Shown here one piece after another: positions 1 through 64,000 of a stretch of DNA of 64,000 bases. The stretch is from Pristiophorus japonicus (taxonomy: Eukaryota). Position numbers and translations under genes: made by a program. Each line of letters starts with the position of its first letter. Position 1 is the stretch's first letter. The notes under the pieces were generated by a model that made no database searches, had not been told where the DNA came from, and saw nothing but the letters and a program-made list of their open reading frames with translations. Location of the stretch: the NCBI RefSeq assembly GCF_044704955.1, contig NC_091993.1, positions 117,428,001-117,492,000 of the forward strand. The letters are read 5' to 3'.

Positions 1-1835
1 TCTCTCCATCCCTCCCTCTCTCTCCGCTCCCTCTCCTCTCACACCCCCATCTCTCTCACTCTTCCCCCCCACCTGCTCGCTCTCTCTTCCCCCCATCTCC
101 CCTCTCTCTCCCCCCTCTCCTCTCTCTCTCTCTACCCCTCTCCTCTCTCCACCCCAGTCTCTCTCTCTTACCTGTCCATCTCTCTCCACCCACCCCCAGT
201 CTGCTCTTTCTCCCCCAGTCTGTCTCTCTCCACTCCCACCCCCCAACCTCCCGTCTCACTCTCCTCCCACCCCTGTCTCTCTGTCCCACCCCTCCCATCT
301 CTCTGGCCCTCCCCTCCTCTCTCTCTCTCCGAGTGTGTCCACCCTATCTCTGGCCCCCCCCTCCCGTCTCTCGCTCCCTCTTCCTCCAGACCCCCGTCTC
401 TCCTCCCCCATCTCTCTCTCCCCACCTTGTCTCTCTCTTCTCCCCCCCCCACACCTGTCTCTCTCTCCCCCCCACACCTGTCTCTCTCCCCCCCCACACC
501 TGTCTCTATCTCTTCCCCCCGCGACCCCACGTCTCTCTCTCACTCTCCCCTCATGTCTCTCTCTCTCTCCCCCTCTCATCTTTCTCTCCCCACCTCACAA
601 CTCTCTCCCCTCTCCTCCCTCCATCTCCCCCTTCTCCGCTCACTCTCCTCCATCTCTCTCCCCAGTCTCTAACTCTCTCTCTCTCCCAATCTCTCTCTCT
701 CTCACCCCAGTCTCTCTCGCTCTCCTGCAGTCTCTCTTTCTCTTCCCCCATCTTTCTCTCTCTCTCCCCCATCTCTCTCTCTCTCTCCCCGTGTCTCTCC
801 CTCTCTCTCCACCCCGTCTCTCTCCCTTCCCCATCTCCCTCTTCCCCATATCTCTCTCTCTCTTAGCACCCCCTCTCTCCCCACGTGTTTCTCTCGCACC
901 CGTGATCTCTCTCTCTCTTGCTCTTCCCACCCCGTCTCCCCCCTCTCTCCCTGCCCAGTCTCTCTCTCCCCCACCCTCTTCTCTCTCTCCTCCCCTCTCC
1001 TGCCTCCCCTGCAGTCTCTCTCTCTCTTGCCCACCTGTCTCTGCCCCCCGCCCCTCTCTCTCTCTTACCCTTCTGTCACTTTACCCCCTTCTCTCACACA
1101 CTACCCCCTCTCTCACCGACTCCCCCTCCCGTCTCTCTCTTCCCCTCTCATCGCTCACTCCCCACCTCCCATCTCATGCTCTCCCTCCCCCGTCCATCAC
1201 TCTTTCTTTCATTCCCGCCACTGTCTCTCTCCCCCCAGTCTCTCCCTCTCTCCCTCACCTCCGTCTCTCTCTTACTCTTCCCCCATCTTTCTCTCCCATC
1301 CCGTCTCTCTCTCTCTCTCCCCCCAGCTGTCTGTCTCCCTCTTTCCTCCCCCAGTCTCTCTCTCTCCCGTCTCTCTCTGTCCCCCACCCCTCTACTTCAT
1401 CTCTTTCTGCCCCCCCTCATCTCTCTCTCCCTCATAACTCTCCACCCCCATGTCTCTCTCCACCCCCTTTCTCTCTCTCTTCCCCTCCCCATCTCTCTCT
1501 TCCTCATCCCGTCTCTCTCTCTCACCCGTCACACTCTCTCTTCCCCCTCCACCATCTCTCTCTCTCTCCCCTCTAGTTTATTTCACCCCCCTCCCCAGCT
1601 CCCCCTTCCCCTTGTCTCTCTCTCCCCCCGCACCTGTCTGTCTCTCTCTCTCTCCCCGTCTCACTCTCTTCCCTCCACCGCCCCCACCCGCCACTGTCTC
1701 TCTCTCTTTCATCTGTCTTTCTCCCCCTCCTCTGTCTCTCTCTCCCCGTCTCTCTCTCTCTCAACACCCAAATCTTTCTCTCTCTCTCTCTCTCTCGCTC
1801 GCCCCCCAGTATCCCTCTCTCTCTCTCCCACTCCG
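1..1835. repeat. Polypyrimidine (C/T-rich) low-complexity tract, 3' part of intron 1 of receptor copy A
   Basis: The + strand is almost only C/T with degenerate (CT)n and C-runs. The long Ser/Leu/Pro and Arg/Glu/Gly ORFs here are composition artefacts. Confidence 0.95.
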
Positions 1836-1974
1836 ACGATGTTTTCTCTCACACCGAAGGCCGCAAAAATATTCCAAATAATGCAAAAGCGAGAAGCAAA
1901 TCCAGCTGCAGGCTCCAGCGGCAGAAAATGTTTCAGCAGTGATGAGCTCCACCGGGCTCATGGTTTGGCTCCCA

Positions 1975-2057
1975 GTGACTGTATTCAAAAGTAAATCATT
2001 GGCTGTGAAGCGCTTTGGCACATCCTGAGCATGTGATCAGACACTATATTAATGTTT
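1975..2057 (+). mobile_element. 3' tail fragment of L2-related SINE/LINE
   Basis: CAAAAGTAAATCATTGGCTGTGAAGCGCTTTGGCACATCCTGAG...CTATATTAATG resembles the L2-type SINE tail; the reverse complement of a similar tail is at ~33390-33470. Confidence 0.55.
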
Positions 2058-2200
2058 TCTTCCATCACAAACTAGAAGGAATTCACCTGTATCAATAGAT
2101 GTAGTGGAGATGTAGTACAGAGTGGTAACTCTTATTCAATCGTAACTGTTTGTATTAAGCAGTTATTTCCTGTTCAATTTCTGAAATATTGTCTCCTCAG

Positions 2201-2524
2201 TTTCAGGTGCATTGTGGGCAAGTAATCTAGTAAGAGGAATTGTGGGAAGAGCGATCACCATAGAATGTCACTATGGCCAATCGTACTGGTCATTTGAGAA
2301 ATATTGGTGTCAGGGCTGGACTCCAATATGCTCAGTTGTAGTAACAACAAATGATCAACATGGATGGGGAGGAAGAGTGTCAATCACAGATAACCAGAGA
2401 GCAGGAATATTTGTTGTTACGATGAAGGACCTTCGCTCAGCAGATGCAGGATGGTACAGTTGTGGTATTACAGAATCAGGCGGCTTCGATACACGTTTCA
2501 ATATAGAGCTACAAATATCTCACG
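2201..2524 (+). CDS. Receptor copy A, V-set Ig exon (CD300/CMRF35/pIgR/TREM-like; MDIR-like)
   Basis: Acceptor gtctcctcAG at 2199-2200, donor CACG|gtacat at 2525, 324 nt, phase 1-1. Protein has ITIECHY...KYWCQGWTPIC...RVSITD...FVVTMKDLRSADAGWYSCG, i.e. the canonical B/F Cys pair plus the KYWC-x6-C second disulphide typical of CD300/pIgR V domains. Confidence 0.93.
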
Positions 2525-3149
2525 GTACATTTCTCAGCGATGTGCTTTATTACTCTCTACTGAACTGTCTGATCAATGTTGTATCTGGGAGGAAACATGA
2601 GAGCTCCGATATCCCGAGGCTCCGCAGCAGTGCAGAGTCTCACAGGTAGTGGGCAGAGGTGGGGAAATCCGACTCACGGTGCACACTCCCAATCCGTGGC
2701 CTGCCCAACTTCCCGATCAGGAATTTCAAGTATTATGGGACTAACAATTCCTTTAACTACAGGGTGTTGTGCCAGACATCACATGGGAGGCTCACCACAT
2801 GTCCCTGTCTCTGAGCTGTTTTAAATGTCCCACTGTCAGAGGTTTGCCTTCAGACTGAAACTAATAGTCAGACAATAACAAAAGCAGTGAGCAGCAAGTC
2901 GTTACTAATGGTATCAATTCCTTGACATTAATAAAAATACCTGCAATCCACAGAGTTTAACAGGTTTCCTGTTTTCCTGATATGATGGGTGGCTCACATT
3001 ATCAATGAGATATTTGGTCAACTTTACAAACAATATAAAATAAAATTGAAAAGCTGGTCACTGTTTTGATTGTAAAAGAAGCCTCTTTATTAAATGTTGA
3101 GACATTATCTTCCTCCCCAGCATAACCTCCTGATGGATCAACTATTAGA

Positions 3150-5452
3150 TGCAATGGTCCGGATATTAACTTCGAGACATGTTCGGTACAGGGGATCCAG
3201 TATCGCGTAGGAAATCCGGAAGTAATTTCAGTCTGTCTGTGGCATTTTAACGCAGCCGGCCCATTATAATTTACTCCCGGGTTTGGCGTTGCATGCGCGG
3301 TAATGGGAGTGCTGCGGGCACGCATGATGCGATCTTAACTGAAGTATTTAAAGGACCAATGCAAAGATGGAATTCTAGGAGTTGGGCGGTTGGGAACAGA
3401 GACGGCAATTGTAGAAGATAGACTCAGGACGCTCAAAGCCCGCGCCCCACTTTAACAACGACTCCCTTGACGTACTAAAGGGGGCAGTGAGGAGTCGGGG
3501 AGAGATACTCTTCCCCAGAACCGAGAGGAAGAAACCTACAAAGGAGCCATGCCTGGATGTGACTGAAGATGTCAGCAGCAGGAGCATTATACCACACTCC
3601 TGGAGTCAGCACAGGTAGCTCTTTAATCACCTAACCCGGTTAGGAAAGGTGAGTATAGCTGCTCCTTCTACCTGTTGTGCATATCACCCATCCCCTCAGC
3701 CTGTCTTTTCAAGTCTACTCCATCATATCACTCCCCACACCCACTTACCTTGCGTGCACACCCATCCTTCTCTTTCTAAGCACTTCCTCACATCCCCGTC
3801 TCTCCATCACCACTGCCACTCGCCCGAATCCTTATACAATTTCATACCTCTCACTGATCATCACCCTCATCACATGCACTGCATCCATCAGGTGAACACA
3901 TGCCAATACCGTCACTCAAAGGTCTGTTATTCCTTCCCAGGGTGCACCATCACAGGACTCATGCTTACCATGCACCAATGCAGATACTCACACTTCGGTG
4001 GGTCCAGTTAGACAGATAGTTGTGTTTTTACCTGGAGACTCACACTTCACAAGTGAGCAAGAACAGAGAGTGGTGGCAGGGACTGCATCGGAGGGTACAG
4101 CACTCTCCAAACCATGTTCAGCTGGACACAGGTTCTGTACCCCGGGGGCTGTTGATGAAAAGGATAATCATTGAGGGGCAGCAGATAAGGCCTCCCACGC
4201 ACACTGTCTACAATTGCAGAGGAGTCTACCTCAAGCATGAGTGGGTTGATGTCACAGGACATTGCGAGGATGTCTTCTTCCATGGATAGAATGGCCAACT
4301 CTGGAACATCAGTCGTGACAATCAAATGAGTCCATGCAAGCCTTGACCACAGCCATAGATATCTGGCACCTTAAATAGGATGGCAGACACCTTAGCCTTG
4401 TCCTTACAGCACATCACTGATCTGCTCAACAGCAGAGAGGTAGGAGTGAAGTGCGATTGGGCCTTCAGAGGGATGATGGTGAAAGGCGATATGGAAGTGG
4501 GGACTCCAATCAAAGTGCTCCCACTTCTCCACCACTGTCCCACCCCACCCCTCAGTCAGTACCCGACATGCTGCCTCCTCTCCCAATGGCTGAGTCTGCC
4601 ACTGCACAGGTGCAGGTGAAGCAGTCTTTGGCAGGGCCCTCGTGGGCTCCAAACAGAGGACGGCGACCACTCAGCAGTCAGAGCAGAGAGCTGAGCAGCC
4701 TATCTTTACCTCTGCGTAAGTCATAAATATTGCACCACATAGGAGCGTTAAGAAAAGTGTAAAGTTTTGTAGTTGCACAAGCCTATGCACATGTGTGTTT
4801 GAGAAATTGCTATGCTGTTAAGTAATGGTCCTTGAGCAGAACCACATAAAATATTTAACTTTGCACCACTTTAACTTGTTGCCCCTTATTGGCTGCTGGA
4901 TTGCAACTGGTCTTTTCAGTTGCTCGTTAATGAATGGGAAGACGTGAATTGATGGGGAGATGAGCAATGGTGGTTGGTGGGTAGCAGGTCTGCTTTGTGT
5001 CAGTGGGATTGGTGCAGGGGTGGGGGCGTTGGGTGGGGTGGAGGTGGGGGTGGGGAGTTGGGAACAGCCATTGGATGTGGTTGTTACATCAGCCCAGTGG
5101 TGGTAACTGACTGAACCTTACAGCTATAAAGGAAACACTGGCATCGCGGGCAGCAATTTGAGTGACTGGTGCTGCGTTAGGGTCGCAATCTCTTCCTCCT
5201 CTTCCTGCTCCTTTTCCTCTTATCTTCCTCCTCCTTTTCCTCTTATCTTCCTCCTCTGTCTCGGAATGGTCCGCAGACAACGTGTGCTCAGCTCCTTGTT
5301 CCTCCTGCAGCTCCAATCTCGCTGCTGCGCAGTGTTGTGCAGAGCGCAGTAAACCACCATCATTCTGTAGGCCCAGGCTGGTGAGCACTGAAGGGCGCCT
5401 CCAGATCTGTCCAGGCAACTTGAGGGTGATGTCAGGAAACACTTCTTCCCAC
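3150..5452. mobile_element. Degenerate PIF/Harbinger transposon (Myb/SANT-like gene on +, 3' end of transposase on -)
   Basis: The + strand 3425-3648 reads RAPHFNNDSLDVLKGAVRSRGEILFP...VSSRSIIPHSWSQHR*LFNHLTRLGK followed by a gtgagt donor. The - strand 5100-5450 reads CLDRSGGALQCSP...VYCALHN plus an acidic tail, a HARBI-like C-terminus. Boundaries approximate. Confidence 0.7.
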
Positions 5453-5454
5453 AA

Positions 5455-5672
5455 AGGGTAGTGGAACTATCGAAATCTCTACCCCAGAAATCTGTTGATG
5501 CTGGGGGTCAATTGAAAATTGCAAAACTGTCATTGGCCAATTTGCTTAGGCAAAGGTACTCAGGGTTATGGAACCAAGGCCGGTAGATGGAGATAAGATA
5601 TAGATCAGCCAAGATTTAATTGAATGGCGGATCAGGCCCAAGGGGCTGAAACGCTTACGCCTTTTTCTATGT
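5455..5672 (+). mobile_element. CR1 LINE 3'-end fragment
   Basis: TTCCCACAAAGGGTAGTGGAA...GATCAGCC...GAATGGCGG...TTTCTATGTTC matches the 3' ends of the other CR1 copies in the window. Confidence 0.7.
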
Positions 5673-6124
5673 TCAGGACCTCCTGTTTATTTTTCAATGA
5701 ATCTGAGTGTGCGAATAGAAAAGTAATTAAACCCACAAAACATGTAACAGATATCTGCCAGTTTTTTGCCGTTGTATTCTGCTGTAGTTTTCAATCTCTC
5801 TATAACTAGTCCACATTCAAGAGTTAAACAATGAAATAACATTGGAGGCTGGCTACCTGCTACTGAGAGAAATTGTTAGCCCTGATTTTCACATTGACGC
5901 ATCCTCAGTATCATTGCTGCTGTCCCGATCTGGAGCCCTGCTATGTTCTGATATAATGGCAGACACGGTAGTTCAGTCTGCTGGGAGAATGGAGAGACAT
6001 GGAGAGGGAGATGTGAGATTCCAACATGGCAGGCCCTGGCTGAGATGCAGAAGTGCTGAAAATTGGAGAGTGTTTGATTTTTAAATGTTTAGTCAATATC
6101 TGAATGTTTGTTTCTTTCCCACAG

Positions 6125-6448
6125 AATCCGTGTCAGTTCCTGTACTTAGATATTTATCGCCACCAAATGTCTCATGTTCTGGGGGCTCAGTGTCAGCCTC
6201 CTGTGAGTCTGTCCAGGGATCCCTTCCCATTCAGTACACATGGTATGAACAGACCCCGATTAAAGGTTCAAAGATCTCCGACACCAATAAACTGGATCTA
6301 CATTGTCAATCCTTCAAACAGCAACATCATCAATATTACTGCACAGCCTCAAATAATCAGGGAGAGAAATCCAGTGAAATGGTCGATGTGTCAGTCTTCA
6401 ACAGAGCAGGGAAGCACTGCAGTTATGTGACACAAATCAGTGGCATTG
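6125..6448 (+). CDS. Receptor copy A, second Ig exon (C2/I-set, FCRL-like)
   Basis: Acceptor tttctttcccacAG, donor ATTG|gtaagt, 324 nt, phase 1-1. Protein ESVSVPVL...SASCESVQGSLPIQYTWY...YYCTASNNQG..SEMVDVSV. Confidence 0.92.
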
Positions 6449-6467
6449 GTAAGTGTTACTTTAAACA

Positions 6468-8810
6468 AACATAGAAACATAGAAAATAGGTGCAGGAGTA
6501 GGCCATTCGGCCTTTCGAGCCTGCACCGCCATTCAATGAGTTCATGGCTGAACATGCAACTTCAGTACCCCATTCCTGCTTTCTCGCCATACCCCTTGAT
6601 CCCCCTAGTAGTAAGGACCACATCTAACTCCTTTTTGAATATATTTGGTGAATTGGCCTCAACAACTTTCTGTGGTAGAGAATTCCACAGGTTCAACACT
6701 CTCTGGAGGAAGAAGTTTCTCCTCATCTCTGTCCTAAATGACTTACCCCTTATCCTTAGACTGTGACCCCTGGTTCAGGACTTCCCCAACATTGGGAACA
6801 TTCTTCCTTCATCTAACCTGCCTAAATCCGTCAGAATTTTAAACGTTTCTATGAAATCCCCTCTCATTCTTCTGAACGTCAGTGAATACAAGCCCAGTTG
6901 ATCCAGTCTTTCTTGATATGTCAGTCCCGCCATCCCGGGAATCAGTTTGGTGAACCTTTGCTGCACTCCCTCAATAGCAAGAATGTCCTTCCTCAAGTTA
7001 GGAGACCAAAACTGTACACACTACTCCAGGTGTGGCCTCACCAAGGCCCTGTACAACTGTAGTAACACCTCCCTGCCCCTGTACTCAAATCCCCTCGCTA
7101 TGAAGGCCCACATGCCATTTGCTTTCTTAACCGCATGCTGCACCTGCATGCCAACCTTCAATAACTGATGTACCATGACACCCAGGTCTCATTGCACCTC
7201 CCGTTTTCCTAATCTGTCACCATTCAGATAATAGTCTGTCTCTCTGTTTTTACCACCAAAGTAGATAACCTCACATTTATCCACATTATACTTCATCTGC
7301 CATGCATTTGCCCACTCACCTAACCCATCCAAATCACTCTGCAGCCTCATAGCATCCTCCTCGCAGCTCACACTGCCACCCAACTTAGTGTCATCCGCAA
7401 ATTTGGAGATACTACATTTAATCCCCTCGTCTAAATCATTAATGTACAATGTACACAGCTGGGGCCCCAGCACAGAACCTTGCGGTACCCCACTAGTCAC
7501 TGCCTGCCATTCTGAAAAGTAACCATTTACTCCTACTCTTTGCTTTCTGTCTGCCACCAGTTCTCAATTCACATCAGCACACTACCCCCAATCCCATGTG
7601 CTTTAACTTTGCACATTAATCTCTTGTGTGGGACCTGGTCGAAAGCCTTCTGAAAGTCCAAATACATCACATCAACTGGTTCTTCCTTGTCCACTCTACT
7701 GGAAACATCCTCAAAAAATTCCAGAAGATTTATCAAGCATGATTTCCCTTTCACAAATCCATGCTGACTTGGACGTATCATGTCACCTCTTTCCAAATGC
7801 GCAGCTATGACATCCTTAATAATTGATTCCATCATTTTACCCACTACTGATGTCAGGCTGACTGGTCTATAATTCCCTGCTTTCTCTCTCCCTCCTTTTT
7901 TAAAAAGTGGGGTTACATTGGCTACCCTCCACTCCATAGGAACTGATCCAGAGTCAATGGAATGTTGGAAAATGACTGTCAATACATCGGCTATTTCCAA
8001 GGCCATCTCCTTAAGTACTCTGGGATGCAGACCATCAGGCCCTGGGGATTTATCGGCCTTCAATCCCATCAATTTCCCCAACACAATTTCCCGACTAATA
8101 AGGATTTCCCTCAGTTCCTCCTTCTTACTAGACCCTCTGACCCCTTTTATATCCGGAAGATTGTTTGTGCCCTCCTTAGTGAATACCGAACCAAAGTACT
8201 TGTTCAATTAGTCTGCCATTTCTTTGTTCCCCGTTATGACTTCCCCTGATTCTGACTGCAGGGGACCTATGTTTGTCTTTGCTAACCTTTTTCTCTTTAC
8301 ATATCTATAGAAGCTTTTGCAGTACGTTTTAATGTTCCCTGCACGCTTCCTCTCGTACTCTATTTTCCCTGCCCTAATCAAACCCTTTGTCCTCCTCTGC
8401 TGAGTTCTAAATTTCTCCCAGTCCCTGGGTTCGTTGCTATTTCTGGCCAATTTGTATGCCACTTCCTTGGCTTTAATACTATCCCTGATTTCCCTTAATA
8501 GCCACGGTTGAGCCACCTTCCCTTTTTTATTTTTACGCCAGACAGGGATGTACAATTGTTGTAGTTCATCCATGCGGTCTCTAAATGTCTGCCATTGCCC
8601 ATCCACCGTCAACCCCTTAAGTATCATTCGCCAATCTATCCTAGCCAATTCACGCCTCATACCTTCAAAGTTACCCTTCTTTAAGTTCTGGATCATGGTC
8701 TCTGAATTAACTGTTTCATTCTCCATCCTAATGCAGAATTCCACCATATTATGGTCACTCTTCCCCAAGGGGAACGAGATTGCTAATTAATCCTCTCTCA
8801 TTACACAATA
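6468..8810 (-). mobile_element. 5'-truncated CR1 (HER1-like) LINE, ORF2 RT region, disrupted
   Basis: KSPGPDG, YRPVSLTS, YLDFQKAFD, GVPQGSVLGP and KFADDTK motifs; (AGAAACAT)n tail starts ~20 nt after the exon donor. Confidence 0.95.
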
Positions 8811-9034
8811 TGGTTAATGAATTTTTTAAATGAGTATCGATCCAAACTGGTCACTGGTTAAATGCCTTCAGTCACTGAGCGACTTCAAGTGGCCAAATTC
8901 AATCCATTTGGATCGCTCAATAGTTAAAAACAGAATTATTCAGTCACCATAACACCATGTCCCTGGTTCTGAATTAAGGAGGACTTAAGTTAATTTAAAT
9001 GTATTGGTTTAATTTTTCGCAGAGTGGGCACATG

Positions 9035-9775
9035 AAAACTTAAGAAATAGGAGTAGGAGTAGGCCATATGGCCCCTCGAGCCTGCTCCGCCATTCAATAA
9101 GATCATGGACTCAGGTCCACTTCCCTGCCCACTCCCCATGACCCCTTATCCCCTTATCATTAAAGAAACTGTCTATTTCTGTCTTAAATTTATTCAATTT
9201 CCCAGCTTCCACAGCTATCTGAGGCAGCGAATTCCACAGATTTACAACCCTCAAAGAAGAAATTTCTCCTCATCTCTGTTTTAAATGGGCGGCCTCTTAT
9301 TCTAAGATCATGCCCTCTAGTTCTAGTCTCCCCCATCAGTGGAAACATCCTCTCTGCATCCACCTTGTCAAGCCCCCTCATAATCTTATATGTTTCGATA
9401 AGATCACCTCTCTTTCTTTTGAATTCCAGTGAGTAGAGGCCCAACCTACTCAACCTTTCCTCATAAGTCAACCCCCTCATCCCCGAAATCAACCTCGTGA
9501 ACCTTCTCTGAACTGCATCCAAAATAAGTATATCCTTTTCGTAAATATGGAAACCAAAACTGCACGCAGTATTCCAGGTGTGGCCTTACCAATACCTTGT
9601 ATAGCTGTAACAAGACATCCCTACTTTTATACACCATCCCCTTTGCAATAAAGGCCAAGATACCATTGGCTTTCCTGATCACTTGCTGTACCTGCATACT
9701 AACCGTTTGTGTTTCATGCACAAGTACCCCCAGGTCCTGCTGTACTGCTGCACTTTGCAATCTTTCTCCATTTCG
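9035..9775 (-). mobile_element. CR1 LINE 3' fragment (second subfamily)
   Basis: ORFs 9190-9760 give VRPHLEYCVQFW and RRFTRLI...RGDLIETYK, followed by the CR1 3' hairpin and tail. Confidence 0.9.
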
Positions 9776-9939
9776 GAGGATAGAAGCAATATGTTCGCAA
9801 TATGTTCACCAGTGGCTGCGCTGAGAAACATCAAAATGGTCAGAAAACAAAGAGAAATGCATTTCCTCCTAAGCAGCAATAAATATAAATGAACATATGC
9901 AAATATTGACTCTGGCCATATGCTCGTGGATTCACTTGC

Positions 9940-12900
9940 AGAGATAATGTTTCAGGTCGATGACCCTTTGTCAGAACTGGAAAAGATTAAAGATCTAACA
10001 GGTATTTGAGCAAGTATAGGGGCAGTGAAAGGGGGAGGGGAGGAAAGAACAAAAGGTAAGGTCTGTGATAGGGTGGAAGGCAGGAGAGATTAAGAAAGAA
10101 AAGGGATGATGGTGCAATGCAAAAGGAGTTGGCAATGAGCATTCTGTGGGGAGAGGGTGAACAGCCAGAGGCCATGGTCCATATCGGTACCAATGACAGG
10201 TAGAAAGAAGGATGAAGTCATGCAGGCAGATTTCAGAGAGCAAGCAGAGAGGTTAAAAAGCAGGACCCCAAAGATAGTAATCGGCGGATTACTACCGGTG
10301 CCACGTGCTAGTGAGTAAAGAAATCGGAGGATAGAGCAGATGATTGCGTGGCTGGAGAGATGGTGCACCAGGGAGGGCTTTAGGTTCCTGATCCATTGGG
10401 ACCGTTTCCGGGGGAGGTGGGACCTGTACACCTCAATAGAACCGGGACCAATATCCTCGCGGGGGGGAGCGGGCGGTGGTATATTGCCAGTGCTGTTGGG
10501 AAGGAGTTAATCTAGATTGGCGGGGGATGGGAAGCTGGGAATAAATTCAGAAGGAAGAGAAGCAAAGCTGGAATTGGAAAGCAGAAAAGTAGAAAGTTAA
10601 TTTGGAAGGCAGAGGAAACAATGGCTAGAAAATAGACAACAAGGGAGTTTGGTAGTGCTAAATGGTATATATTTCAATGCAAGGAGTCTGGGGAATAAGG
10701 CAGATGAGCTGAGAGCACAGATAGACACTTGGGAGTAGGATGTTATAGCTATTTCTGAGACATGGCTGAAAGAAGCGAAGGTATGGCAGCTCAACATTCC
10801 TAGTTACAGGGTTTTCAGATGGGATAGAGAGGGGGATAAAGAGGATGGGGGCGTGGCAGTATTGATTAAAGAAACAATTACACCTGTGAGGAACGATGAT
10901 ATGTTAGCAGGATTATCAAATGAGGCTATGTGGGTTAAATTGAACAACAAAAAAGTGGCGCTCACACTGCTGGGAGTGTACTATTGACCCACAGTCAGAG
11001 GATGATCGAAGAGCAAACATGCAGGCAGATTTCTGAGTATTGCAAAAACTATAGGGCTGCAATAGTAGGGGATTTCAACTGCCCTAATATTAACTGGGAT
11101 AACATTAGTGTGAAAGTTATACAGGGTGCGGAATTCCTAAAATGCATTCAGGGGACCTTTTTTAGCCAGTATGTAGCAAGCCCAACAAGGGAGGGGGCGG
11201 TTTTGGACTTAGTTTTAGGGAATGAAGCCTGCAGATAGAAGGTGTATCAATGGAAGAGTATTTTGGTGCTAGTGATCATAATTCAGATAGATTTAGGGTA
11301 GTTATGGAAAAGGACAAGATAGACCAGGAATAAAAGTGCTCAATTGGGGAAAAGCCAATTTTGTTATGTTGAGATGGTATTTAGCCAAAGTAGACTGGGA
11401 ACAGCTATTTGAAGGTAAATCAGTGTCAGAGCAGTGGGAGACATTCAAGGAGGAGATCCTGAATGTTCAGAGCAAGTATGTTCCCTTCAAGAAAAAAGGT
11501 GGGACTAATCTGGAGCCTCCTGGGTGTCATGGGGCATACAGGGTAGGAGAAAGGAAAAAAAGGGAGGCATGTGACAGATACCAAGGACTCAAAACTTCAG
11601 AAACTCTAGAGAAGTATAGTAAGTGCAGGGGTGAAATTAAAAAGGAAATTAGGAAAGCAAAGAGAGAGAATGAAAACATTTTGGCAAGTAAATTCAAGGA
11701 AAACCCAAATATTTTTCATAAATACATTAACAGCAAGAGGATAACTAAAGAAAAAGTAGGGCCCATTAGAAACAAAAAGGTAATCTGTGTGTGGAGTCAG
11801 ATGTGTGTAGGGTTCTTAATGAATACTTTGCATCTGTTTTCACAAAAGAAAGAGGTGATGCAGACATTGCAATGAGGGAGAAGGAACATGAAATATTGGA
11901 TGAAATAAACATAGAGAGAGAGGAAGTATTAAGGGGTTTAGCAGCTTTGAAAGTGGATAAGTCCCCAGGCCCGGATGAAATGTGTGCCAGGCTGTTGAGA
12001 AGCAAAAGAGGAAATAGCAGAGGCTTTGACCATCATTTTCCAAACCTCTCTGGCAACAGGTGTGGTGCCTGATGACTGGAGGACTGCTAATGTTGTACCT
12101 CTGTTTAAAAAAAGGAGAAAGGGATAGACTGAGTAATTACAGGCCAGTCAGCTGAACCTCCGTGGTGGCAAAATTATTGGAAAAAATGGTGTGGGACAGG
12201 ATAAATCTTCATTTAGAAACACACAGATTAATCAAGGACAGGCAGCATGGATGTTTTAAGGGAAGGTCGTGTCTGACTAACTTGATTGCATTTTTTGAGG
12301 AGGTAACAAGGAGGTTCGATGAGGGTAGCACGTTTGATGTAGTGTCTATGGATTTTAGCAAGGCTTTTGATAAGTTCCCACATGGCAGACTGGTTACAAA
12401 ATTAAAAGCCCATGGGACCAAGGCAAAGTGGCAAGTTGGATCCAAAATTGGCACAGAGGCAGGAAGCAAAGGGTAATGGTTGGTGGGTGGTTTTGTGACT
12501 GGAAGGCTGTTTCCAGTGGATTTCCACAGGGCTCAGTACTAGGTCCCTTGCTTTTTGTAGTATATATCAATGATTTAGACTTGAATGTAGAGTGTATGAT
12601 TAAGAAGTTTGCAGATGATACAAAAATTGGCTGTGGGGTTGATAATGAAGAAAGCTGTAGACTGCAGGAAGATATCATTGAACTGGTGGACAGAACAGTG
12701 ACAAATGGAATTCAATCCGGAGAAGTGTGAGGCAATGCATTTCGGGAGGAGTAACAAGACAAGAGAATACACATTAAATGGTGGGACACTGAGAAGTGTA
12801 GAGGAACAAAGGGACCTTGGAGTGCAGGTCCACAGGTTCCTGAAAGTAGCAAGTTCGATAGATAAGGTGCGAAGAAGCCATTCGGAATACTTGCCTTCAT

Positions 12901-13745
12901 TAGCCGAGGCATAGAATACAAGAGTAGGGAGGTTATGCTTGAACTGTATAAAACACTAGTTAGGCCACAGCTAGAGTACTACGTGCAGTTCTGGTCACCA
13001 CATTACAGGAAAGATGTGATTGCACTGGACAGGGTACAGAAGAGATTTACGAGGATGTTGCCTGGACTGGAGAATTTTAGCTATGAGGAAAGATTGGATA
13101 GGCTGGGATTGTTTTCTTTGAGGATGAGAGGAGATCTTATTGAGGTGTATAAAATTATGACGGACCTACATAAAGTGGATAGGAAGGACCTATGTCCCTT
13201 AGCAGAGGGGTCACCAACCAGGGGGCATAGATTTAAAGTAATTGGTAGGACGTTTAGAGGGGAAATGTTTTCACACAGGATAGTGGGGGTTTGGAACTCA
13301 CTGCCTGAAAGGGTGGGAGAGGCAGAAACCCTCACCACATTTAAAAGATACTTGGGCGTATACTTCGAGCGCCGTAACCTACAGAGCCATGGACCGCAAG
13401 CTGGAAAATGGGATTAGGCTGGATAGTGGGATTAGGCTGGATAACTAGTTGTGGGCCAAAATGGCCTCCTCCTGTGCTGTAAATTTCTATGATTCTATTC
13501 TATGAATGGGTCAAGTTAAGAAACAAAAGATGAGTCTAGATAGGGTGTAAATGGAGATGGCAGAATCATCAACAGCTGCTGTGAGAAAGAGAAAAAACAT
13601 TAAAAAATAAAAAAATAGAGGCAGTTATTATAGTTTGAAATTGTTGAACTCGATGTTGAGTTCAGAAGGGTGTAAAGTGCCTAAACGAAATATGAGGTGC
13701 TATTCCTCGAGCTTGCCTTGAGATTCATTAGAACAGTGCAAGGGG
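9940..13745 (-). mobile_element. Penelope-like element relic, split into ~9940-10137 and ~13505-13745 by a CR1 insertion
   Basis: The - strand 13635-13720 translates KLEE*HLIFRLGTLHPSELNIEFNNF, the C-terminal GIY-YIG-region motif of fish/shark Penelope elements. Confidence 0.6.
10138..13503 (+). mobile_element. Degenerate CR1 LINE (3' part of ORF1 esterase + ORF2 EN/RT)
   Basis: HIGTND esterase motif, FNARSL/SETWL and GDFN endonuclease motifs, KFADDTK, and TTCTATGATTCTATTCTAT tail; many stops and frameshifts. Confidence 0.9.
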
Positions 13746-14018
13746 CCCTTTAACTGCCACAACAGTAACTCTGTACCACCAACTCTCAGATATGGAAAAG
13801 AAACGGAAATTATCGGTAAAAATGGGTCACAGCCCAGTGTCAGCAGCCTCTCCTTGCTACCGGAGAAGGGGAAATTACACAGAAATTTAATCATCCAAAA
13901 CCATTATATCAACCAGGCTTTTACATAAGTAACAAGGTTCCATTTGACAATCGTGCTCTCTTGGTTGACTACAAATGAAAATTAGGTGAATCTAAATATT
14001 ATTTTGTTGTTTCAATAG

Positions 14019-14139
14019 GACTTGAATATTCTTGTGAAGTTTTTTCAACTGTATCACCAACAACTGCACATTCGACAAGTACAAATGTTATTTCCACTGA
14101 TAATCAAAAACAATCTTCAGGATCCAAATCCACTAAAAG
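14019..14139 (+). CDS. Receptor copy A, Ser/Thr-rich stalk exon
   Basis: Acceptor ttttgttgtttcaatAG, donor AAAG|gtacaa, 121 nt, phase 1-2. Open frame GLEYSCEVFSTVSPTTAHSTSTNVISTDNQKQSSGSKSTK joins the C2 and TM exons in frame. Confidence 0.82.
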
Positions 14140-14639
14140 GTACAATGTTCTCATTGTTGATGTTTTGACTGGCATTGCCTCCATCTGAGAGATTAAATAT
14201 TCTTTAATAGTTTTGGCATAAGGGTTGATAATCATTTATTATTTTGGAATGTTGCTCATCAGAATGGAAATGGTGGCTGGGTTTACATCATGCTGATGTG
14301 TTAGCTTCCTAATGAAAGTGCTGCCTTTGTTGGTAGGAAATAAGCACCTCCATTTTGCTGCCCCTCAGATGGTGCTCTTTGCATTATTCACTATGATTAC
14401 TTCACCACTAACCTACTCTCATGGTTTGTGATGAGTTGCACTTATCAAACTTACCTTGCCGATATCTGTTCTGGTGTGGGGCTGACAGTAAAGTTTCTGT
14501 TGGTGAAAGTGAGCAATAGCAGCAATATATCTGCACCGCCCTTGATATCACCAGTGAGCAACATCTTACAGCTTTGGTCCAATTCTCAGTGTCGCTCACT
14601 ACAACTGCAGGAAGTTTCTTCTCTTAAAATGTATTATTG

Positions 14640-15250
14640 GGAGGTGGGCAATGCTGACAAGGTTACATTTATTGCCTGTCACGAGTTGCCCTGAGAAGGT
14701 GGCGCTGGGCCGCCTTCTTGATCTGCTGATCAATGGTGGTAAATAAGAAACTCCAGGATTTTGATCTAACAACAATGAAGAAACAGCAGTCTATTTCCAA
14801 GCCAGAACCGCGTGTAACTTAGAGGAGGTGGTGTTGGCATGAGGTTGCTTGCCTTGATGGTACAGACCACTGGGCTCAGTGGTGATTTTAAGTTAAGCTG
14901 GGCAAGTTGTTTTTAATAGATTATCAGGATGTGGGTATTGCTGCAGTGTGTCCTGTAGATGGTGCATACTGTAGTCACCGTGCGCCAGTGGTGGAGGGGA
15001 TGGATTTTGAGCTCAGCAGCAGGGGCACTGACCATATGCACTGCTTTGTCTTAAATAGTGGTGAACCTCAGTGTTATTACAGCTGCACCCATCCAAGGTG
15101 AGTACTCCATCACACTCCAGGCTTGAGCACTGCAGATGATGGAGAGGCTCGGAGTGATCAGGGGCTGAGCCACTCGTTGCAGAGTACCCAGCCTCTTCCC
15201 TGCAGTTGTAGCCACAATGTTGACGTGGCTGGTCCAGTTAAGCTTCTGGC
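14640..15250 (-). mobile_element. Old LINE fragment (family uncertain)
   Basis: CATTTATTGCC...TTGCCCTGAGAAGGTGG...GCCGCCTTCTTG resembles a common shark LINE 3' region; highly decayed. Confidence 0.45.
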
Positions 15251-15677
15251 CATTTTAATTCAGTGCTTGAAGGAGGTTTTCTCCAATTCATATTCTGTGG
15301 CAAATATTTCACCCAATGTATAGGAATGTAAATACTTTTCCCTCCTCTGCTTATCTAGTTTCCCCATAAATGCCTCTGTACTATTTGCTGCAACTACTCC
15401 CTGTGGTAGCAAGTTCCACGTTCTCACCACCTTACAGCCATATATTGTGCACATGTTAATGAAGTTTGCTTCATTTGATCTTTATCTAATGATCACAAAG
15501 TTGACTTTCCTTCATAAGGCAAACACTAGTTTACTTTCCCAGCTAACGTCCCTTGGCTCTGCAGCTTTACATTGATGCACTATACTAAGATTACAGTGTA
15601 ACCAGACGATAAATGTTTCAAACACACAGAAGACTCGTTTCCTTCGAATTATTTTATATTTCTTCCCTTTTGCTCAG

Positions 15678-15768
15678 TTACATTACATGGAACGTGGGAC
15701 GCTGGCTGCTCTTTGCTCTCCTGGTGATTTGTACTATTTCAGTCACAAGGTGTACGAGAAAATCTAAG
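15678..15768 (+). CDS. Receptor copy A, transmembrane exon with NxxR motif
   Basis: Acceptor tcttcccttttgctcAG, donor AAG|gtaggg, 91 nt, phase 2-0. Protein (S)YITWNVGRWLLFALLVICTISVTRCTRKSK: hydrophobic helix followed by basic stop-transfer residues. Confidence 0.88.
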
Positions 15769-15944
15769 GTAGGGATTAGGGACTTTATGTGAATCACTCC
15801 ATCAATTTGTTCAAAAATATTGATCGCAGATACTATAAAGAAAAACTTGCATTGATATAAACCCTTTCATATTTTCGACGTGACAAGCGCTTTATCTCTA
15901 ATTGGTGTCACTGGGGTAACTTACTAACTTCATAGTGTCGGCGA

Positions 15945-16860
15945 TAATTCTGAGGGGCAGATCCCCCTCCCGTTCCAGAGCATGAATTGTGCGCATGGGA
16001 GCAGGAAATTACATGAGGACATAGACAGACTAAATGAGTGGGCAAAGCTATGGCAAGTGACGTTCAACATGGGGGAGTGTGAGATCATCTCCTTTGGATC
16101 AGAGGAACACAAATTGGAATATATTCTCAATGATGAGAGACTAGAAGATGTGAAGGAGTAAAGAGATTTAGATGTCCATGTACACACGTCACTGAAAGCT
16201 AGGGCACAAGTGCAAAAAGTAATCAAAAAGGCTCATGGAAAGTTGGCCTTCATTTTATGGGGATTGGAATTCAAAATTGAAGAAGTGATGTTTCTGTTGT
16301 ACAGAGCCTTGGTCAGACCCCACCTGGAGTTCTGTGTTCAGTTTCGGGCGACGAACCTCAGGAAAGAAATACTGGCCTTGGAAGGAGTGTAGTGCAAATT
16401 CACCAGACTGATACTGGGGCTTAAAGTGTTCAATTATAAAGAGAGATTACGTAAACTTGGTTGTATTCCCTAGAGTTTAGAAGGTTGAGGGCTGAAAGAA
16501 TCAAAGAATTTAAAATTATTAAGGGATTCGATAGACTAGATAGGGAGAAATGACTTGCTTGGTGGGGGAATCCTCATAAGGGGGCATAATCTAAAAATTA
16601 GAGCTAAACCATTTAGGAGTAGAATTAGGAAGCACTTTTTCCCACAAAGGGTTGTGGGAACCTGGAACTGGTTGTGGATGCAGGGCCAATTGAAATTTTC
16701 ACAGCTGAGATCACTAGATATTTGTTGGGTAAGGACATCAAAGGGTATGGATCAAAGGCGGGTAAATGGAGTTGTGCTACTGATCAGCTGTGATCCAGTT
16801 ATACAGTGGAACAGGCTCAAAGGGTTGAATGGGCTGCTCCTGTTGCTTTGTTCCTATGTA
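15945..16860 (+). mobile_element. Old CR1 LINE 3' fragment
   Basis: LVRPHLEFCVQF and RGHNLKIRAKPF motifs with stops. Confidence 0.85.
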
Positions 16861-17406
16861 ACCCGCCCGTTATAGAATCCCCCGACTTTCATTCTATTGA
16901 TATAAAACAGTCGTTACAAGAAACGGAAGGGAAGAAATGGGAAAGGCTACAAGAAAGCACTTTGCTGTAGGGCACCAGAGACAATGGTTTTCACACAAGA
17001 ACACAGAGACAGTTAAACGTGTCCAGTCGAGCACCAAGGTGCTCAGACACAGACCCAATGCTATTGTTGCTGGGAACCTCGATTGGACTTTCGAAAATGT
17101 GTTTAACAAAGTAGACAAGTCAATCTTTTTCTGCTGTCAACTGTCCACCATCTAAGCTGCAGGAAAACATTTGTTGCATGTGAGTAAATGGTGTTACATG
17201 TATTCAAGAGGGGCCCAACTAGCACCTTTTCCCATCACATGTGCAATAGTGATAGGGGAGGGAGGACTGTGATCTCAACACAGCTCCAGTCCATCACGAG
17301 CTTCTCCTCCATTTGTTGTCAGTTCCAGAATTCTGTTCTGACATGTAAAACAATGCATCATTCTCAGAATCAATGAATTTGATGCCTTAAATATTTTCTT
17401 TTTCAG

Positions 17407-17454
17407 TTACTCAATGAATCGGCTCATCACAGCTTGACCAATGTGGTAAAGTGA
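17407..17454 (+). CDS. Receptor copy A, putative cytoplasmic (terminal) exon
   Basis: Acceptor atattttctttttcAG, phase 0, reads LLNESAHHSLTNVVK*. AATAAA at 17553-17558. A possible internal donor GTG|gtaaag at 17446 is discussed in findings. Confidence 0.6.
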   Translation, partial: LLNESAHHSLTNVVK

Positions 17455-17674
17455 TGATTCCCTGGTTACATCGACCTTGATGGAATATTGTGTCCTGATT
17501 AAACGTTCATTCTTCATCCAGCTTTGAACATTTATTTTTATCAATTGTAAATAATAAAATGGATTTCGGCATTAAATCAATTTGACCATTTAATTAGTAG
17601 AGGAAAAATCAAAACCTAACTCTGGCTGCATCCTTTAAGTTGCTGTCCCTCTGTCTGCATCTTAGTAATAATGT

Positions 17675-20600
17675 ATAAGAACATAAGAAATAGGGGCAGG
17701 AGAAGGCCATACGGCCCCTTGAGCCGGTCCGCCATTTAATAAGATCATGGCTGATCCAATCATCGACTCAGGTCCACTTCCCTGCCCGCTCCCCATAACC
17801 GCTTATTCCCTTATTGGTTAAAAACTGTCTATCTCTGACTTAAACTTATTCAATGACCCAGCTTCCACAGTTCTCTGAGGCAGCGAATTCCACAGATTTA
17901 CAACCATCTGAGAGAAAAAATTCCTCCTCAACTCAGTTTTAAATGGACGGCCCCTTATTCTAAGATTATGCCCCCTAGTTCTAGTTTCCCCTATCAGTAG
18001 AAACATCCTCTCTGCATCCACCTTGTCAACCCCCTCCTACTCTTATACATTTCAATAAGATCACCTCTCATTCTTCTGAATGCCAATGAGTTAAGGCCCA
18101 ACCTACTCAACCTTTCCTCATAAGTCAATCTCCTCAACTCTGGAATCAACCTAGTGAATCTTCTCTGAACTGCCTCCAAAACAAGTATATCCTTTCTTAA
18201 ATATGGAAACCAAAACTGCATGCAATATTCCAGGTGTGGCCTCACCTGTAGCCTGTATAACTGTAGCAAGACTTCCTTGCTTTTATACATCATCCTCTTT
18301 GCAATAAAGGCCAATATTCCATTGGCCTTTCTGATCACTTGCTGTACCTACTTACTAACCTTTTGAGTTTCATGCACAAGTACCCCCAAGTCCTGCTGTA
18401 CTGCAGAACTTTGCAATTTTTCTCCATTTAAATTATAATTTGCTTTTCTATTATTTCTGCCAAAGTGGATACCTCACATTTTCCCATATTATACTCCATC
18501 TACCAACTTTTTGCCCACTCACTTGCTGATTTTTTGTGTCCTCACACATTGCTTTTCCTCCTATCTGTGTATTGTCAACAAACTTGGCTACGTTACGCTC
18601 GGTCCCTTATTCCAAGTCATTAATATAGATTGTAAATAGTTGAGGTCCCAGCACTAATCCCTGCGGCACCCCACTAGTTACTGATTGCCAATCTGAGAAT
18701 GAACCATTTATCCCGACTCTCTGTTTTCTGTGAGTTAGCCAATCCTCTATCCATGCTAATATATTACCCCAATCCCGTGGACTTTTATCTTGTACAATAA
18801 CCTTTTATGTGGCATCTTGTCAAATGCCTTCTGGAAATCCAAATACACCACATCCACTGGTTCCCCTTTATCCACCCTGTTCATTACATCCTCAAAGAAT
18901 TCCAGCAAATTTGTCATACATGACTTCCCTTTCATAAATCCACGCTGACTCTGCCTGACTGAATTATGTTTTTCTTAATGTCCTGCTACTGCTTCTTTAA
19001 TAATGGAATCCAACATTTTCCCAACCACAGATGTTAGGCTAACTAACATAGTGCAAGGATCAAGGATGTCTCGGAGCGGGTGCTGGACATTCTGAAAAGG
19101 GAGGGTGAACAGCCAGTTGTCGTGGTGCACATAGTTACCAACGATATAGGTAAAAAGGGGATGAGGTCCTACGAGACGAATTTAAGGAGCTAGGAGCTAA
19201 ATTTAAAAAGTAGGACCTCAAAAGTAGTAATCTCGGGATTGCTACCAGTGCCACGTGCTAGTCAGAGTAGGAATCGCAGGATAGCTCAGATGAATACGTA
19301 GCTTGAGCAGTGGTGCAACAGGGAGGGATTCAAATTCCTGGGGTATTGGAACCGGTTCTGGGGGAGGTGGGACCAGTACAAACCGGACGGTCTGCACCTA
19401 GGCAGGACCGGAACCAATGTCCTAGGGCTGGTGCTGTTGGGAAAGAGTTAAACTAATATGGCAGGGGGATGGGAACCAATGCAGGGAGACAGAGGGAAAA
19501 AATATGGAGACAGAAGCAAAAGACAGAAAGGAGATGAGTAAAAGTGGAGGGCAGAGAAACCCAAGGCAAAAAACAAAAATGGCCACTGTACAGCAAAATT
19601 CTCAAGGGTCAAAGTGTAATAAAAAGGCAAGCCTGAAAGCTCGGTGCCTCAATACGAGGAGCATTTGGAACCCAGGAGAGGGCTCTGAGCTAGTTAGAGT
19701 AGGTGAGAGCTCAGATGAACAGGACCCCAAGAAAGAATGCAAAAGGCAGGAGGCAACAGAGCAGAGTAGCACTGGGGTAAGTAAACCACAAGGTGATAGG
19801 AAGGGACAATATGTATGAATATAAAGGGGCTGCAGGAGGGGTCAAAACTAAACATCATGGTTTAAAAACTCGTATTAAAACACTCTACCTAAACACATGC
19901 AGCATTCGAAATAAAGTAAAGGAGTTGACGGCACAAATCATTACAAATGGGTATGATTTGGTGGCCATTACAGAAACGTGGTTACAGGGTGGCCAAGACT
20001 GGGAATTAAATATACAGTGGTATCTGACAATTTGGAAAGATAGACAAGAAGGGAAAGGAGGTGGGGTAGCTCTGTTAATAAAGGATGATATCAGGGCAGT
20101 TGTGAGAGACGATATTGGCTCTAATGAACAAAATGTTGAATCATTGTGGGTGGAGATTAGAGATAGTAAGGGGAAAAAGTCACTGGTGGGCGTAGTTTAT
20201 AGGCCCCCAAATAATAATTTCACAGTGGGGCGGACAATAATCAAGGGAATAATGGAGGCATGTGAAAAAGGAATGGCAGTAATCATGGGGGATTTTAACG
20301 TACAAATCGATTGGTCAAATCAAATTGCACGGGGTAGCCTTGAGGAGGAATTCATAGAATGCATTCGGGATTGTTTCTTAGAACAGTATGTTACAGAACC
20401 TATAAGGGAGCAAGCTATCTCAGATCTGGTCCTGTGTAATGAGACAGGAATAATAAACGATCTCCTAGCAAAAGATCCTCTCAGAATGAGTGATCACAGT
20501 ATGGTTGAATTTGTAATACAGATTGAGGGTGAGGAAGTAGTGTCTCAAACGAGCGTACTATGCTTAAACAAAAGGGGACTACAGTGGGATGAGGGCAGAG

Positions 20601-23600
20601 TTGGCTAAAGTAGACTGGGAACATAGACTAAACGGTGGTGCAATTGAGGAACAGTGGAGGACTTTTAAGGAGCTCTTTCATAGTGCTCAACAAAAATATA
20701 TTCCAGTGAAAAAGAAAGGTGGTAAGAGAAGGGATAACCAGTCGTGGATAACCAAGGAAATAAAGGAGAGTATCAAATTAAAAACCAATGCGTATAAGGT
20801 GGCCAAGGTTAGTGGGAAACTAGAAGATTGGGAAAATTTTAAACGACAGCAAAGAATGATTAAGAAAGCAATAAAGAAAGGAAAGATATATTACGAAAGT
20901 AAACTTGCGCAAAACATAAAAACAGATATTAAAAGCTTTTACCGATATATAAAACGGAAAAGAATGATTAAAGTAAATGTTGGTCCCTCAGAAGATGAGA
21001 AGGGGGATTTAATAATGGGAAATGTGGAAATGGCTGAGCCCTTAAACAATTATTTTGCTTCGGTCTTCACAGTGGAAGACACAAAAACCATGCCAAAAAT
21101 TGCTGGTCATCGAAATGTGGGAAGGGAGGACCTTGAGATAATCACTATCACTAGGGGGGTAGTACTGGACAGGCTAATGGGACTCAAGGTAGACAAGTCC
21201 CCTGGTCCTGATGAAATGCATCCCAGGGTATTAAAAGAGATGGCGGAAATTATAGCAGATGCATTCGTTATAATCTACCAAAATTCTCTGGACTCTGGAG
21301 AGGTACCAGCGTATTGGAAAGCAGCTAATGTAACGCCTCTGTTTAAAAAAGGAGACAGACAAAAGGCAGGTAACTATAGACCGGTTAGTTTAACATCTGT
21401 AGTGGGGAAAATGCTTGAAGCAATCATTAAGGAAGAAATAGCGGGACATCTAGATAGGAATAGTGCAATCAAGCAGACGCAACATGGATTCATGAAGGGG
21501 AAATCATGTTTAACTAATTTACTGGAATTCTTTGAGGATATAATGAGCATGGTGGATAGAGGTGTACCGATGGATGTGGTGTATTTAGATTTCCAAAAGG
21601 CATTCAATAAGGTGCCACACAAAAGGTTACTGCAGAAGATAAATGTACGTGGAGTCAGAGGAAATGTATTAGCATGGATCGAGAATTGGCTGGCAAATAG
21701 AAAGCAGAGAGTCGGGATAAATGGGTCCTTTTCGTGTTGGACATCGGTGGTTAGTGGTATGCCACAGGGCTAGGTGCTGGGACCACAACTGTTTACAATA
21801 TACATAGATGACCTGGAAGAGGGGACAGAGTGCAGTGTAACAAAATTTGCAGATGACACAAAGATTAGTGGGAAAGCAGGTTGTGTAGAGAGGCTGCAAA
21901 GAGAATTAGATAGGTTAAGCGAATGGGCTAAGGTTTGGCAGATGGAATACAATGTCGGAAAATGTGAGGTCATCCACCATGGAAAAAAATAACAGTAAAA
22001 TGGAATATTATTTGAATGGGGAGAAATTACAACATGTTGCGGTGCAGAGGGACCTGGGGCTCCTTGTGCATGAATCCCAAAAAGTTAGTTTGCAGGTGCA
22101 GCAGGTAATCAGGAAGGCGAATGGAATGTTGGTCTTCATTGCGAGAGGGATGGAGTACAAAAGCAGAGAGGTCCTGCTGCAACTGTACAGAGTATTGGTG
22201 AGGCCACACCTGGAGTACTGCGTGCAGTTTTGGTCACCTTACTTAAGGAAGGATATACTAGCTTTGGAGGGGGTACAGAGACGATTCACTAGGCTGATTC
22301 CGGAGATGAGGGGCTATGATAGATTACTCGTTGGAGTTCAGAAGGATGAGGGGCGATCTTATAGAAACATTTAAAATCATGAAAGGGATAGACAAGATCG
22401 AGGCAGAGAGGTTGTTTCCACTGGTCGAGGAGACTCGAACTATGGGGCACAGCCTCAAAATACGGGGGAGCCAATTTAAAACCGAGTTGAGAAGGAATTT
22501 CTTCTCCCAGAGGGTTGTGAATCTGTGGAATTCTCTACCCAAGGAAGCAGTTGAGGCGAGCTCATTGAATTTACTCAAATCACAGATAGATAGATTTTTA
22601 ACCAATAAGGGAATTAAGCGTTATGGGGAGCGGGCGGGTAATTGGAGCTGAGTTCACGGCCAGATCAACCATGATCTTGTTGAATGGCGGAGCAGGCTCG
22701 AGGGGCTAGGTGGCCTACTCCTGTTCCTAATTCTTATTATGTTCTAGTCTATAGCTTCCTGTTTTTTGTCTGCCTCCTTTTTAACTAGTGGTGTTACATT
22801 TGCAATCTGCTGGGACCTCCCCAGAATACAGGACATTTTGGTAAATTACAATGAATGCATCAACTATTCCTGCCGCTCCTTCTCTTAAGACCCTAGGTTG
22901 CAAACTATCAGGTCCAGGGGATTTATCTGCCTTTAATCCCATCATCTTACTGAATATGACCTCCTTAATGATTGTGATTGTGTTAAGTTCCTCCCGCCGC
23001 CCTTGACTGTCCACTGTTGGGATATTGTTAGTGACCTCTACCGTAAAGACTGATACAAAATATTTGTTCAGAGTTTCTGCCATCTCCATGTTCCCCATTA
23101 CTAATTCCCCGGTCTCGTCCTCTGAGGGATCACCATTTACTTTAGCCACTCTTTTCCTTCTTATATGCGTATAGAAACTCTTGCTATCTGTTTTTATATT
23201 TCGTGCTGGTTTTCTTTCATAGTCTATCTTCTCTTTCTTAATCAATATGGAGGTTAAAATCGCCCATAATTATTGCTGTTCCCTTTTTAGAAGCCCCCAC
23301 TATTTCCTGGTTTATACTCCGACCAACAGATTTGCTACTGTTAGGGGGCTTATAGACTACGCCCACCAGTGAATTTTTCCCCTATTATTCCTCATCTCCA
23401 CCCAAAATGTTTCAACATCCTGATCATTTGAGCCAATATCATTTCTCACTATTGCAGTGATTCCACCCTTAAACAACAGAGCTACCCCACCTCCTTTTCC
23501 TTTCTGTCTGACCTTCTGGATTGTGAAATACCTCTGAATATTTAGATCGCAGTCCTGGTCACTTTACAACCACGTCTCTGTAATGGCTATCAGATCATAC

Positions 23601-25200
23601 CCATTTGTATCTATTTGTGCCGTCAACTCATCCATTTTGTTGTGAATGCTACGTGCATTTAGACAAAGAGCCTTTAAATTTGTTTGACCCTTTTTTCCTG
23701 CTTGTTTCCTCTCTCCTTCAAACTCACTTTCTTTATTATTGCTTTCTACTTCCAGCTTTACTACCCTCCCTACTGAATCTATTTTTAGGTTCCCATCCCC
23801 CTGCCAAACTAGTTTAAACCCTCCCCAACAGCACTAGCAACCGTCCCCCACCCCACGAGGATATTGGTCCCGGCTCTGTTGAGGTGCACCCCGTCCGACT
23901 TATTCAGGTCCCCCCTCCCCCAGAAGTGGTCCCAATGCCTCAGGAAACTAAAGCCCTCCCGCCTGCACTATCTCTCCAGCCATGCATTCATCTGCTCTAT
24001 CCTCCTGTTTCTTTACTCACTAGCTCATGGCACCGGGATGTACCATCCGGAGATTACTACCTGTTGAAGTCCTGCTTTTTAATTTCTCTCCTAGCTCCTT
24101 AAACTCTGCCTGCAGGACTTCATCCCTCTTTCTACCTATGTCATTGGTCCCAATATGGACCACGACCTCTGGCTGTTCACCCTCTCCACCCAGAATGCCC
24201 TGCAGCCGCTCAGTGACATCTTTGACCCTGGCACCAGGGAGGCAACATACCATCCTGGAGTCACGTCTGTGGCCGCAGAAACGTCTGCCTGTTCCCCTAA
24301 CTATCGAATCCCCTACCACTACTGCTCTTCATTCTTCTTCCTCCCCCCCTCCCCCGCCCACACCGTGTAGCTGAGCCACCTGTGATGCTGTGGATTTGGC
24401 TCTGGCTGCATCAGAACAGAGTACCGGTTGGAGTACGAGATGGACTCGGGGGACTCCAGCACTTCCTGTCTCGTCCTCCTGTCCGGCGTCACCCAATCCC
24501 TTTCTGCCTGTACACTCTTAAGCTGCGTGGTGACCACCTCTCAGAACGTGCTACCCACATAGCTCTCAGTCTCGTGGATGCACTGCAGTGAATCCAGCCA
24601 CCGCTCAAGCTCCAAAACACGGAGCTCAAGTTGGTGCAGCTGGAGACACCTCCTGCACACATGGATGTCCCGGCTGCGCGAAGCAGCCAGGATTTCCCAC
24701 ATGCCACAGGATGTGTAATTCATGGGACTGAGCTGCCCTGCCATCCCTCTAGTTAGATTCGGAACGATCAAGTAGAATTAAATTCTAAACCTTAGCAAAA
24801 CACAGCCTGCCGCTACTCAGCAAACAGCTGATTTAATTAATTAGTTTTCCTTAGATAATAAAGATCACTTATCTATTTAATTGCAGTTCCTAACTTCCAC
24901 CAATGCCCAAGGTTTTTTAAAGAAAAGAAAAATACTCACCAATCCACCAGCCAATCACTTACCTGCTTGACTATGACGTCATACTTCGATTTCGAATCTT
25001 TTTACTTTTTCTCCCTTACTTTAGTCGCTGCTGCAGCTCCTTGTTCCCGATCTCCGACTCCTCCTGATCTCCGGCTCCTCCTGATCCGTGGCTCCTCCCG
25101 ATCTCAGGCTCCTCCGACTGCCGCTGCCCTTTAGAAGTCCTGTGTTCATGTCTCGCGATGCTCGCTCCTCATGAATGGGAGTGTGCCCACTTCCTGTCTG
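17675..25200 (-). mobile_element. Near full-length CR1 LINE (5' UTR, ORF1 Zn-finger + SGNH esterase, ORF2), internally deleted and interrupted by another CR1
   Basis: ORF1 TSCGMW...VCRRC and VGDSIVR...VVHIGTND at 24020-24770. ORF2 pieces at 22781-23700 and 17818-19045. The host reading GTTAGGCTAACT (19045) resumes as AGTCTATAG (22746). Confidence 0.85.
19046..22745 (+). mobile_element. CR1 LINE nested in opposite orientation within the CR1 above
   Basis: ORF1 esterase tail, then ORF2 EN (ITETWL, GDFN, SDH) and RT (KFADDTK) split by a few frameshifts and stops; 3' hairpin and TTCTTATTATGTTC tail. Confidence 0.92.
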
Positions 25201-25374
25201 CATAACTTAACTTCTTGTTTCACATTTTTATTACAATTATTGTGTCAATTTTGTAAACCTGAAAATATCACAAACACATGAACAATATTCTGTAAGAAAT
25301 CGGCCACCTGACTTATTCATGCACTGGAAGCCGGTAGCTCTCATAATATTTTGCACTTTTACTTGGGATGGAAC

Positions 25375-27558
25375 TATAATGTATGCACCTGTGAGTATGC
25401 TCACAGGTTGGTAGAGCTGTTGCCCCTGGAAGAGTCCGTGTTCCATGTTTTAATTGAATATGCGAGGTTGCAGCCCTTATTCCAATATTTGAAGGGGCTG
25501 CTCCTCAAATTCTGGTTGCACTTCAGTCCCACACTCCTGATCTTTGGACACCCTGTGCGGAGGCGAGCGGGCAGGTCGGAAGGCCTCCTGGAAGGACTGC
25601 TCCTAGGCATGGCCAAGGAGGCCATCAGCCGGTCCAGGCAGCGGGCGGTCGAGGGGGTCGTTCAGCCTGATTGCCTGCCTCTCTTCCGTGGTTACATCCG
25701 AGCCATGATGTCCCTGGAGATGGAGCACGCGGTGTCCACCGGTACGCTCGCGGCCTTCCGCGAGAGGTGGGCACCGGAGGGATTGGAGTGAATCATCAGC
25801 CCCGGCAATCAAATTTTAATTTGATTTTATGTCTAAATATTAATTTATTTAACTTGCTGGTTTTAGTGCCCTCCGCCATTTAGCCAGGGCTCACTTGTAT
25901 AATTTGTGTTTCAGTGCCCTCAAAAAAAAAAACAAGGGGGCACTTGAAAAGTTTTTGGAGTGTGCCCCCCCCCTTTCAGGGGGCACTTGATTACTGATTG
26001 CAACTAAAATAGTTGTAGAGCTGTTGCACCAGTGGGACTGGAGTGCATCATCACCCCTGGCAACCAAATTTTAATTTGATTTAAGTTCACGGTAAAAAGA
26101 TAATTTGTTTATTTGTCGGTTTTAGTGCCCCTCGTTAATAAGAGGACACTTGATTTATAGTTTTGCACTAAAATAGTTGTAGAGCTGCTGCATTGTGAGT
26201 TGCTTAACCAATCACGTGATGTTCACAAGACTCAATAAAACCCCAGACAGTTGGGTCTAGGTCATCCATGATGAGGTATGCGGTTGTGAGCCGAGTGGAT
26301 GAACTGGTAATGTGTAGTGTGATTGTTAAACCTTTGTTAATAAACTAACTAGTTCTGAATAGCAATGTGTTGCTATGAATTCTTAAGCAAAGAACCCATG
26401 AAGTTTGGGTCCCCAGTGGAGTGCACTCTATCTGGGAGTCCTCCCTCTATTTATTGGGAACTTGGCCTGGAGGGTGTTGCACGGAGCAGTCCCGTGCAAT
26501 AAGTTTTTAAGTTGGGTCACGGGCTCTCAGGCTGCCTCTAATTTCTGCGGTCGGGAAGAGCCCGTGTTCCACATTTTTAACGAATGTGTGTGGTTGCAGC
26601 CCCTCTTCCAATATTTGAAGGGGCTGCTCCTGAAATTCTGGTTGTACTTCAGTCCCACACTCCTGATCTTTGGGCACCCTGTGCGGAGGGGAGCAGGCAG
26701 GTCGGAAGGCCTCCTCATAGGAGTGCTCCTGGGCATGGCCAAGTGGGCCATCAGCCAGTCCAGGCAGCGGGCAATCGAAGGGGTCATTCAGCCCGACTGC
26801 CTGCCTCTCTTCCGAGGTTACATCCGAGCTAGGGTGTCCCTGGAGATGGAGCATGCAGTGTCCTCCGGTAAACTCACAGCCTTCCACGAGAGTTCAGCGC
26901 CGGAGAGACTGGAGTGAATCATCACCTCTGGCAACCAAATTTTAAATTGATTTTATGTGCAAAAGTTAATTTGTTTAATTTGGCACTTTTAGTGCTCCAC
27001 CCCCATTTAGCCAGGGGGCACTTGTATAATTTGTGTTTCAGTGCCCTCAAAAAAAAACAAGGAGGCACTTGAAAAGTTCTTTTGGAGTGTGTCCCCCCTC
27101 CCCCCACCTCCGCTTTAATCAGGGGGCACTTGATTATTGTCTTCAACTAAAATAGTTGTAGAGCTGTTGGGCCGGTAGAACTGGAGTGCATCATCACCCC
27201 TGGCAACCAAATTTTAATTTGATTTAAGTTCATGATAAAAGGTTAATTTGTTTATTTGTCGGTTTTACTGTCCCCTATTAATAAGGGGGCACTTGATTTA
27301 TAGTTTTGCACTAAAATAGTTGTAGAGCTGTTGCATTGTGAGTTGCTTAGCCAATCACGTGATGTTCACAGACTCAATAAAACCCCAGTCAGTTGGGTCT
27401 AAGTCATCCACGATGAGGTATGCAGTTGTGAGCCTAGTGGATGAACTGGTAATGTGTAGTGTGATAGTTTATTAACAAAGGTTTAACAAACTAGTTCTGA
27501 ATAGCAATGTGTTGCTATGAATACTTAAGCAAAGAATCCATGAAGAAAATACATTACA
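25375..27558 (+). mobile_element. Solo LTR (Gypsy-type termini) carrying four Tx1/L1-clade 3' fragments
   Basis: Termini TATAATGTAT...ATACATTACA (inverted, 1 mismatch), flanks GGAAC/AGAAC, AATAAA in the LTR body. Inserts encode LAWRVLHGAVPCNKFL..NFCG.EEPVFHIF.EC, the Tx1/L1 ORF2 Zn-binding C-terminus. Confidence 0.75.
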
Positions 27559-27564
27559 AGAACA

Positions 27565-29570
27565 GTGGCCCTGATTTTGTGTTGAGAATGAAGGTAAAGC
27601 GAACAGTGTTCACCGGAATTACGGAGTAAATGGGATCAGGAACTTCCTGAGTACACACATGCGCAGTTAAACATGGAAATCCAGAAGTTGCGATCCGAGT
27701 TACCCTCGGCATTGAAATCAGTGAATGGGTACTTACCCACTAGTTACCCATTATATATGGCAGGAAAAGGGCTGTTGCATTCAGGTGTAACTGAATTTTT
27801 AACAGCATGATAAATCATAATTACTGTCAAACAACCGCTCTTTTTATTTCACAAGTGTGGATGCTCATTCCTTCAGAATTTAGTTAATGTTTTAGAATTA
27901 AAAGTAAGAAATATATACATTTTTAAACTTTTTCTGTCTGCCTATTTTATCTCTCTCTCTTAATCCAATCTTTTCCTCCAATCTTTATTTTGTTTCTGTA
28001 CGTGATTTAAATCCATTTTATACCACCTGCTTTAGATTCTGCCTTGGCGAAGTTGGTCTCTGGAGCGCCGCTTATCCTGCTGCATCCTGTTGTTTGCCAC
28101 CTGCTCCTGCAAGAAAGAGGGAAATGTATCAATGAGTGTGGTGCAATATGTTTGGGTGGTGTGGTTGTCATGATTCAATAGCTGTCGGTGTGTGCAGGCT
28201 GTGGGATGTGCTGTGAGTCTTGCACCAGTGCTAAATGTGTGAGGGTCAGGTACAGTATATGAATGTTTGGAATGAGTCTTGGTTGATAGATATTGTTGGT
28301 AGACGAGTGATGGGTGTTATATGAATAGAGCAGTGGAGGAGGTTAATGATGCAGTTGGTAGGATTTGACATTTGGAGATGCAGTCACTGACCTTGACAAA
28401 TCTTGTGGGATCATTAAGGGGCCGATTTTCATCCAGGCCTCCGCCCATCCAAGTGCCGCCCAAAGTGCTGCTGATGGCCGCCCAGGTACCGGATGGTACT
28501 TTCGGTGGGATATTCATCGCCGAGGTCCCTCGAAGGTCGGCGGGCGGCAAGTGGACGATGCACGCCGCCAATCGAGGCAGCAGCGGGCGGGAGGTCCCAT
28601 TCTCGGCGGCAGAGACGCTTGCTGCCCGAGTGTCACCGAGGATGGAATCGGGCCTATGGAGGGTTGAAGACCTGAAAAAAAAAATGCAGGAGTAAAAAAT
28701 AAAAAAACTATTGGAAGACCTCCAGGGGACCCCATGCAGGTACGTCACTGTGGAATTAAAAAAAAATGTTCACTTACCTTTTTTTCAGGTTCTTCATACT
28801 GACCGTCGGGGACAGACCAGCCTCCATGCAGTGGTCCACCCCCGTTCTGCCACCGAGCCTCGCCGACTCCCACCCGCAGAAATCTGGCAGCTCGGCGGGC
28901 GGGAGGTCTGTCGCGCCACTCGGCTGGCCGCTGATGTCAGCACGCGGTTACCAGCGGCTCTCCCCTCCCTCCCGCTCCAGGCCACCTCGAATGTGGCACT
29001 GGGCGGAGCAAGAAGAGCATTGTCGGTGGCAATGAGTGGCAGCGAGCAGTGAGGTGATGGATTTCAGCCCCGAAACTTCTTCCTGCACTGCATCCAGGTC
29101 CTTAGGGCTGTTCTCCGAGCATTAATCTCCTCTGCTATCACTTCCCACTGCCTTCTGAGCTTGTTTCTGGAGGGACCCCACCCCAACCTGAGGATACAAG
29201 ACTTCTCTCCTTTCCATCTCTTCCACCAAGACCTACGGTGCAGTGTCCGAAAAACCTTGGTGCATGTTCTCTCCCGTGGTCAGCCATTGTTGATTCATCC
29301 ACAGAACAATATTCAGAATGTTCTCAGCCCCACCAGCAGCCACAATGCACCTCCCCTTTCAGAGGTAGGGCCAGATTGAAGTAGTACTAGCCACTGCTGA
29401 TGAGTGCCACCAATGAATCATGTGGGGAGCGCTGGCTGCAAACAAAAACTAAGGAAATGAACAGGCAGCACAAAGTTGGTGCCTTGCCTGGGTTGCAATA
29501 AATGGGCACGGGTTAATCCTCAATAGCGATCCCTTTGCCCATTTTGTGGGGCTTATCCAAATTAGCACCC
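27565..29570 (-). mobile_element. Degenerate PIF/Harbinger-derived element with Myb/SANT-like exon
   Basis: The - strand 29280-29075 and 28417-28385 read APRFSD..VLVEEMERREVLYP...RRQWEVIAEEIN...TWMQCRKKF / NDPTRFVK with a gtcagt donor. Confidence 0.65.
28418..29071. mobile_element. Non-autonomous Harbinger-type MITE inserted in the Myb exon
   Basis: Imperfect TIRs GGGGCCGATTTT / GATTTCAGCCCC and 3-bp flanks TAA / GAA. Removing it and one TSD copy restores CRKKF-NDPTR. Confidence 0.7.
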
Positions 29571-29914
29571 TGCGTGTCTCAGTGTGGATCCTGTAATCTG
29601 ATTCATTGAAGAGACTTACTGTTTCTTGACTTGCTCACTGATGCCACAGATCCCCTATAGAGGGCGCCGCTCTCAATCAGCTGCCAGATGACAGCAAGTC
29701 TACGCTCAAATGTTGCAAAATCTCCGTGGGCAGCTGTCAGTGTAGTGAACGGTGAGCATCGTTCCTTTGCCGCTGATCGCAAAATCCAGGCCTAGGAGAC
29801 GCACTGTTATAAGTAATAATGTGTATTTCTTTATTGTAACAGATATATCTCCACTTGTGAAGTGTTCCCAAATACTACAACCGTAATTACATGCATAAAG
29901 CCTGATCCCCAGAT

Positions 29915-30755
29915 AGACCAGCCTGTTTGTCCAATATCCAGTCCTGGATGTGTTAAAATATCTTCCAATTAAAATTGATAGGACCAAAGCAATTGTCTTC
30001 ATCCCCGCCACAAACACCGATCGCTAGCCATGGATTTCACCCACTTCCCAGGCCCCAGTCTGAAGCTAAACCAGGCTGTGCGCGACCTCAGTGTCCTATT
30101 TGAACCTGAGCTGAGCTCCCGACCCCGGAATGCTTTCTATCACCAAGACCGACAACATCCACCTGCGTAATAACACCCATCTCCAACCTTGCCTCAGCCC
30201 ATCTGCTGCTGAAATCTTCATCCATACTGTTGTTTAACTCTCGACTCCACTATACCAATGCTCTCCTGGCCAGCCTCCCACCTTCCACCCTCCATCAACT
30301 TAAGCTCATCCAAAACTCTGCAGCCCGTATCCTAACTCGTACCGAGTCCTATTCACTCATCACCCCCATGCTCACTGATCTACATTGGCACCCAGTCCCC
30401 AAATGCCTCGATTTTAAAATTCTTATCCTTGTGTTCAAATCCCTCCATGGCCTCGGCCCTTCCTATATTTGTAACCCCTCCACAAACTCTGTGTTCCTCC
30501 AACTCCAACTCTTGTTCATTCCCCCACTTCCTTCACCCCACCATTGATGGCAATGTCTTCAGCCATCTAGGTCCTAATCTCCAGAATTGCCTTACTAAAG
30601 CTCACCACTTTCTTTGACCTAACATTTTGTCACCTGTCCTAATGGCTCCTTCTTTGGCTCTGTCTCAATTTTGTCTGATTACATTCCTATAAAGTGCCTT
30701 GGGACAATTTACTTTCTTGACGGCGCTATATAAATGCAAGTAATTGCTGTTGTTG
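29915..30755 (+). mobile_element. L2-clade LINE 3' fragment
   Basis: SRLHYTNALL...LKLIQNSAARILTRT...LHWHPV..DFKILILVFKSLHGLGPSY and the tail GGCGCTATATAAATGCAAG...TGTTGTTG. Confidence 0.85.
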
Positions 30756-31844
30756 ATGTTAATCCCAGTAATGAGTCAACAACAATAAATGAACGTGCTT
30801 CTCAAGCAACGGCTGTTGCAATGAGAGGTCTATCTTTTTAATTTTGTTAAGAGTGAAACTTTATGCACGTACAGCAGTTTATATTTAAAGACCTGAATTT
30901 CCCCACTGCAAACAACGGTTAGGAAATTTTGGGTATGCAGAGAATGCAGTGGATAAATGTTTTATCCTAAATGAACACGAATTCAGTTTTAGCACAATTC
31001 CATTAATTACTTAAATACTTTAGGGGTTGAGAGAGTTGGGCTCTTAATAAAATGTGTTTTCAAGTTTGCTGCAGCTTGCGATGGTCATTGTGGTTTGAAA
31101 CTGCAAATAAATGTGTTGTAATTGTCAGGGTGGATGTGTGACAGAAACCCATCAATGTACAATGGCAGGAGGTGTCAGTTACTAAATGAAGGGTTGTGTG
31201 TGAAAGTGGGAGAAGAAGAACTACAATATTACAGGGCTTTTTACAGACAGGCATCATGGGTGCTGGTCCATTTATTGGACACCAGATGATGCAGATGGAA
31301 GAAACAGTGGAGAGGTGTACAGGGGACATGCGGGCCACACCATGGTGTGGACCACTGACCCCAGGGGGAAGCATTACTGAGCTAGATGTAGTTTTATAAA
31401 TCTTAAAGAGAAGGAGAGGCTAAAGCTGAGCAAAGACTATTTAATTGATCCATATGACGTGCTCCCAAAAGACCTAAGGAAGCAGTCAACATTTAAACTG
31501 TGCTGTTCGGGGAAGTCAGAGTTACCACAGTTCTCAACATTGACATACCTTCCAAGAACGAGTGGCAGATATCTCAGGAGTCGGTGGAAATGCTGTCAAC
31601 TGTTGCACAAGGGACATTACAGAGGTCTTCCAAAGGCACCCTCATGGGCACACAACATTCAGCAATACCAAACGGGAACAGCAGGCAAGGCTGTTTGCTT
31701 CTCACTGTGTGTGTAGGTTCTCAAAGGTGCAGGGCTGCGCTTTCCCCATAGCCCTGCTTTGTTTTTCTTGACAAGTATATATCCAATTCCCTATTCAAGA
31801 TCTTTTGGGTAGTTTTCCACAGAAAGGATTTTGAAAAGTTGTTA

Positions 31845-31952
31845 TAGAAACATAGAAACATAGAAACATAGAAACTAGGTGCAGGAGTAGGCCATTTGGC
31901 CCTTCGAGCCTGCACCACCATTCAATAAGATCATGGCTGATCATTCAACTTC
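31845..31952 (-). mobile_element. CR1 extreme 3' end with (AGAAACAT)n tail
   Basis: TAGAAACA repeats followed by GGTGCAGGAGTAGGCCATTTGGCCCTTCGAGCCTGCACC. Confidence 0.85.
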
Positions 31953-32639
31953 AGACAGCATCTGTGAAGAGAGAAACAGTTTTTCAGGTCAATGGGCTTG
32001 AATGAGAACTGGGTTCTGTGGTCCTGATCATTTGTGTCTCATTCCACAGATGCTGCCTGGCCTGTAAGGTTATGGAAACATATTCAGCTCATCTAAAATC
32101 TGCCAACGCTGATTTTAGAGCAATTAGGTTAATGGCTATAATTATGTTTTAAAGCGTAATGTATTCATCAAAGTTAAAATAAAAAGGGAAGGAGGGTTTG
32201 AAATGATAAATAGTTAAGATGCAAATGAAGTAACTTTGTTGTTGTTCCCTCATAGATTGTAAATAATAAGCAATGCGTTAGGTTATCTTGGTAATCAATA
32301 AGCAAACCGCACGATTTGTTTGGGGAACTTTTGGTCCCAGGTGCTCAGTAGTAGGTTTAGCCGGCTTTTATTTTCAGGTTGTGATTAATGGGAGATAAAC
32401 CACACCGAGGCAGGCAAACATGGAGAGACTTTCTGAAACAGCAATGCTACAATGGCACTCAGGTTTGCTAAAGAGCAACCTATAAGGGCTTCACTGAAGT
32501 GAAGAAGTTAGACATTTTAGAGGATTCTTTGTCTAAGTGAGGTAAGGTGACCCACTGATGTGGGCCAGCATGGCATGAAGTGGATTGAGCCTCTTCGAGC
32601 TGCTGCACAGATCCATACAGTGAAGGTCATTGGCCGTAA

Positions 32640-33290
32640 GACTGGTTACTGTGGTTACACAGGCAACCGTGGCAGCCAACTTACACACAGCAAGGCCCCA
32701 TAAACACGAATGAAATAAATGAGCAGTTAATATCTTTTGGTGGCGTCGTTTCAGTGATAAATAGAGGTGAGGAAACCAGAAAAACAGAAGAACATAAGAA
32801 ATAGGAGCAAGAGTAGGTCAGTAGGCGCCTCGAGCCTGAGACCATTACATTCCCAGCTGGCTTTGTATCATCAGCAAACTTGGATATATTACATTTGGTC
32901 CCCTCATCCAAATCATTGATATATATTGTGAATAGTTGAGGCCCAAGCACCGATCCTTGCGACATCCCACTAGTTACAGCCTGACAACCCAAAAATGACA
33001 AGTTTATTCCTACTCTCGGTTTTCTGTCCGTTAACCAATCCTCAATCCATGCTAGTATATTACCCTCAATCCCATAAACCCTGAGTTTATTTAATAGAAC
33101 TCCCCTGCTTCTCTTTGAATAGTGCCGTGGGATCTTTTATGCCACCTGAACAGGTTGATGGGATCGCAACATCTTATTTGAAAGTTAGCACTGCATTTAG
33201 GTGTCAGCGTAGAGTTTGTGCACAAGTCTTGCATGGGGCTTGAACCCGTGACCTTCTGAGTCAGCGGCAGCTGTGGTGTCTGAATGTCCA
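32640..33290 (-). mobile_element. tRNA-derived DeuSINE (SacSINE1-like), interrupted by a CR1 fragment at ~32790-33085
   Basis: AATAGTGCCGTGGGATCTTTTA.GCCACCTGA (Deu-domain-like) and GGGCTTGAACCCGTGACCTTCTGA (B-box reverse complement). The insert encodes QGSVLGP...KFADDTK. Confidence 0.65.
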
Positions 33291-33481
33291 CAATGTGAGG
33301 CTTTTGTTACTTAGAAAAGTTGTTGTTCCAGTGAGGGAGCTGCACCAATTAAATCCTGCTTATTGGGGATTTGCTTACTGTTAACGATTTGAAAGAAAGA
33401 ACTTGCATTTCTATCGTGCCTTTCACATCTTCTGGACATCCCAAAGCACTTTGCAGCCAATTAATTAATATTGAGGTGCAG

Positions 33482-36400
33482 TCACACGCGTAGGGGCATC
33501 ATGAGCCAGGTGGCGAGGCCGTACCCTTTGTCTCCCAGTCGCCAGCTCTGCCCTTCTGCCTGCATCTGAAACATGGCAGATGTAATGAACGCATCATGGG
33601 TGCTCCCAGGGTATCTTGCATCAACTGACATGATGCGATGCATGTTGTCACACACGAGCTGCACATTAATGGAGTGGAAGCTGTTTCTGTTCCTGTACAT
33701 CTCAGAATCCTCCAAAGGTGCTCGCAACGTGATGTGGGTACAATCAATGCAGCCCTGTACCTTGGGCAAACCAGCAATCCTGGAGAAACCCACAGCCCTG
33801 TCACACATTGCCTGGGTGATCATGGGGAACTTTATGTAGTCATTCTTCCGGAGATGTAGTGCAGCAATCACCTGCCGAATGCAGATATGTGTTGCAAGTC
33901 GAGAAATAAATGGCGCACACATCCTCAGTTGTAGCTTGGAATGATCCAGATTCATAGAATGAAAGTGCAGCTTTAACCTTCATTTCGACTGAAAAAGCAG
34001 TATTCCTGATGCTTCTAGGTTGCAGGTCTGCTTTTACTAACTCACAGCTCTCAATTACAACTTCTTTGCGGAAACTCAGCCTTCTGACACAGTCTGCATC
34101 ACTCAGGTGCAGGTAGAAACGCCTGTCTCGATATACCCGATGTGGGTAAGGCGTCCTGCCCATCACCCTATGTGCTCTGAGCTTCCTCATACGATGACGT
34201 CAAATCAACTGTCTCCCATCATGCAGAAGGCTTGCAGAAGTTATGGCATTGTCAGTATTGCCCCCATGATTAAATGTTACCTTTGCAAGAAGCTCAAAAC
34301 GGCAGGCAGGCAGGACAAGTTTCATTGTTCTCTCTACCCACAAGGTCTGTATGGATCATACACAGGTCTGAGCAGGCACAGTGATCGGGAACGCCCCCCC
34401 CCCCCACCCCCTGCAAACCCCCAGGCTTCATTTGATGCGGTGTAGGCTTCTGATGCCTTCTGTATACATTCCACAGCCCCCCCCGACTCCACTTCCCTGG
34501 GCTTGATTTGATGGGTAGTGCAGGCTTCATTTGCCTTCTGTATGCCTTCTACAGCCCCCCACCTCCCCCTCCCCCCACCCTGCCGGAAACTTAGCCCCGA
34601 GCCCCTGTGTTCGTGCGAATATCAAATTCTGCCGGCCGACACTCCGATCCTTGAGCCCCGTGGTGGCGTGTCAGTTTTAAAAAGATGAAAACTTCAAGAA
34701 TTCCATTAAGGTTCCATTTTCTGCGTTTTATGGTAAAAGAATTAAGCTTTATTCTGCATGTTTAAGTAGAAACATAGAAAATAGGTGCAGGAGTAGGCCA
34801 TTCGGCCCTTCTAGCCTGCACCGCCATTCAATGAGTTCATGGCTGAACATGCAACTTCAGTACCCCATTCCTGCTTTCTCACCATACCCCTTGATCCCCC
34901 TAGTAGTAAGGACTTCATCTAACTCCTTTTTGAATATATTTAATGAATTGGCCTCAACAACTTTCTGTGGTAGAGAATTCCACAGGTTCACCACTCTCTG
35001 GGTGAAGAAATTCCTCCTCATCTCGGTCCTAAATGGCTTCCCCCTTATCCTTAGACTGTGTCCCCTGGTTCTGGACTTCCCCAACATTGGGAACATTCTT
35101 CCTGCATCTAACCTGTCTAACCCCGTCAGAATTTTAAATGTTTCTATGAGGTCGCCTCTCATTCTTCTGAACTCCAGTGAATACAAGCCCAGTTGATCCA
35201 GTCTTTCTTGATAGGTCAGTCCCGCCATCCCGGGAATCAGTCTGGTGAACCTTCGCTGCACTCCCTCAATAGCAAGAATGTCCTTCCTCAGGTTAGGAGA
35301 CCAAAACTGTACACAATACTCCAGGTGTGGCCTCACCAAGGCCCTGTACAATTGTAGCAACACCTCCCTGCCCTTGTACTCAAATCCCCTCGCTATGAAG
35401 GCCAACATGCCATTTGCTTTCTTAACCGCCTGCTGTACCTGCATGCCAACCTTCAATGACTGATGTACCATGACACCCAGGTCTCTTTGCACCTGCCCTT
35501 TTCCTAATCTGTCACCATTCAGATAATAGTCTGTCTCTCTGTTTTTACCACCAAAGTGGATAACCTCACATTTATCCACATTATACTTCATCTGCCATGC
35601 ATTTGCCCACTCACCTAACCTATCCAAGTCGCTCTGCAGCCTCATAGAATCCTCCTTGCAGCTCACACTGCCACCCAACTTAGTGTCATCCGCAAATTTG
35701 GAGATACTACATTTAATCCCCTCGTCTAAATCATTAATGTACAGTGTAAACAGCTGGGGCCCCAGCACAGAACCCTGCGGCACCCCACTAGTCACTGCCT
35801 GCCATTCTCAAAAGTACCCGTTTACTCCTACTCTTTGCTTCCTGTCTGACAACCAGTTCTCAATCCATGTCAGCACACTACCCCCAATCCCATGTGCTTT
35901 AACTTTGCACATTAATCTCTTGTGTGGGACTTTGTCGAAAGCCTTCTGAAAGTCCAAATATACCACATCAACTGGTTCTCCCTTGTCCACTCTACTGGAA
36001 ACATCCTCAAAAAATTCCAGAAGATTTGTCAAGCATGATTTCCCTTTCACAAATCCATGCTGACTTGGACCTATCATATTACCTCTTTCCAAATGCACTG
36101 CGATGACATCCTTAATAATTGATTCCATCATTTTACCCACTACCGATGTCAGGCTGACCGGTCTGCAATTCCCTGTTTTCTCTCTCCCTCCTTTTTTAAA
36201 AAGTGGGGTTACATTGGCTACCCTCCACTCCATAGGAACTGATCCAGAGTCAATGGAATGTTGGAAAATGACTGTCAATGCATCCACTATTTCCAAGGCC
36301 ACCTCCTTAAGTACTCTGGGATGCAGTCCATCAGGCCCTGGGGATTTATCGGTCTTCAATCCCATCAATTTCCCCAACACAATTTCCCGACTAATAAGGA

Positions 36401-38040
36401 TTTCCCTCAGTTCCTCCTCCTTACTAGACCCTCCGACCCCTTTTATATCCGGAAGGTTGTTTGTGTCCTCCTCAGTGAATACCGAACCAAAGTACTTGTT
36501 CAATTGGTCCGCCATTTCTTTGTTCCCCGTTATGACTTCCCCTGATTCTGACTGCAGGGGACCCACGTTTGTCTTTACTAACATTTTTCTCTTTACATAT
36601 CTATAGAAACTTTTGCAATCCGTCTTAATGTTCCCTGCAAGCTTCTTCTCGTACTCCATTTTCCCTGCCCTAATCAAACTCCTCTGCTGAGTTCTAAATT
36701 TCTCCCAGTCCCCGGGTTCTCTGCTATTTCTGGCCAATTTGTATGCCACTTCCTTGGCTTTAATGCTATCCCTGATTTCCCTTGATAGCCACGGTTGAGC
36801 CACCTTCCCTTTTTTATTTTTACGACAGACAGGAATGTACAATTGTTGTAGTTCATCCATGCGGTCTCTAAATGTCTGCCATTGCCCATCCACAGTCAAC
36901 CCCTTCAGTATCATTCGCCAATCTATCCTAGCCAATTGACGCCTCATACCTTCAAAGTTACCCTTCTTTAAGTTCTGGACCATGGTCTCTGAATTAACTG
37001 TTTCATTCTCCATCCTAATGCAGAATTCCACCATATTATGGTCACTCTTCCCCAAGGGGCCTCGCACAACGAGATTGCTAATTAATCCTCTCTCATTACA
37101 CAACACCCAGTCTAAGATGGCCTCCCCCCTAGTTGGTTCCTCGACATATTGGTCTAAAAAACCATCCCTTATGCACTCCAGGAAATCCTCCTCTACCGTA
37201 TTGCTTCCAGTTTGGTTAACCCAATCTATGTGCATATTAAAGTCACCCATTATAACTGATGCACCTTTATTGCACGCACCCCTAATTTCATGTTTGATGC
37301 CCTCCCCAACATCACTACTACTGTTTGGAGGTCTGTACACAACTCCCACTAACGTTTTTTGTCCTTTGGTATTCTGCAGCTCTACCCATATAGATTCCAC
37401 ATCATCCAAGCTAATGTCCTTCCGAACTATTGCCTTAATTTGCTCCTTAACCAGCAATGCTACCCCACCTCCTTTTCCTTTTATTCTATCTTTCCTGAAT
37501 GTTGAATATCCCTGGATGTTGAGTTCCCAGCCCTGATCATCCTGGAGCCACGTCTCCGTAATCCCAATCACATCATATTTGTTAACATCTATTTGCACAG
37601 TTAATTCATCCACTTTATTGCGGATACTCCTTGCATTAAGACACAAAGCCTTCAGGCTTGTTCTTTTAACACCCTTTGTCCTTTTAGAATTTTGCTGTAC
37701 AGTGGCCCTTTTTTTCGGTTCTTCAGTGTTCTTCACTCCCACCAAAATTTTGCATAAAAACAACGCCGTCTTTCTGCGCCGATATTTTGATGTGAGCTGG
37801 TTTTTCTTAAGTCACCAGAATGTTTTTCGGGAGTGGTCACATCCGCCAAACGAGGAGAAATTTAAATTGGCCAAACTTACATAATTGTGAAAAACTGGCG
37901 CAGACATCAGGTTACACACAAAAAAAACTAACCGAAAAAAATTGCAACTGAGTTACGCTGGCGCACGTTGATCGGGGAAACTTGTATTTTTTAAACTTAG
38001 GCCAGAAAAAACGGCACAAATCACTGAGGAAATTTGAGCC
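33482..38040 (-). mobile_element. PIF/Harbinger transposon with frameshifted HARBI1-like DDE transposase (33482-34270), interrupted by a young CR1
   Basis: GFSRIAGLPKVQGCIDCTH, YRNRNSFHSINVQLVCD, ARYPGSTHDAFI and LGDKGY motifs; probable TIR GGAAATTTGAGCCC at ~38028-38041. Confidence 0.8.
34767..37712 (-). mobile_element. Young CR1 (HER1-like) LINE with near-intact ORF2
   Basis: In-frame 651-aa and 312-aa ORFs (EN through RT to C-terminus) separated by a single TGA at 35808-35810; AGAAACAT tail. Same subfamily as 6468-8810. Confidence 0.95.
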
Positions 38041-39327
38041 CATATATTCCGGTGGACCAAACCTAAATGGCTGGATTTAGAAATTGCTGAAGAGGGATGT
38101 GAGTGCTAGATTTACAATCCAGCATTGTCCCTTGCCCCCCCTCCTTGAATATTTTCATCGCCACAAGTTACTGGCTGATTTAAACATTAATAAAGGCCTG
38201 CGTTGTTTGCACATCGTTATTTTGTCCGCATGTTCTGAGCTGCTCTATTTGTCTGCAATATTACAGGAAATAAGACATGTCAGGGTGATTCAATAGCAAG
38301 CATAACCTGCTTGCACGCACCTCCCAAGATGTTAACAACCATATCTGCAGGCATTGGAACATCCTCCTGGCAGCAATTGTCTGCAGTTCATCAAAGGGAC
38401 AGGTGTAGAGCTGTGCCTTCTGCTGCAAGGACATCTGCAGCTAATGTGCAGCATAAAGCTGGCACAGCCAGTGACAGTAATAATAATAACTTTTAATAAT
38501 AACTTTTATTTATACAGCACCGTCAACGTAGTAAAACGTCCCAAGGCTCTTCAGAACAATTTTACAACTCGTTAAATATTGACCATTGAGGGAAAGAGAG
38601 AAAAAGCGTGAGAAGGAAGCGTAAAAAGAGGTTAAAGGCTCGGGTCTGAAGCGGCAGCCAAAATGTGCACGCAGATAGACACAGGCGGAAAAATGAAAAA
38701 AAAATTCAAATTACATTGTCAATAATACAATAAGGAGTATACAATAGTAAAATTAGTATAATAAAGATTAATTATAATCAAACAAAATTAAATAATATAT
38801 AACATAATTATAAATTGTTAAAAGCAGAAAATCAGCAATTGAAGCAAATTAAATCAGTTATTAGCTGTCTTTAAGGTTCATTCCCTGAATGGCCAGCTAT
38901 GATCCCAATTCTGGAGGAACATGACGGGTGGAATTGTCTGAGAGCCCATGCCACCATCCATTAATGTTAATAAACAGGATATTGTGGCTGGTGCACCCTG
39001 TGGTATTCAAGGTCCTGCTGGTGGTTTGGGGGCAGCTGCCCATTAAGCACAACTCCTGGGAAGGACTTGGATGGAAATCCCAGGGTCATGCTCATCTACA
39101 TATTGTGGGCAGTTCCCTGGACCAATCCACGGCAAATGGGACGTATATCCTACTGGGGGGAGGAATATTGAAGCAAATGTTTGCCACAGAGAAACGGACA
39201 TATAGAAAGCGGCTGAGTGCATGTCTACCAGGATGTGGTTCTGACACAGACATATCACTTCACAGGGTCTCCGACTGCTTGGCCAGATATTCTTCATGCT
39301 GTTAATAAGCACTGCATTAACTACTTC

Positions 39328-39675
39328 ATCGCTTCTCGGCCTTTTGGCTAAGATCTGCATAACTAACCTGACCAGCCACCATGACGTCCGGGTGGTTTCT
39401 CCCTGGTCAGGAAGGTATATGCTTACATTTTTGTAAACAGGAGGTGGGTGGGATTGGTGACCCATCCACCTCCACGGAGGTGTGTGGGGGACCTGACCCA
39501 TCCACCTCCATGGCACGAACCTGGTATTGCAGTACTTCCAGGAACGGTGCAGTGGCTCTAGGCCTTTTGGCTAAGAGCATTGGCGCAGAGTGATCCTTGA
39601 CTGGTGCAGGGTGACCTCTGGCGTTTGTGACTTGACAAAGAATTGGAAACGATTGGCTACGAATTTTAAAAAAAA
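39328..39675 (+). mobile_element. Retroposed U2/U1 snRNA-derived chimeric element (SINEU-like, or processed copy of a variant snRNA)
   Basis: Exact U2 nt 1-28 (39328-39355); U1-like 5' end and SL1 (39359-39411); Sm-site-like ATTTTTG (39427-39433); two SLIII-like hairpins; U2 SLIV and 3' end (39520-39551); A8 tail; direct repeat AACTACTTCATC at 39319-39330 and 39674-39685. Confidence 0.8.
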
Positions 39676-39744
39676 CTACTTCATCTGTCAATCTAATTTA
39701 CATACCCAGCACTCTGTGGGAAGAGGCGGTGATTGAATTTTCCT

Positions 39745-39850
39745 TGTGTTCGAGCTCTCCCCACAATTCCCTGTGTTCTAGCTCACCACACAATTCCCTG
39801 TGTTCTAGCTCTCCCCACAATTCCTTATGTTCTAGCTCACCACACAATTC
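39745..39850. repeat. 27-bp minisatellite, 4 units alternating two variants
   Basis: TGTGTTCTAGCTCTCCCCACAATTCCC / TGTGTTCTAGCTCACCACACAATTCCC in A-B-A-B order. Confidence 0.92.
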
Positions 39851-40017
39851 AGCATAAACTCCTCGCTTGGGTCGCCATTATCCATTCCTCCTTACATTTT
39901 AACTCTCTTGTTTCCAGAATGTTCTATCCTTTGACAACAATTAGATTAGTTCAGTTTGTTAAATATAACTGAGACTATTTCAAGGTCCTGGAGATTAGAT
40001 CTCCATCAGCTGGCATT

Positions 40018-40041
40018 TGTGGTTTCATGACCTGTTTCCTG
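40018..40041 (+). promoter_or_regulatory. Putative leukocyte proximal promoter motifs (RUNX + ETS) of receptor copy B
   Basis: TGTGGT at 40018-40023 and TTTCCTG (CAGGAAA on -) at 40035-40041, about 120-140 nt upstream of the leader ATG. Short motifs, function inferred. Confidence 0.4.
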
Positions 40042-40157
40042 CTAACTACTTTCTCATTTAAATTCCTCCTATCATGTATGTTAGATTTATTTCGATGTGA
40101 GAGCTAAGAGCTGGGTGACTGGCGACAAGTGCTGACCTGAACTTTGCAAAGAAAACG

Positions 40158-40194
40158 ATGTGGATTCTGATTCTTCTCATGTGTTCCCGGCCCG
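40158..40194 (+). CDS. Receptor copy B, signal-peptide (leader) exon
   Basis: ACGATG start, MWILILLMCSRP, donor G|gtgagt, phase 1. Joins the V exon to give MWILILLMCSRPVSGA|LWANK. Confidence 0.85.
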
Positions 40195-41339
40195 GTGAGT
40201 GACATTCAGAGCGGGATATTCAGATAATCAGTGTTAGTTTGAGTCTAGTGTACGGTTCATGCAGCAGCGATGTTTAAATACTTGTAGACATGTAAAGGCA
40301 CAAGATACTCAGCAAAAATATACAATGTATAATATTTGTGTGAAGTCTTGTAATCTCTTTTTGACTGCACTATATTGTACCACACACATATTTACCAATA
40401 TATACTAAACTGCATTATTTATTGTGAATGGAAAATAAAGGGTGCATTTAATTTTTTTTAAAGCTACACGAGTAACATAATCAAGATGCAAAGGACACCC
40501 ATTTTAATCTGTAAAAAGTGATTTTTACTGTAGTCTGATGTCCAATATACACTGAAGACTGCAGTGGTAATAATCCCTCACACAGAACATGTCTGGAGCT
40601 TGCAATTGTTTCTGTTATTTAAAGTACAGCTGATGAAGTATTGCTTTATGAGGCTCTGTCAGTGACACTGTTTCTCACTGCTAGAGGCTGGGTCTATATT
40701 AAGCAACCATTTCCTTCTCACTCTTTAACTCGAAACAAGTAAATTTAGCTTTTTCACTCCCGCCCCATATTAACCTAACGGTATTATGCTATAATGGAAG
40801 ATTGGATTAATACTGCCACCTCTCCTCCATTTATGACGAATCTTTATTCCCAGCAATGCTGAACTCCCAGTCTCACCCTACCCTAAGCCACGACAGTTAA
40901 TTCTATTGCATCAAACCTCCCCATGAAGATGTGTGCCTCCAGCTAACCAATTTTACGCAGAATACTTTATGAACTTCTGTACATGCAACTGACGCGAGCC
41001 TCTGTCTGTTTGGCATCTTCCTCTTTTCAGTCCTTCCTCCTTCTGATCTGATCTCATTTACCTCCCCGATTCCACCTTTTATCTTTCCTATCTCCTTTTC
41101 CCTATCAACTCTTCTCTCTGCCTCTTCACATTTTTAACCTCCCTCCGCCATTTTAGTGTAAACTCTTTTCCCACAGCACGAGCTGCTCTCCCAGCAAGGC
41201 CATTGGTCTAATAACTGTTCAACTAAAGTCCCCCCGTCCTTAACAGGCCGCTCCTCTTCCAGAACTGGCCCCAATGTGCCAGGAATCTGAACCCTTTTCT
41301 TCCAAACCATCTCTCTAGACAAAGAATCATGTCCTTTAT

Positions 41340-44300
41340 CTCATTATTTTCTCTCTCTCCTCGCTCCCCCCCCCGCCCCACCACTATTCTCTCTCCCCAC
41401 GATGTCTCTCTCTCTCACTCTCCCTTCTCTCACTCTCCCCACTCTCCCTCCGTTCCCCACTATCTCTCGCTCTCTCACCCCTCCCCCACTCTCTCTCTCT
41501 CAACCCCACCCTTCTTCTCTTTCTCCCTTCCACCCTCTCCTCTTTCTCTCTCCTCCCCGTCTCTCTCTCTCCCCCTTAGTCTCTCTCTGTCTTCCCCTGT
41601 CTCTCGTTTGCCCTATCTCTCTGTCTCTGTCTCACCCGTCCCTCTCTCTCTCCCCCCCACCCCGTCTCTCTCCACCTCATCCCTCCCGCTTCTCGCTCTC
41701 TCTCCCCAGTCTCTCTCTCTCTCTCACTCTGCCATCCTCCCTCATCTCTCTCTCTCCCTCTCTCTCTCCCCTCCCTTCTTCACTCAGTCTCTGCCTCTCA
41801 TCTCTCTCTCCCCCTTCTCCACTCTCTCCCACCAGTCGCTCTCTTGCCCTGTCTCTCTCTTACCCCCATCTCATTCTCTCTTCGCCCCCCCCCCATCATT
41901 CGCTCTCTTCTCCCCCCATCTCTCTCTCTCTCACTAACCCGTCTCTCTCTCTCCCCGCCCTATTCTCCACCCCCGTATCTCTCTCTGTTTGCCCTCAATT
42001 TCTCTCTCCCCCCCCTTTCATCTCTCTGTCCGTCCCTCTCAATCTCGCTCCCCTGCCCCTCCTCTCTCTCTCCCCCTTCCTCCTCTCATCTCTCTTTCTG
42101 CCCAATCTCCCCCCTCCCTCTGCCTCTTTCTCTCTCTTCTCCCCCTCCTCTCTCACTCTCTCTCCCTCCCTCTACTGTCCCTGTTCCCCATTTCTCTGTC
42201 TCTCTCCCCCCCTCTCTCTCTCTTCCACCCCTCTCTTATCTCTCTCAGCCCATGGCTCTATCTCTCCCATCTCTCACCCCCCTTTTCTCTCTCCCCTCTC
42301 CTCTTTCTCTCACCACCCCCCCCCCAAGTCTTGCTCCTCCCAGTCTCTCTGTCCCTCCTTCCAGTCTCTCTCTTCCCCACCCCACCGTCTCTCTCTTTCA
42401 CCCCCCTTCTCCCTCTCTATCTTTCTCCCCCATCTTTCTCTCTTCCCCCCCATCTTTCTCTCTTCCCCATCTCTCTCTCCCCCCCATGTCTTTCTCTCTC
42501 TCTTACCCCCCCACTTTTCGCTTCCCCATCTCTCTCTTCCTCCCTGACTCTCTCTCTCTCTCTCTCACGCCACTCCACCCCCCCATCCCCCATCCCCTAG
42601 TCTCTCTCTCTTTCCCTGCTCCCAGTCTCTCTCTCCCCGCTCGCGTATCTCTCTCTTCCACACCCCCCTTTCCTTTTTCTCGACCCCCCCCTCTCTCCTC
42701 TCTCTCTCTTGCCCCTCCCCTCACGCCAACCCCCCACACCGGTCTCTCTCTCTCTGTGCCCCCAGTCTCTCTCTCCACGCTCGCATATCTCTCTCTCGGC
42801 CCCTTTCATTTTTCTCAACCACCCCCCCTCGCTCTTCCCCTACCCCCACTCCGCCCATCTCTCTCTCTCTCCTCCTTCCCTTCTCTCTCCCCCTTCCCTT
42901 CTCCCTCTCTCTCTCTCCCTCACCCCAGTCTCTCTCGTCCATGGGTTTCTCTCTTTCTTCTCCCCCGTCTCTTTCTTTCCCCCCATCTCTCTCTCTTCCC
43001 CCTCCCCCTGTCTCTCTCTCTCTCTTCCCCCGTCTCTCTCTCTCTCTTAGACCCCCGTCTCTCTCTCACTCGATCCCCCCCAGTCCCTCTCTCTCCCGTG
43101 TCTCTCTCTTCACCCCATCTTTCTCTCCCACCCGCCACCCCCCCGTCTTTCTCTTCCCCGCCCGCCGCCCCCCCGCCGGTCTCCCTCTCCCTCTGTCCCC
43201 AGTCTCTCTCTCCCTGCTCTCATATTTCTCTCTCCCTCCCTTTCATTTTACTCGACCCTCTCCCCCCGAAGTGTCTTGCTCCCCCCCAGTCTCTCTATCT
43301 CTCTTCCCCCCCATCTCCCTCTCCCCATCATCTCTTTGTCTCTCCCCCACATCTCTCTCTGTCTCTCTCCCCCTTCTCCTCTCTCTCTTCCCCATTTATC
43401 TATCTGTCCCCGCAGACTCTACCAACCCCTCATGTCTCTCTCCCCCAACACCCCCCCACTGAGGTGAATGATCAGCCATGATCTTATTGAATGGTGGTGC
43501 AGGCTCGAAGGGCCGAATGGCCTACTCCTGCACCTATTTTCTTTGTTTCTATGTTTCCACTCTCTTTCTCCGCCCCCCACCTCCCTCCCCCCACATCTCA
43601 CTGTCTCTGATCCGTGTGTCTCTGGCTCTTCCCGCTTCTCCACACTCTCTCCCCACATTCTCCTCTCTCCCCCCGTGTCTCTCTCTCTAACTTGCCTCCA
43701 TGTCTCTCTTCTCACCGTCTATCTCTTCCGCCCCCCCCGCCCCGTCTCTCTCTCAATTCCAACCCCCCGGAACTCTCTCTCTTCCCCCCTCCCCTGTCTA
43801 TCTCTATCTCATCCCCACCCAGTCTCTCTGTTCCCCGCCTGCCCTCGCTCACCCCCCGCTCTTTCTCTTCCCCCTCTCATCTCTCTCTCCACCCTCTCCC
43901 CCCGACTCCCTCTCTCTCTCTCTACCACTCCTTTCTCACTCTCTCTCCCTTCATCTACTCTTTCTGTCCACCCTGCTTCTCTGTCTCTCTCTCCCCCCTC
44001 CTCTCTCTCTCTCCCCCCCTCTCTTATTTCCCACCTCTCCCTTTGTGTGTCTCTCTCACCCTTCTCTCTCCCCCCTTTCCTCTTTCTCTCCCCTACCCAT
44101 ATCTTTCTCCACCATCTCTCTCTCTCTCTTCCCGTCTCTCTCTCCCCCTTGTCTCTCTCCCCTGTCTCTCTCTCTCTCACTCTCGCACCCCCCCGTGACT
44201 CCCTCTCTCTCCCCCTCTCCTATCTCTCTCCCCCTTTCTCTCTTGCCCCTCTCCTCTTTCTTTCTCCCCGCCACCCCGTGTCTTGCACCCCCCAATCTCT

Positions 44301-47300
44301 CTATCTCTCTCTTCCCCCATCTCTCTGCCCCATGTCTCTCTCTCTCTCCCTTGTCTCTCTATCACGCCCCCGAATCTCTCTCTTCCCCCCCACCCCGTGT
44401 CTCACTTGTTCTCTTCCCCCCATCTTTCCCTTTTCCCCACATCTCTCTCTTTCCCCCGTGTCTCTTGCTCTCTTGCCCCCCGCCCAACCTGGTGTCTCCC
44501 CTCTCATATCTCGTTCACACTCACCCCCTCTCACCTATCTCTCTCCCCCCTTTCATTTCTCTCTCCCCCCTTCTCTCTCTCTCTCTCTCTCTCTCTCCCA
44601 CCCGTCTCCCTCTCTCCTGCCCGTCTCTCACTCTCTCTCCCCCCTCCCCTTCTCTCTCTCTCTCGACCCAGTCTCTCTGTCTCGCCACCGTGTTTCTCTC
44701 TCTCGTCCCCCCTCGTCTCTCACTCTCTCTTCCCCCCCATCTCTCTCTCACCCCCCCACCTGTCTATCTCTCTCTCAAACCCCCTCTCCGTCTCTCTCTC
44801 TTTCTCTCTCTCCCATCCCCCGTCTCCCTCTCTCTCTCTCCGCTCCTCCCCTCTATCTCCCCTCTCTCCCCCATCTGCCATTTCTCTCTCTCCCCCCTCT
44901 CTTCTCTCCCGCCACCCCCCACCCCCCAGCCACCCCCCCACCCCCGTCTCTCTCTCTCTCTCTCCCTGTAATGTATATAATGACTCAAAATACTTGTTAC
45001 TGTAAACTCACTCAGGTACAAACCTGGTTCAACTTTATTCACAGCCAAAGTGCCACATGACATGATACTCGCTCTTATGTACCAGGGCCCATGCGCACGC
45101 GCACACAGCCCGATGACCTCCAACAGTGGCACCCCCTGGTGTCTGGTGACCCCAAGTGTCAATACGTAACAACATCCCCTTCAAGATCTTAGTATCAGTC
45201 TCTTTACAAATTAAGATGGACTGGGGCTCTTCGCTCATGAGTTGATCGCCTCAGTTCAACTCCAGTTCTGGGCAAGCGTTCTGAGACAGTTATGACTGGA
45301 GGCTGAGTAACTAATCTGATGGGAGCGGTAATGACCCTATCAGAGACTGAAAGTCCAGATTCAGTAATGACAGTAGAGACTTCTGATAAATGAATATTGG
45401 TTGGTTGCTCACTGACTGCATCTTCCTCAACTGGTTCCGGTTCATTCGTGTGCCGCAGTTTTATCTGATCAACATGTTTCCTGCATGTTTGCCCATTCTT
45501 GAGCATGAAATAAACACTCTGTTACCCTCCTTGGCCGTAACAGTACCGGTGATCCATTTTGGACCATGACCATAATTCAGCACATCAACTGGATCGTTGA
45601 CAGAGATGCCATGTGACACAGCAGCAAGGTCATGATACCATTGCTGATTTTGCCGTCTATTTTCAACATGATCATTCAAATCAGGATGGACAAGAGAAAG
45701 CTTGGTCTTGAGACTTCTCTTCATCAGTAGTTCAGCATGTGAGGTAAGCGCGTGAGGTCTTGTCCTGTAACTAAGCAATATACGTGACAAATGAGTCTGC
45801 AGTGAATCCTGAGTCACACATTTCATGCTTTGCTTGACCGTTTGAACCGCACGCTCTGCTCGACCATTAGACGAAGGTTTGAATGGAGCAGACCTTTCAT
45901 GTCTGATACCATTGAGTTTCATGAACTCCTGAAACTCAAGACGTGTGAAGCGAGATCCGTTATCGCTCACAACAATGTCAGGCAAACCATGAATAGCAAA
46001 CATGACACAAAGGCTCTCAATAGTAGCTGTGGACATACTGGATGACATGATAATACACTCTATCCACTTCGAATATGCATCCACCAGAACAAAAATCATC
46101 TTTCCCTGGAAAGGGTCCGCAAAATCGATGTGTATCCTCGACCATGGTTTAAGTACTGCTGGTACTTTACTTAGCTGCATGCATGTATTGCACTGATGCA
46201 CACATGATTCCAGATCAGAGTCAATTCCAGGCCACCAAACATGAGCCCTGGCAATGGCTTTCATCATGACTATGTAGTTCATGAACAAATTTTTCTCTGC
46301 CTTTCTTAGGCATAACAACACGATTGCCCCACAGTAGACAATCTGACTGAATGGATAGTTCACCTTTGCGACGGTTGTAAGGTTTGGTCTCATCACACAT
46401 TTCCATAGGTATTGCAGACCAATCACCATTGAGGACACAATGTTTCACAACCAATAAAATAGGATCATGGCTGGTCCAGATCCTCACTTGTTGAGCAGTG
46501 ACAGGAGTTCCTTCACTCTCAAAAGCATCCATTACCAACAGGAGATCTGCAGGTTGAGGCGTCTCCACTTGAAGTGTGAGCAACAGCAGACGACTCAGTG
46601 TATCGGCACAGTTCTCAGTGCCAGGTCTATGATGAATAACATAATCATAGGCAGACAATGTCAACGCCCACCTCTGGGTACAGGACGATGCATTGGTGTT
46701 AATACATTTGTTTTCCGAAAACAATGAAATGAGTGGCTTGTGATCCGTTTTGAGTTCAAAACGAAGACCAAGCAGGTACTGATACATCTTTTTGACCCCA
46801 TACACACAGGCCAAATCTTTTTCTACCATGCAGTAAGCTCTTTCTGCCTTTGACAAACTTTTTGAAGCATACACAACAGGTTGTAGCTTACCTGATTCAT
46901 TTGCTTTTTGTAGTACACAGCCAACCCCATATGATAAAGCATCACCGGCCAATACAAGACGCTTACACGGATCATAGTGAACAAGCAGCTTGTTCGAACA
47001 GAGCAAATTCTTGGCTTTCTCAAAAGCTCTATCTTGAGATACACCCCAGGCCCAGTTGTTGCCTTTTCTGAGCAGTATGTGCAGTGGCTCTAATAAAGTG
47101 CTCAATCTGGGTAAGAAATTACCGAAGTAGTTGAGTAGTCCAAGGAATGAACGCAGCTCTGTCACATTCTGAGGTCTGGGTGCATTTTTGATGGCCTTGG
47201 TTTTCGAATCAGTAGGTCTGATGCCATCAGCAGCAATTTTCCTCCCCAGGAATTCAACTTCAGGTGCCATGAAGACACACTTTGAACGTTTCAGCCTGAG

Positions 47301-50300
47301 TGCCACTTTGTCCAGACGATGTAGGGCTTCTTCAAGATTGTTCAGATGTTCAGCAGTGTCGCAACCCATGACCAGAATGTCATCTTGAAACACGACGGTT
47401 CTAGGAATGGACTTCAGTAGACTCTCCATGTTCCTCTGAAATATGGTTGCAGCCGAACGGATTGCAAAAGGACACCTGTTTTAGACAACAAGTCCTTCAT
47501 GGGTGTTGATGCAGATGATGCAGTTTCTTTGAAGTGTCGACAAGCTCCTGCGTCATATAGGCCGGCATCAGATCCAGTTTCGTGAATGACTTTCCACCAG
47601 CTAGCGTGGCGAACAGGTCATCAGCCTTTGGTAGCGGATACTGATCCTGTTTCGGAAATTTGTTAATCGTAACCTTGTAGTCTCCACAGATCCTGACAGT
47701 GCCATCACTCTTTAACACAGGAACAATAGGATTGGCCCATTCGTTAAATTCGACCTGCGATATGACCCCTTCATGTTGGAGTCTGTTAAGCTCAATTTCG
47801 ACCTTCCCCCTCATCATGTACAGAACAGACTGAGCTTTATGATAGACAGGTCTTGCATCAGAATCCAGGTGAATCTGCACCTTGGCTCCAGTAAAATTGC
47901 CAATGCCCTGTTCAAACAAAGAAGGAAACCTCTTCAGCACTTGAGCACACCAAGTGTCATCCACACTTTGATATCATTCCAGTTCCACTTGATTTTCTCG
48001 AGCCAAATTCTGCCGAACAGCGTTGGACCATTGTCTGGGACGATCCATAATGGTAAGTCGTGAACCACACCATCATACGACACCTTGACTATGCACTGCA
48101 TATGAGTTCCTTAGTGCAGGTACGCAACTTGGCATTGACTGGACTCAGCTTAGGCTTCACAGCCTCGGTGCCCCACAGCTTGTCGAATGTTCTTTGGCTC
48201 ATTATCGACTGACTCGCACCCATGTCCAGCTCCATTGCTACAGGCACGCCATTAGCTTAACATTAACGATTATCGGCTGGCTCTTTCCCAAGGATGAAAA
48301 CAGACCATACACCTCCTCCTCGGCTTGTGTATCCGAACCAGCACTGGACTGGTCATCATCAGCAATGTGATTAGCGGCACCACGTCTGCTTAGTTCTCTG
48401 AAGATGCCCCATTTTTGAACAGCCTTTCCAGATGTACTGTTTAAACTGACACTGATGAGGCCGATGATTGCCCCCACAACGCCAACAGGGTGAAATCGGA
48501 TTCGTACCAGTTGGCTGACTTTGAGCAGCTACAGGTTTCACATAAGCAGTCGAATAGGCCCTGCCATAAGCAGCTCTGTCAGACGACGACACAATCTTGT
48601 TTACAGTACTTGCCGTGGAGCTCCAACTCTTCAATGATATCTGCCTTAAATTATCATCAGTTGCCATTCATGCCTGGGCAGTCGTGATGGCCTTGCTCAA
48701 ATCCAGCGTTTCTGCAGCCAATATTTTCCGAAGGATCACACCATGGTTGATGCCTATCACAAAGAAATCTCACAGCTTGTTTTCCAACGCGTTTCCGAAT
48801 TTACACGCCTCAGCGAGACGTCTTAGATTGGCGACGAATCCCGACACATCCAGACCCTCATCACGAACATGTGGGTAGAAGCGATAGCGTGAGATGATGA
48901 TCCCCTCTTTTGGCTTTAGATGTTCACACACCAGAGCGCACAAATCCCCATACTCTTTGTCCGTTGGACGTGCAGGCGAGAAGATTCTTTGAGGTCATAA
49001 ATTTTTGGACCACAAACGGTGAGGAAAACCGCCCTGCGCCTAACTGCGTCACCAGCTTCCTCCATTTTGTTGGCCACGAAATACTGATCCAGGCAGTCGA
49101 TAGAATCCGCCTAATCCTCACCATCCACGAATCTCTCCAGAATTCCAATGGTACCCATTGTGCATGCGAAGATTCTTAAATTATCTCGTCGCCAAATGTA
49201 ATGTATATAATGACTCAAAAGAGTTGTTACTGTAAACTCACTCAGATGCAAACTTGGTTCAACTTTATTCGCGCCCAAAGTGCCACATGACATGGTAATC
49301 ACTCTTATACACCAGGGCTTGCGCATATGCGCATACAGCCCGATGACCTCCGACAGTAGCGCCCCCTGGTACCTGGTGACATAACACTCCCCCCCCCCCC
49401 CCCCACCCCCATCTCACTCTCTCTCCTCTTCCCCATCTCGCTCTCTCTCCTCCATTGCTCTCTCCCTCACACACTCATCTCTCTCTCGCCCTCCCGCTCT
49501 CTCTTCCCCACCCCACATCTCTTTGTCTCTGGCCCCCGTGTCTCTCTCTCTCACCCCTTCTCCTCTCTCTTTCCCCCCCCCCTCGCCCCGTGTCTCTCTC
49601 TCTCTCCTCCCCACATCTCGCTCTCTGTCCTCCATCTCTCTCTCTCCCTCCCATCCTGATCTCTCTCTCGCCCCTCTCTCTCTCCCTACCTCTCTCTCTC
49701 CAACCCCGCCCCCCATCTCTCTGTCTCTGGCCCCCATATCTTTCTTTTGCCTCTTCTCCTCTCTCCCTCTCCCCCCCCCCAGCCCCCGTCTCTCTCTCAC
49801 CCCGGCTCTCCCTTCCCCCCCCCCCATCCCCGTCTCCCCCCCCTAGCGTCTCTCTCTCTCTCTCTTCCCCCTCCCCATCTCTCTTTTCCCCCCTCCCGTC
49901 TCCATCTCCTTCCCACCCCCATCTCGCTCTCTCTCCTCAGTCTCTCCCTCACTCTCCCCCCCTCATCTCTCTCTCTCCCAACTGTCTCTGCCTCCCATCT
50001 CTCTCTCACCCTTCTCCTCTCACTTTCCCCCCCCCCCCACCCCCATGTCTCTCTCTCTCTCTCTCTGTCCCTAGTCTCTCTCTTCCATCCACTCATATCT
50101 TTCTCGCTGCCCCGCAACCTCTCTCCCCTCCACTCATTTCTCTCTCCGCCCCCTCTCCTTTCTCTCTTCCCCCACCTGCCCCCGTCTCTCTCTCTCTCTC
50201 TCTTCCCCCTCTCATCTCCCTCTCTATTCCCTCCCTTGCTCTCCCCCCTCTACTCTCTCTCTCCCACCTTCTCCCATCTGTCTCTCTCTCTCCCCGCCAG

Positions 50301-52090
50301 TCTCCACCACCGCCCCCCCCAGTCTCTCTCTCTCCCCAATGTCTCTCTCTCTCTCTCTCCCCTCCCGTCTCTCACTCTCTCCCACCCTCCCATCTCTCTC
50401 TCCACACCTCTCTCTCTTCCCCCTCCTCTAACATTGTCCCCTGTCTCTCCCTCTTCTCCTCTCTTTCAGTCCCCCTCTCCCTCCGTCTCTCTCTCTCTCT
50501 TCCCCCCCAGTCTCTCTCTTCCCCCCATCTCTCTCTCTTCCCCCATCTCTCCCCCCTCCGTCTCTCTTAGTTCCACCCATTCCCGCACCAAACCCCCCCC
50601 CCCCACCGGCTCTCTCTCCCTCCCTCTTCCCCCAGTATCTCTCTTTCCCCTGCCTCCCTCTATCCCCTGCCCCTCTCCCTCATCCCTCTCTCACCCCATC
50701 TCATCTCTCTCTCCCCTCCTCCACCCCCCATCTCTCTCCCCCTCTACCCCCATCTTCCCCCCACCACCCCCGTATCGCTCTCCCACCCCCATCTTTCTTT
50801 CCCTGCTCCTCCTGTCTCTCCCTCTCTGCTCCATCCTGTCTCTCTCTCTCTCCCCCTTCCACCCCGCCCAATCCTCTTCCTCCCCCCCGACTCTCTCTCT
50901 CTCTCTCTCTCCACCCGCCATGCCCCACGCTCCCCGCCCCGGTCTCGCTCTCTCTCCCCCTTGTCTCTCTCTCTCCCTCTTTCCCCCGTGTCTCTCTCTC
51001 TCTCTCTCCCCCCACATCCCTGTCTCCCTACTCCCCGACCCCGGTGTTTCTCTCTTCCTCCCCCATGTCTCTCTCACTCTCCCCCCATGTCACTCTCTCT
51101 GCCCCTCATCTCTCTCTCTTTCTCTCTCCACCAGTCTCTCTCCTTCTCTCTCCCCCAGTATCCCTCTCTCCCCCCGCCCCTCTGCCTCACTCTCCCTCCC
51201 ACCTCTGTCTCTCTCTCTCGCTCCGACCCCTGTCTCATTCTCTCCCTCCCCTCCCGTCACTCTCTCCCTCCCCTCCCCTCCTGTTATTCTCTCCCTCCAC
51301 CCCCACCACCGTTCTTTCTGTTCCTCCCCCACATTTCTCACTCCCCCATGTCGCTCTCTCTTTCCCCCCCCAGTCTCTCTCTCCCCCAGTCTGTCTCTCC
51401 TCCACCCTCCGTCTCACTCTCCCTCCCACCCGTCTCTCTCTCCCCCCCCGCCCCCGTCTCTCATTCTCCCCCCCCACCATCTCTCTCTCCCCCCTTTCAT
51501 CTCTCTCTCCCCACCTCGCAACTCTCGCTCCCTTCTCCTCTCTCTCCTCCCTTCTCCTCTCTTTCCCCCCAGTCTCTCTCTCTCTCTCTCCCCCAGTCTC
51601 TCTCTCTCTCCCCAGTCTCTCTCTCTCTCTCTCCCTCTCTACCCCAGTCTCTCTCTCTCTCTCCTCCCAGTCTCTCCCTCTCTCCCCCCGTCTCTCTCTC
51701 TCCCCCCGTCTCTCTCTCTCTCCCCCCGTCTCTCTCTCTCTCCCCCCAGTCGCTCTCTCTCTCTCCCCTCAATCTCTCGATCTCTCCCCTCAGTCTCGCG
51801 ATCTCTCCCCCCAGTCTCTCTCTCTCTCCCCCAGTCTCTCTCTCTCTCTCCCTCCCCCTAGTTTATTTCGCCCCCCTCCCCAGCTACCCCCCCCCCACCA
51901 ATCCTGTCTGTCTCTCTCTCTCTCTCCCCGTCTCACTCTCTTCCCTCCGCCGCCCCCACCCGCCACTGTCTCTCTCTCTCTCTCATTGTCTTTCTCCCCC
52001 TCCTCTGTCTCCCCGTCTCTCTCTCTTACCACCCCAGTCTCTCTCTCTCTTGCTCGCCCCCCAGTATCCCTCTCTCTCTCTCCCACTCCG
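41340..52090. repeat. ~6.3-kb polypyrimidine tract in intron 1 of copy B (41340-44966 and 49387-52090), split by the Gypsy element
   Basis: Almost pure C/T on the + strand; also contains a short CR1 3' end at ~43460-43557. Confidence 0.95.
44967..49386 (-). mobile_element. Full-length, decayed Gypsy/Ty3 LTR retrotransposon
   Basis: LTRs 44967-45171 and 49197-49386 (TG...CA), 5-bp TSD CTCCC, PBS TGGCGACGAG on - next to the 5' LTR, purine tract next to the 3' LTR. Gag knuckle CWRCGGNHRPHQC, protease LDMGAS, RT FQDD, RNase H and integrase (HVWWP..CNTC, HIDFA, DNG, SNGRAER) in Gypsy order. Confidence 0.95.
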
Positions 52091-52455
52091 ACAATGTTTT
52101 CTCTCACACCGAAGGCCGCAAAAATATTCCAAATAATGCAAAAGCGGGAAGCAAATCCAGCTCCAGGCTCCAGCGGCAGAAAATGTTTCAGCAGTGATGA
52201 GCTCCACCGGGCTCATGGTTTGGCTCCCAGTGACTGTATTCAAAAATAAATCATTGGCTGTGAAGCGCTTTGGCACATCCTGAGCATGTGATCAGACACT
52301 ATATTAACGTTTTCTTCCATCACAAACTAGAAGGAATTCACCTGTATCAATAGATGTAGTGGAGATGTAGTACAGAGTGGTAACTCTTATTCAATCGTAA
52401 CTGTTTGTATTAAGCAGTTATTTCCTGTTCAATTTCTGAAATATTGTCTCCTCAG

Positions 52456-52779
52456 TTTCAGGTGCATTGTGGGCAAATAAACGAGTAAGAGGAATTGTGG
52501 GAAGAGCGATCACCATAGAATGTCACTATGACCAAAGGTACCGGTCACATGTGAAATATTGGTGTCAGGGCTGGACTCACCAATGCTCAGTTGTAGTAAC
52601 AACAAATGATCAACATGGATGGGGAAGAAGAGTGTCAATCACAGATAACCAGACAGCAGGAATATTTGTTGTTACGATGAAGGACCTTCGCTCAGCAGAT
52701 GCAGGATGGTACAGTTGTGGTATTACAGAATCAGGCAGCTTCGATAAACGTTTCAATATAGAGCTACAAATATCTCACG
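52456..52779 (+). CDS. Receptor copy B, V-set Ig exon (CD300/pIgR-like)
   Basis: Same splice sites as copy A (donor gtacgt), 324 nt, open. Protein ITIECHYDQRYRSHVKYWCQGWTHQC...DAGWYSCG. Confidence 0.93.
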
Positions 52780-53404
52780 GTACGTTTCTCAGAGATGTGC
52801 TTTGTTACTCTCTACTGAACTGTCTGATCAATGTTGTATCTGGGAGGAAACATGAGAGCTCCGATATCCCGAGGCTCCGCAGCAGTGCAGAGTCTCACAG
52901 GTAGTGGGCAGAGGTGGGGAAATCCGACTCACGGTGCACACTCCCAATCCGTGGCCTGCCCAACTTCCCGACCAGGAATTTCAAGTATTATGGGACTAAC
53001 AATTCCTTTAACTACAGGGTGTTGTGCCAGACATCACATGGGAGGCTCACCACATGTCCCTGTTTCTGAGCTGTTTTAAATGTCCCACTGTCAGAGGTTT
53101 GCCTTCAGACTGAAACTAATAGTCAGACAATAACAAAAGCAGTGAGCAGCAAGTCGTTACTAATGGTATCAATTCCTTGACATTAATAAAAATACCTGTA
53201 ATCCACAGAGTTTAACAGGTTTCCTGTTTTCTTGATATGATGGGTGGCTCACATCATCAATGAGATATTTGGTCAACTTTACAAACAATATAAAATAAAA
53301 TTGAAAAGCTGGTCACTGTTTTGATTGTAAAAGAAGCCTCTTTATTAAATGTTGAGACATTATCTTCCTCCCCAGCATAACCTCCTGATGGATCAACTAT
53401 TAGA

Positions 53405-55707
53405 TGCAATGGTCCGGATATTAACTTCGAGACGTGTTCGGTGCAGGGGATCCAATATCGCGTGGGAAACCCGGAAGTAATTTCAGTCTGTCTGTGGCAT
53501 TTTAACGCAGCCGGCTCATTATAATTTACTCCCGGGTTTGGCGTTGCATGCGTGGTAACGGGAGTGCTGCGGGCACGCATGATGCGATCTTAACTGAAGT
53601 ATTTAAAGGACCAATCCAAAGATGGAATTCTAGGAGTTGGGCGGTTGGGAACAGAGACGGCAATTGTAGAAGATAGACTCAGGACGCTCAAAGCCCGCGC
53701 CCCACTTTAACAACGACTCCCTTGACGTACTAAAGGGGGCAGTGAGGAGTCGGGGAGAGATACCCTTCCCCAGAACCGAGAGGAAGAAACCTACAAAGGA
53801 GCCATGCCTGGATGTGACTGAAGATGTCAGCAGCAGGAGCATTATACCACTCTCCTGGAGTCAGCACAGGTAGCTCTTTAATCACCTAACCCGGTTAGGA
53901 AAGGTGAGTATAGCTGCTCCTTCTACCTGTTGTGCATATCACCCACCCCCTCAGCCTGTCTTTTCAAGTCTACTCCATCATATCACTCCTCACACCCACT
54001 TACCTTGCGTGCACACCCATCCTTCTCTTTCTAAGCACTTCCTCACATCCCCGTCTCTCCATCACCACTGCCACTCGCCCGAATCCTTATACAATTTCAT
54101 CCCTCTCACTGATCATCACCCTCATCACATGCACTGCATCCATCAGGTGAACACATGCCAATACCGTCACTCAAAGGTCTGTTATTCCTTCCCAGGGTGC
54201 ACCATCACAGGACTCATGCTTACCATGCACCAATGCAGATACTCACACTTCGGTGGGTCCAGTTAGACAGATAGTTGTGTTTTTACCTGGAGACTCACAC
54301 TTCACAAGTGAGCAAGAACAGAGAGTGGTGGCAGGGACTGCATCGGAGGGTACAGCACTCTCCAAACCATGTTCAGCTGGACACAGGTTCTGTACCCCGG
54401 GAGCTGTTGATGAAAAGGATAATCATTGAGGGGCAGCAGATAAGGCCTCCCACGCACACTGTCTACAATTGCAGAGGAGTCTACCTCAAGCATGAGTGGG
54501 TTGATGTCACAGGACATTGCGAGGATGTCTTCTTCCATGGATAGAATGGCCAACTCTGGAACATCAGTCGTGACAATCAAATGAGTCCATGCAAGCCTTG
54601 ACCACAGCCATAGATATCTGGTGTCTTAAATAGGATGGCAGACACCTTAGCCTTGTCCTTACAGCACATCACTGATCTGCTCAACAGCAGAGAGGTAGGA
54701 GTGAAGTGCGATTGGGCCTTCAGAGGGATGATGGTGAAAGGCGATATGGAAGTGGGGACTCCAATCAAAGTGCTCCCACTTCTCCACCACTGTCCCACCC
54801 CACCCCTCAGTCAGTACCCGACATGCTGCCTCCTCTCCCGATGGCTGAGTCTGCCACTGCACAGGTGCAGGTGAAGCAGTCTTTGGCAGGGCCCTCGTGG
54901 GCTCCAAACAGAGGACGGCGACCACTCAGCAGTCAGAGCAGAGAGCTGAGCAGCCTATCTTTACCTCTGCGTAAGTCATAAATGTTGCACCACATAGGAG
55001 CGTTAAGAAAAGTGTAAAGTTTTGTAGTTGCACAAGCCTATGCACATGTGTGTTTGAGAAATTGCTATGCTGTTAAGTAATGGTCCTTGAGCAGAACCAC
55101 ATAAAATATTTAACTTTGCACCACTTTAACTTGTTGCCCCTTATTGGCTGCTGGATTGCAACTGGTCTTTTCAGTTGCTCGTTAATGAATGGGAAGACGT
55201 GAATTGATGGGGAGATGAGCAATGGTGGTTGGTGGGTAGCAGGTCTGCTTTGTGTCAGTGGGATTGGTGCAGGGGTGGGGGCGTTGGGTGGGGTGGAGGT
55301 GGGGGTGGGGAGTTGGGAACAGCCATTGGATGTGGTTGTTACATCAGCCCAGTGGTGGTAACTGACTGAACCTTACAGCTATAAAGGAAACACTGGCATC
55401 GCGGGCAGCAATTTGAGTGACTGGTGCTGCGTTAGGGTCGCAATCTCTTCCTCCTCTTCCTGCTCCTTTTCCTCTTATCTTCCTCCTCCTTTTCCTCTTA
55501 TCTTCCTCCTCTGTCTCGGAATGGTCCGCAGACAACGTGTGCTCAGCTCCTTGTTCCTCCTGCAGCTCCAATCTCGCTGCTGCGCAGTGTTGTGCAGAGC
55601 GCAGTAAACCACCATCATTCTGTAGGCCCAGGCTGGTGAGCACTGAAGGGCGCCTCCAGATCTGTCCAGGCAACTTGAGGGTGATGTCAGGAAACACTTC
55701 TTCCCAC
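53405..55707. mobile_element. Duplicate of the Harbinger relic at 3150-5452
   Basis: Near-identical at offset +50255. Confidence 0.7.
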
Positions 55708-56379
55708 AAAGGGTAGTGGAACTATCGAAATCTCTACCCCAGAAATCTGTTGATGCTGGGGGTCAATTGAAAATTGCAAAACTGTCATTGGCCAATTTGC
55801 TTAGGCAAAGGTACTCAGGGTTATGGAACCAAGGCCGGTAGATGGAGATAAGATATAGATCAGCCAAGATTTAATTGAATGGCGGATCAGGCCCAAGGGG
55901 CTGAAACGCTTACGCCTTTTTCTATGTTCAGGACCTCCTGTTTATTTTTCAATGAATCTGAGTGTGCGAATAGAAAAGTAATTAAACCCACAAAACATGT
56001 AACAGATATCTGCCAGTTTTTTGCCGTTGTATTCTGCTGTAGTTTTCAATCTCTCTATAACTAGTCCACATTCAAGAGTTAAACAATGAAATAACATTGG
56101 AGGCTGGCTACCTGCTACTGAGAGAAATTGTTAGCCCTGATTTTCACATTGACGCATCCTCAGTATCATTGCTGCTGTCCCGATCTGGAGCCCTGCTATG
56201 TTCTGATATAATGGCAGACACGGTAGTTCAGTCTGCTGGGAGAATGGAGAGACATGGAGAGGGAGATGTGAGATTCCAACATGGCAGGCCCTGGCTGAGA
56301 TGCAGAAGTGCTGAAAATTGGAGAGTGTTTGATTTTTAAATGTTTAGTCAATATCTGAATGTTTGTTTCTTTCCCACAG

Positions 56380-56703
56380 AATCCGTGTCAGTTCCTGTAC
56401 TTAGATATTTATCGCCACCAAATGTCTCATGTTCTGGGGGCTCAGTGTCAGCCTCCTGTGAGTCTGTCCAGGGATCCCTTCCCATTCAGTACACATGGTA
56501 TGAACAGACCCCGATTAAAGGTTCAAAGATCTCCGACACCAATAAACTGGATCTACATTGTCAATCCTTCAAACAGCAACATCATCAATATTACTGCACA
56601 GCCTCAAATAATCAGGGAGAGAAATCCAGTGAAATGGTCGATGTGTCAGTCTTCAACAGAGCAGGGAAGCGCTGCAGTTATGTGACACAAATCAGCGGCA
56701 TTG
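56380..56703 (+). CDS. Receptor copy B, second Ig exon (C2/I-set, FCRL-like)
   Basis: Identical to 6125-6448 except CAC>CGC (H>R) and AGT>AGC (silent). Confidence 0.92.
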
Positions 56704-56722
56704 GTAAGTGTTACTTTAAACA

Positions 56723-59073
56723 AACATAGAAACATAGAAACATAGAAAATAGGTGCAGGAGTAGGCCATTCGGCCTTTCGAGCCTGCACCGCCATTCAAT
56801 GAGTTCATGGCTGAACATGCAACTTCAGTACCCCATTCCTGCTTTCTCGCCATACCCCTTGATCCCCCTAGTAGTAAGGACCACATCTAACTCCTTTTTG
56901 AATATATTTGGTGAATTGGCCTCAACAACTTTCTGTGGTAGAGAATTCCACAGGTTCAACACTCTCTGGAGGAAGAAGTTTCTCCTCATCTCTGTCCTAA
57001 ATGACTTACCCCTTATCCTTAGACTGTGACCCCTGGTTCAGGACTTCCCCAACATTGGGAACATTCTTCCTTCATCTAACCTGCCTAAATCCGTCAGAAT
57101 TTTAAACGTTTCTATGAAATCCCCTCTCATTCTTCTGAACGTCAGTGAATACAAGCCCAGTTGATCCAGTCTTTCTTGATATGTCAGTCCCGCCATCCCG
57201 GGAATCAGTTTGGTGAACCTTTGCTGCACTCCCTCAATAGCAAGAATGTCCTTCCTCAAGTTAGGAGACCAAAACTGTACACACTACTCCAGGTGTGGCC
57301 TCACCAAGGCCCTGTACAACTGTAGTAACACCTCCCTGCCCCTGTACTCAAATCCCCTCGCTATGAAGGCCCACATGCCATTTGCTTTCTTAACCGCATG
57401 CTGCACCTGCATGCCAACCTTCAATGACTGATGTACCATGACACCCAGGTCTCATTGCACCTCCCGTTTTCCTAATCTGTCACCATTCAGATAATAGTCT
57501 GTCTCTCTGTTTTTACCACCAAAGTAGATAACCTCACATTTATCCACATTATACTTCATCTGCCATGCATTTGCCCACTCACCTAACCCATCCAAATCAC
57601 TCTGCAGCCTCATAGCATCCTCCTCGCAGCTCACACTGCCACCCAACTTAGTGTCATCCGCAAATTTGGAGATACTACATTTAATCCCCTCGTCTAAATC
57701 ATTAATGTACAATGTACACAGCTGGGGCCCCAGCACAGAACCTTGCGGTACCCCACTAGTCACTGCCTGCCATTCTGAAAAGTAACCATTTACTCCTACT
57801 CTTTGCTTTCTGTCTGCCACCAGTTCTCAATTCACATCAGCACACTACCCCCAATCCCATGTGCTTTAACTTTGCACATTAATCTCTTGTGTGGGACCTG
57901 GTCGAAAGCCTTCTGAAAGTCCAAATACATCACATCAACTGGTTCTTCCTTGTCCACTCTACTGGAAACATCCTCAAAAAATTCCAGAAGATTTATCAAG
58001 CATGATTTCCCTTTCACAAATCCATGCTGACTTGGACGTATCATGTCACCTCTTTCCAAATGCGCAGCTATGACATCCTTAATAATTGATTCCATCATTT
58101 TACCCACTACTGATGTCAGGCTGACTGGTCTATAATTCCCTGCTTTCTCTCTCCCTCCTTTTTTAAAAAGTGGGGTTACATTGGCTACCCTCCACTCCAT
58201 AGGAACTGATCCAGAGTCAATGGAATGTTGGAAAATGACTGTCAATACATCGGCTATTTCCAAGGCCATCTCCTTAAGTACTCTGGGATGCAGACCATCA
58301 GGCCCTGGGGATTTATCGGCCTTCAATCCCATCAATTTCCCCAACACAATTTCCCGACTAATAAGGATTTCCCTCAGTTCCTCCTTCTTACTAGACCCTC
58401 TGACCCCTTTTATATCCGGAAGATTGTTTGTGCCCTCCTTAGTGAATACCGAACCAAAGTACTTGTTCAATTGGTCTGCCATTTCTTTGTTCCCCGTTAT
58501 GACTTCCCCTGATTCTGACTGCAGGGGACCTATGTTTGTCTTTGCTAACCTTTTTCTCTTTACATATCTATAGAAGCTTTTGCAGTACGTTTTAATGTTC
58601 CCTGCACGCTTCCTCTCGTACTCTATTTTCCCTGCCCTAATCAAACCCTTTGTCCTCCTCTGCTGAGTTCTAAATTTCTCCCAGTCCCTGGGTTCGTTGC
58701 TATTTCTGGCCAATTTGTATGCCACTTCCTTGGCTTTAATACTATCCCTGATTTCCCTTAATAGCCACGGTTGAGCCACCTTCCCTTTTTTATTTTTACG
58801 CCAGACAGGGATGTACAATTGTTGTAGTTCATCCATGCGGTCTCTAAATGTCTGCTATTGCCCATCCACCGTCAACCCCTTAAGTATCATTCGCCAATCT
58901 ATCCTAGCCAATTCACGCCTCATACCTTCAAAGTTACCCTTCTTTAAGTTCTGGATCATGGTCTCTGAATTAACTGTTTCATTCTCCATCCTAATGCAGA
59001 ATTCCACCATATTATGGTCACTCTTCCCCAAGGGGAACGAGATTGCTAATTAATCCTCTCTCATTACACAATA
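56723..59073 (-). mobile_element. Duplicate of CR1 at 6468-8810
   Basis: Near-identical; one extra AGAAACAT tail unit; lacks the stop seen at 8208-8210. Confidence 0.95.
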
Positions 59074-59297
59074 TGGTTAATGAATTTTTTAAATGAGTAT
59101 CGATCCAAACTGGTCACTGGTTAAATGCCTTCAGTCACTGAGCGACTTCAAGTGGCCAAATTCAATCCATTTGGATCGCTCAATAGTTAAAAACAGAATT
59201 ATTCAGTCACCATAACACCATGTCCCTGGTTCTGAATTAAGGAGGACTTAAGTTAATTTAAATGTATTGGTTTAATTTTTCGCAGAGTGGGCACATG

Positions 59298-60038
59298 AAA
59301 ACTTAAGAAATAGGAGTAGGAGTAGGCCATATGGCCCCTCGAGCCTGCTCCGCCATTCAATAAGATCATGGACTCAGGTCCACTTCCCTGCCCACTCCCC
59401 ATGACCCCTTATCCCCTTATCATTAAAGAAACTGTCTATTTCTGTCTTAAATTTATTCAATTTCCCAGCTTCCACAGCTATCTGAGGCAGCGAATTCCAC
59501 AGATTTACAACCCTCAAAGAAGAAATTTCTCCTCATCTCTGTTTTAAATGGGCGGCCTCTTATTCTAAGATCATGCCCTCTAGTTCTAGTCTCCCCCATC
59601 AGTGGAAACATCCTCTCTGCATCCACCTTGTCAAGCCCCCTCATAATCTTATATGTTTCGATAAGATCACCTCTCTTTCTTTTGAATTCCAGTGAGTAGA
59701 GGCCCAACCTACTCAACCTTTCCTCATAAGTCAACCCCCTCATCCCCGAAATCAACCTCGTGAACCTTCTCTGAACTGCATCCAAAATAAGTATATCCTT
59801 TTCGTAAATATGGAAACCAAAACTGCACGCAGTATTCCAGGTGTGGCCTTACCAATACCTTGTATAGCTGTAACAAGACATCCCTACTTTTATACACCAT
59901 CCCCTTTGCAATAAAGGCCAAGATACCATTGGCTTTCCTGATCACTTGCTGTACCTGCATACTAACCGTTTGTGTTTCATGCACAAGTACCCCCAGGTCC
60001 TGCTGTACTGCTGCACTTTGCAATCTTTCTCCATTTCG
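59298..60038 (-). mobile_element. Duplicate of CR1 fragment at 9035-9775
   Basis: Identical ORF translations at offset +50263. Confidence 0.9.
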
Positions 60039-60400
60039 GAGGATAGAAGCAATATGTTCGCAATATGTTCACCAGTGGCTGCGCTGAGAAACATCAAAAT
60101 GGTCAGAAAACAAAGAGAAATGCATTTCCTCCTAAGCAGCAATAAATATAAATGAACATATGCAAATATTGACTCTGGCCATATGCTCGTGGATTCACTT
60201 GCAGAGATAATGTTTCAGGTCGATGACCCTTTGTCAGAACTGGAAAAGATTAAAGATCTAACAGGTATTTGAGCAAGTATAGGGGCAGTGAAAGGGGGAG
60301 GGGAGGAAAGAACAAAAGGTAAGGTCTGTGATAGGGTGGAAGGCAGGAGAGATTAAGAAAGAAAAGGGATGATGGTGCAATGCAAAAGGAGTTGGCAATG

Positions 60401-63400
60401 AGCATTCTGTGGGGAGAGGGTGAACAGCCAGAGGCCATGGTCCATATCGGTACCAATGACAGGTAGAAAGAAGGATGAAGTCATGCAGGCAGATTTCAGA
60501 GAGCAAGCAGAGAGGTTAAAAAGCAGGACCCCAAAGATAGTAATCGGCGGATTACTACCGGTGCCACGTGCTAGTGAGTAAAGAAATCGGAGGATAGAGC
60601 AGATGATTGTGTGGCTGGAGAGATGGTGCACCAGGGAGGGCTTTAGGTTCCTGATCCATTGGGACCGTTTCCGGGGGAGGTGGGACCTGTACACCTCAAT
60701 AGAACCGGGACCAATATCCTCGCGGGGGGGAGCGGGCGGTGGTATATTGCCAGTGCTGTTGGGAAGGAGTTAATCTAGATTGGCGGGGGATGGGAAGCTG
60801 GGAATAAATTCCGAAGGAAGAGAAGCAAAGCTGGAATTGGAAAGCAGAAAAGAAGAAAGTGAATTTGGAAGGCAGAGGAAACAATGGCTAGAAAATAGAC
60901 AACAAGGGAGTTTGGTAGTGCTAAATGGTATATATTTCAATGCAAGGAGTCTGGGGAATAAGGCAGATGAGCTGAGAGCACAGATAGACACTTGGGAGTA
61001 GGATGTTATAGCTATTTCTGAGACATGGCTGAAAGAAGCGAAGGTATGGCAGCTCAACATTCCTAGTTTTAGGGTTTTCAGATGGGATAGAGATGGGGAT
61101 AAAGAGGATGGGGGCGTGGCAGTATTGATTAAAGAAACAATTACACCTGTGAGGAACGATGATATGTTAGCAGGATTATCAAATGAGGCTATGTGGGTTA
61201 AATTGAACAACAAAAAAGTGGCGCTCACACTGCTGGGAGTGTACTATTGACCCACAGTCAGAGGATGATCGAAGAGCAAACATGCAGGCAGATTTCTGAG
61301 TATTGCAAAAACTATAGGGCTGCAATAGTAGGGGATTTCAACTGCCCTAATATTAACTGGGATAACATTAGTGTGAAAGTTATACAGGGTGCGGAATTCC
61401 TAAAATGCATTCAGGGGACCTTTTTTAGCCAGTATGTAGCAAGCCCAACAAGGGAGGGGGCGGTTTTGGACTTAGTTTTAGGGAATGAAGCCTGCAGATA
61501 GAAGGTGTATCAATGGAAGAGTATTTTGGTGCTAGTGATCATAATTCAGATAGATTTAGGGTAGTTATGGAAAAGGACAAGATAGACCAGGAATAAAAGT
61601 GCTCAATTGGGGAAAAGCCAATTTTGTTATGTTGAGATGGTATTTAGCCAAAGTAGACTGGGAACAGCTATTTGAAGGTAAATCAGTGTCAGAGCAGTGG
61701 GAGACATTCAAGGAGGAGATCCTGAATGTTCAGAGCAAGTATGTTCCCTTCAAGAAAAAAGGTGGGACTAATCTGGAGCCTCCTGGGTGTCATGGGGCAT
61801 ACAGGGTAGGAGAAAGGAAAAAAAGGGAGGCATGTGACAGATACCAAGGACTCAAAACTTCAGAAACTCTAGAGAAGTATAGTAAGTGCAGGGGTGAAAT
61901 TAAAAAGGAAATTAGGAAAGCAAAGAGAGAGAATGAAAACATTTTGGCAAGTAAATTCAAGGAAAACCCAAATATTTTTCATAAATACATTAACAGCAAG
62001 AGGATAACTAAAGAAAAAGTAGGGCCCATTAGAAACAAAAAGGTAATCTGTGTGTGGAGTCAGATGTGTGTAGGGTTCTTAATGAATACTTTGCATCTGT
62101 TTTCACAAAAGAAAGAGGTGATGCAGACATTGCAATGAGGGAGAAGGAACATGAAATATTGGATGAAATAAACATAGAGAGAGAGGAAGTATTAAGGGGT
62201 TTAGCAGCTTTGAAAGTGGATAAGTCCCCAGGCCCGGATGAAATGTGTGCCAGGCTGTTGAGAAGCAAAAGAGGAAATAGCAGAGGCTTTGACCATCATT
62301 TTCCAAACCTCTCTGGCAACAGGTGTGGTGCCTGATGACTGGAGGACTGCTAATGTTGTACCTCTGTTTAAAAAAAGGAGAAAGGGATAGACTGAGTAAT
62401 TACAGGCCAGTCAGCTGAACCTCCGTGGTGGCAAAATTATTGGAAAAAATGGTGTGGGACAGGATAAATCTTCATTTAGAAACACACAGATTAATCAAGG
62501 ACAGGCAGCATGGATGTTTTAAGGGAAGGTCGTGTCTGACTAACTTGATTGCATTTTTTGAGGAGGTAACAAGGAGGTTCGATGAGGGTAGCACGTTTGA
62601 TGTAGTGTCTATGGATTTTAGCAAGGCTTTTGATAAGTTCCCACATGGCAGACTGGTTACAAAATTAAAAGCCCATGGGACCAAGGCAAAGTGGCAAGTT
62701 GGATCCAAAATTGGCACAGAGGCAGGAAGCAAAGGGTAATGGTTGGTGGGTGGTTTTGTGACTGGAAGGCTGTTTCCAGTGGATTTCCACAGGGCTCAGT
62801 ACTAGGTCCCTTGCTTTTTGTAGTATATATCAATGATTTAGACTTGAATGTAGAGTGTATGATTAAGAAGTTTGCAGATGATACAAAAATTGGCTGTGGG
62901 GTTGATAATGAAGAAAGCTGTAGACTGCAGGAAGATATCATTGAACTGGTGGACAGAACAGTGACAAATGGAATTCAATCCGGAGAAGTGTGAGGCAATG
63001 CATTTCGGGAGGAGTAACAAGACAAGAGAATACACATTAAATGGTGGGACACTGAGAAGTGTAGAGGAACAAAGGGACCTTGGAGTGCAGGTCCACAGGT
63101 TCCTGAAAGTAGCAAGTTCGATAGATAAGGTGCGAAGAAGCCATTCGGAATACTTGCCTTCATTAGCCGAGGCATAGAATACAAGAGTAGGGAGGTTATG
63201 CTTGAACTGTATAAAACACTAGTTAGGCCACAGCTAGAGTACTACGTGCAGTTCTGGTCACCACATTACAGGAAAGATGTGATTGCACTGGACAGGGTAC
63301 AGAAGAGATTTACGAGGATGTTGCCTGGACTGGAGAATTTTAGCTATGAGGAAAGATTGGATAGGCTGGGATTGTTTTCTTTGAGGATGAGAGGAGATCT

Positions 63401-63766
63401 TATTGAGGTGTATAAAATTATGACGGACCTACATAAAGTGGATAGGAAGGACCTATGTCCCTTAGCAGAGGGGTCACCAACCAGGGGGCATAGATTTAAA
63501 GTAATTGGTAGGACGTTTAGAGGGGAAATGTTTTCACACAGGATAGTGGGGGTTTGGAACTCACTGCCTGAAAGGGTGGGAGAGGCAGAAACCCTCACCA
63601 CATTTAAAAGATACTTGGGCGTATACTTCGAGCGCCGTAACCTACAGAGCCATGGACCGCAAGCTGGAAAATGGGATTAGGCTGGATAGTGGGATTAGGC
63701 TGGATAACTAGTTGTGGGCCAAAATGGCCTCCTCCTGTGGTGTAAATTTCTATGATTCTATTCTAT
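60401..63766 (+). mobile_element. Duplicate of CR1 at 10138-13503 (within the duplicated Penelope relic)
   Basis: Near-identical ORF translations at offset +50263. Confidence 0.9.
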
Positions 63767-64000
63767 GAATGGGTCAAGTTAAGAAACAAAAGATGAGTCT
63801 AGATAGGGTGTAAATGGAGATGGCAGAATCATCAACAGCTGCTGTGAGAAAGAGAAAAAACATTAAAAAATAAAAAAATAGAGGCAGTTATTATAGTTTG
63901 AAATTGTTGAACTCGATGTTGAGTTCAGAAGGGTGTAAAGTGCCTAAACGAAATATGAGGTGCTATTCCTCGAGCTTGCCTTGAGATTCATTAGAACAGT

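What the first reader, a model, noticed from the sequence alone, without database searches (positions are those of the whole stretch)
2201..17454. Mosaic immune receptor: CD300/pIgR-type V + FCRL-like C2 + mucin stalk + LRC-type transmembrane segment
The exons join in frame (phases 1-1-1-2-0). With the 37-nt leader seen in copy B they give a ~314-aa type I membrane protein. The V domain has the CD300/pIgR/TREM KYWC-x6-C signature. The second domain has the VSxPVL...CES..GSLPI.Y.WY...YYC.A.N..G pattern I associate with FCRL-type C2 domains. In mammals these modules belong to separate families. Established: skate modular domain immune-type receptors (MDIRs) combine CD300/pIgR-like V domains with other Ig domains, so this may be an MDIR-related lineage. 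Inference: a candidate chondrichthyan Ig-binding or lipid-sensing receptor family.
Basis: partly seen in the sequence, partly recalled or inferred. Interest (0 to 1): 0.7.

Follow-up and report, generated by a model that had tools for sequence, protein, structure and literature searches.

The report
Shark MDIR activating-type immune receptor
This is an intact shark gene of the MDIR immune-receptor family already named in skates: one of several near-identical tandem copies that likely switch white cells on, beside twins that likely switch them off, and its outer domain is gathering amino-acid changes unusually fast, likely under pathogen pressure.

Summary
The gene is real. Five exons with AG/GT ends join in frame (phases 1-1-1-2-0) to 314 aa with a leader; copy A's own leader lies 19 kb before the window. 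The 'mosaic' is not new. It is the skate MDIR (modular domain immune-type receptor) design: V 59-61% and C2 64-65% identical to MDIR2/MDIR5, the same leader-V-C2-stalk layout as MDIR2, and an arginine transmembrane segment 67% identical to MDIR5. One-unit V-C2-Arg models are already in databases for other sharks. The gene is one of nine V-C2 genes in a 420-kb paired cluster: five Arg/short-tail, four with tyrosine inhibitory motifs (two broken). Copies B and C share an identical V exon with the inhibitory copy D. Copies A and B differ at 14 V codons, all amino-acid-changing, while flanking introns differ 0.15-1.9%: a local sign of diversifying selection. Likely function: an activating innate receptor that signals through a CD3zeta/FcRgamma-type adaptor (inferred). 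The FCRL and LRC likenesses are distant, not membership. This scan noted the same family before in other genomes and at a neighbouring gene of this one. New member of a known family; low interest.

The parts
2201..2524 (+). Copy A exon 2: end of signal peptide and CD300/pIgR-type V domain with four cysteines; the fast-evolving exon
6125..6448 (+). Copy A exon 3: MDIR-type C2 domain with extra family-specific cysteines
14019..14139 (+). Copy A exon 4: one cysteine and a Ser/Thr-rich stalk (17 of 39 residues)
15678..15768 (+). Copy A exon 5: MDIR5-type transmembrane segment with an N-terminal arginine
17407..17454 (+). Copy A exon 6: 15-residue tail without tyrosine, stop codon
17553..17558 (+). 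Candidate polyadenylation signal AATAAA of copy A
40158..40194 (+). Copy B exon 1: 37-nt leader, phase 1
52456..52779 (+). Copy B V exon; identical to the V exons of copies C (Arg type) and D (inhibitory type) beyond the window
56380..56703 (+). Copy B C2 exon (2 nt from copy A); its stalk, TM and tail exons follow just past the window end

Best explanation
Copy A is a stand-alone six-exon MDIR gene (MDIR2-type V-C2 ectodomain, MDIR5-type arginine transmembrane segment, short tail) in a tandem paired-receptor cluster, and it likely encodes an activating leukocyte receptor that would signal through an ITAM adaptor. Shown: exon structure, family membership, two tail types on near-identical ectodomains, excess of amino-acid changes in V. 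Inferred: (1) the V domain binds the ligand, held out by C2 and an O-glycosylated stalk; (2) the ligand is a variable microbial or lipid surface rather than antibody Fc; (3) the arginine pairs with the aspartate of a CD3zeta/FcRgamma-type dimer, as in LILRA/NKp46/OSCAR and Xenopus XFL; (4) activating copies arise by unequal crossover from, and counter exploitation of, inhibitory twins with the same V domain.
For: Per-exon identity to skate MDIR2/3/5: V 58-61%, C2 64-66%, TM 20 of 30 to MDIR5. MDIR2 (P0271) and an elephant-shark 'MDIR2' (P0265) have one V, one C2, stalk, TM and tyrosine motifs. One-unit Arg-type database models exist in other sharks (P0104, P0105, P0113, P0142, P0269). Nine V-C2 genes in C17:117.24-117.66 Mb, each with its own stalk and TM, eight with a leader found; five Arg/short tail, four tyrosine-motif tails. 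B, C and D have identical V exons and D has the inhibitory tail. A vs B: 18 nt in 14 codons, all 14 change the residue; pN 0.071, pS 0.007, Fisher p 0.017 uncorrected; 18 of 324 vs 17 of 1060 flanking intron bases, p 3e-4. Six closest copies: 22 of 22 variable V codons change the residue against 14 of 20 in C2. 12 of the 14 changes lie outside beta-strands of a homologue's model, 5 in the B-C (CDR1) segment. Arg is invariant in 54 of 54 such TM segments. NxxR-type segments associate with FcRgamma in Xenopus and mammals (PMC2413239, passages). The genome holds a CD3zeta-like TM exon with the aspartate. A contig of run X5 (RNA by guess, another organism code) joins V to the C2 acceptor.
Against: No ligand, adaptor or cell-type data were obtained. 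The Asn of NxxR is in only 5 of 54 segments, and the TM exon has no PDB sequence match at E 10. Akula 2014 found no FcRgamma in sharks (PMC4016189, passages) and only one zeta-family exon, closer to CD3zeta, was found here. I recall that the MDIR paper called MDIR5 free of signalling motifs (not readable here). In run X19 the V contig carries B/C/D-type letters at the 8 places checked, not copy A's. The selection test is significant in 4 of 28 non-independent pairs (all involve copy A, three are the same comparison) and is not corrected. The database model P0005 chains these exons into one 1283-aa protein.
Confidence: 0.75

Rival explanations
1. It is a shark antibody receptor (pIgR/FcamR/FCRL-like) that binds IgM, IgW or IgNAR Fc.
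For: Best PDB hits are pIgR for V and FCRL5 for C2. The cluster is on the same contig as C1orf116/SARG, a PFKFB gene and an IL10-family exon, the neighbours of human PIGR (gene order recalled).
Against: Those markers lie at 108.26-109.48 Mb, 7.5 Mb or more from the cluster. Single V domains of CD300lf score higher than any single pIgR domain (74 vs 42 bits). Rapid amino-acid change in V loops between 99%-identical copies fits a variable foreign ligand better than a self Fc. The 15-residue tail has no tyrosine for sorting.
Confidence: 0.1
2. The arginine is structural; the protein is a non-signalling decoy or adhesion receptor that competes with the inhibitory twins for ligand.
For: NxxR is not conserved as a whole (5 of 54). 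No separate FcRgamma exon was found, in line with PMC4016189.
Against: An invariant charged residue in the membrane across sharks and rays (54 of 54) always goes with a short tail lacking tyrosine motifs in single-gene models, the usual mark of adaptor coupling; a CD3zeta-like adaptor exon is present.
Confidence: 0.12
3. The V and C2 exons belong to one long multi-domain receptor that runs across the tandem units, as the database model P0005 has it.
For: P0005 contains copy A's V and C2 at 100% in a 1283-aa chain. All Ig exons are phase 1, and MDIR3/MDIR5 do carry repeated V-C2 units.
Against: Each unit has its own leader, intact stalk, TM, stop and polyA signal. P0005 itself runs through a TM, a tail and a second leader in mid-chain, a sign of merged models.
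Confidence: 0.06
4. Copy A is a silent or decaying duplicate, or the A/B/C repeat is partly an assembly of two haplotypes.
For: A, B and C differ by only about 0.3% between genes. X19 shows B/C/D-type V letters only. Two of nine cluster genes carry stops.
Against: Copy A has intact frame and splice sites. A neutral decay would not give 14 of 14 replacement codons in one exon with flanks at 0.15-1.9%. Three near-identical units plus D cannot be two haplotypes alone.
Confidence: 0.07

Closest known systems
Skate MDIR5 (Rostroraja eglanteria, P0078; family of Cannon et al. 2006, PMID 16738934, paper not readable here)
   Same: Leader, V (61%), C2 (64%), cysteine after C2, arginine TM (20 of 30), short tail without tyrosine.
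   Different: MDIR5 has two V-C2 units and almost no stalk; this gene has one unit and a 39-residue Ser/Thr stalk.
Skate MDIR2 (P0271) and elephant-shark 'MDIR2' (P0265)
   Same: Same leader-V-C2-stalk-TM layout; V 59% and C2 65% to skate MDIR2.
   Different: They have an uncharged TM and tyrosine motifs, like cluster genes g1 and D, not like copy A.
Mammalian CD300, pIgR/FCAMR/FCMR, TREM, NKp44 (V domains with a second disulfide)
   Same: V domain with four cysteines; homologue model fits CD300lf at 1.6 A over 110 residues; paired on/off organisation.
   Different: Extra C2 domain; N-terminal Arg rather than a mid-membrane Lys (recalled); no tested synteny with the CD300 neighbours.
Mammalian FCRL5 and Xenopus XFL receptors
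   Same: VSxPVL, CE..GSxPI.Y and YYC.A.N..G motifs; XFL also pairs NxxR-type and uncharged TM classes (PMC2413239).
   Different: FCRL/XFL have only C2 domains; the MDIR C2 has extra cysteines and scores far below family level against FCRL5 domains.
LRC activating receptors (LILRA2, PIR-A, NKp46, GPVI, OSCAR, FcalphaR)
   Same: Arginine at the N-terminal end of the TM, short tail; this copy reads N-x-x-R.
   Different: Unrelated ectodomain; Asn in only 5 of 54 family segments; adaptor binding not tested in any shark that I could find.

Membership tests
MDIR | CD300/pIgR-type N-terminal V (I-set) domain of MDIR subtype | tested here: met
   58-61% identity to skate MDIR2/3/5
MDIR | MDIR-type C2 domain | tested here: met
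   64-66% to MDIR2/3/5; clear gap to outsiders, 124 vs 54 bits
MDIR | Modular V-C2 ectodomain on a type I membrane protein | tested here: met
   Same layout as MDIR2
MDIR | One of the MDIR TM/tail classes | tested here: met
   TM 20 of 30 identical to MDIR5, E 7e-11
MDIR | Multigene family with activating-type and inhibitory-type forms | tested here: met
   Nine V-C2 genes, five Arg and four tyrosine-motif tails
MDIR | Expression in leukocytes or lymphoid tissue | not testable with these tools
   Runs are coded and kept as contigs; tissue unknown
CD300 | V domain with second disulfide | tested here: met
   Four cysteines in 28-29 of 29 family rows; CD300lf best single-domain hit
CD300 | Single-V ectodomain | tested here: not met
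   A C2 exon follows V in all nine genes
CD300 | Linkage to NHERF1/TTYH2 (human neighbours, recalled) | tested here: inconclusive
   NHERF and Tweety hits are on C15, C16 and two small contigs, none on C17; searches were floors
pIgR / FCAMR / FCMR | Position between the IL10 family and C1orf116 (recalled) | tested here: not met
   Markers at C17:108.26-109.48 Mb, cluster at 116.99-117.66 Mb: same contig, 7.5 Mb or more away
pIgR / FCAMR / FCMR | Binding of polymeric Ig | not testable with these tools
   Needs a binding assay
FCRL | Ectodomain of C2 domains only | tested here: not met
   N-terminal V domain
FCRL | C2 domain of FCRL subtype | tested here: inconclusive
   FCRL5 is the best PDB sequence hit, but a CD22/MAG-like protein scores higher on the family profile and fold matches are generic: CD22 Z 9.1, rmsd 2.5, 85 aligned; FCRLA Z 7.7, rmsd 2.4, 77 aligned
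LRC-type activating TM | Arginine at the N-terminal end of the TM | tested here: met
   54 of 54 family segments
LRC-type activating TM | Conserved NxxR motif | tested here: not met
   Present in this copy, but Asn in only 5 of 54 segments
LRC-type activating TM | Association with FcRgamma or CD3zeta | not testable with these tools
   Needs co-expression; a CD3zeta-like exon exists in the genome

The most novel reading that the evidence does not exclude
Arg-type MDIRs are the sharks' activating pattern receptors and signal through CD3zeta because sharks have no separate FcRgamma; copy A is an activating receptor caught in an arms race, its V loops remodelled at 14 sites away from the V shared with the inhibitory twin D; and the cluster preserves an ancestral vertebrate locus where CD300/pIgR-type V, FCRL-type C2 and LRC-type TM modules sat in one gene before they split into separate families.
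Probability: 0.15. Interest if true: 0.6.

Novelty: new member of a known kind. Interest (0 to 1): 0.24.

Why it matters
As a discovery it is ordinary: the family was named in 2006 and similar models are in databases. Its use is practical. The cluster gives a clean natural experiment (activating-type B/C and inhibitory-type D with one V domain; A differing only in V) for finding the MDIR ligand and adaptor, which I could not find reported. It also shows that the 1283-aa database model likely merges several genes, and that 'pIgR-like' or 'FCRL5' labels on shark proteins should not be read as antibody receptors.

Tried and rejected
Complex prediction of the TM exon with two copies of the CD3zeta-like exon: no verdict (score 0.13, mark 0.34, alignment not used, controls not folded); not used either way. 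Sequencing-run search: no RNA holder listed on record; no evidence on expression. Reads were laid only on 2050-6600, so the C2-stalk-TM-tail joints are untested by reads; absence of copy A letters in contigs is no proof of silence. Cannon 2006, Cannon 2010 and Flowers 2021 are not held; their text and supplements may already describe this layout, the MDIR5 arginine and the synteny. Paper searches found no paper on this cluster in this shark. A V-domain profile over 400 kb near the IL10-family exon and SARG (about a quarter of the 1.1 Mb between them, plus flanks) found no V exon (best E 0.84): inconclusive for a separate pIgR-like gene. A second zeta-family (FcRgamma) exon was not found (short query, few candidates): not proof of absence. 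Foldseek gave no match at E 0.001 for the C2 model, and FCRL5 is not among the 50 VIA rows: no evidence that folds differ. A gene-conversion donor for copy A's V was not seen among six other cluster V exons; most of its letters at the 18 places are private. An alternative inhibitory TM exon inside units A, B or C was not found. No leader was found for g2.
Full report
Observation. The five exons are at 2201-2524, 6125-6448, 14019-14139, 15678-15768 and 17407-17454, with AG acceptors and GT donors, and join without a stop; with a 37-nt leader the protein has 314 residues. The only leader in the window is copy B's at 40158, but copy A has its own at G000:C17:117409058. The window is C17:117428001-117492000 of a 5.9-Gb genome; its V and C2 domains match a database protein labelled Pristiophorus japonicus at 100%. 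V is a Pfam V-set domain nearest to pIgR, CD300, NKp44 and TREM2 in the PDB; domain 2 is nearest to FCRL5. The stalk is 17 of 39 Ser/Thr and a polyA signal follows the stop.

What it is. The C2 search returned 138 proteins; all 120 listed are from cartilaginous fish, and they include skate MDIR3 and MDIR5. A later search added MDIR2. Exon by exon, V is 58-61% and C2 64-66% identical to MDIR2/3/5; the TM exon is 20 of 30 identical to MDIR5 and unlike the others; stalk and tail give no significant local match. MDIR2 and an elephant-shark protein named MDIR2 have the same one-V, one-C2, stalk layout with an inhibitory tail. Five database models from other sharks have exactly V-C2-stalk-Arg TM. 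So every module and the layout are known within MDIRs; copy A is an MDIR2-type front on an MDIR5-type back. [quoted passage not shown]

The 'mosaic'. Against 1.8 billion representatives, close relatives cover the whole C2 at 46-81% identity and the rest fall to about 24-38%; of ten looked up, four were named mammalian FCRL5 and the others included CD22/MAG-like, CEACAM-like and bacterial Ig proteins. On a family profile, members score 124-198 bits, a lungfish CD22/MAG-like protein 54 and FCRL5-type domains at most 47. A confident model (pLDDT 90) matches generic C2 domains, CD22 first (Z 9.1, rmsd 2.5, 85 aligned), FCRLA lower (Z 7.7). FCRL-like is a fair description of motifs, not membership. 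The TM reads N-x-x-R, the motif that PMC2413239 (passages) ties to FcRgamma in LRC receptors and Xenopus XFL; among 164 family proteins examined, 54 segments in 52 proteins fit the pattern, all with Arg but only 5 with Asn.

The cluster. In 664 kb around the window there are nine V-C2 genes: g1, g2, g3 on the minus strand; g4, A, B, C, D, g9 on the plus strand. Five end in the Arg TM and short tail (g2, g4, A, B, C), four in an uncharged TM and tyrosine-motif tail (g1, g3, D, g9); g3 and g9 carry stops; no leader was found for g2. B, C and D have identical V exons, so two activating-type genes and one inhibitory-type gene share one ligand domain. More distant V genes extend the cluster to 116.99 Mb. 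Database model P0005 chains g4, A, B, C and D into one protein and runs through a TM, a tail and a leader, which I read as a merge. SARG, a PFKFB gene and an IL10-family exon are on the same contig but 7.5 Mb or more away; NHERF and Tweety hits are elsewhere. I recall that Flowers 2021 placed a shark cluster of such domains in synteny with human PIGR; I saw only its citation in PMC9716071.

Selection. A and B differ at 18 of 324 V bases, against 17 of 1060 adjacent intron bases (p 3e-4), 2 of 324 in C2, 11 of about 7560 in intron 3 and about 0.3% between genes. The 18 changes fall in 14 codons and all 14 change the residue (pN 0.071, pS 0.007, p 0.017 uncorrected). All 25 of 28 V pairs that differ have pN above pS, and all 28 C2 pairs have pN below pS, but only 4 V pairs reach p 0.05, all with copy A, and the pairs are not independent. 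In the six closest copies 22 of 22 variable V codons are replacements against 14 of 20 in C2. Twelve of the 14 A/B changes map outside strands of a homologue's model, five in the B-C segment. This is good local evidence for diversifying selection, short of a formal codon-model test.

Transcription. Contigs of four coded runs were laid on 2050-6600. One contig of X5 (RNA by guess, a different organism code) joins V to the C2 acceptor. X19 (kind unknown) has contigs that end at 2523 and begin at 6124, the exon edges, with C2 identical to the window and V carrying B/C/D-type letters at the 8 places checked. This supports the V-C2 joint in the family; it does not show that copy A is expressed, and the later joints were not tested by reads.

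Mechanism. Shown: structure, family, pairing, excess replacement in V. Inferred from paired receptors elsewhere: V binds a variable surface, C2 and stalk extend it, the arginine recruits an ITAM dimer, and activating copies are spun off from inhibitory twins by unequal crossover. The one zeta-family exon found is CD3zeta-like, and PMC4016189 (passages) reports no FcRgamma, pIgR or FCRL in sharks, so CD3zeta is a candidate adaptor. Lipid binding by CD300/TREM domains is recalled, not tested. Antibody binding, a silent decoy, a chained long receptor and a dead duplicate remain as rivals at 0.06-0.12 each.

Verdict. A real, intact gene; new member of the known MDIR family. Eight earlier notes of this scan reach the same family in other genomes and at gene g1 of this one; they are unchecked and I used them only as leads (MDIR2, the Asn check, the IL10 neighbourhood). 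Interest 0.24.

Noticed in passing
G000:C17:116.99-117.20 Mb: At least eight more distant four-cysteine-type V exons on the minus strand (29-44% to copy A for the seven scored), one gene with a related arginine TM (117184704) and one with a tyrosine-motif tail (117139562): a wider CD300-like cluster without MDIR C2 exons.
   Followed up: partly
G000:C17:117318967-117319290 and 117643535-117662017: Two inhibitory-type genes are broken: g3 has a stop in C2; g9 has stops in V and in the tail. All five Arg-type genes have open V, C2 and TM exons.
   Followed up: yes
P0005 (database protein, 1283 aa): Likely a merged model of genes g4, A, B, C and D; it runs through a TM, a tail and a second leader. 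Many other long shark models show the same pattern.
   Followed up: yes
L078:9210-9464 (+) and L080:9162-9467 (-): A G-alpha-i exon and a convergent transducin/gustducin-like exon about 100-120 kb right of the cluster; the latter has changes at conserved positions and may be a pseudogene. A GNAI3/GNAT2 pair would fit the linkage group that also carries pIgR and TREM in chicken (recalled, not tested).
   Followed up: partly
L061:1478-1581: The only zeta-family TM exon found in the genome; closer to CD3zeta (46 bits) than to FcRgamma (37 bits).
   Followed up: partly
window 9-13737 vs 50344-64000: Tandem duplication unit of about 50 kb, including shared LINE insertions and long CT-rich tracts in intron 1 (window 1-1830, 41350-44970, 49380-52090).
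   Followed up: partly
window 44968-49380: An LTR-retrotransposon-like insertion (about 185-nt terminal repeats at 44967-45150 and 49197-49380, 87% alike) in intron 1 of copy B.
   Followed up: no
C2 exon and start of stalk exon: The MDIR C2 domain has extra conserved cysteines (two of them in 29 of 29 and 28 of 29 rows) and a predicted extra strand after G, suggesting more disulfides than a plain C2 domain.
   Followed up: partly

What the first reader, a model, noticed from the sequence alone, without database searches (positions are those of the whole stretch)
2201..52779. Paralogous V exons differ at 14 codons, all non-synonymous, inside a ~99% identical duplication
Hand alignment of 2201-2524 with 52456-52779 gives 18 substitutions in 14 codons and no silent codon change: S>N, N>K, L>R, G>D, S>R, W>R, F>H, E>V, P>H, I>Q, G>R, R>T, G>S, T>K. 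The equally long C2 exon has only 2 differences (1 silent). Changes cluster at the N-terminus, the BC/CDR1-like loop (GQSYWSFE>DQRYRSHV), the CC' loop inside the extra disulphide (TPI>THQ) and the FG/CDR3-like loop (GGFDT>GSFDK). All Cys and the core Trp are kept. Inference: strong diversifying selection or gene conversion on the ligand-binding face, as in KIR/CD300/NITR-type innate receptor families.
Basis: partly seen in the sequence, partly recalled or inferred. Interest (0 to 1): 0.8.

Follow-up and report, generated by a model that had tools for sequence, protein, structure and literature searches.

The report
Shark immune-receptor twins differing in binding loops
Two neighbouring, almost identical copies of a shark CD300-like immune-receptor gene differ mainly by 14 amino-acid changes in the loops of the domain that probably binds ligand, the usual mark of selection for new binding specificities in such gene families.

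Summary
V exons 2201-2524 and 52456-52779 differ at 18 bases in 14 codons, all amino-acid-changing. The equally long C2 exons differ at 2 bases, one of them silent.

The excess is real:
- Replacement divergence is 7.0%, against 1.3% in the adjoining 2 kb of intron (p about 1e-6) and 0.14% over the next 9 kb.
- The exon's transition:transversion ratio is 6:12, against 23:4 in the intron.
- 12 of the 14 sites lie in loops of a confident model whose closest solved fold is mouse CD300lf. That receptor binds its ligands between the CC' and CDR3 loops.
- The 14 sites are also the variable positions in 28 shark and ray homologues.

The genes belong to a known elasmobranch family. It has a CD300/pIgR-type V domain, a C2 domain and a stalk, followed by either an arginine-bearing transmembrane segment or an ITIM tail. 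Public annotation calls its members "CMRF35-like"; the literature calls comparable skate genes MDIR. They appear to come from the Japanese sawshark.

Most changes are on copy A, which carries residues seen in no homologue and has lost five positive charges. Contigs from other animals show the copy-B exon, mosaic variants and a single-step codon intermediate, but never copy A's CDR1.

Adaptive replacement shuffled by recombination is the best reading. Patchwise conversion or allelic status is not excluded. This is a new member of a known kind. Other windows of this scan had already noted the family.

The parts
2201..2524 (+). V exon of gene A (CD300/pIgR-type V-set domain, phase 1-1). It is the divergent copy: acidic and aromatic, with CDR1 GQSYWSFE, CC' loop TPI and FG loop GGFDT.
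   Evidence: Acceptor AG at 2199-2200 and donor GT at 2525-2526. Pfam V-set 4.5e-11. AF2 model pLDDT 92. Best fold match is CD300lf, TM 0.89 and 40% identity.
52456..52779 (+). V exon of gene B. It is close to the family consensus and basic: CDR1 DQRYRSHV, CC' loop THQ, FG loop GSFDK, plus the unusual G57R.
   Evidence: Pfam V-set 1.1e-11. An RNA-like contig of run X6 (12 other letters and 2 gaps over 2245-2523) matches this copy and stops at the exon end.
6125..6448 (+). C2 exon of gene A.
   Evidence: Acceptor AG at 6123-6124 and donor GT at 6449-6450. Pfam Ig_3/Ig_2. RNA-like contigs of X5 and X6 start at 6124, and X5 joins this exon to the V exon.
56380..56703 (+). C2 exon of gene B. It differs from A at 56671 (H>R) and 56696 (silent).
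   Evidence: It is 95% identical to the C2 part of the sawshark protein P0011.
14019..14139 (+). Ser/Thr-rich stalk exon of gene A.
   Evidence: tblastn hits from P0016, P0017, P0020 and P0030. Acceptor AG at 14017-14018 and donor GT at 14140-14141; phases fit the C2 and TM exons.
15678..15768 (+). Transmembrane exon of gene A, with an arginine in the membrane span (activating type).
   Evidence: tblastn: 58-68% identity to the transmembrane segments of P0006, P0012, P0020, P0023, P0024, P0028 and P0038. Splice sites seen.
40158..40194 (+). Leader (signal peptide) exon of gene B: ATG, 12 codons, then G|GTGAGT.
   Evidence: Pattern scan gave this as the only hit in the window. 78% identity over 23 aa, upstream flank included, to the N-terminus of white-shark P0030.
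1134..13737 (.). First copy of the duplicated block. The partner is 51394-64000, cut by the window end.
   Evidence: Self-BLAST. Difference profile.
51394..64000 (.). Second copy of the duplicated block.
2525..4729 (+). Part of intron 2 with 1.3% A/B divergence (the older block). Beyond about 4730 the divergence drops to 0.14%.
6467..8808 (-). LINE fragment inserted 18 nt after the C2 donor in both copies. Its AAACATAG tail repeat occurs twice in A and three times in B.
   Evidence: Reverse-transcriptase ORFs. Repeat copies. Tail repeat. Repeat-level depth and loose ends at 6467.

Best explanation
A and B are neighbouring members of a tandem array of activating V-C2 immune-receptor genes in a shark, apparently the Japanese sawshark. 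The family is CD300/pIgR-like and is probably the one described as MDIR in skate.

Most of each roughly 50-kb unit is kept nearly identical, either because the duplication is recent or because the copies are homogenised. The V exon has instead accumulated amino-acid replacements about five times faster than the neighbouring intron accumulates any change. These replacements sit almost entirely in the BC (CDR1), CC', DE and FG (CDR3) loops.

By analogy with CD300lf, the CC' and FG loops wall the ligand pocket and CDR1 flanks it. The changes therefore most likely retune ligand specificity.

Most derived states lie on copy A. Its loops became hydrophobic and aromatic and lost five net positive charges relative to the basic, consensus-like copy B.

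Recombination or gene conversion among copies and alleles shuffles these variants. Selection for new or diverse binding surfaces explains why only replacement changes are seen.

Shown here: the differences, their excess, their location in loops, family membership, splicing, and expression of B-like transcripts. Inferred: the binding role of the loops, selection as the cause, and the paralogous (not allelic) status of A and B.
For: - **Excess of replacements.** There are 18 substitutions in 14 codons and none is silent. pN is 0.070, against an intron divergence of 0.013 (p=9.5e-7) and 0.0014 further 3'.
- **Different substitution spectrum.** The exon's Ts:Tv is 6:12 and the intron's is 23:4 (p=0.001), so this is not just a faster ordinary mutation rate.
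- **Location.** 12 of 14 sites are in loops of a pLDDT-92 model (p=0.002).
- **Closest fold.** The best match is CD300lf, at 40% identity and TM 0.89. There the CC' and CDR3 loops form the phosphocholine and norovirus pocket over the C-C' disulphide (PMC6166816). A four-residue allelic CC' polymorphism in mouse switches that receptor's function (PMC7431780).
- **Family variability.** The 14 sites have a mean entropy of 2.02 bits across 28 homologues, against 1.02 bits at other sites (p=2.9e-5).
- **Polarity.** B shares its state with sawshark P0011 at 8 of 11 comparable sites. It also matches a third sawshark transcript at 7 nucleotide positions. A's S27, W29, F31, E32, P41, I42 and R66 occur in none of the 28 homologues.
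- **Charge.** V_A is -1.3 and V_B is +3.9 at pH 7.
- **Stepwise change.** At site 27 the codons form a single-step chain: TCG (A), TGG (a DNA contig of another animal), AGG (B).
- **Recent paralogue pairs elsewhere.** V identity is below C2 identity in Hemiscyllium (0.74 vs 0.94), both Chiloscyllium species and Pristis. Sawshark P0011 against B gives 83% in V and 95% in C2.
- **Gene integrity.** The leader, V, C2, stalk and TM exons have consistent splice phases. RNA-like contigs break at the exon borders.
Against: - Only two sequences are compared. The within-exon dN-versus-dS test is modest (p=0.01-0.06).
- Five adjacent-base changes, including four in a row at 2324-2327, together with the mosaic variants in other animals, fit patchwise conversion as well as repeated point mutation.
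- Copy A's CDR1 letters (2287T, 2293T, 2294T, 2297A) appear in none of the four runs laid, so that exon form is unconfirmed outside the assembly and its expression is not shown.
- G57R in B hits a position that is G in all 28 homologues compared, which hints at some relaxation.
- Among old ray paralogues the C2 domain is the more divergent one, so faster V evolution is not a general rule in the family.
- No ligand is known.
Confidence: 0.6

Rival explanations
1. Patchwise gene conversion is the main cause. Short tracts copied from other V-C2 paralogues of the large cluster replaced CDR1, the CC' loop and other patches in one copy. The excess would then reflect imported, already-diverged sequence rather than new mutations in place. 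Selection would still be needed somewhere in the family to explain replacement-only differences.
For: - The changes are clustered: 3 in 7 nt, 7 in 22 nt and 4 in 4 nt, with five adjacent pairs (P=0.001).
- States are shared in mosaic fashion with P0011 and with a third transcript (TPQ against TPI and THQ).
- A 545-nt contig of another animal mixes A-type and B-type letters: 2399C, 2529G and 2717C alongside 2482G, 2492C, 2538C, 2549A and 2809C.
- Divergence falls sharply from 1.3% to 0.14% near 4.7 kb, which shows block-wise exchange between units.
- Earlier scan notes place at least six V-C2 genes nearby as possible donors (unchecked).
- Gene conversion is documented between primate CD300A and CD300C (PMC12447643).
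Against: - No donor carrying A's W29, F31, E32, P41 or I42 was found in 28 homologues, in P0011 or in any contig laid.
- Tracts taken from diverged paralogues should also carry silent differences, and none is seen.
- The TCG-TGG-AGG chain at site 27 looks like stepwise point change.
Confidence: 0.25
2. A and B are two alleles (haplotypes) of one locus that the assembler placed in tandem. The differences would then be allelic polymorphism of a single, highly polymorphic receptor gene. It would still be selected, but it would not be paralogous.
For: - Divergence over 9 kb is 0.14%, a level I judge (from general knowledge, not checked here) compatible with heterozygosity.
- Another animal's contigs carry further V-exon variants at this place, so the exon is polymorphic or varies in copy number.
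- The duplicated block is cut by the window end, so its full extent cannot be seen.
Against: - There are no Ns in the window, and 36 kb of unrelated sequence separates the copies.
- Gene B has its own leader exon at 40158, inside that spacer.
- Earlier notes place the 25.4-27.6 kb feature again at +50264, and a third V-C2 pair 49.6 kb beyond B. Three units cannot be two haplotypes (unchecked leads).
- In DNA run X1 the V-exon contigs have depths of 22.9 and 10.2 against about 36 for the shared intron. This fits three copies better than two alleles, but only weakly.
Confidence: 0.1
3. One copy is decaying under relaxed constraint, or the differences are consensus errors.
For: - G57R in B falls at a position that is G in all 28 homologues compared.
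- Copy A's exon form is unseen in other runs, and no transcript of it was found.
Against: - Neutral decay cannot exceed the intron rate, yet replacement divergence is 5.5 times that rate.
- There are no stops, no frameshifts and no silent changes. All Cys, W35 and the other conserved framework residues are kept.
- The B-type letters are seen in independent DNA and RNA-like runs.
- Sequencing errors would not be confined to replacement positions of loop codons.
Confidence: 0.05

Closest known systems
CD300 / CMRF35-like family, especially mouse CD300lf (CLM-1)
   Same: - It is a V-set domain with the extra C-C' disulphide and the KYWC motif.
- It is the best sequence and fold match among single-domain receptors: E 7.5e-20, 40% identity, TM 0.89.
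- The family has both activating members (charged transmembrane segment) and inhibitory members (ITIM).
- Ligands bind between the CC' and CDR3 loops (PMC6166816).
- Allelic CC' loop variation changes function in mouse (PMC7431780).
- Gene conversion occurs between CD300 paralogues in primates (PMC12447643).
   Different: - To my knowledge mammalian CD300 has a single V domain on a stalk. The shark genes add an FCRL/PECAM-like C2 domain.
- No ligand is known for the shark proteins.
- No one-to-one orthology is implied.
MDIR (modular domain immune-type receptors) of the clearnose skate
   Same: It is a multigene family of cartilaginous fish with CD300/TREM/pIgR-like Ig domains and activating and inhibitory forms (PMC3031540, citing Cannon et al. 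2006). The homologues found here in skates, rays and sharks show the same mix, plus modular domain combinations such as V-V, V-C2 and C2-C2.
   Different: The skate MDIR sequences (ABC86796, ABC86797 and ABC86799, as listed in PMC3031540) could not be fetched, and the original paper is not held. Identity with MDIR classes is therefore not tested.
Polymeric immunoglobulin receptor (pIgR)
   Same: It gives the best summed sequence match, because each of its V domains matches, with the same C-C' disulphide. The model predicts a helical turn in CDR1; from memory, pIgR domain 1 has a similar turn.
   Different: pIgR has four to five (two in teleosts) tandem V domains, no C2 domain, and a long cytoplasmic tail (from my own knowledge, a sorting tail). 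The genes here have an Arg-bearing transmembrane segment and a short tail.
KIR, LILR, NITR and similar polygenic, polymorphic innate receptor arrays
   Same: The evolutionary mode is the same: tandem arrays, near-identical backbones, and replacement changes concentrated on the ligand-contacting part.
   Different: The domain types and lineages differ, so this is a resemblance in mode, not membership. Polymorphism and copy-number variation are only hinted at here.

Membership tests
CD300/pIgR/TREM-type V domain (CMRF35-like) | V-set immunoglobulin fold | tested here: met
   Pfam V-set 4.5e-11 and 1.1e-11. AF2 model with nine strands, pLDDT 92. Foldseek top hits are CD300lf, CD300a/c, pIgR D1, TREM2 and NKp44.
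CD300/pIgR/TREM-type V domain (CMRF35-like) | Second disulphide linking strands C and C' (Cys just after the core Trp, plus a Cys 7-8 residues later) | tested here: met
   C36 and C43 are present in both copies and invariant or nearly so in 30 sequences. CD300lf has Cys36-Cys44 at the floor of its ligand cleft (PMC6166816).
CD300 proper (mammalian architecture) | Single V domain directly on a stalk | tested here: not met
   A C2-type Ig exon follows the V exon and is spliced to it in RNA-like contigs. Homologues also carry V plus Ig_3/Ig_2.
MDIR (skate modular domain immune-type receptors) | Multigene family in cartilaginous fish with CD300/TREM/pIgR-like V domains, in activating, inhibitory and secreted forms | tested here: met
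   Homologues occur in 15 or more shark and ray species. Some have Arg-bearing transmembrane segments (P0006, P0012, P0020, P0023, P0024, P0028, P0038), some have ITIM tails (P0015, P0018, P0027, P0029, P0030, P0034), and some lack a transmembrane segment. Gene A's transmembrane exon is at 15678-15768.
MDIR (skate modular domain immune-type receptors) | Sequence relationship to the named skate MDIR1-5 genes | not tested
   The skate MDIR sequences are not retrievable with these tools, and the original paper PMC3701310 is not held. A little-skate homologue (P0005) was found at 61% identity.
Innate receptor arrays under diversifying selection (KIR/LILR/NITR mode) | Replacement rate above the neutral rate in the ligand-binding domain | tested here: met
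   pN is 0.070 against pS of 0.007 or less, and against an intron divergence of 0.013. This rests on one pair only.
Innate receptor arrays under diversifying selection (KIR/LILR/NITR mode) | Allelic polymorphism or copy-number variation between individuals | tested here: inconclusive
   Contigs of another animal carry mosaic and third-state V-exon variants and lack the A-type CDR1. However, contigs cannot separate alleles from paralogues.
Innate receptor arrays under diversifying selection (KIR/LILR/NITR mode) | Variable residues contact a defined ligand | not testable with these tools
   No ligand is known. The location is inferred from CD300lf (PMC6166816).

The most novel reading that the evidence does not exclude
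The sawshark V-C2 array may work as a germline-encoded, variable recognition repertoire. The unit backbones would be kept uniform by concerted evolution, while the V-exon loops escape homogenisation and are driven apart. Copy A would then be a recent switch of the CD300-type lipid pocket from a cationic to a hydrophobic, aromatic form, implying a new ligand class or escape from a pathogen that uses the pocket. This would place KIR/NITR-style receptor diversification, on a CD300-type pocket, in cartilaginous fish, an early-diverging lineage of jawed vertebrates.
Probability: 0.3. Interest if true: 0.55.

Novelty: new member of a known kind. Interest (0 to 1): 0.4.

Why it matters
Paired activating and inhibitory Ig receptors with fast-evolving binding surfaces are central to innate recognition in mammals (KIR, LILR, CD300) and teleosts (NITR, DICP). 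Their behaviour in cartilaginous fish is barely studied.

This locus offers a clean natural experiment. The two copies share the same backbone and differ essentially only in the loops that, in CD300lf, form the lipid and virus pocket.

Expressing the two ectodomains would test directly which residues set specificity in an ancient CD300-type pocket.

In kind, however, this is an expected feature of such families, and the genes belong to a family that public databases already annotate.

Tried and rejected
- **Other V or C2 exons in the window as conversion donors.** tblastn found only the two pairs.
- **Leader exon just upstream of V exon A.** None was found. That stretch holds a SINE-like element and a CT-rich array. 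Gene B's leader lies 12.3 kb upstream, at 40158, so gene A's leader should lie before the window start.
- **DNA of other sawshark paralogues.** Only one sawshark protein (P0011) is in the protein collection. Codeml, FUBAR and GENECONV therefore could not be run.
- **The MDIR paper and the Cannon review.** Neither is held.
- **A general rule that V evolves faster than C2.** Rejected. It holds for recent paralogue pairs but reverses in old ray paralogues.
- **Pseudogene decay and sequencing error.** Rejected on rate, frame and independent reads.
- **Somatic hypermutation as the source of the tandem base changes.** Considered, but a germline consensus assembly would not carry somatic variants.
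- **The Pfam Imm53 hit to V_B.** It scores 25.2 bits against a cut-off of 25 and was taken as chance.
- **The large representative search.** Not used, because the word search settled the family.
Full report
**1. Observation**

The two stretches are collinear at an offset of 50255 and have the same length. They differ at 18 bases in 14 codons of the phase-1 reading frame, and every codon change alters the amino acid.

The C2 exon (6125-6448, partner 56380-56703) is also 324 nt. It differs at 6416 (H>R) and 6441 (silent).

The duplicated block runs 1134-13737 versus 51394-64000 and is cut by the window end.

**2. Is it more than chance?**

Differences between the copies are very uneven:

| Stretch | Differences | Divergence |
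|---|---|---|
| V exon | 18 in 324 | 5.6% |
| Intron 2525-4600 | 27 in 2076 | 1.3% |
| 4601-13737 | 13 in about 9.1 kb | 0.14% |
| 300 nt before the exon | 3 in 300 | about 1% |

The statistical tests give:
- Exon against adjoining intron: Fisher p=7.6e-6.
- Replacement sites alone against intron: p=9.5e-7.
- No silent change among 14-18 events: P=0.03-0.01.
- Within-exon replacement against silent sites: p=0.013-0.06, which is modest.

The substitution spectrum also differs. The exon has 6 transitions and 12 transversions, and the intron has 23 and 4 (p=0.001). The exon is therefore not simply mutating faster in the usual way. Five of the changes are adjacent-base pairs (P=0.001), including four bases in a row at 2324-2327.

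Replacement divergence is about 5.5 times the local neutral proxy. That excludes relaxed constraint as the sole cause.

**3. What the genes are**

Both V exons are Pfam V-set. The best PDB sequence matches are pIgR domains, CD300f/CLM-1, CD300a/c, NKp44 and TREM2.

A word search found shark, ray and skate proteins annotated "CMRF35-like molecule", "polymeric immunoglobulin receptor-like" or "Fc receptor-like". Their layout is leader, V, C2, Ser/Thr stalk, and then one of three endings:
- an Arg-bearing transmembrane segment with a short tail,
- an ordinary transmembrane segment with an ITIM tail, or
- no transmembrane segment at all.

The one sawshark entry, P0011 (Pristiophorus japonicus), is 95% identical to the window's C2 but only 83% identical to V_B (74% to V_A). 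The window is therefore most likely from that species, and P0011 is another paralogue.

By homology and splice signals, gene A has these exons:
- V exon, 2201-2524
- C2 exon, 6125-6448
- stalk exon, 14019-14139
- transmembrane exon, 15678-15768, with an Arg in the span

Gene B has its own leader exon at 40158-40194. Its later exons lie beyond the window. Gene A's leader should lie before the window start.

The rest of the window is LINEs, a Gypsy-type element, a Harbinger-type element and CT-rich arrays.

The literature describes a comparable skate family as MDIR (PMC3031540, citing Cannon et al. 2006). Membership is therefore supported by description only, not by sequence.

**4. Where the changes sit**

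An AlphaFold2 model of V_A, built with 30 aligned sequences, has pLDDT 92 and pTM 0.84. Its strands are A 4-6, A' 9-13, B 18-24, C 33-37, C' 44-48, D 59-64, E 69-74, F 83-89 and G 97-106.

Twelve of the 14 sites are in loops (p=0.002):

| Location | Sites |
|---|---|
| BC / CDR1 | 25, 27, 29, 31, 32 |
| CC' loop, inside the extra disulphide | 41, 42 |
| Just before strand D | 57 |
| DE loop | 66 |
| FG / CDR3 | 94 |
| A/A' kink | 7, 8 |
| First residue of a strand | 9, 97 |

The closest solved fold is mouse CD300lf, at 40% identity and TM 0.89. In that receptor, phosphocholine and the murine norovirus capsid both bind a cleft between the CC' and CDR3 loops. The Cys36-Cys44 disulphide forms the floor of the cleft, and CDR1 lies nearby (PMC6166816). 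A four-residue allelic difference in the mouse CC' loop switches virus-receptor function (PMC7431780).

The residue-by-residue equivalence with CD300lf is approximate, because I could not print that alignment.

Across 28 homologues, the 14 sites are the variable ones: 2.02 bits of entropy against 1.02 (p=2.9e-5). The exception is site 57, which is G in all 28 homologues compared, while copy B has R.

**5. Polarity and chemistry**

Copy B carries the common family residue, or the P0011 residue, at most sites: K8, D25, H31, V32, H41, Q42 and T66. Copy A's S27, W29, F31, E32, P41, I42 and R66 occur in none of the 28 homologues.

A third sawshark transcript (run X5) agrees with B and not with A at 2287, 2293, 2294, 2297, 2326, 2327 and 2399.

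Most change is therefore on A's lineage. The net charge of the domain is -1.3 in A and +3.9 in B. A has lost basic and His residues and gained aromatic and hydrophobic ones around the presumed pocket.

**6. Reads**

Only Logan contigs of other samples were available.

- **Runs X5 and X6** cover exons only, and their contigs break at the exon borders, so they behave like RNA.
  - X6 holds a contig that matches copy B's V exon (12 other letters plus 2 gaps, as expected for B) and a C2 contig with no difference.
  - X5 holds a 1359-nt spliced V-to-C2 contig of a more distant paralogue. Its FG/G-strand stretch is 39 letters against 43 in the window, about one codon shorter by my count.
- **DNA runs X1 and X3**, from one other animal, show only B-like letters in CDR1. 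They also show:
  - a minor contig with A-type letters at 2226 and 2228 and TGG at site 27, which is the single-step intermediate between A's TCG and B's AGG;
  - a 545-nt contig that mixes A-type and B-type letters.

These results show three things. The B-type letters are real. The exon varies among copies or animals. Variants are recombined.

They do not confirm copy A's CDR1, which remains supported by the assembly alone.

**7. Paralogues or alleles?**

The following points favour true paralogues:
- The window contains no Ns.
- 36 kb of unrelated sequence separates the copies.
- Gene B has its own leader exon inside that spacer.
- Earlier scan notes place the window's 25.4-27.6 kb feature again at +50264, and a third V-C2 pair 49.6 kb beyond B. 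That would make a tandem array of three or more units. These notes are unchecked, and the sequence lies outside my reach.
- Other notes list further V-C2 genes upstream.

I therefore take A and B as paralogues, with about 10% left for haplotype mis-assembly.

**8. Mechanism**

The step from 1.3% to 0.14% divergence near 4.7 kb shows that parts of the unit have different histories, through block-wise homogenisation or exchange.

Within the older block, the V exon alone carries a five-fold excess, and it is made up of replacements only. The best reading is adaptive replacement at the binding loops. It falls mostly on copy A, and recombination or conversion moves the variants among copies (confidence 0.6).

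Pure patchwise conversion (0.25) explains the clustering and the mosaics. However, it lacks a donor and predicts silent differences that are not seen.

Among recent paralogue pairs in other sharks, V is again less conserved than C2. Among old ray paralogues the reverse holds. The effect is therefore one of young duplicates, not a constant property of the domain.

**9. Verdict**

The genes belong to a known, publicly annotated family, and the evolutionary pattern is the expected one for such receptors. I class it as a new member of a known kind, of moderate interest.

Other windows of this scan had already noted the family.

Noticed in passing
window 6449-6472 (and 56704-56735): Reading through the C2 exon donor gives GKCYFKQT followed by a stop. 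Very similar tails end annotated proteins of other sharks (P0007, P0013, P0025) and sawshark P0011. This suggests a conserved secreted V-C2 isoform made by intron retention.
   Followed up: partly
window 6467-8808 and 56730-59071 (minus strand): A LINE fragment sits 18 nt after the C2 donor in both copies, so the insertion predates the duplication. Its AAACATAG tail unit occurs twice in A and three times in B.
   Followed up: partly
window 2324-2327 vs 52579-52582: The four consecutive 'substitutions' CAAT>ACCA can equally be written as a compensating pair of 2-nt indels (+AC, -AT) six bases apart. A third transcript carries CCG CAA here, which is intermediate in protein (TPQ).
   Followed up: partly
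window 1-2000, 41200-45000, 49400-52200: There are long CT-rich, strongly strand-skewed low-complexity arrays (GC skew about -0.8). One lies between the leader and V exons of gene B, and one just upstream of each V exon. These arrays are the most divergent part of the duplication.
   Followed up: no
window 10347-10831: A second local cluster of A/B differences (7 in 485 nt) lies inside transposon-derived sequence, within the otherwise 0.14%-divergent block.
   Followed up: no
window 40125-40157: The 33 nt before the start codon of gene B's leader exon translate to a peptide that matches the annotated N-terminus of white-shark P0030. In the window an in-frame stop lies just upstream, so this looks like a conserved 5' UTR.
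   Followed up: partly
window 45207-48667 (minus strand) and 33485-34199 (minus strand): The long intron and spacer between the two gene copies hold Gypsy-type retroelement ORFs (protease, RT, integrase-like) and a Harbinger-type transposase ORF.
   Followed up: no
window 52458-52778: The Pfam model Imm53 (a bacterial immunity protein) scores 25.2 bits on V_B, just over its cut-off of 25. I take this as a chance match to an Ig domain.
   Followed up: no
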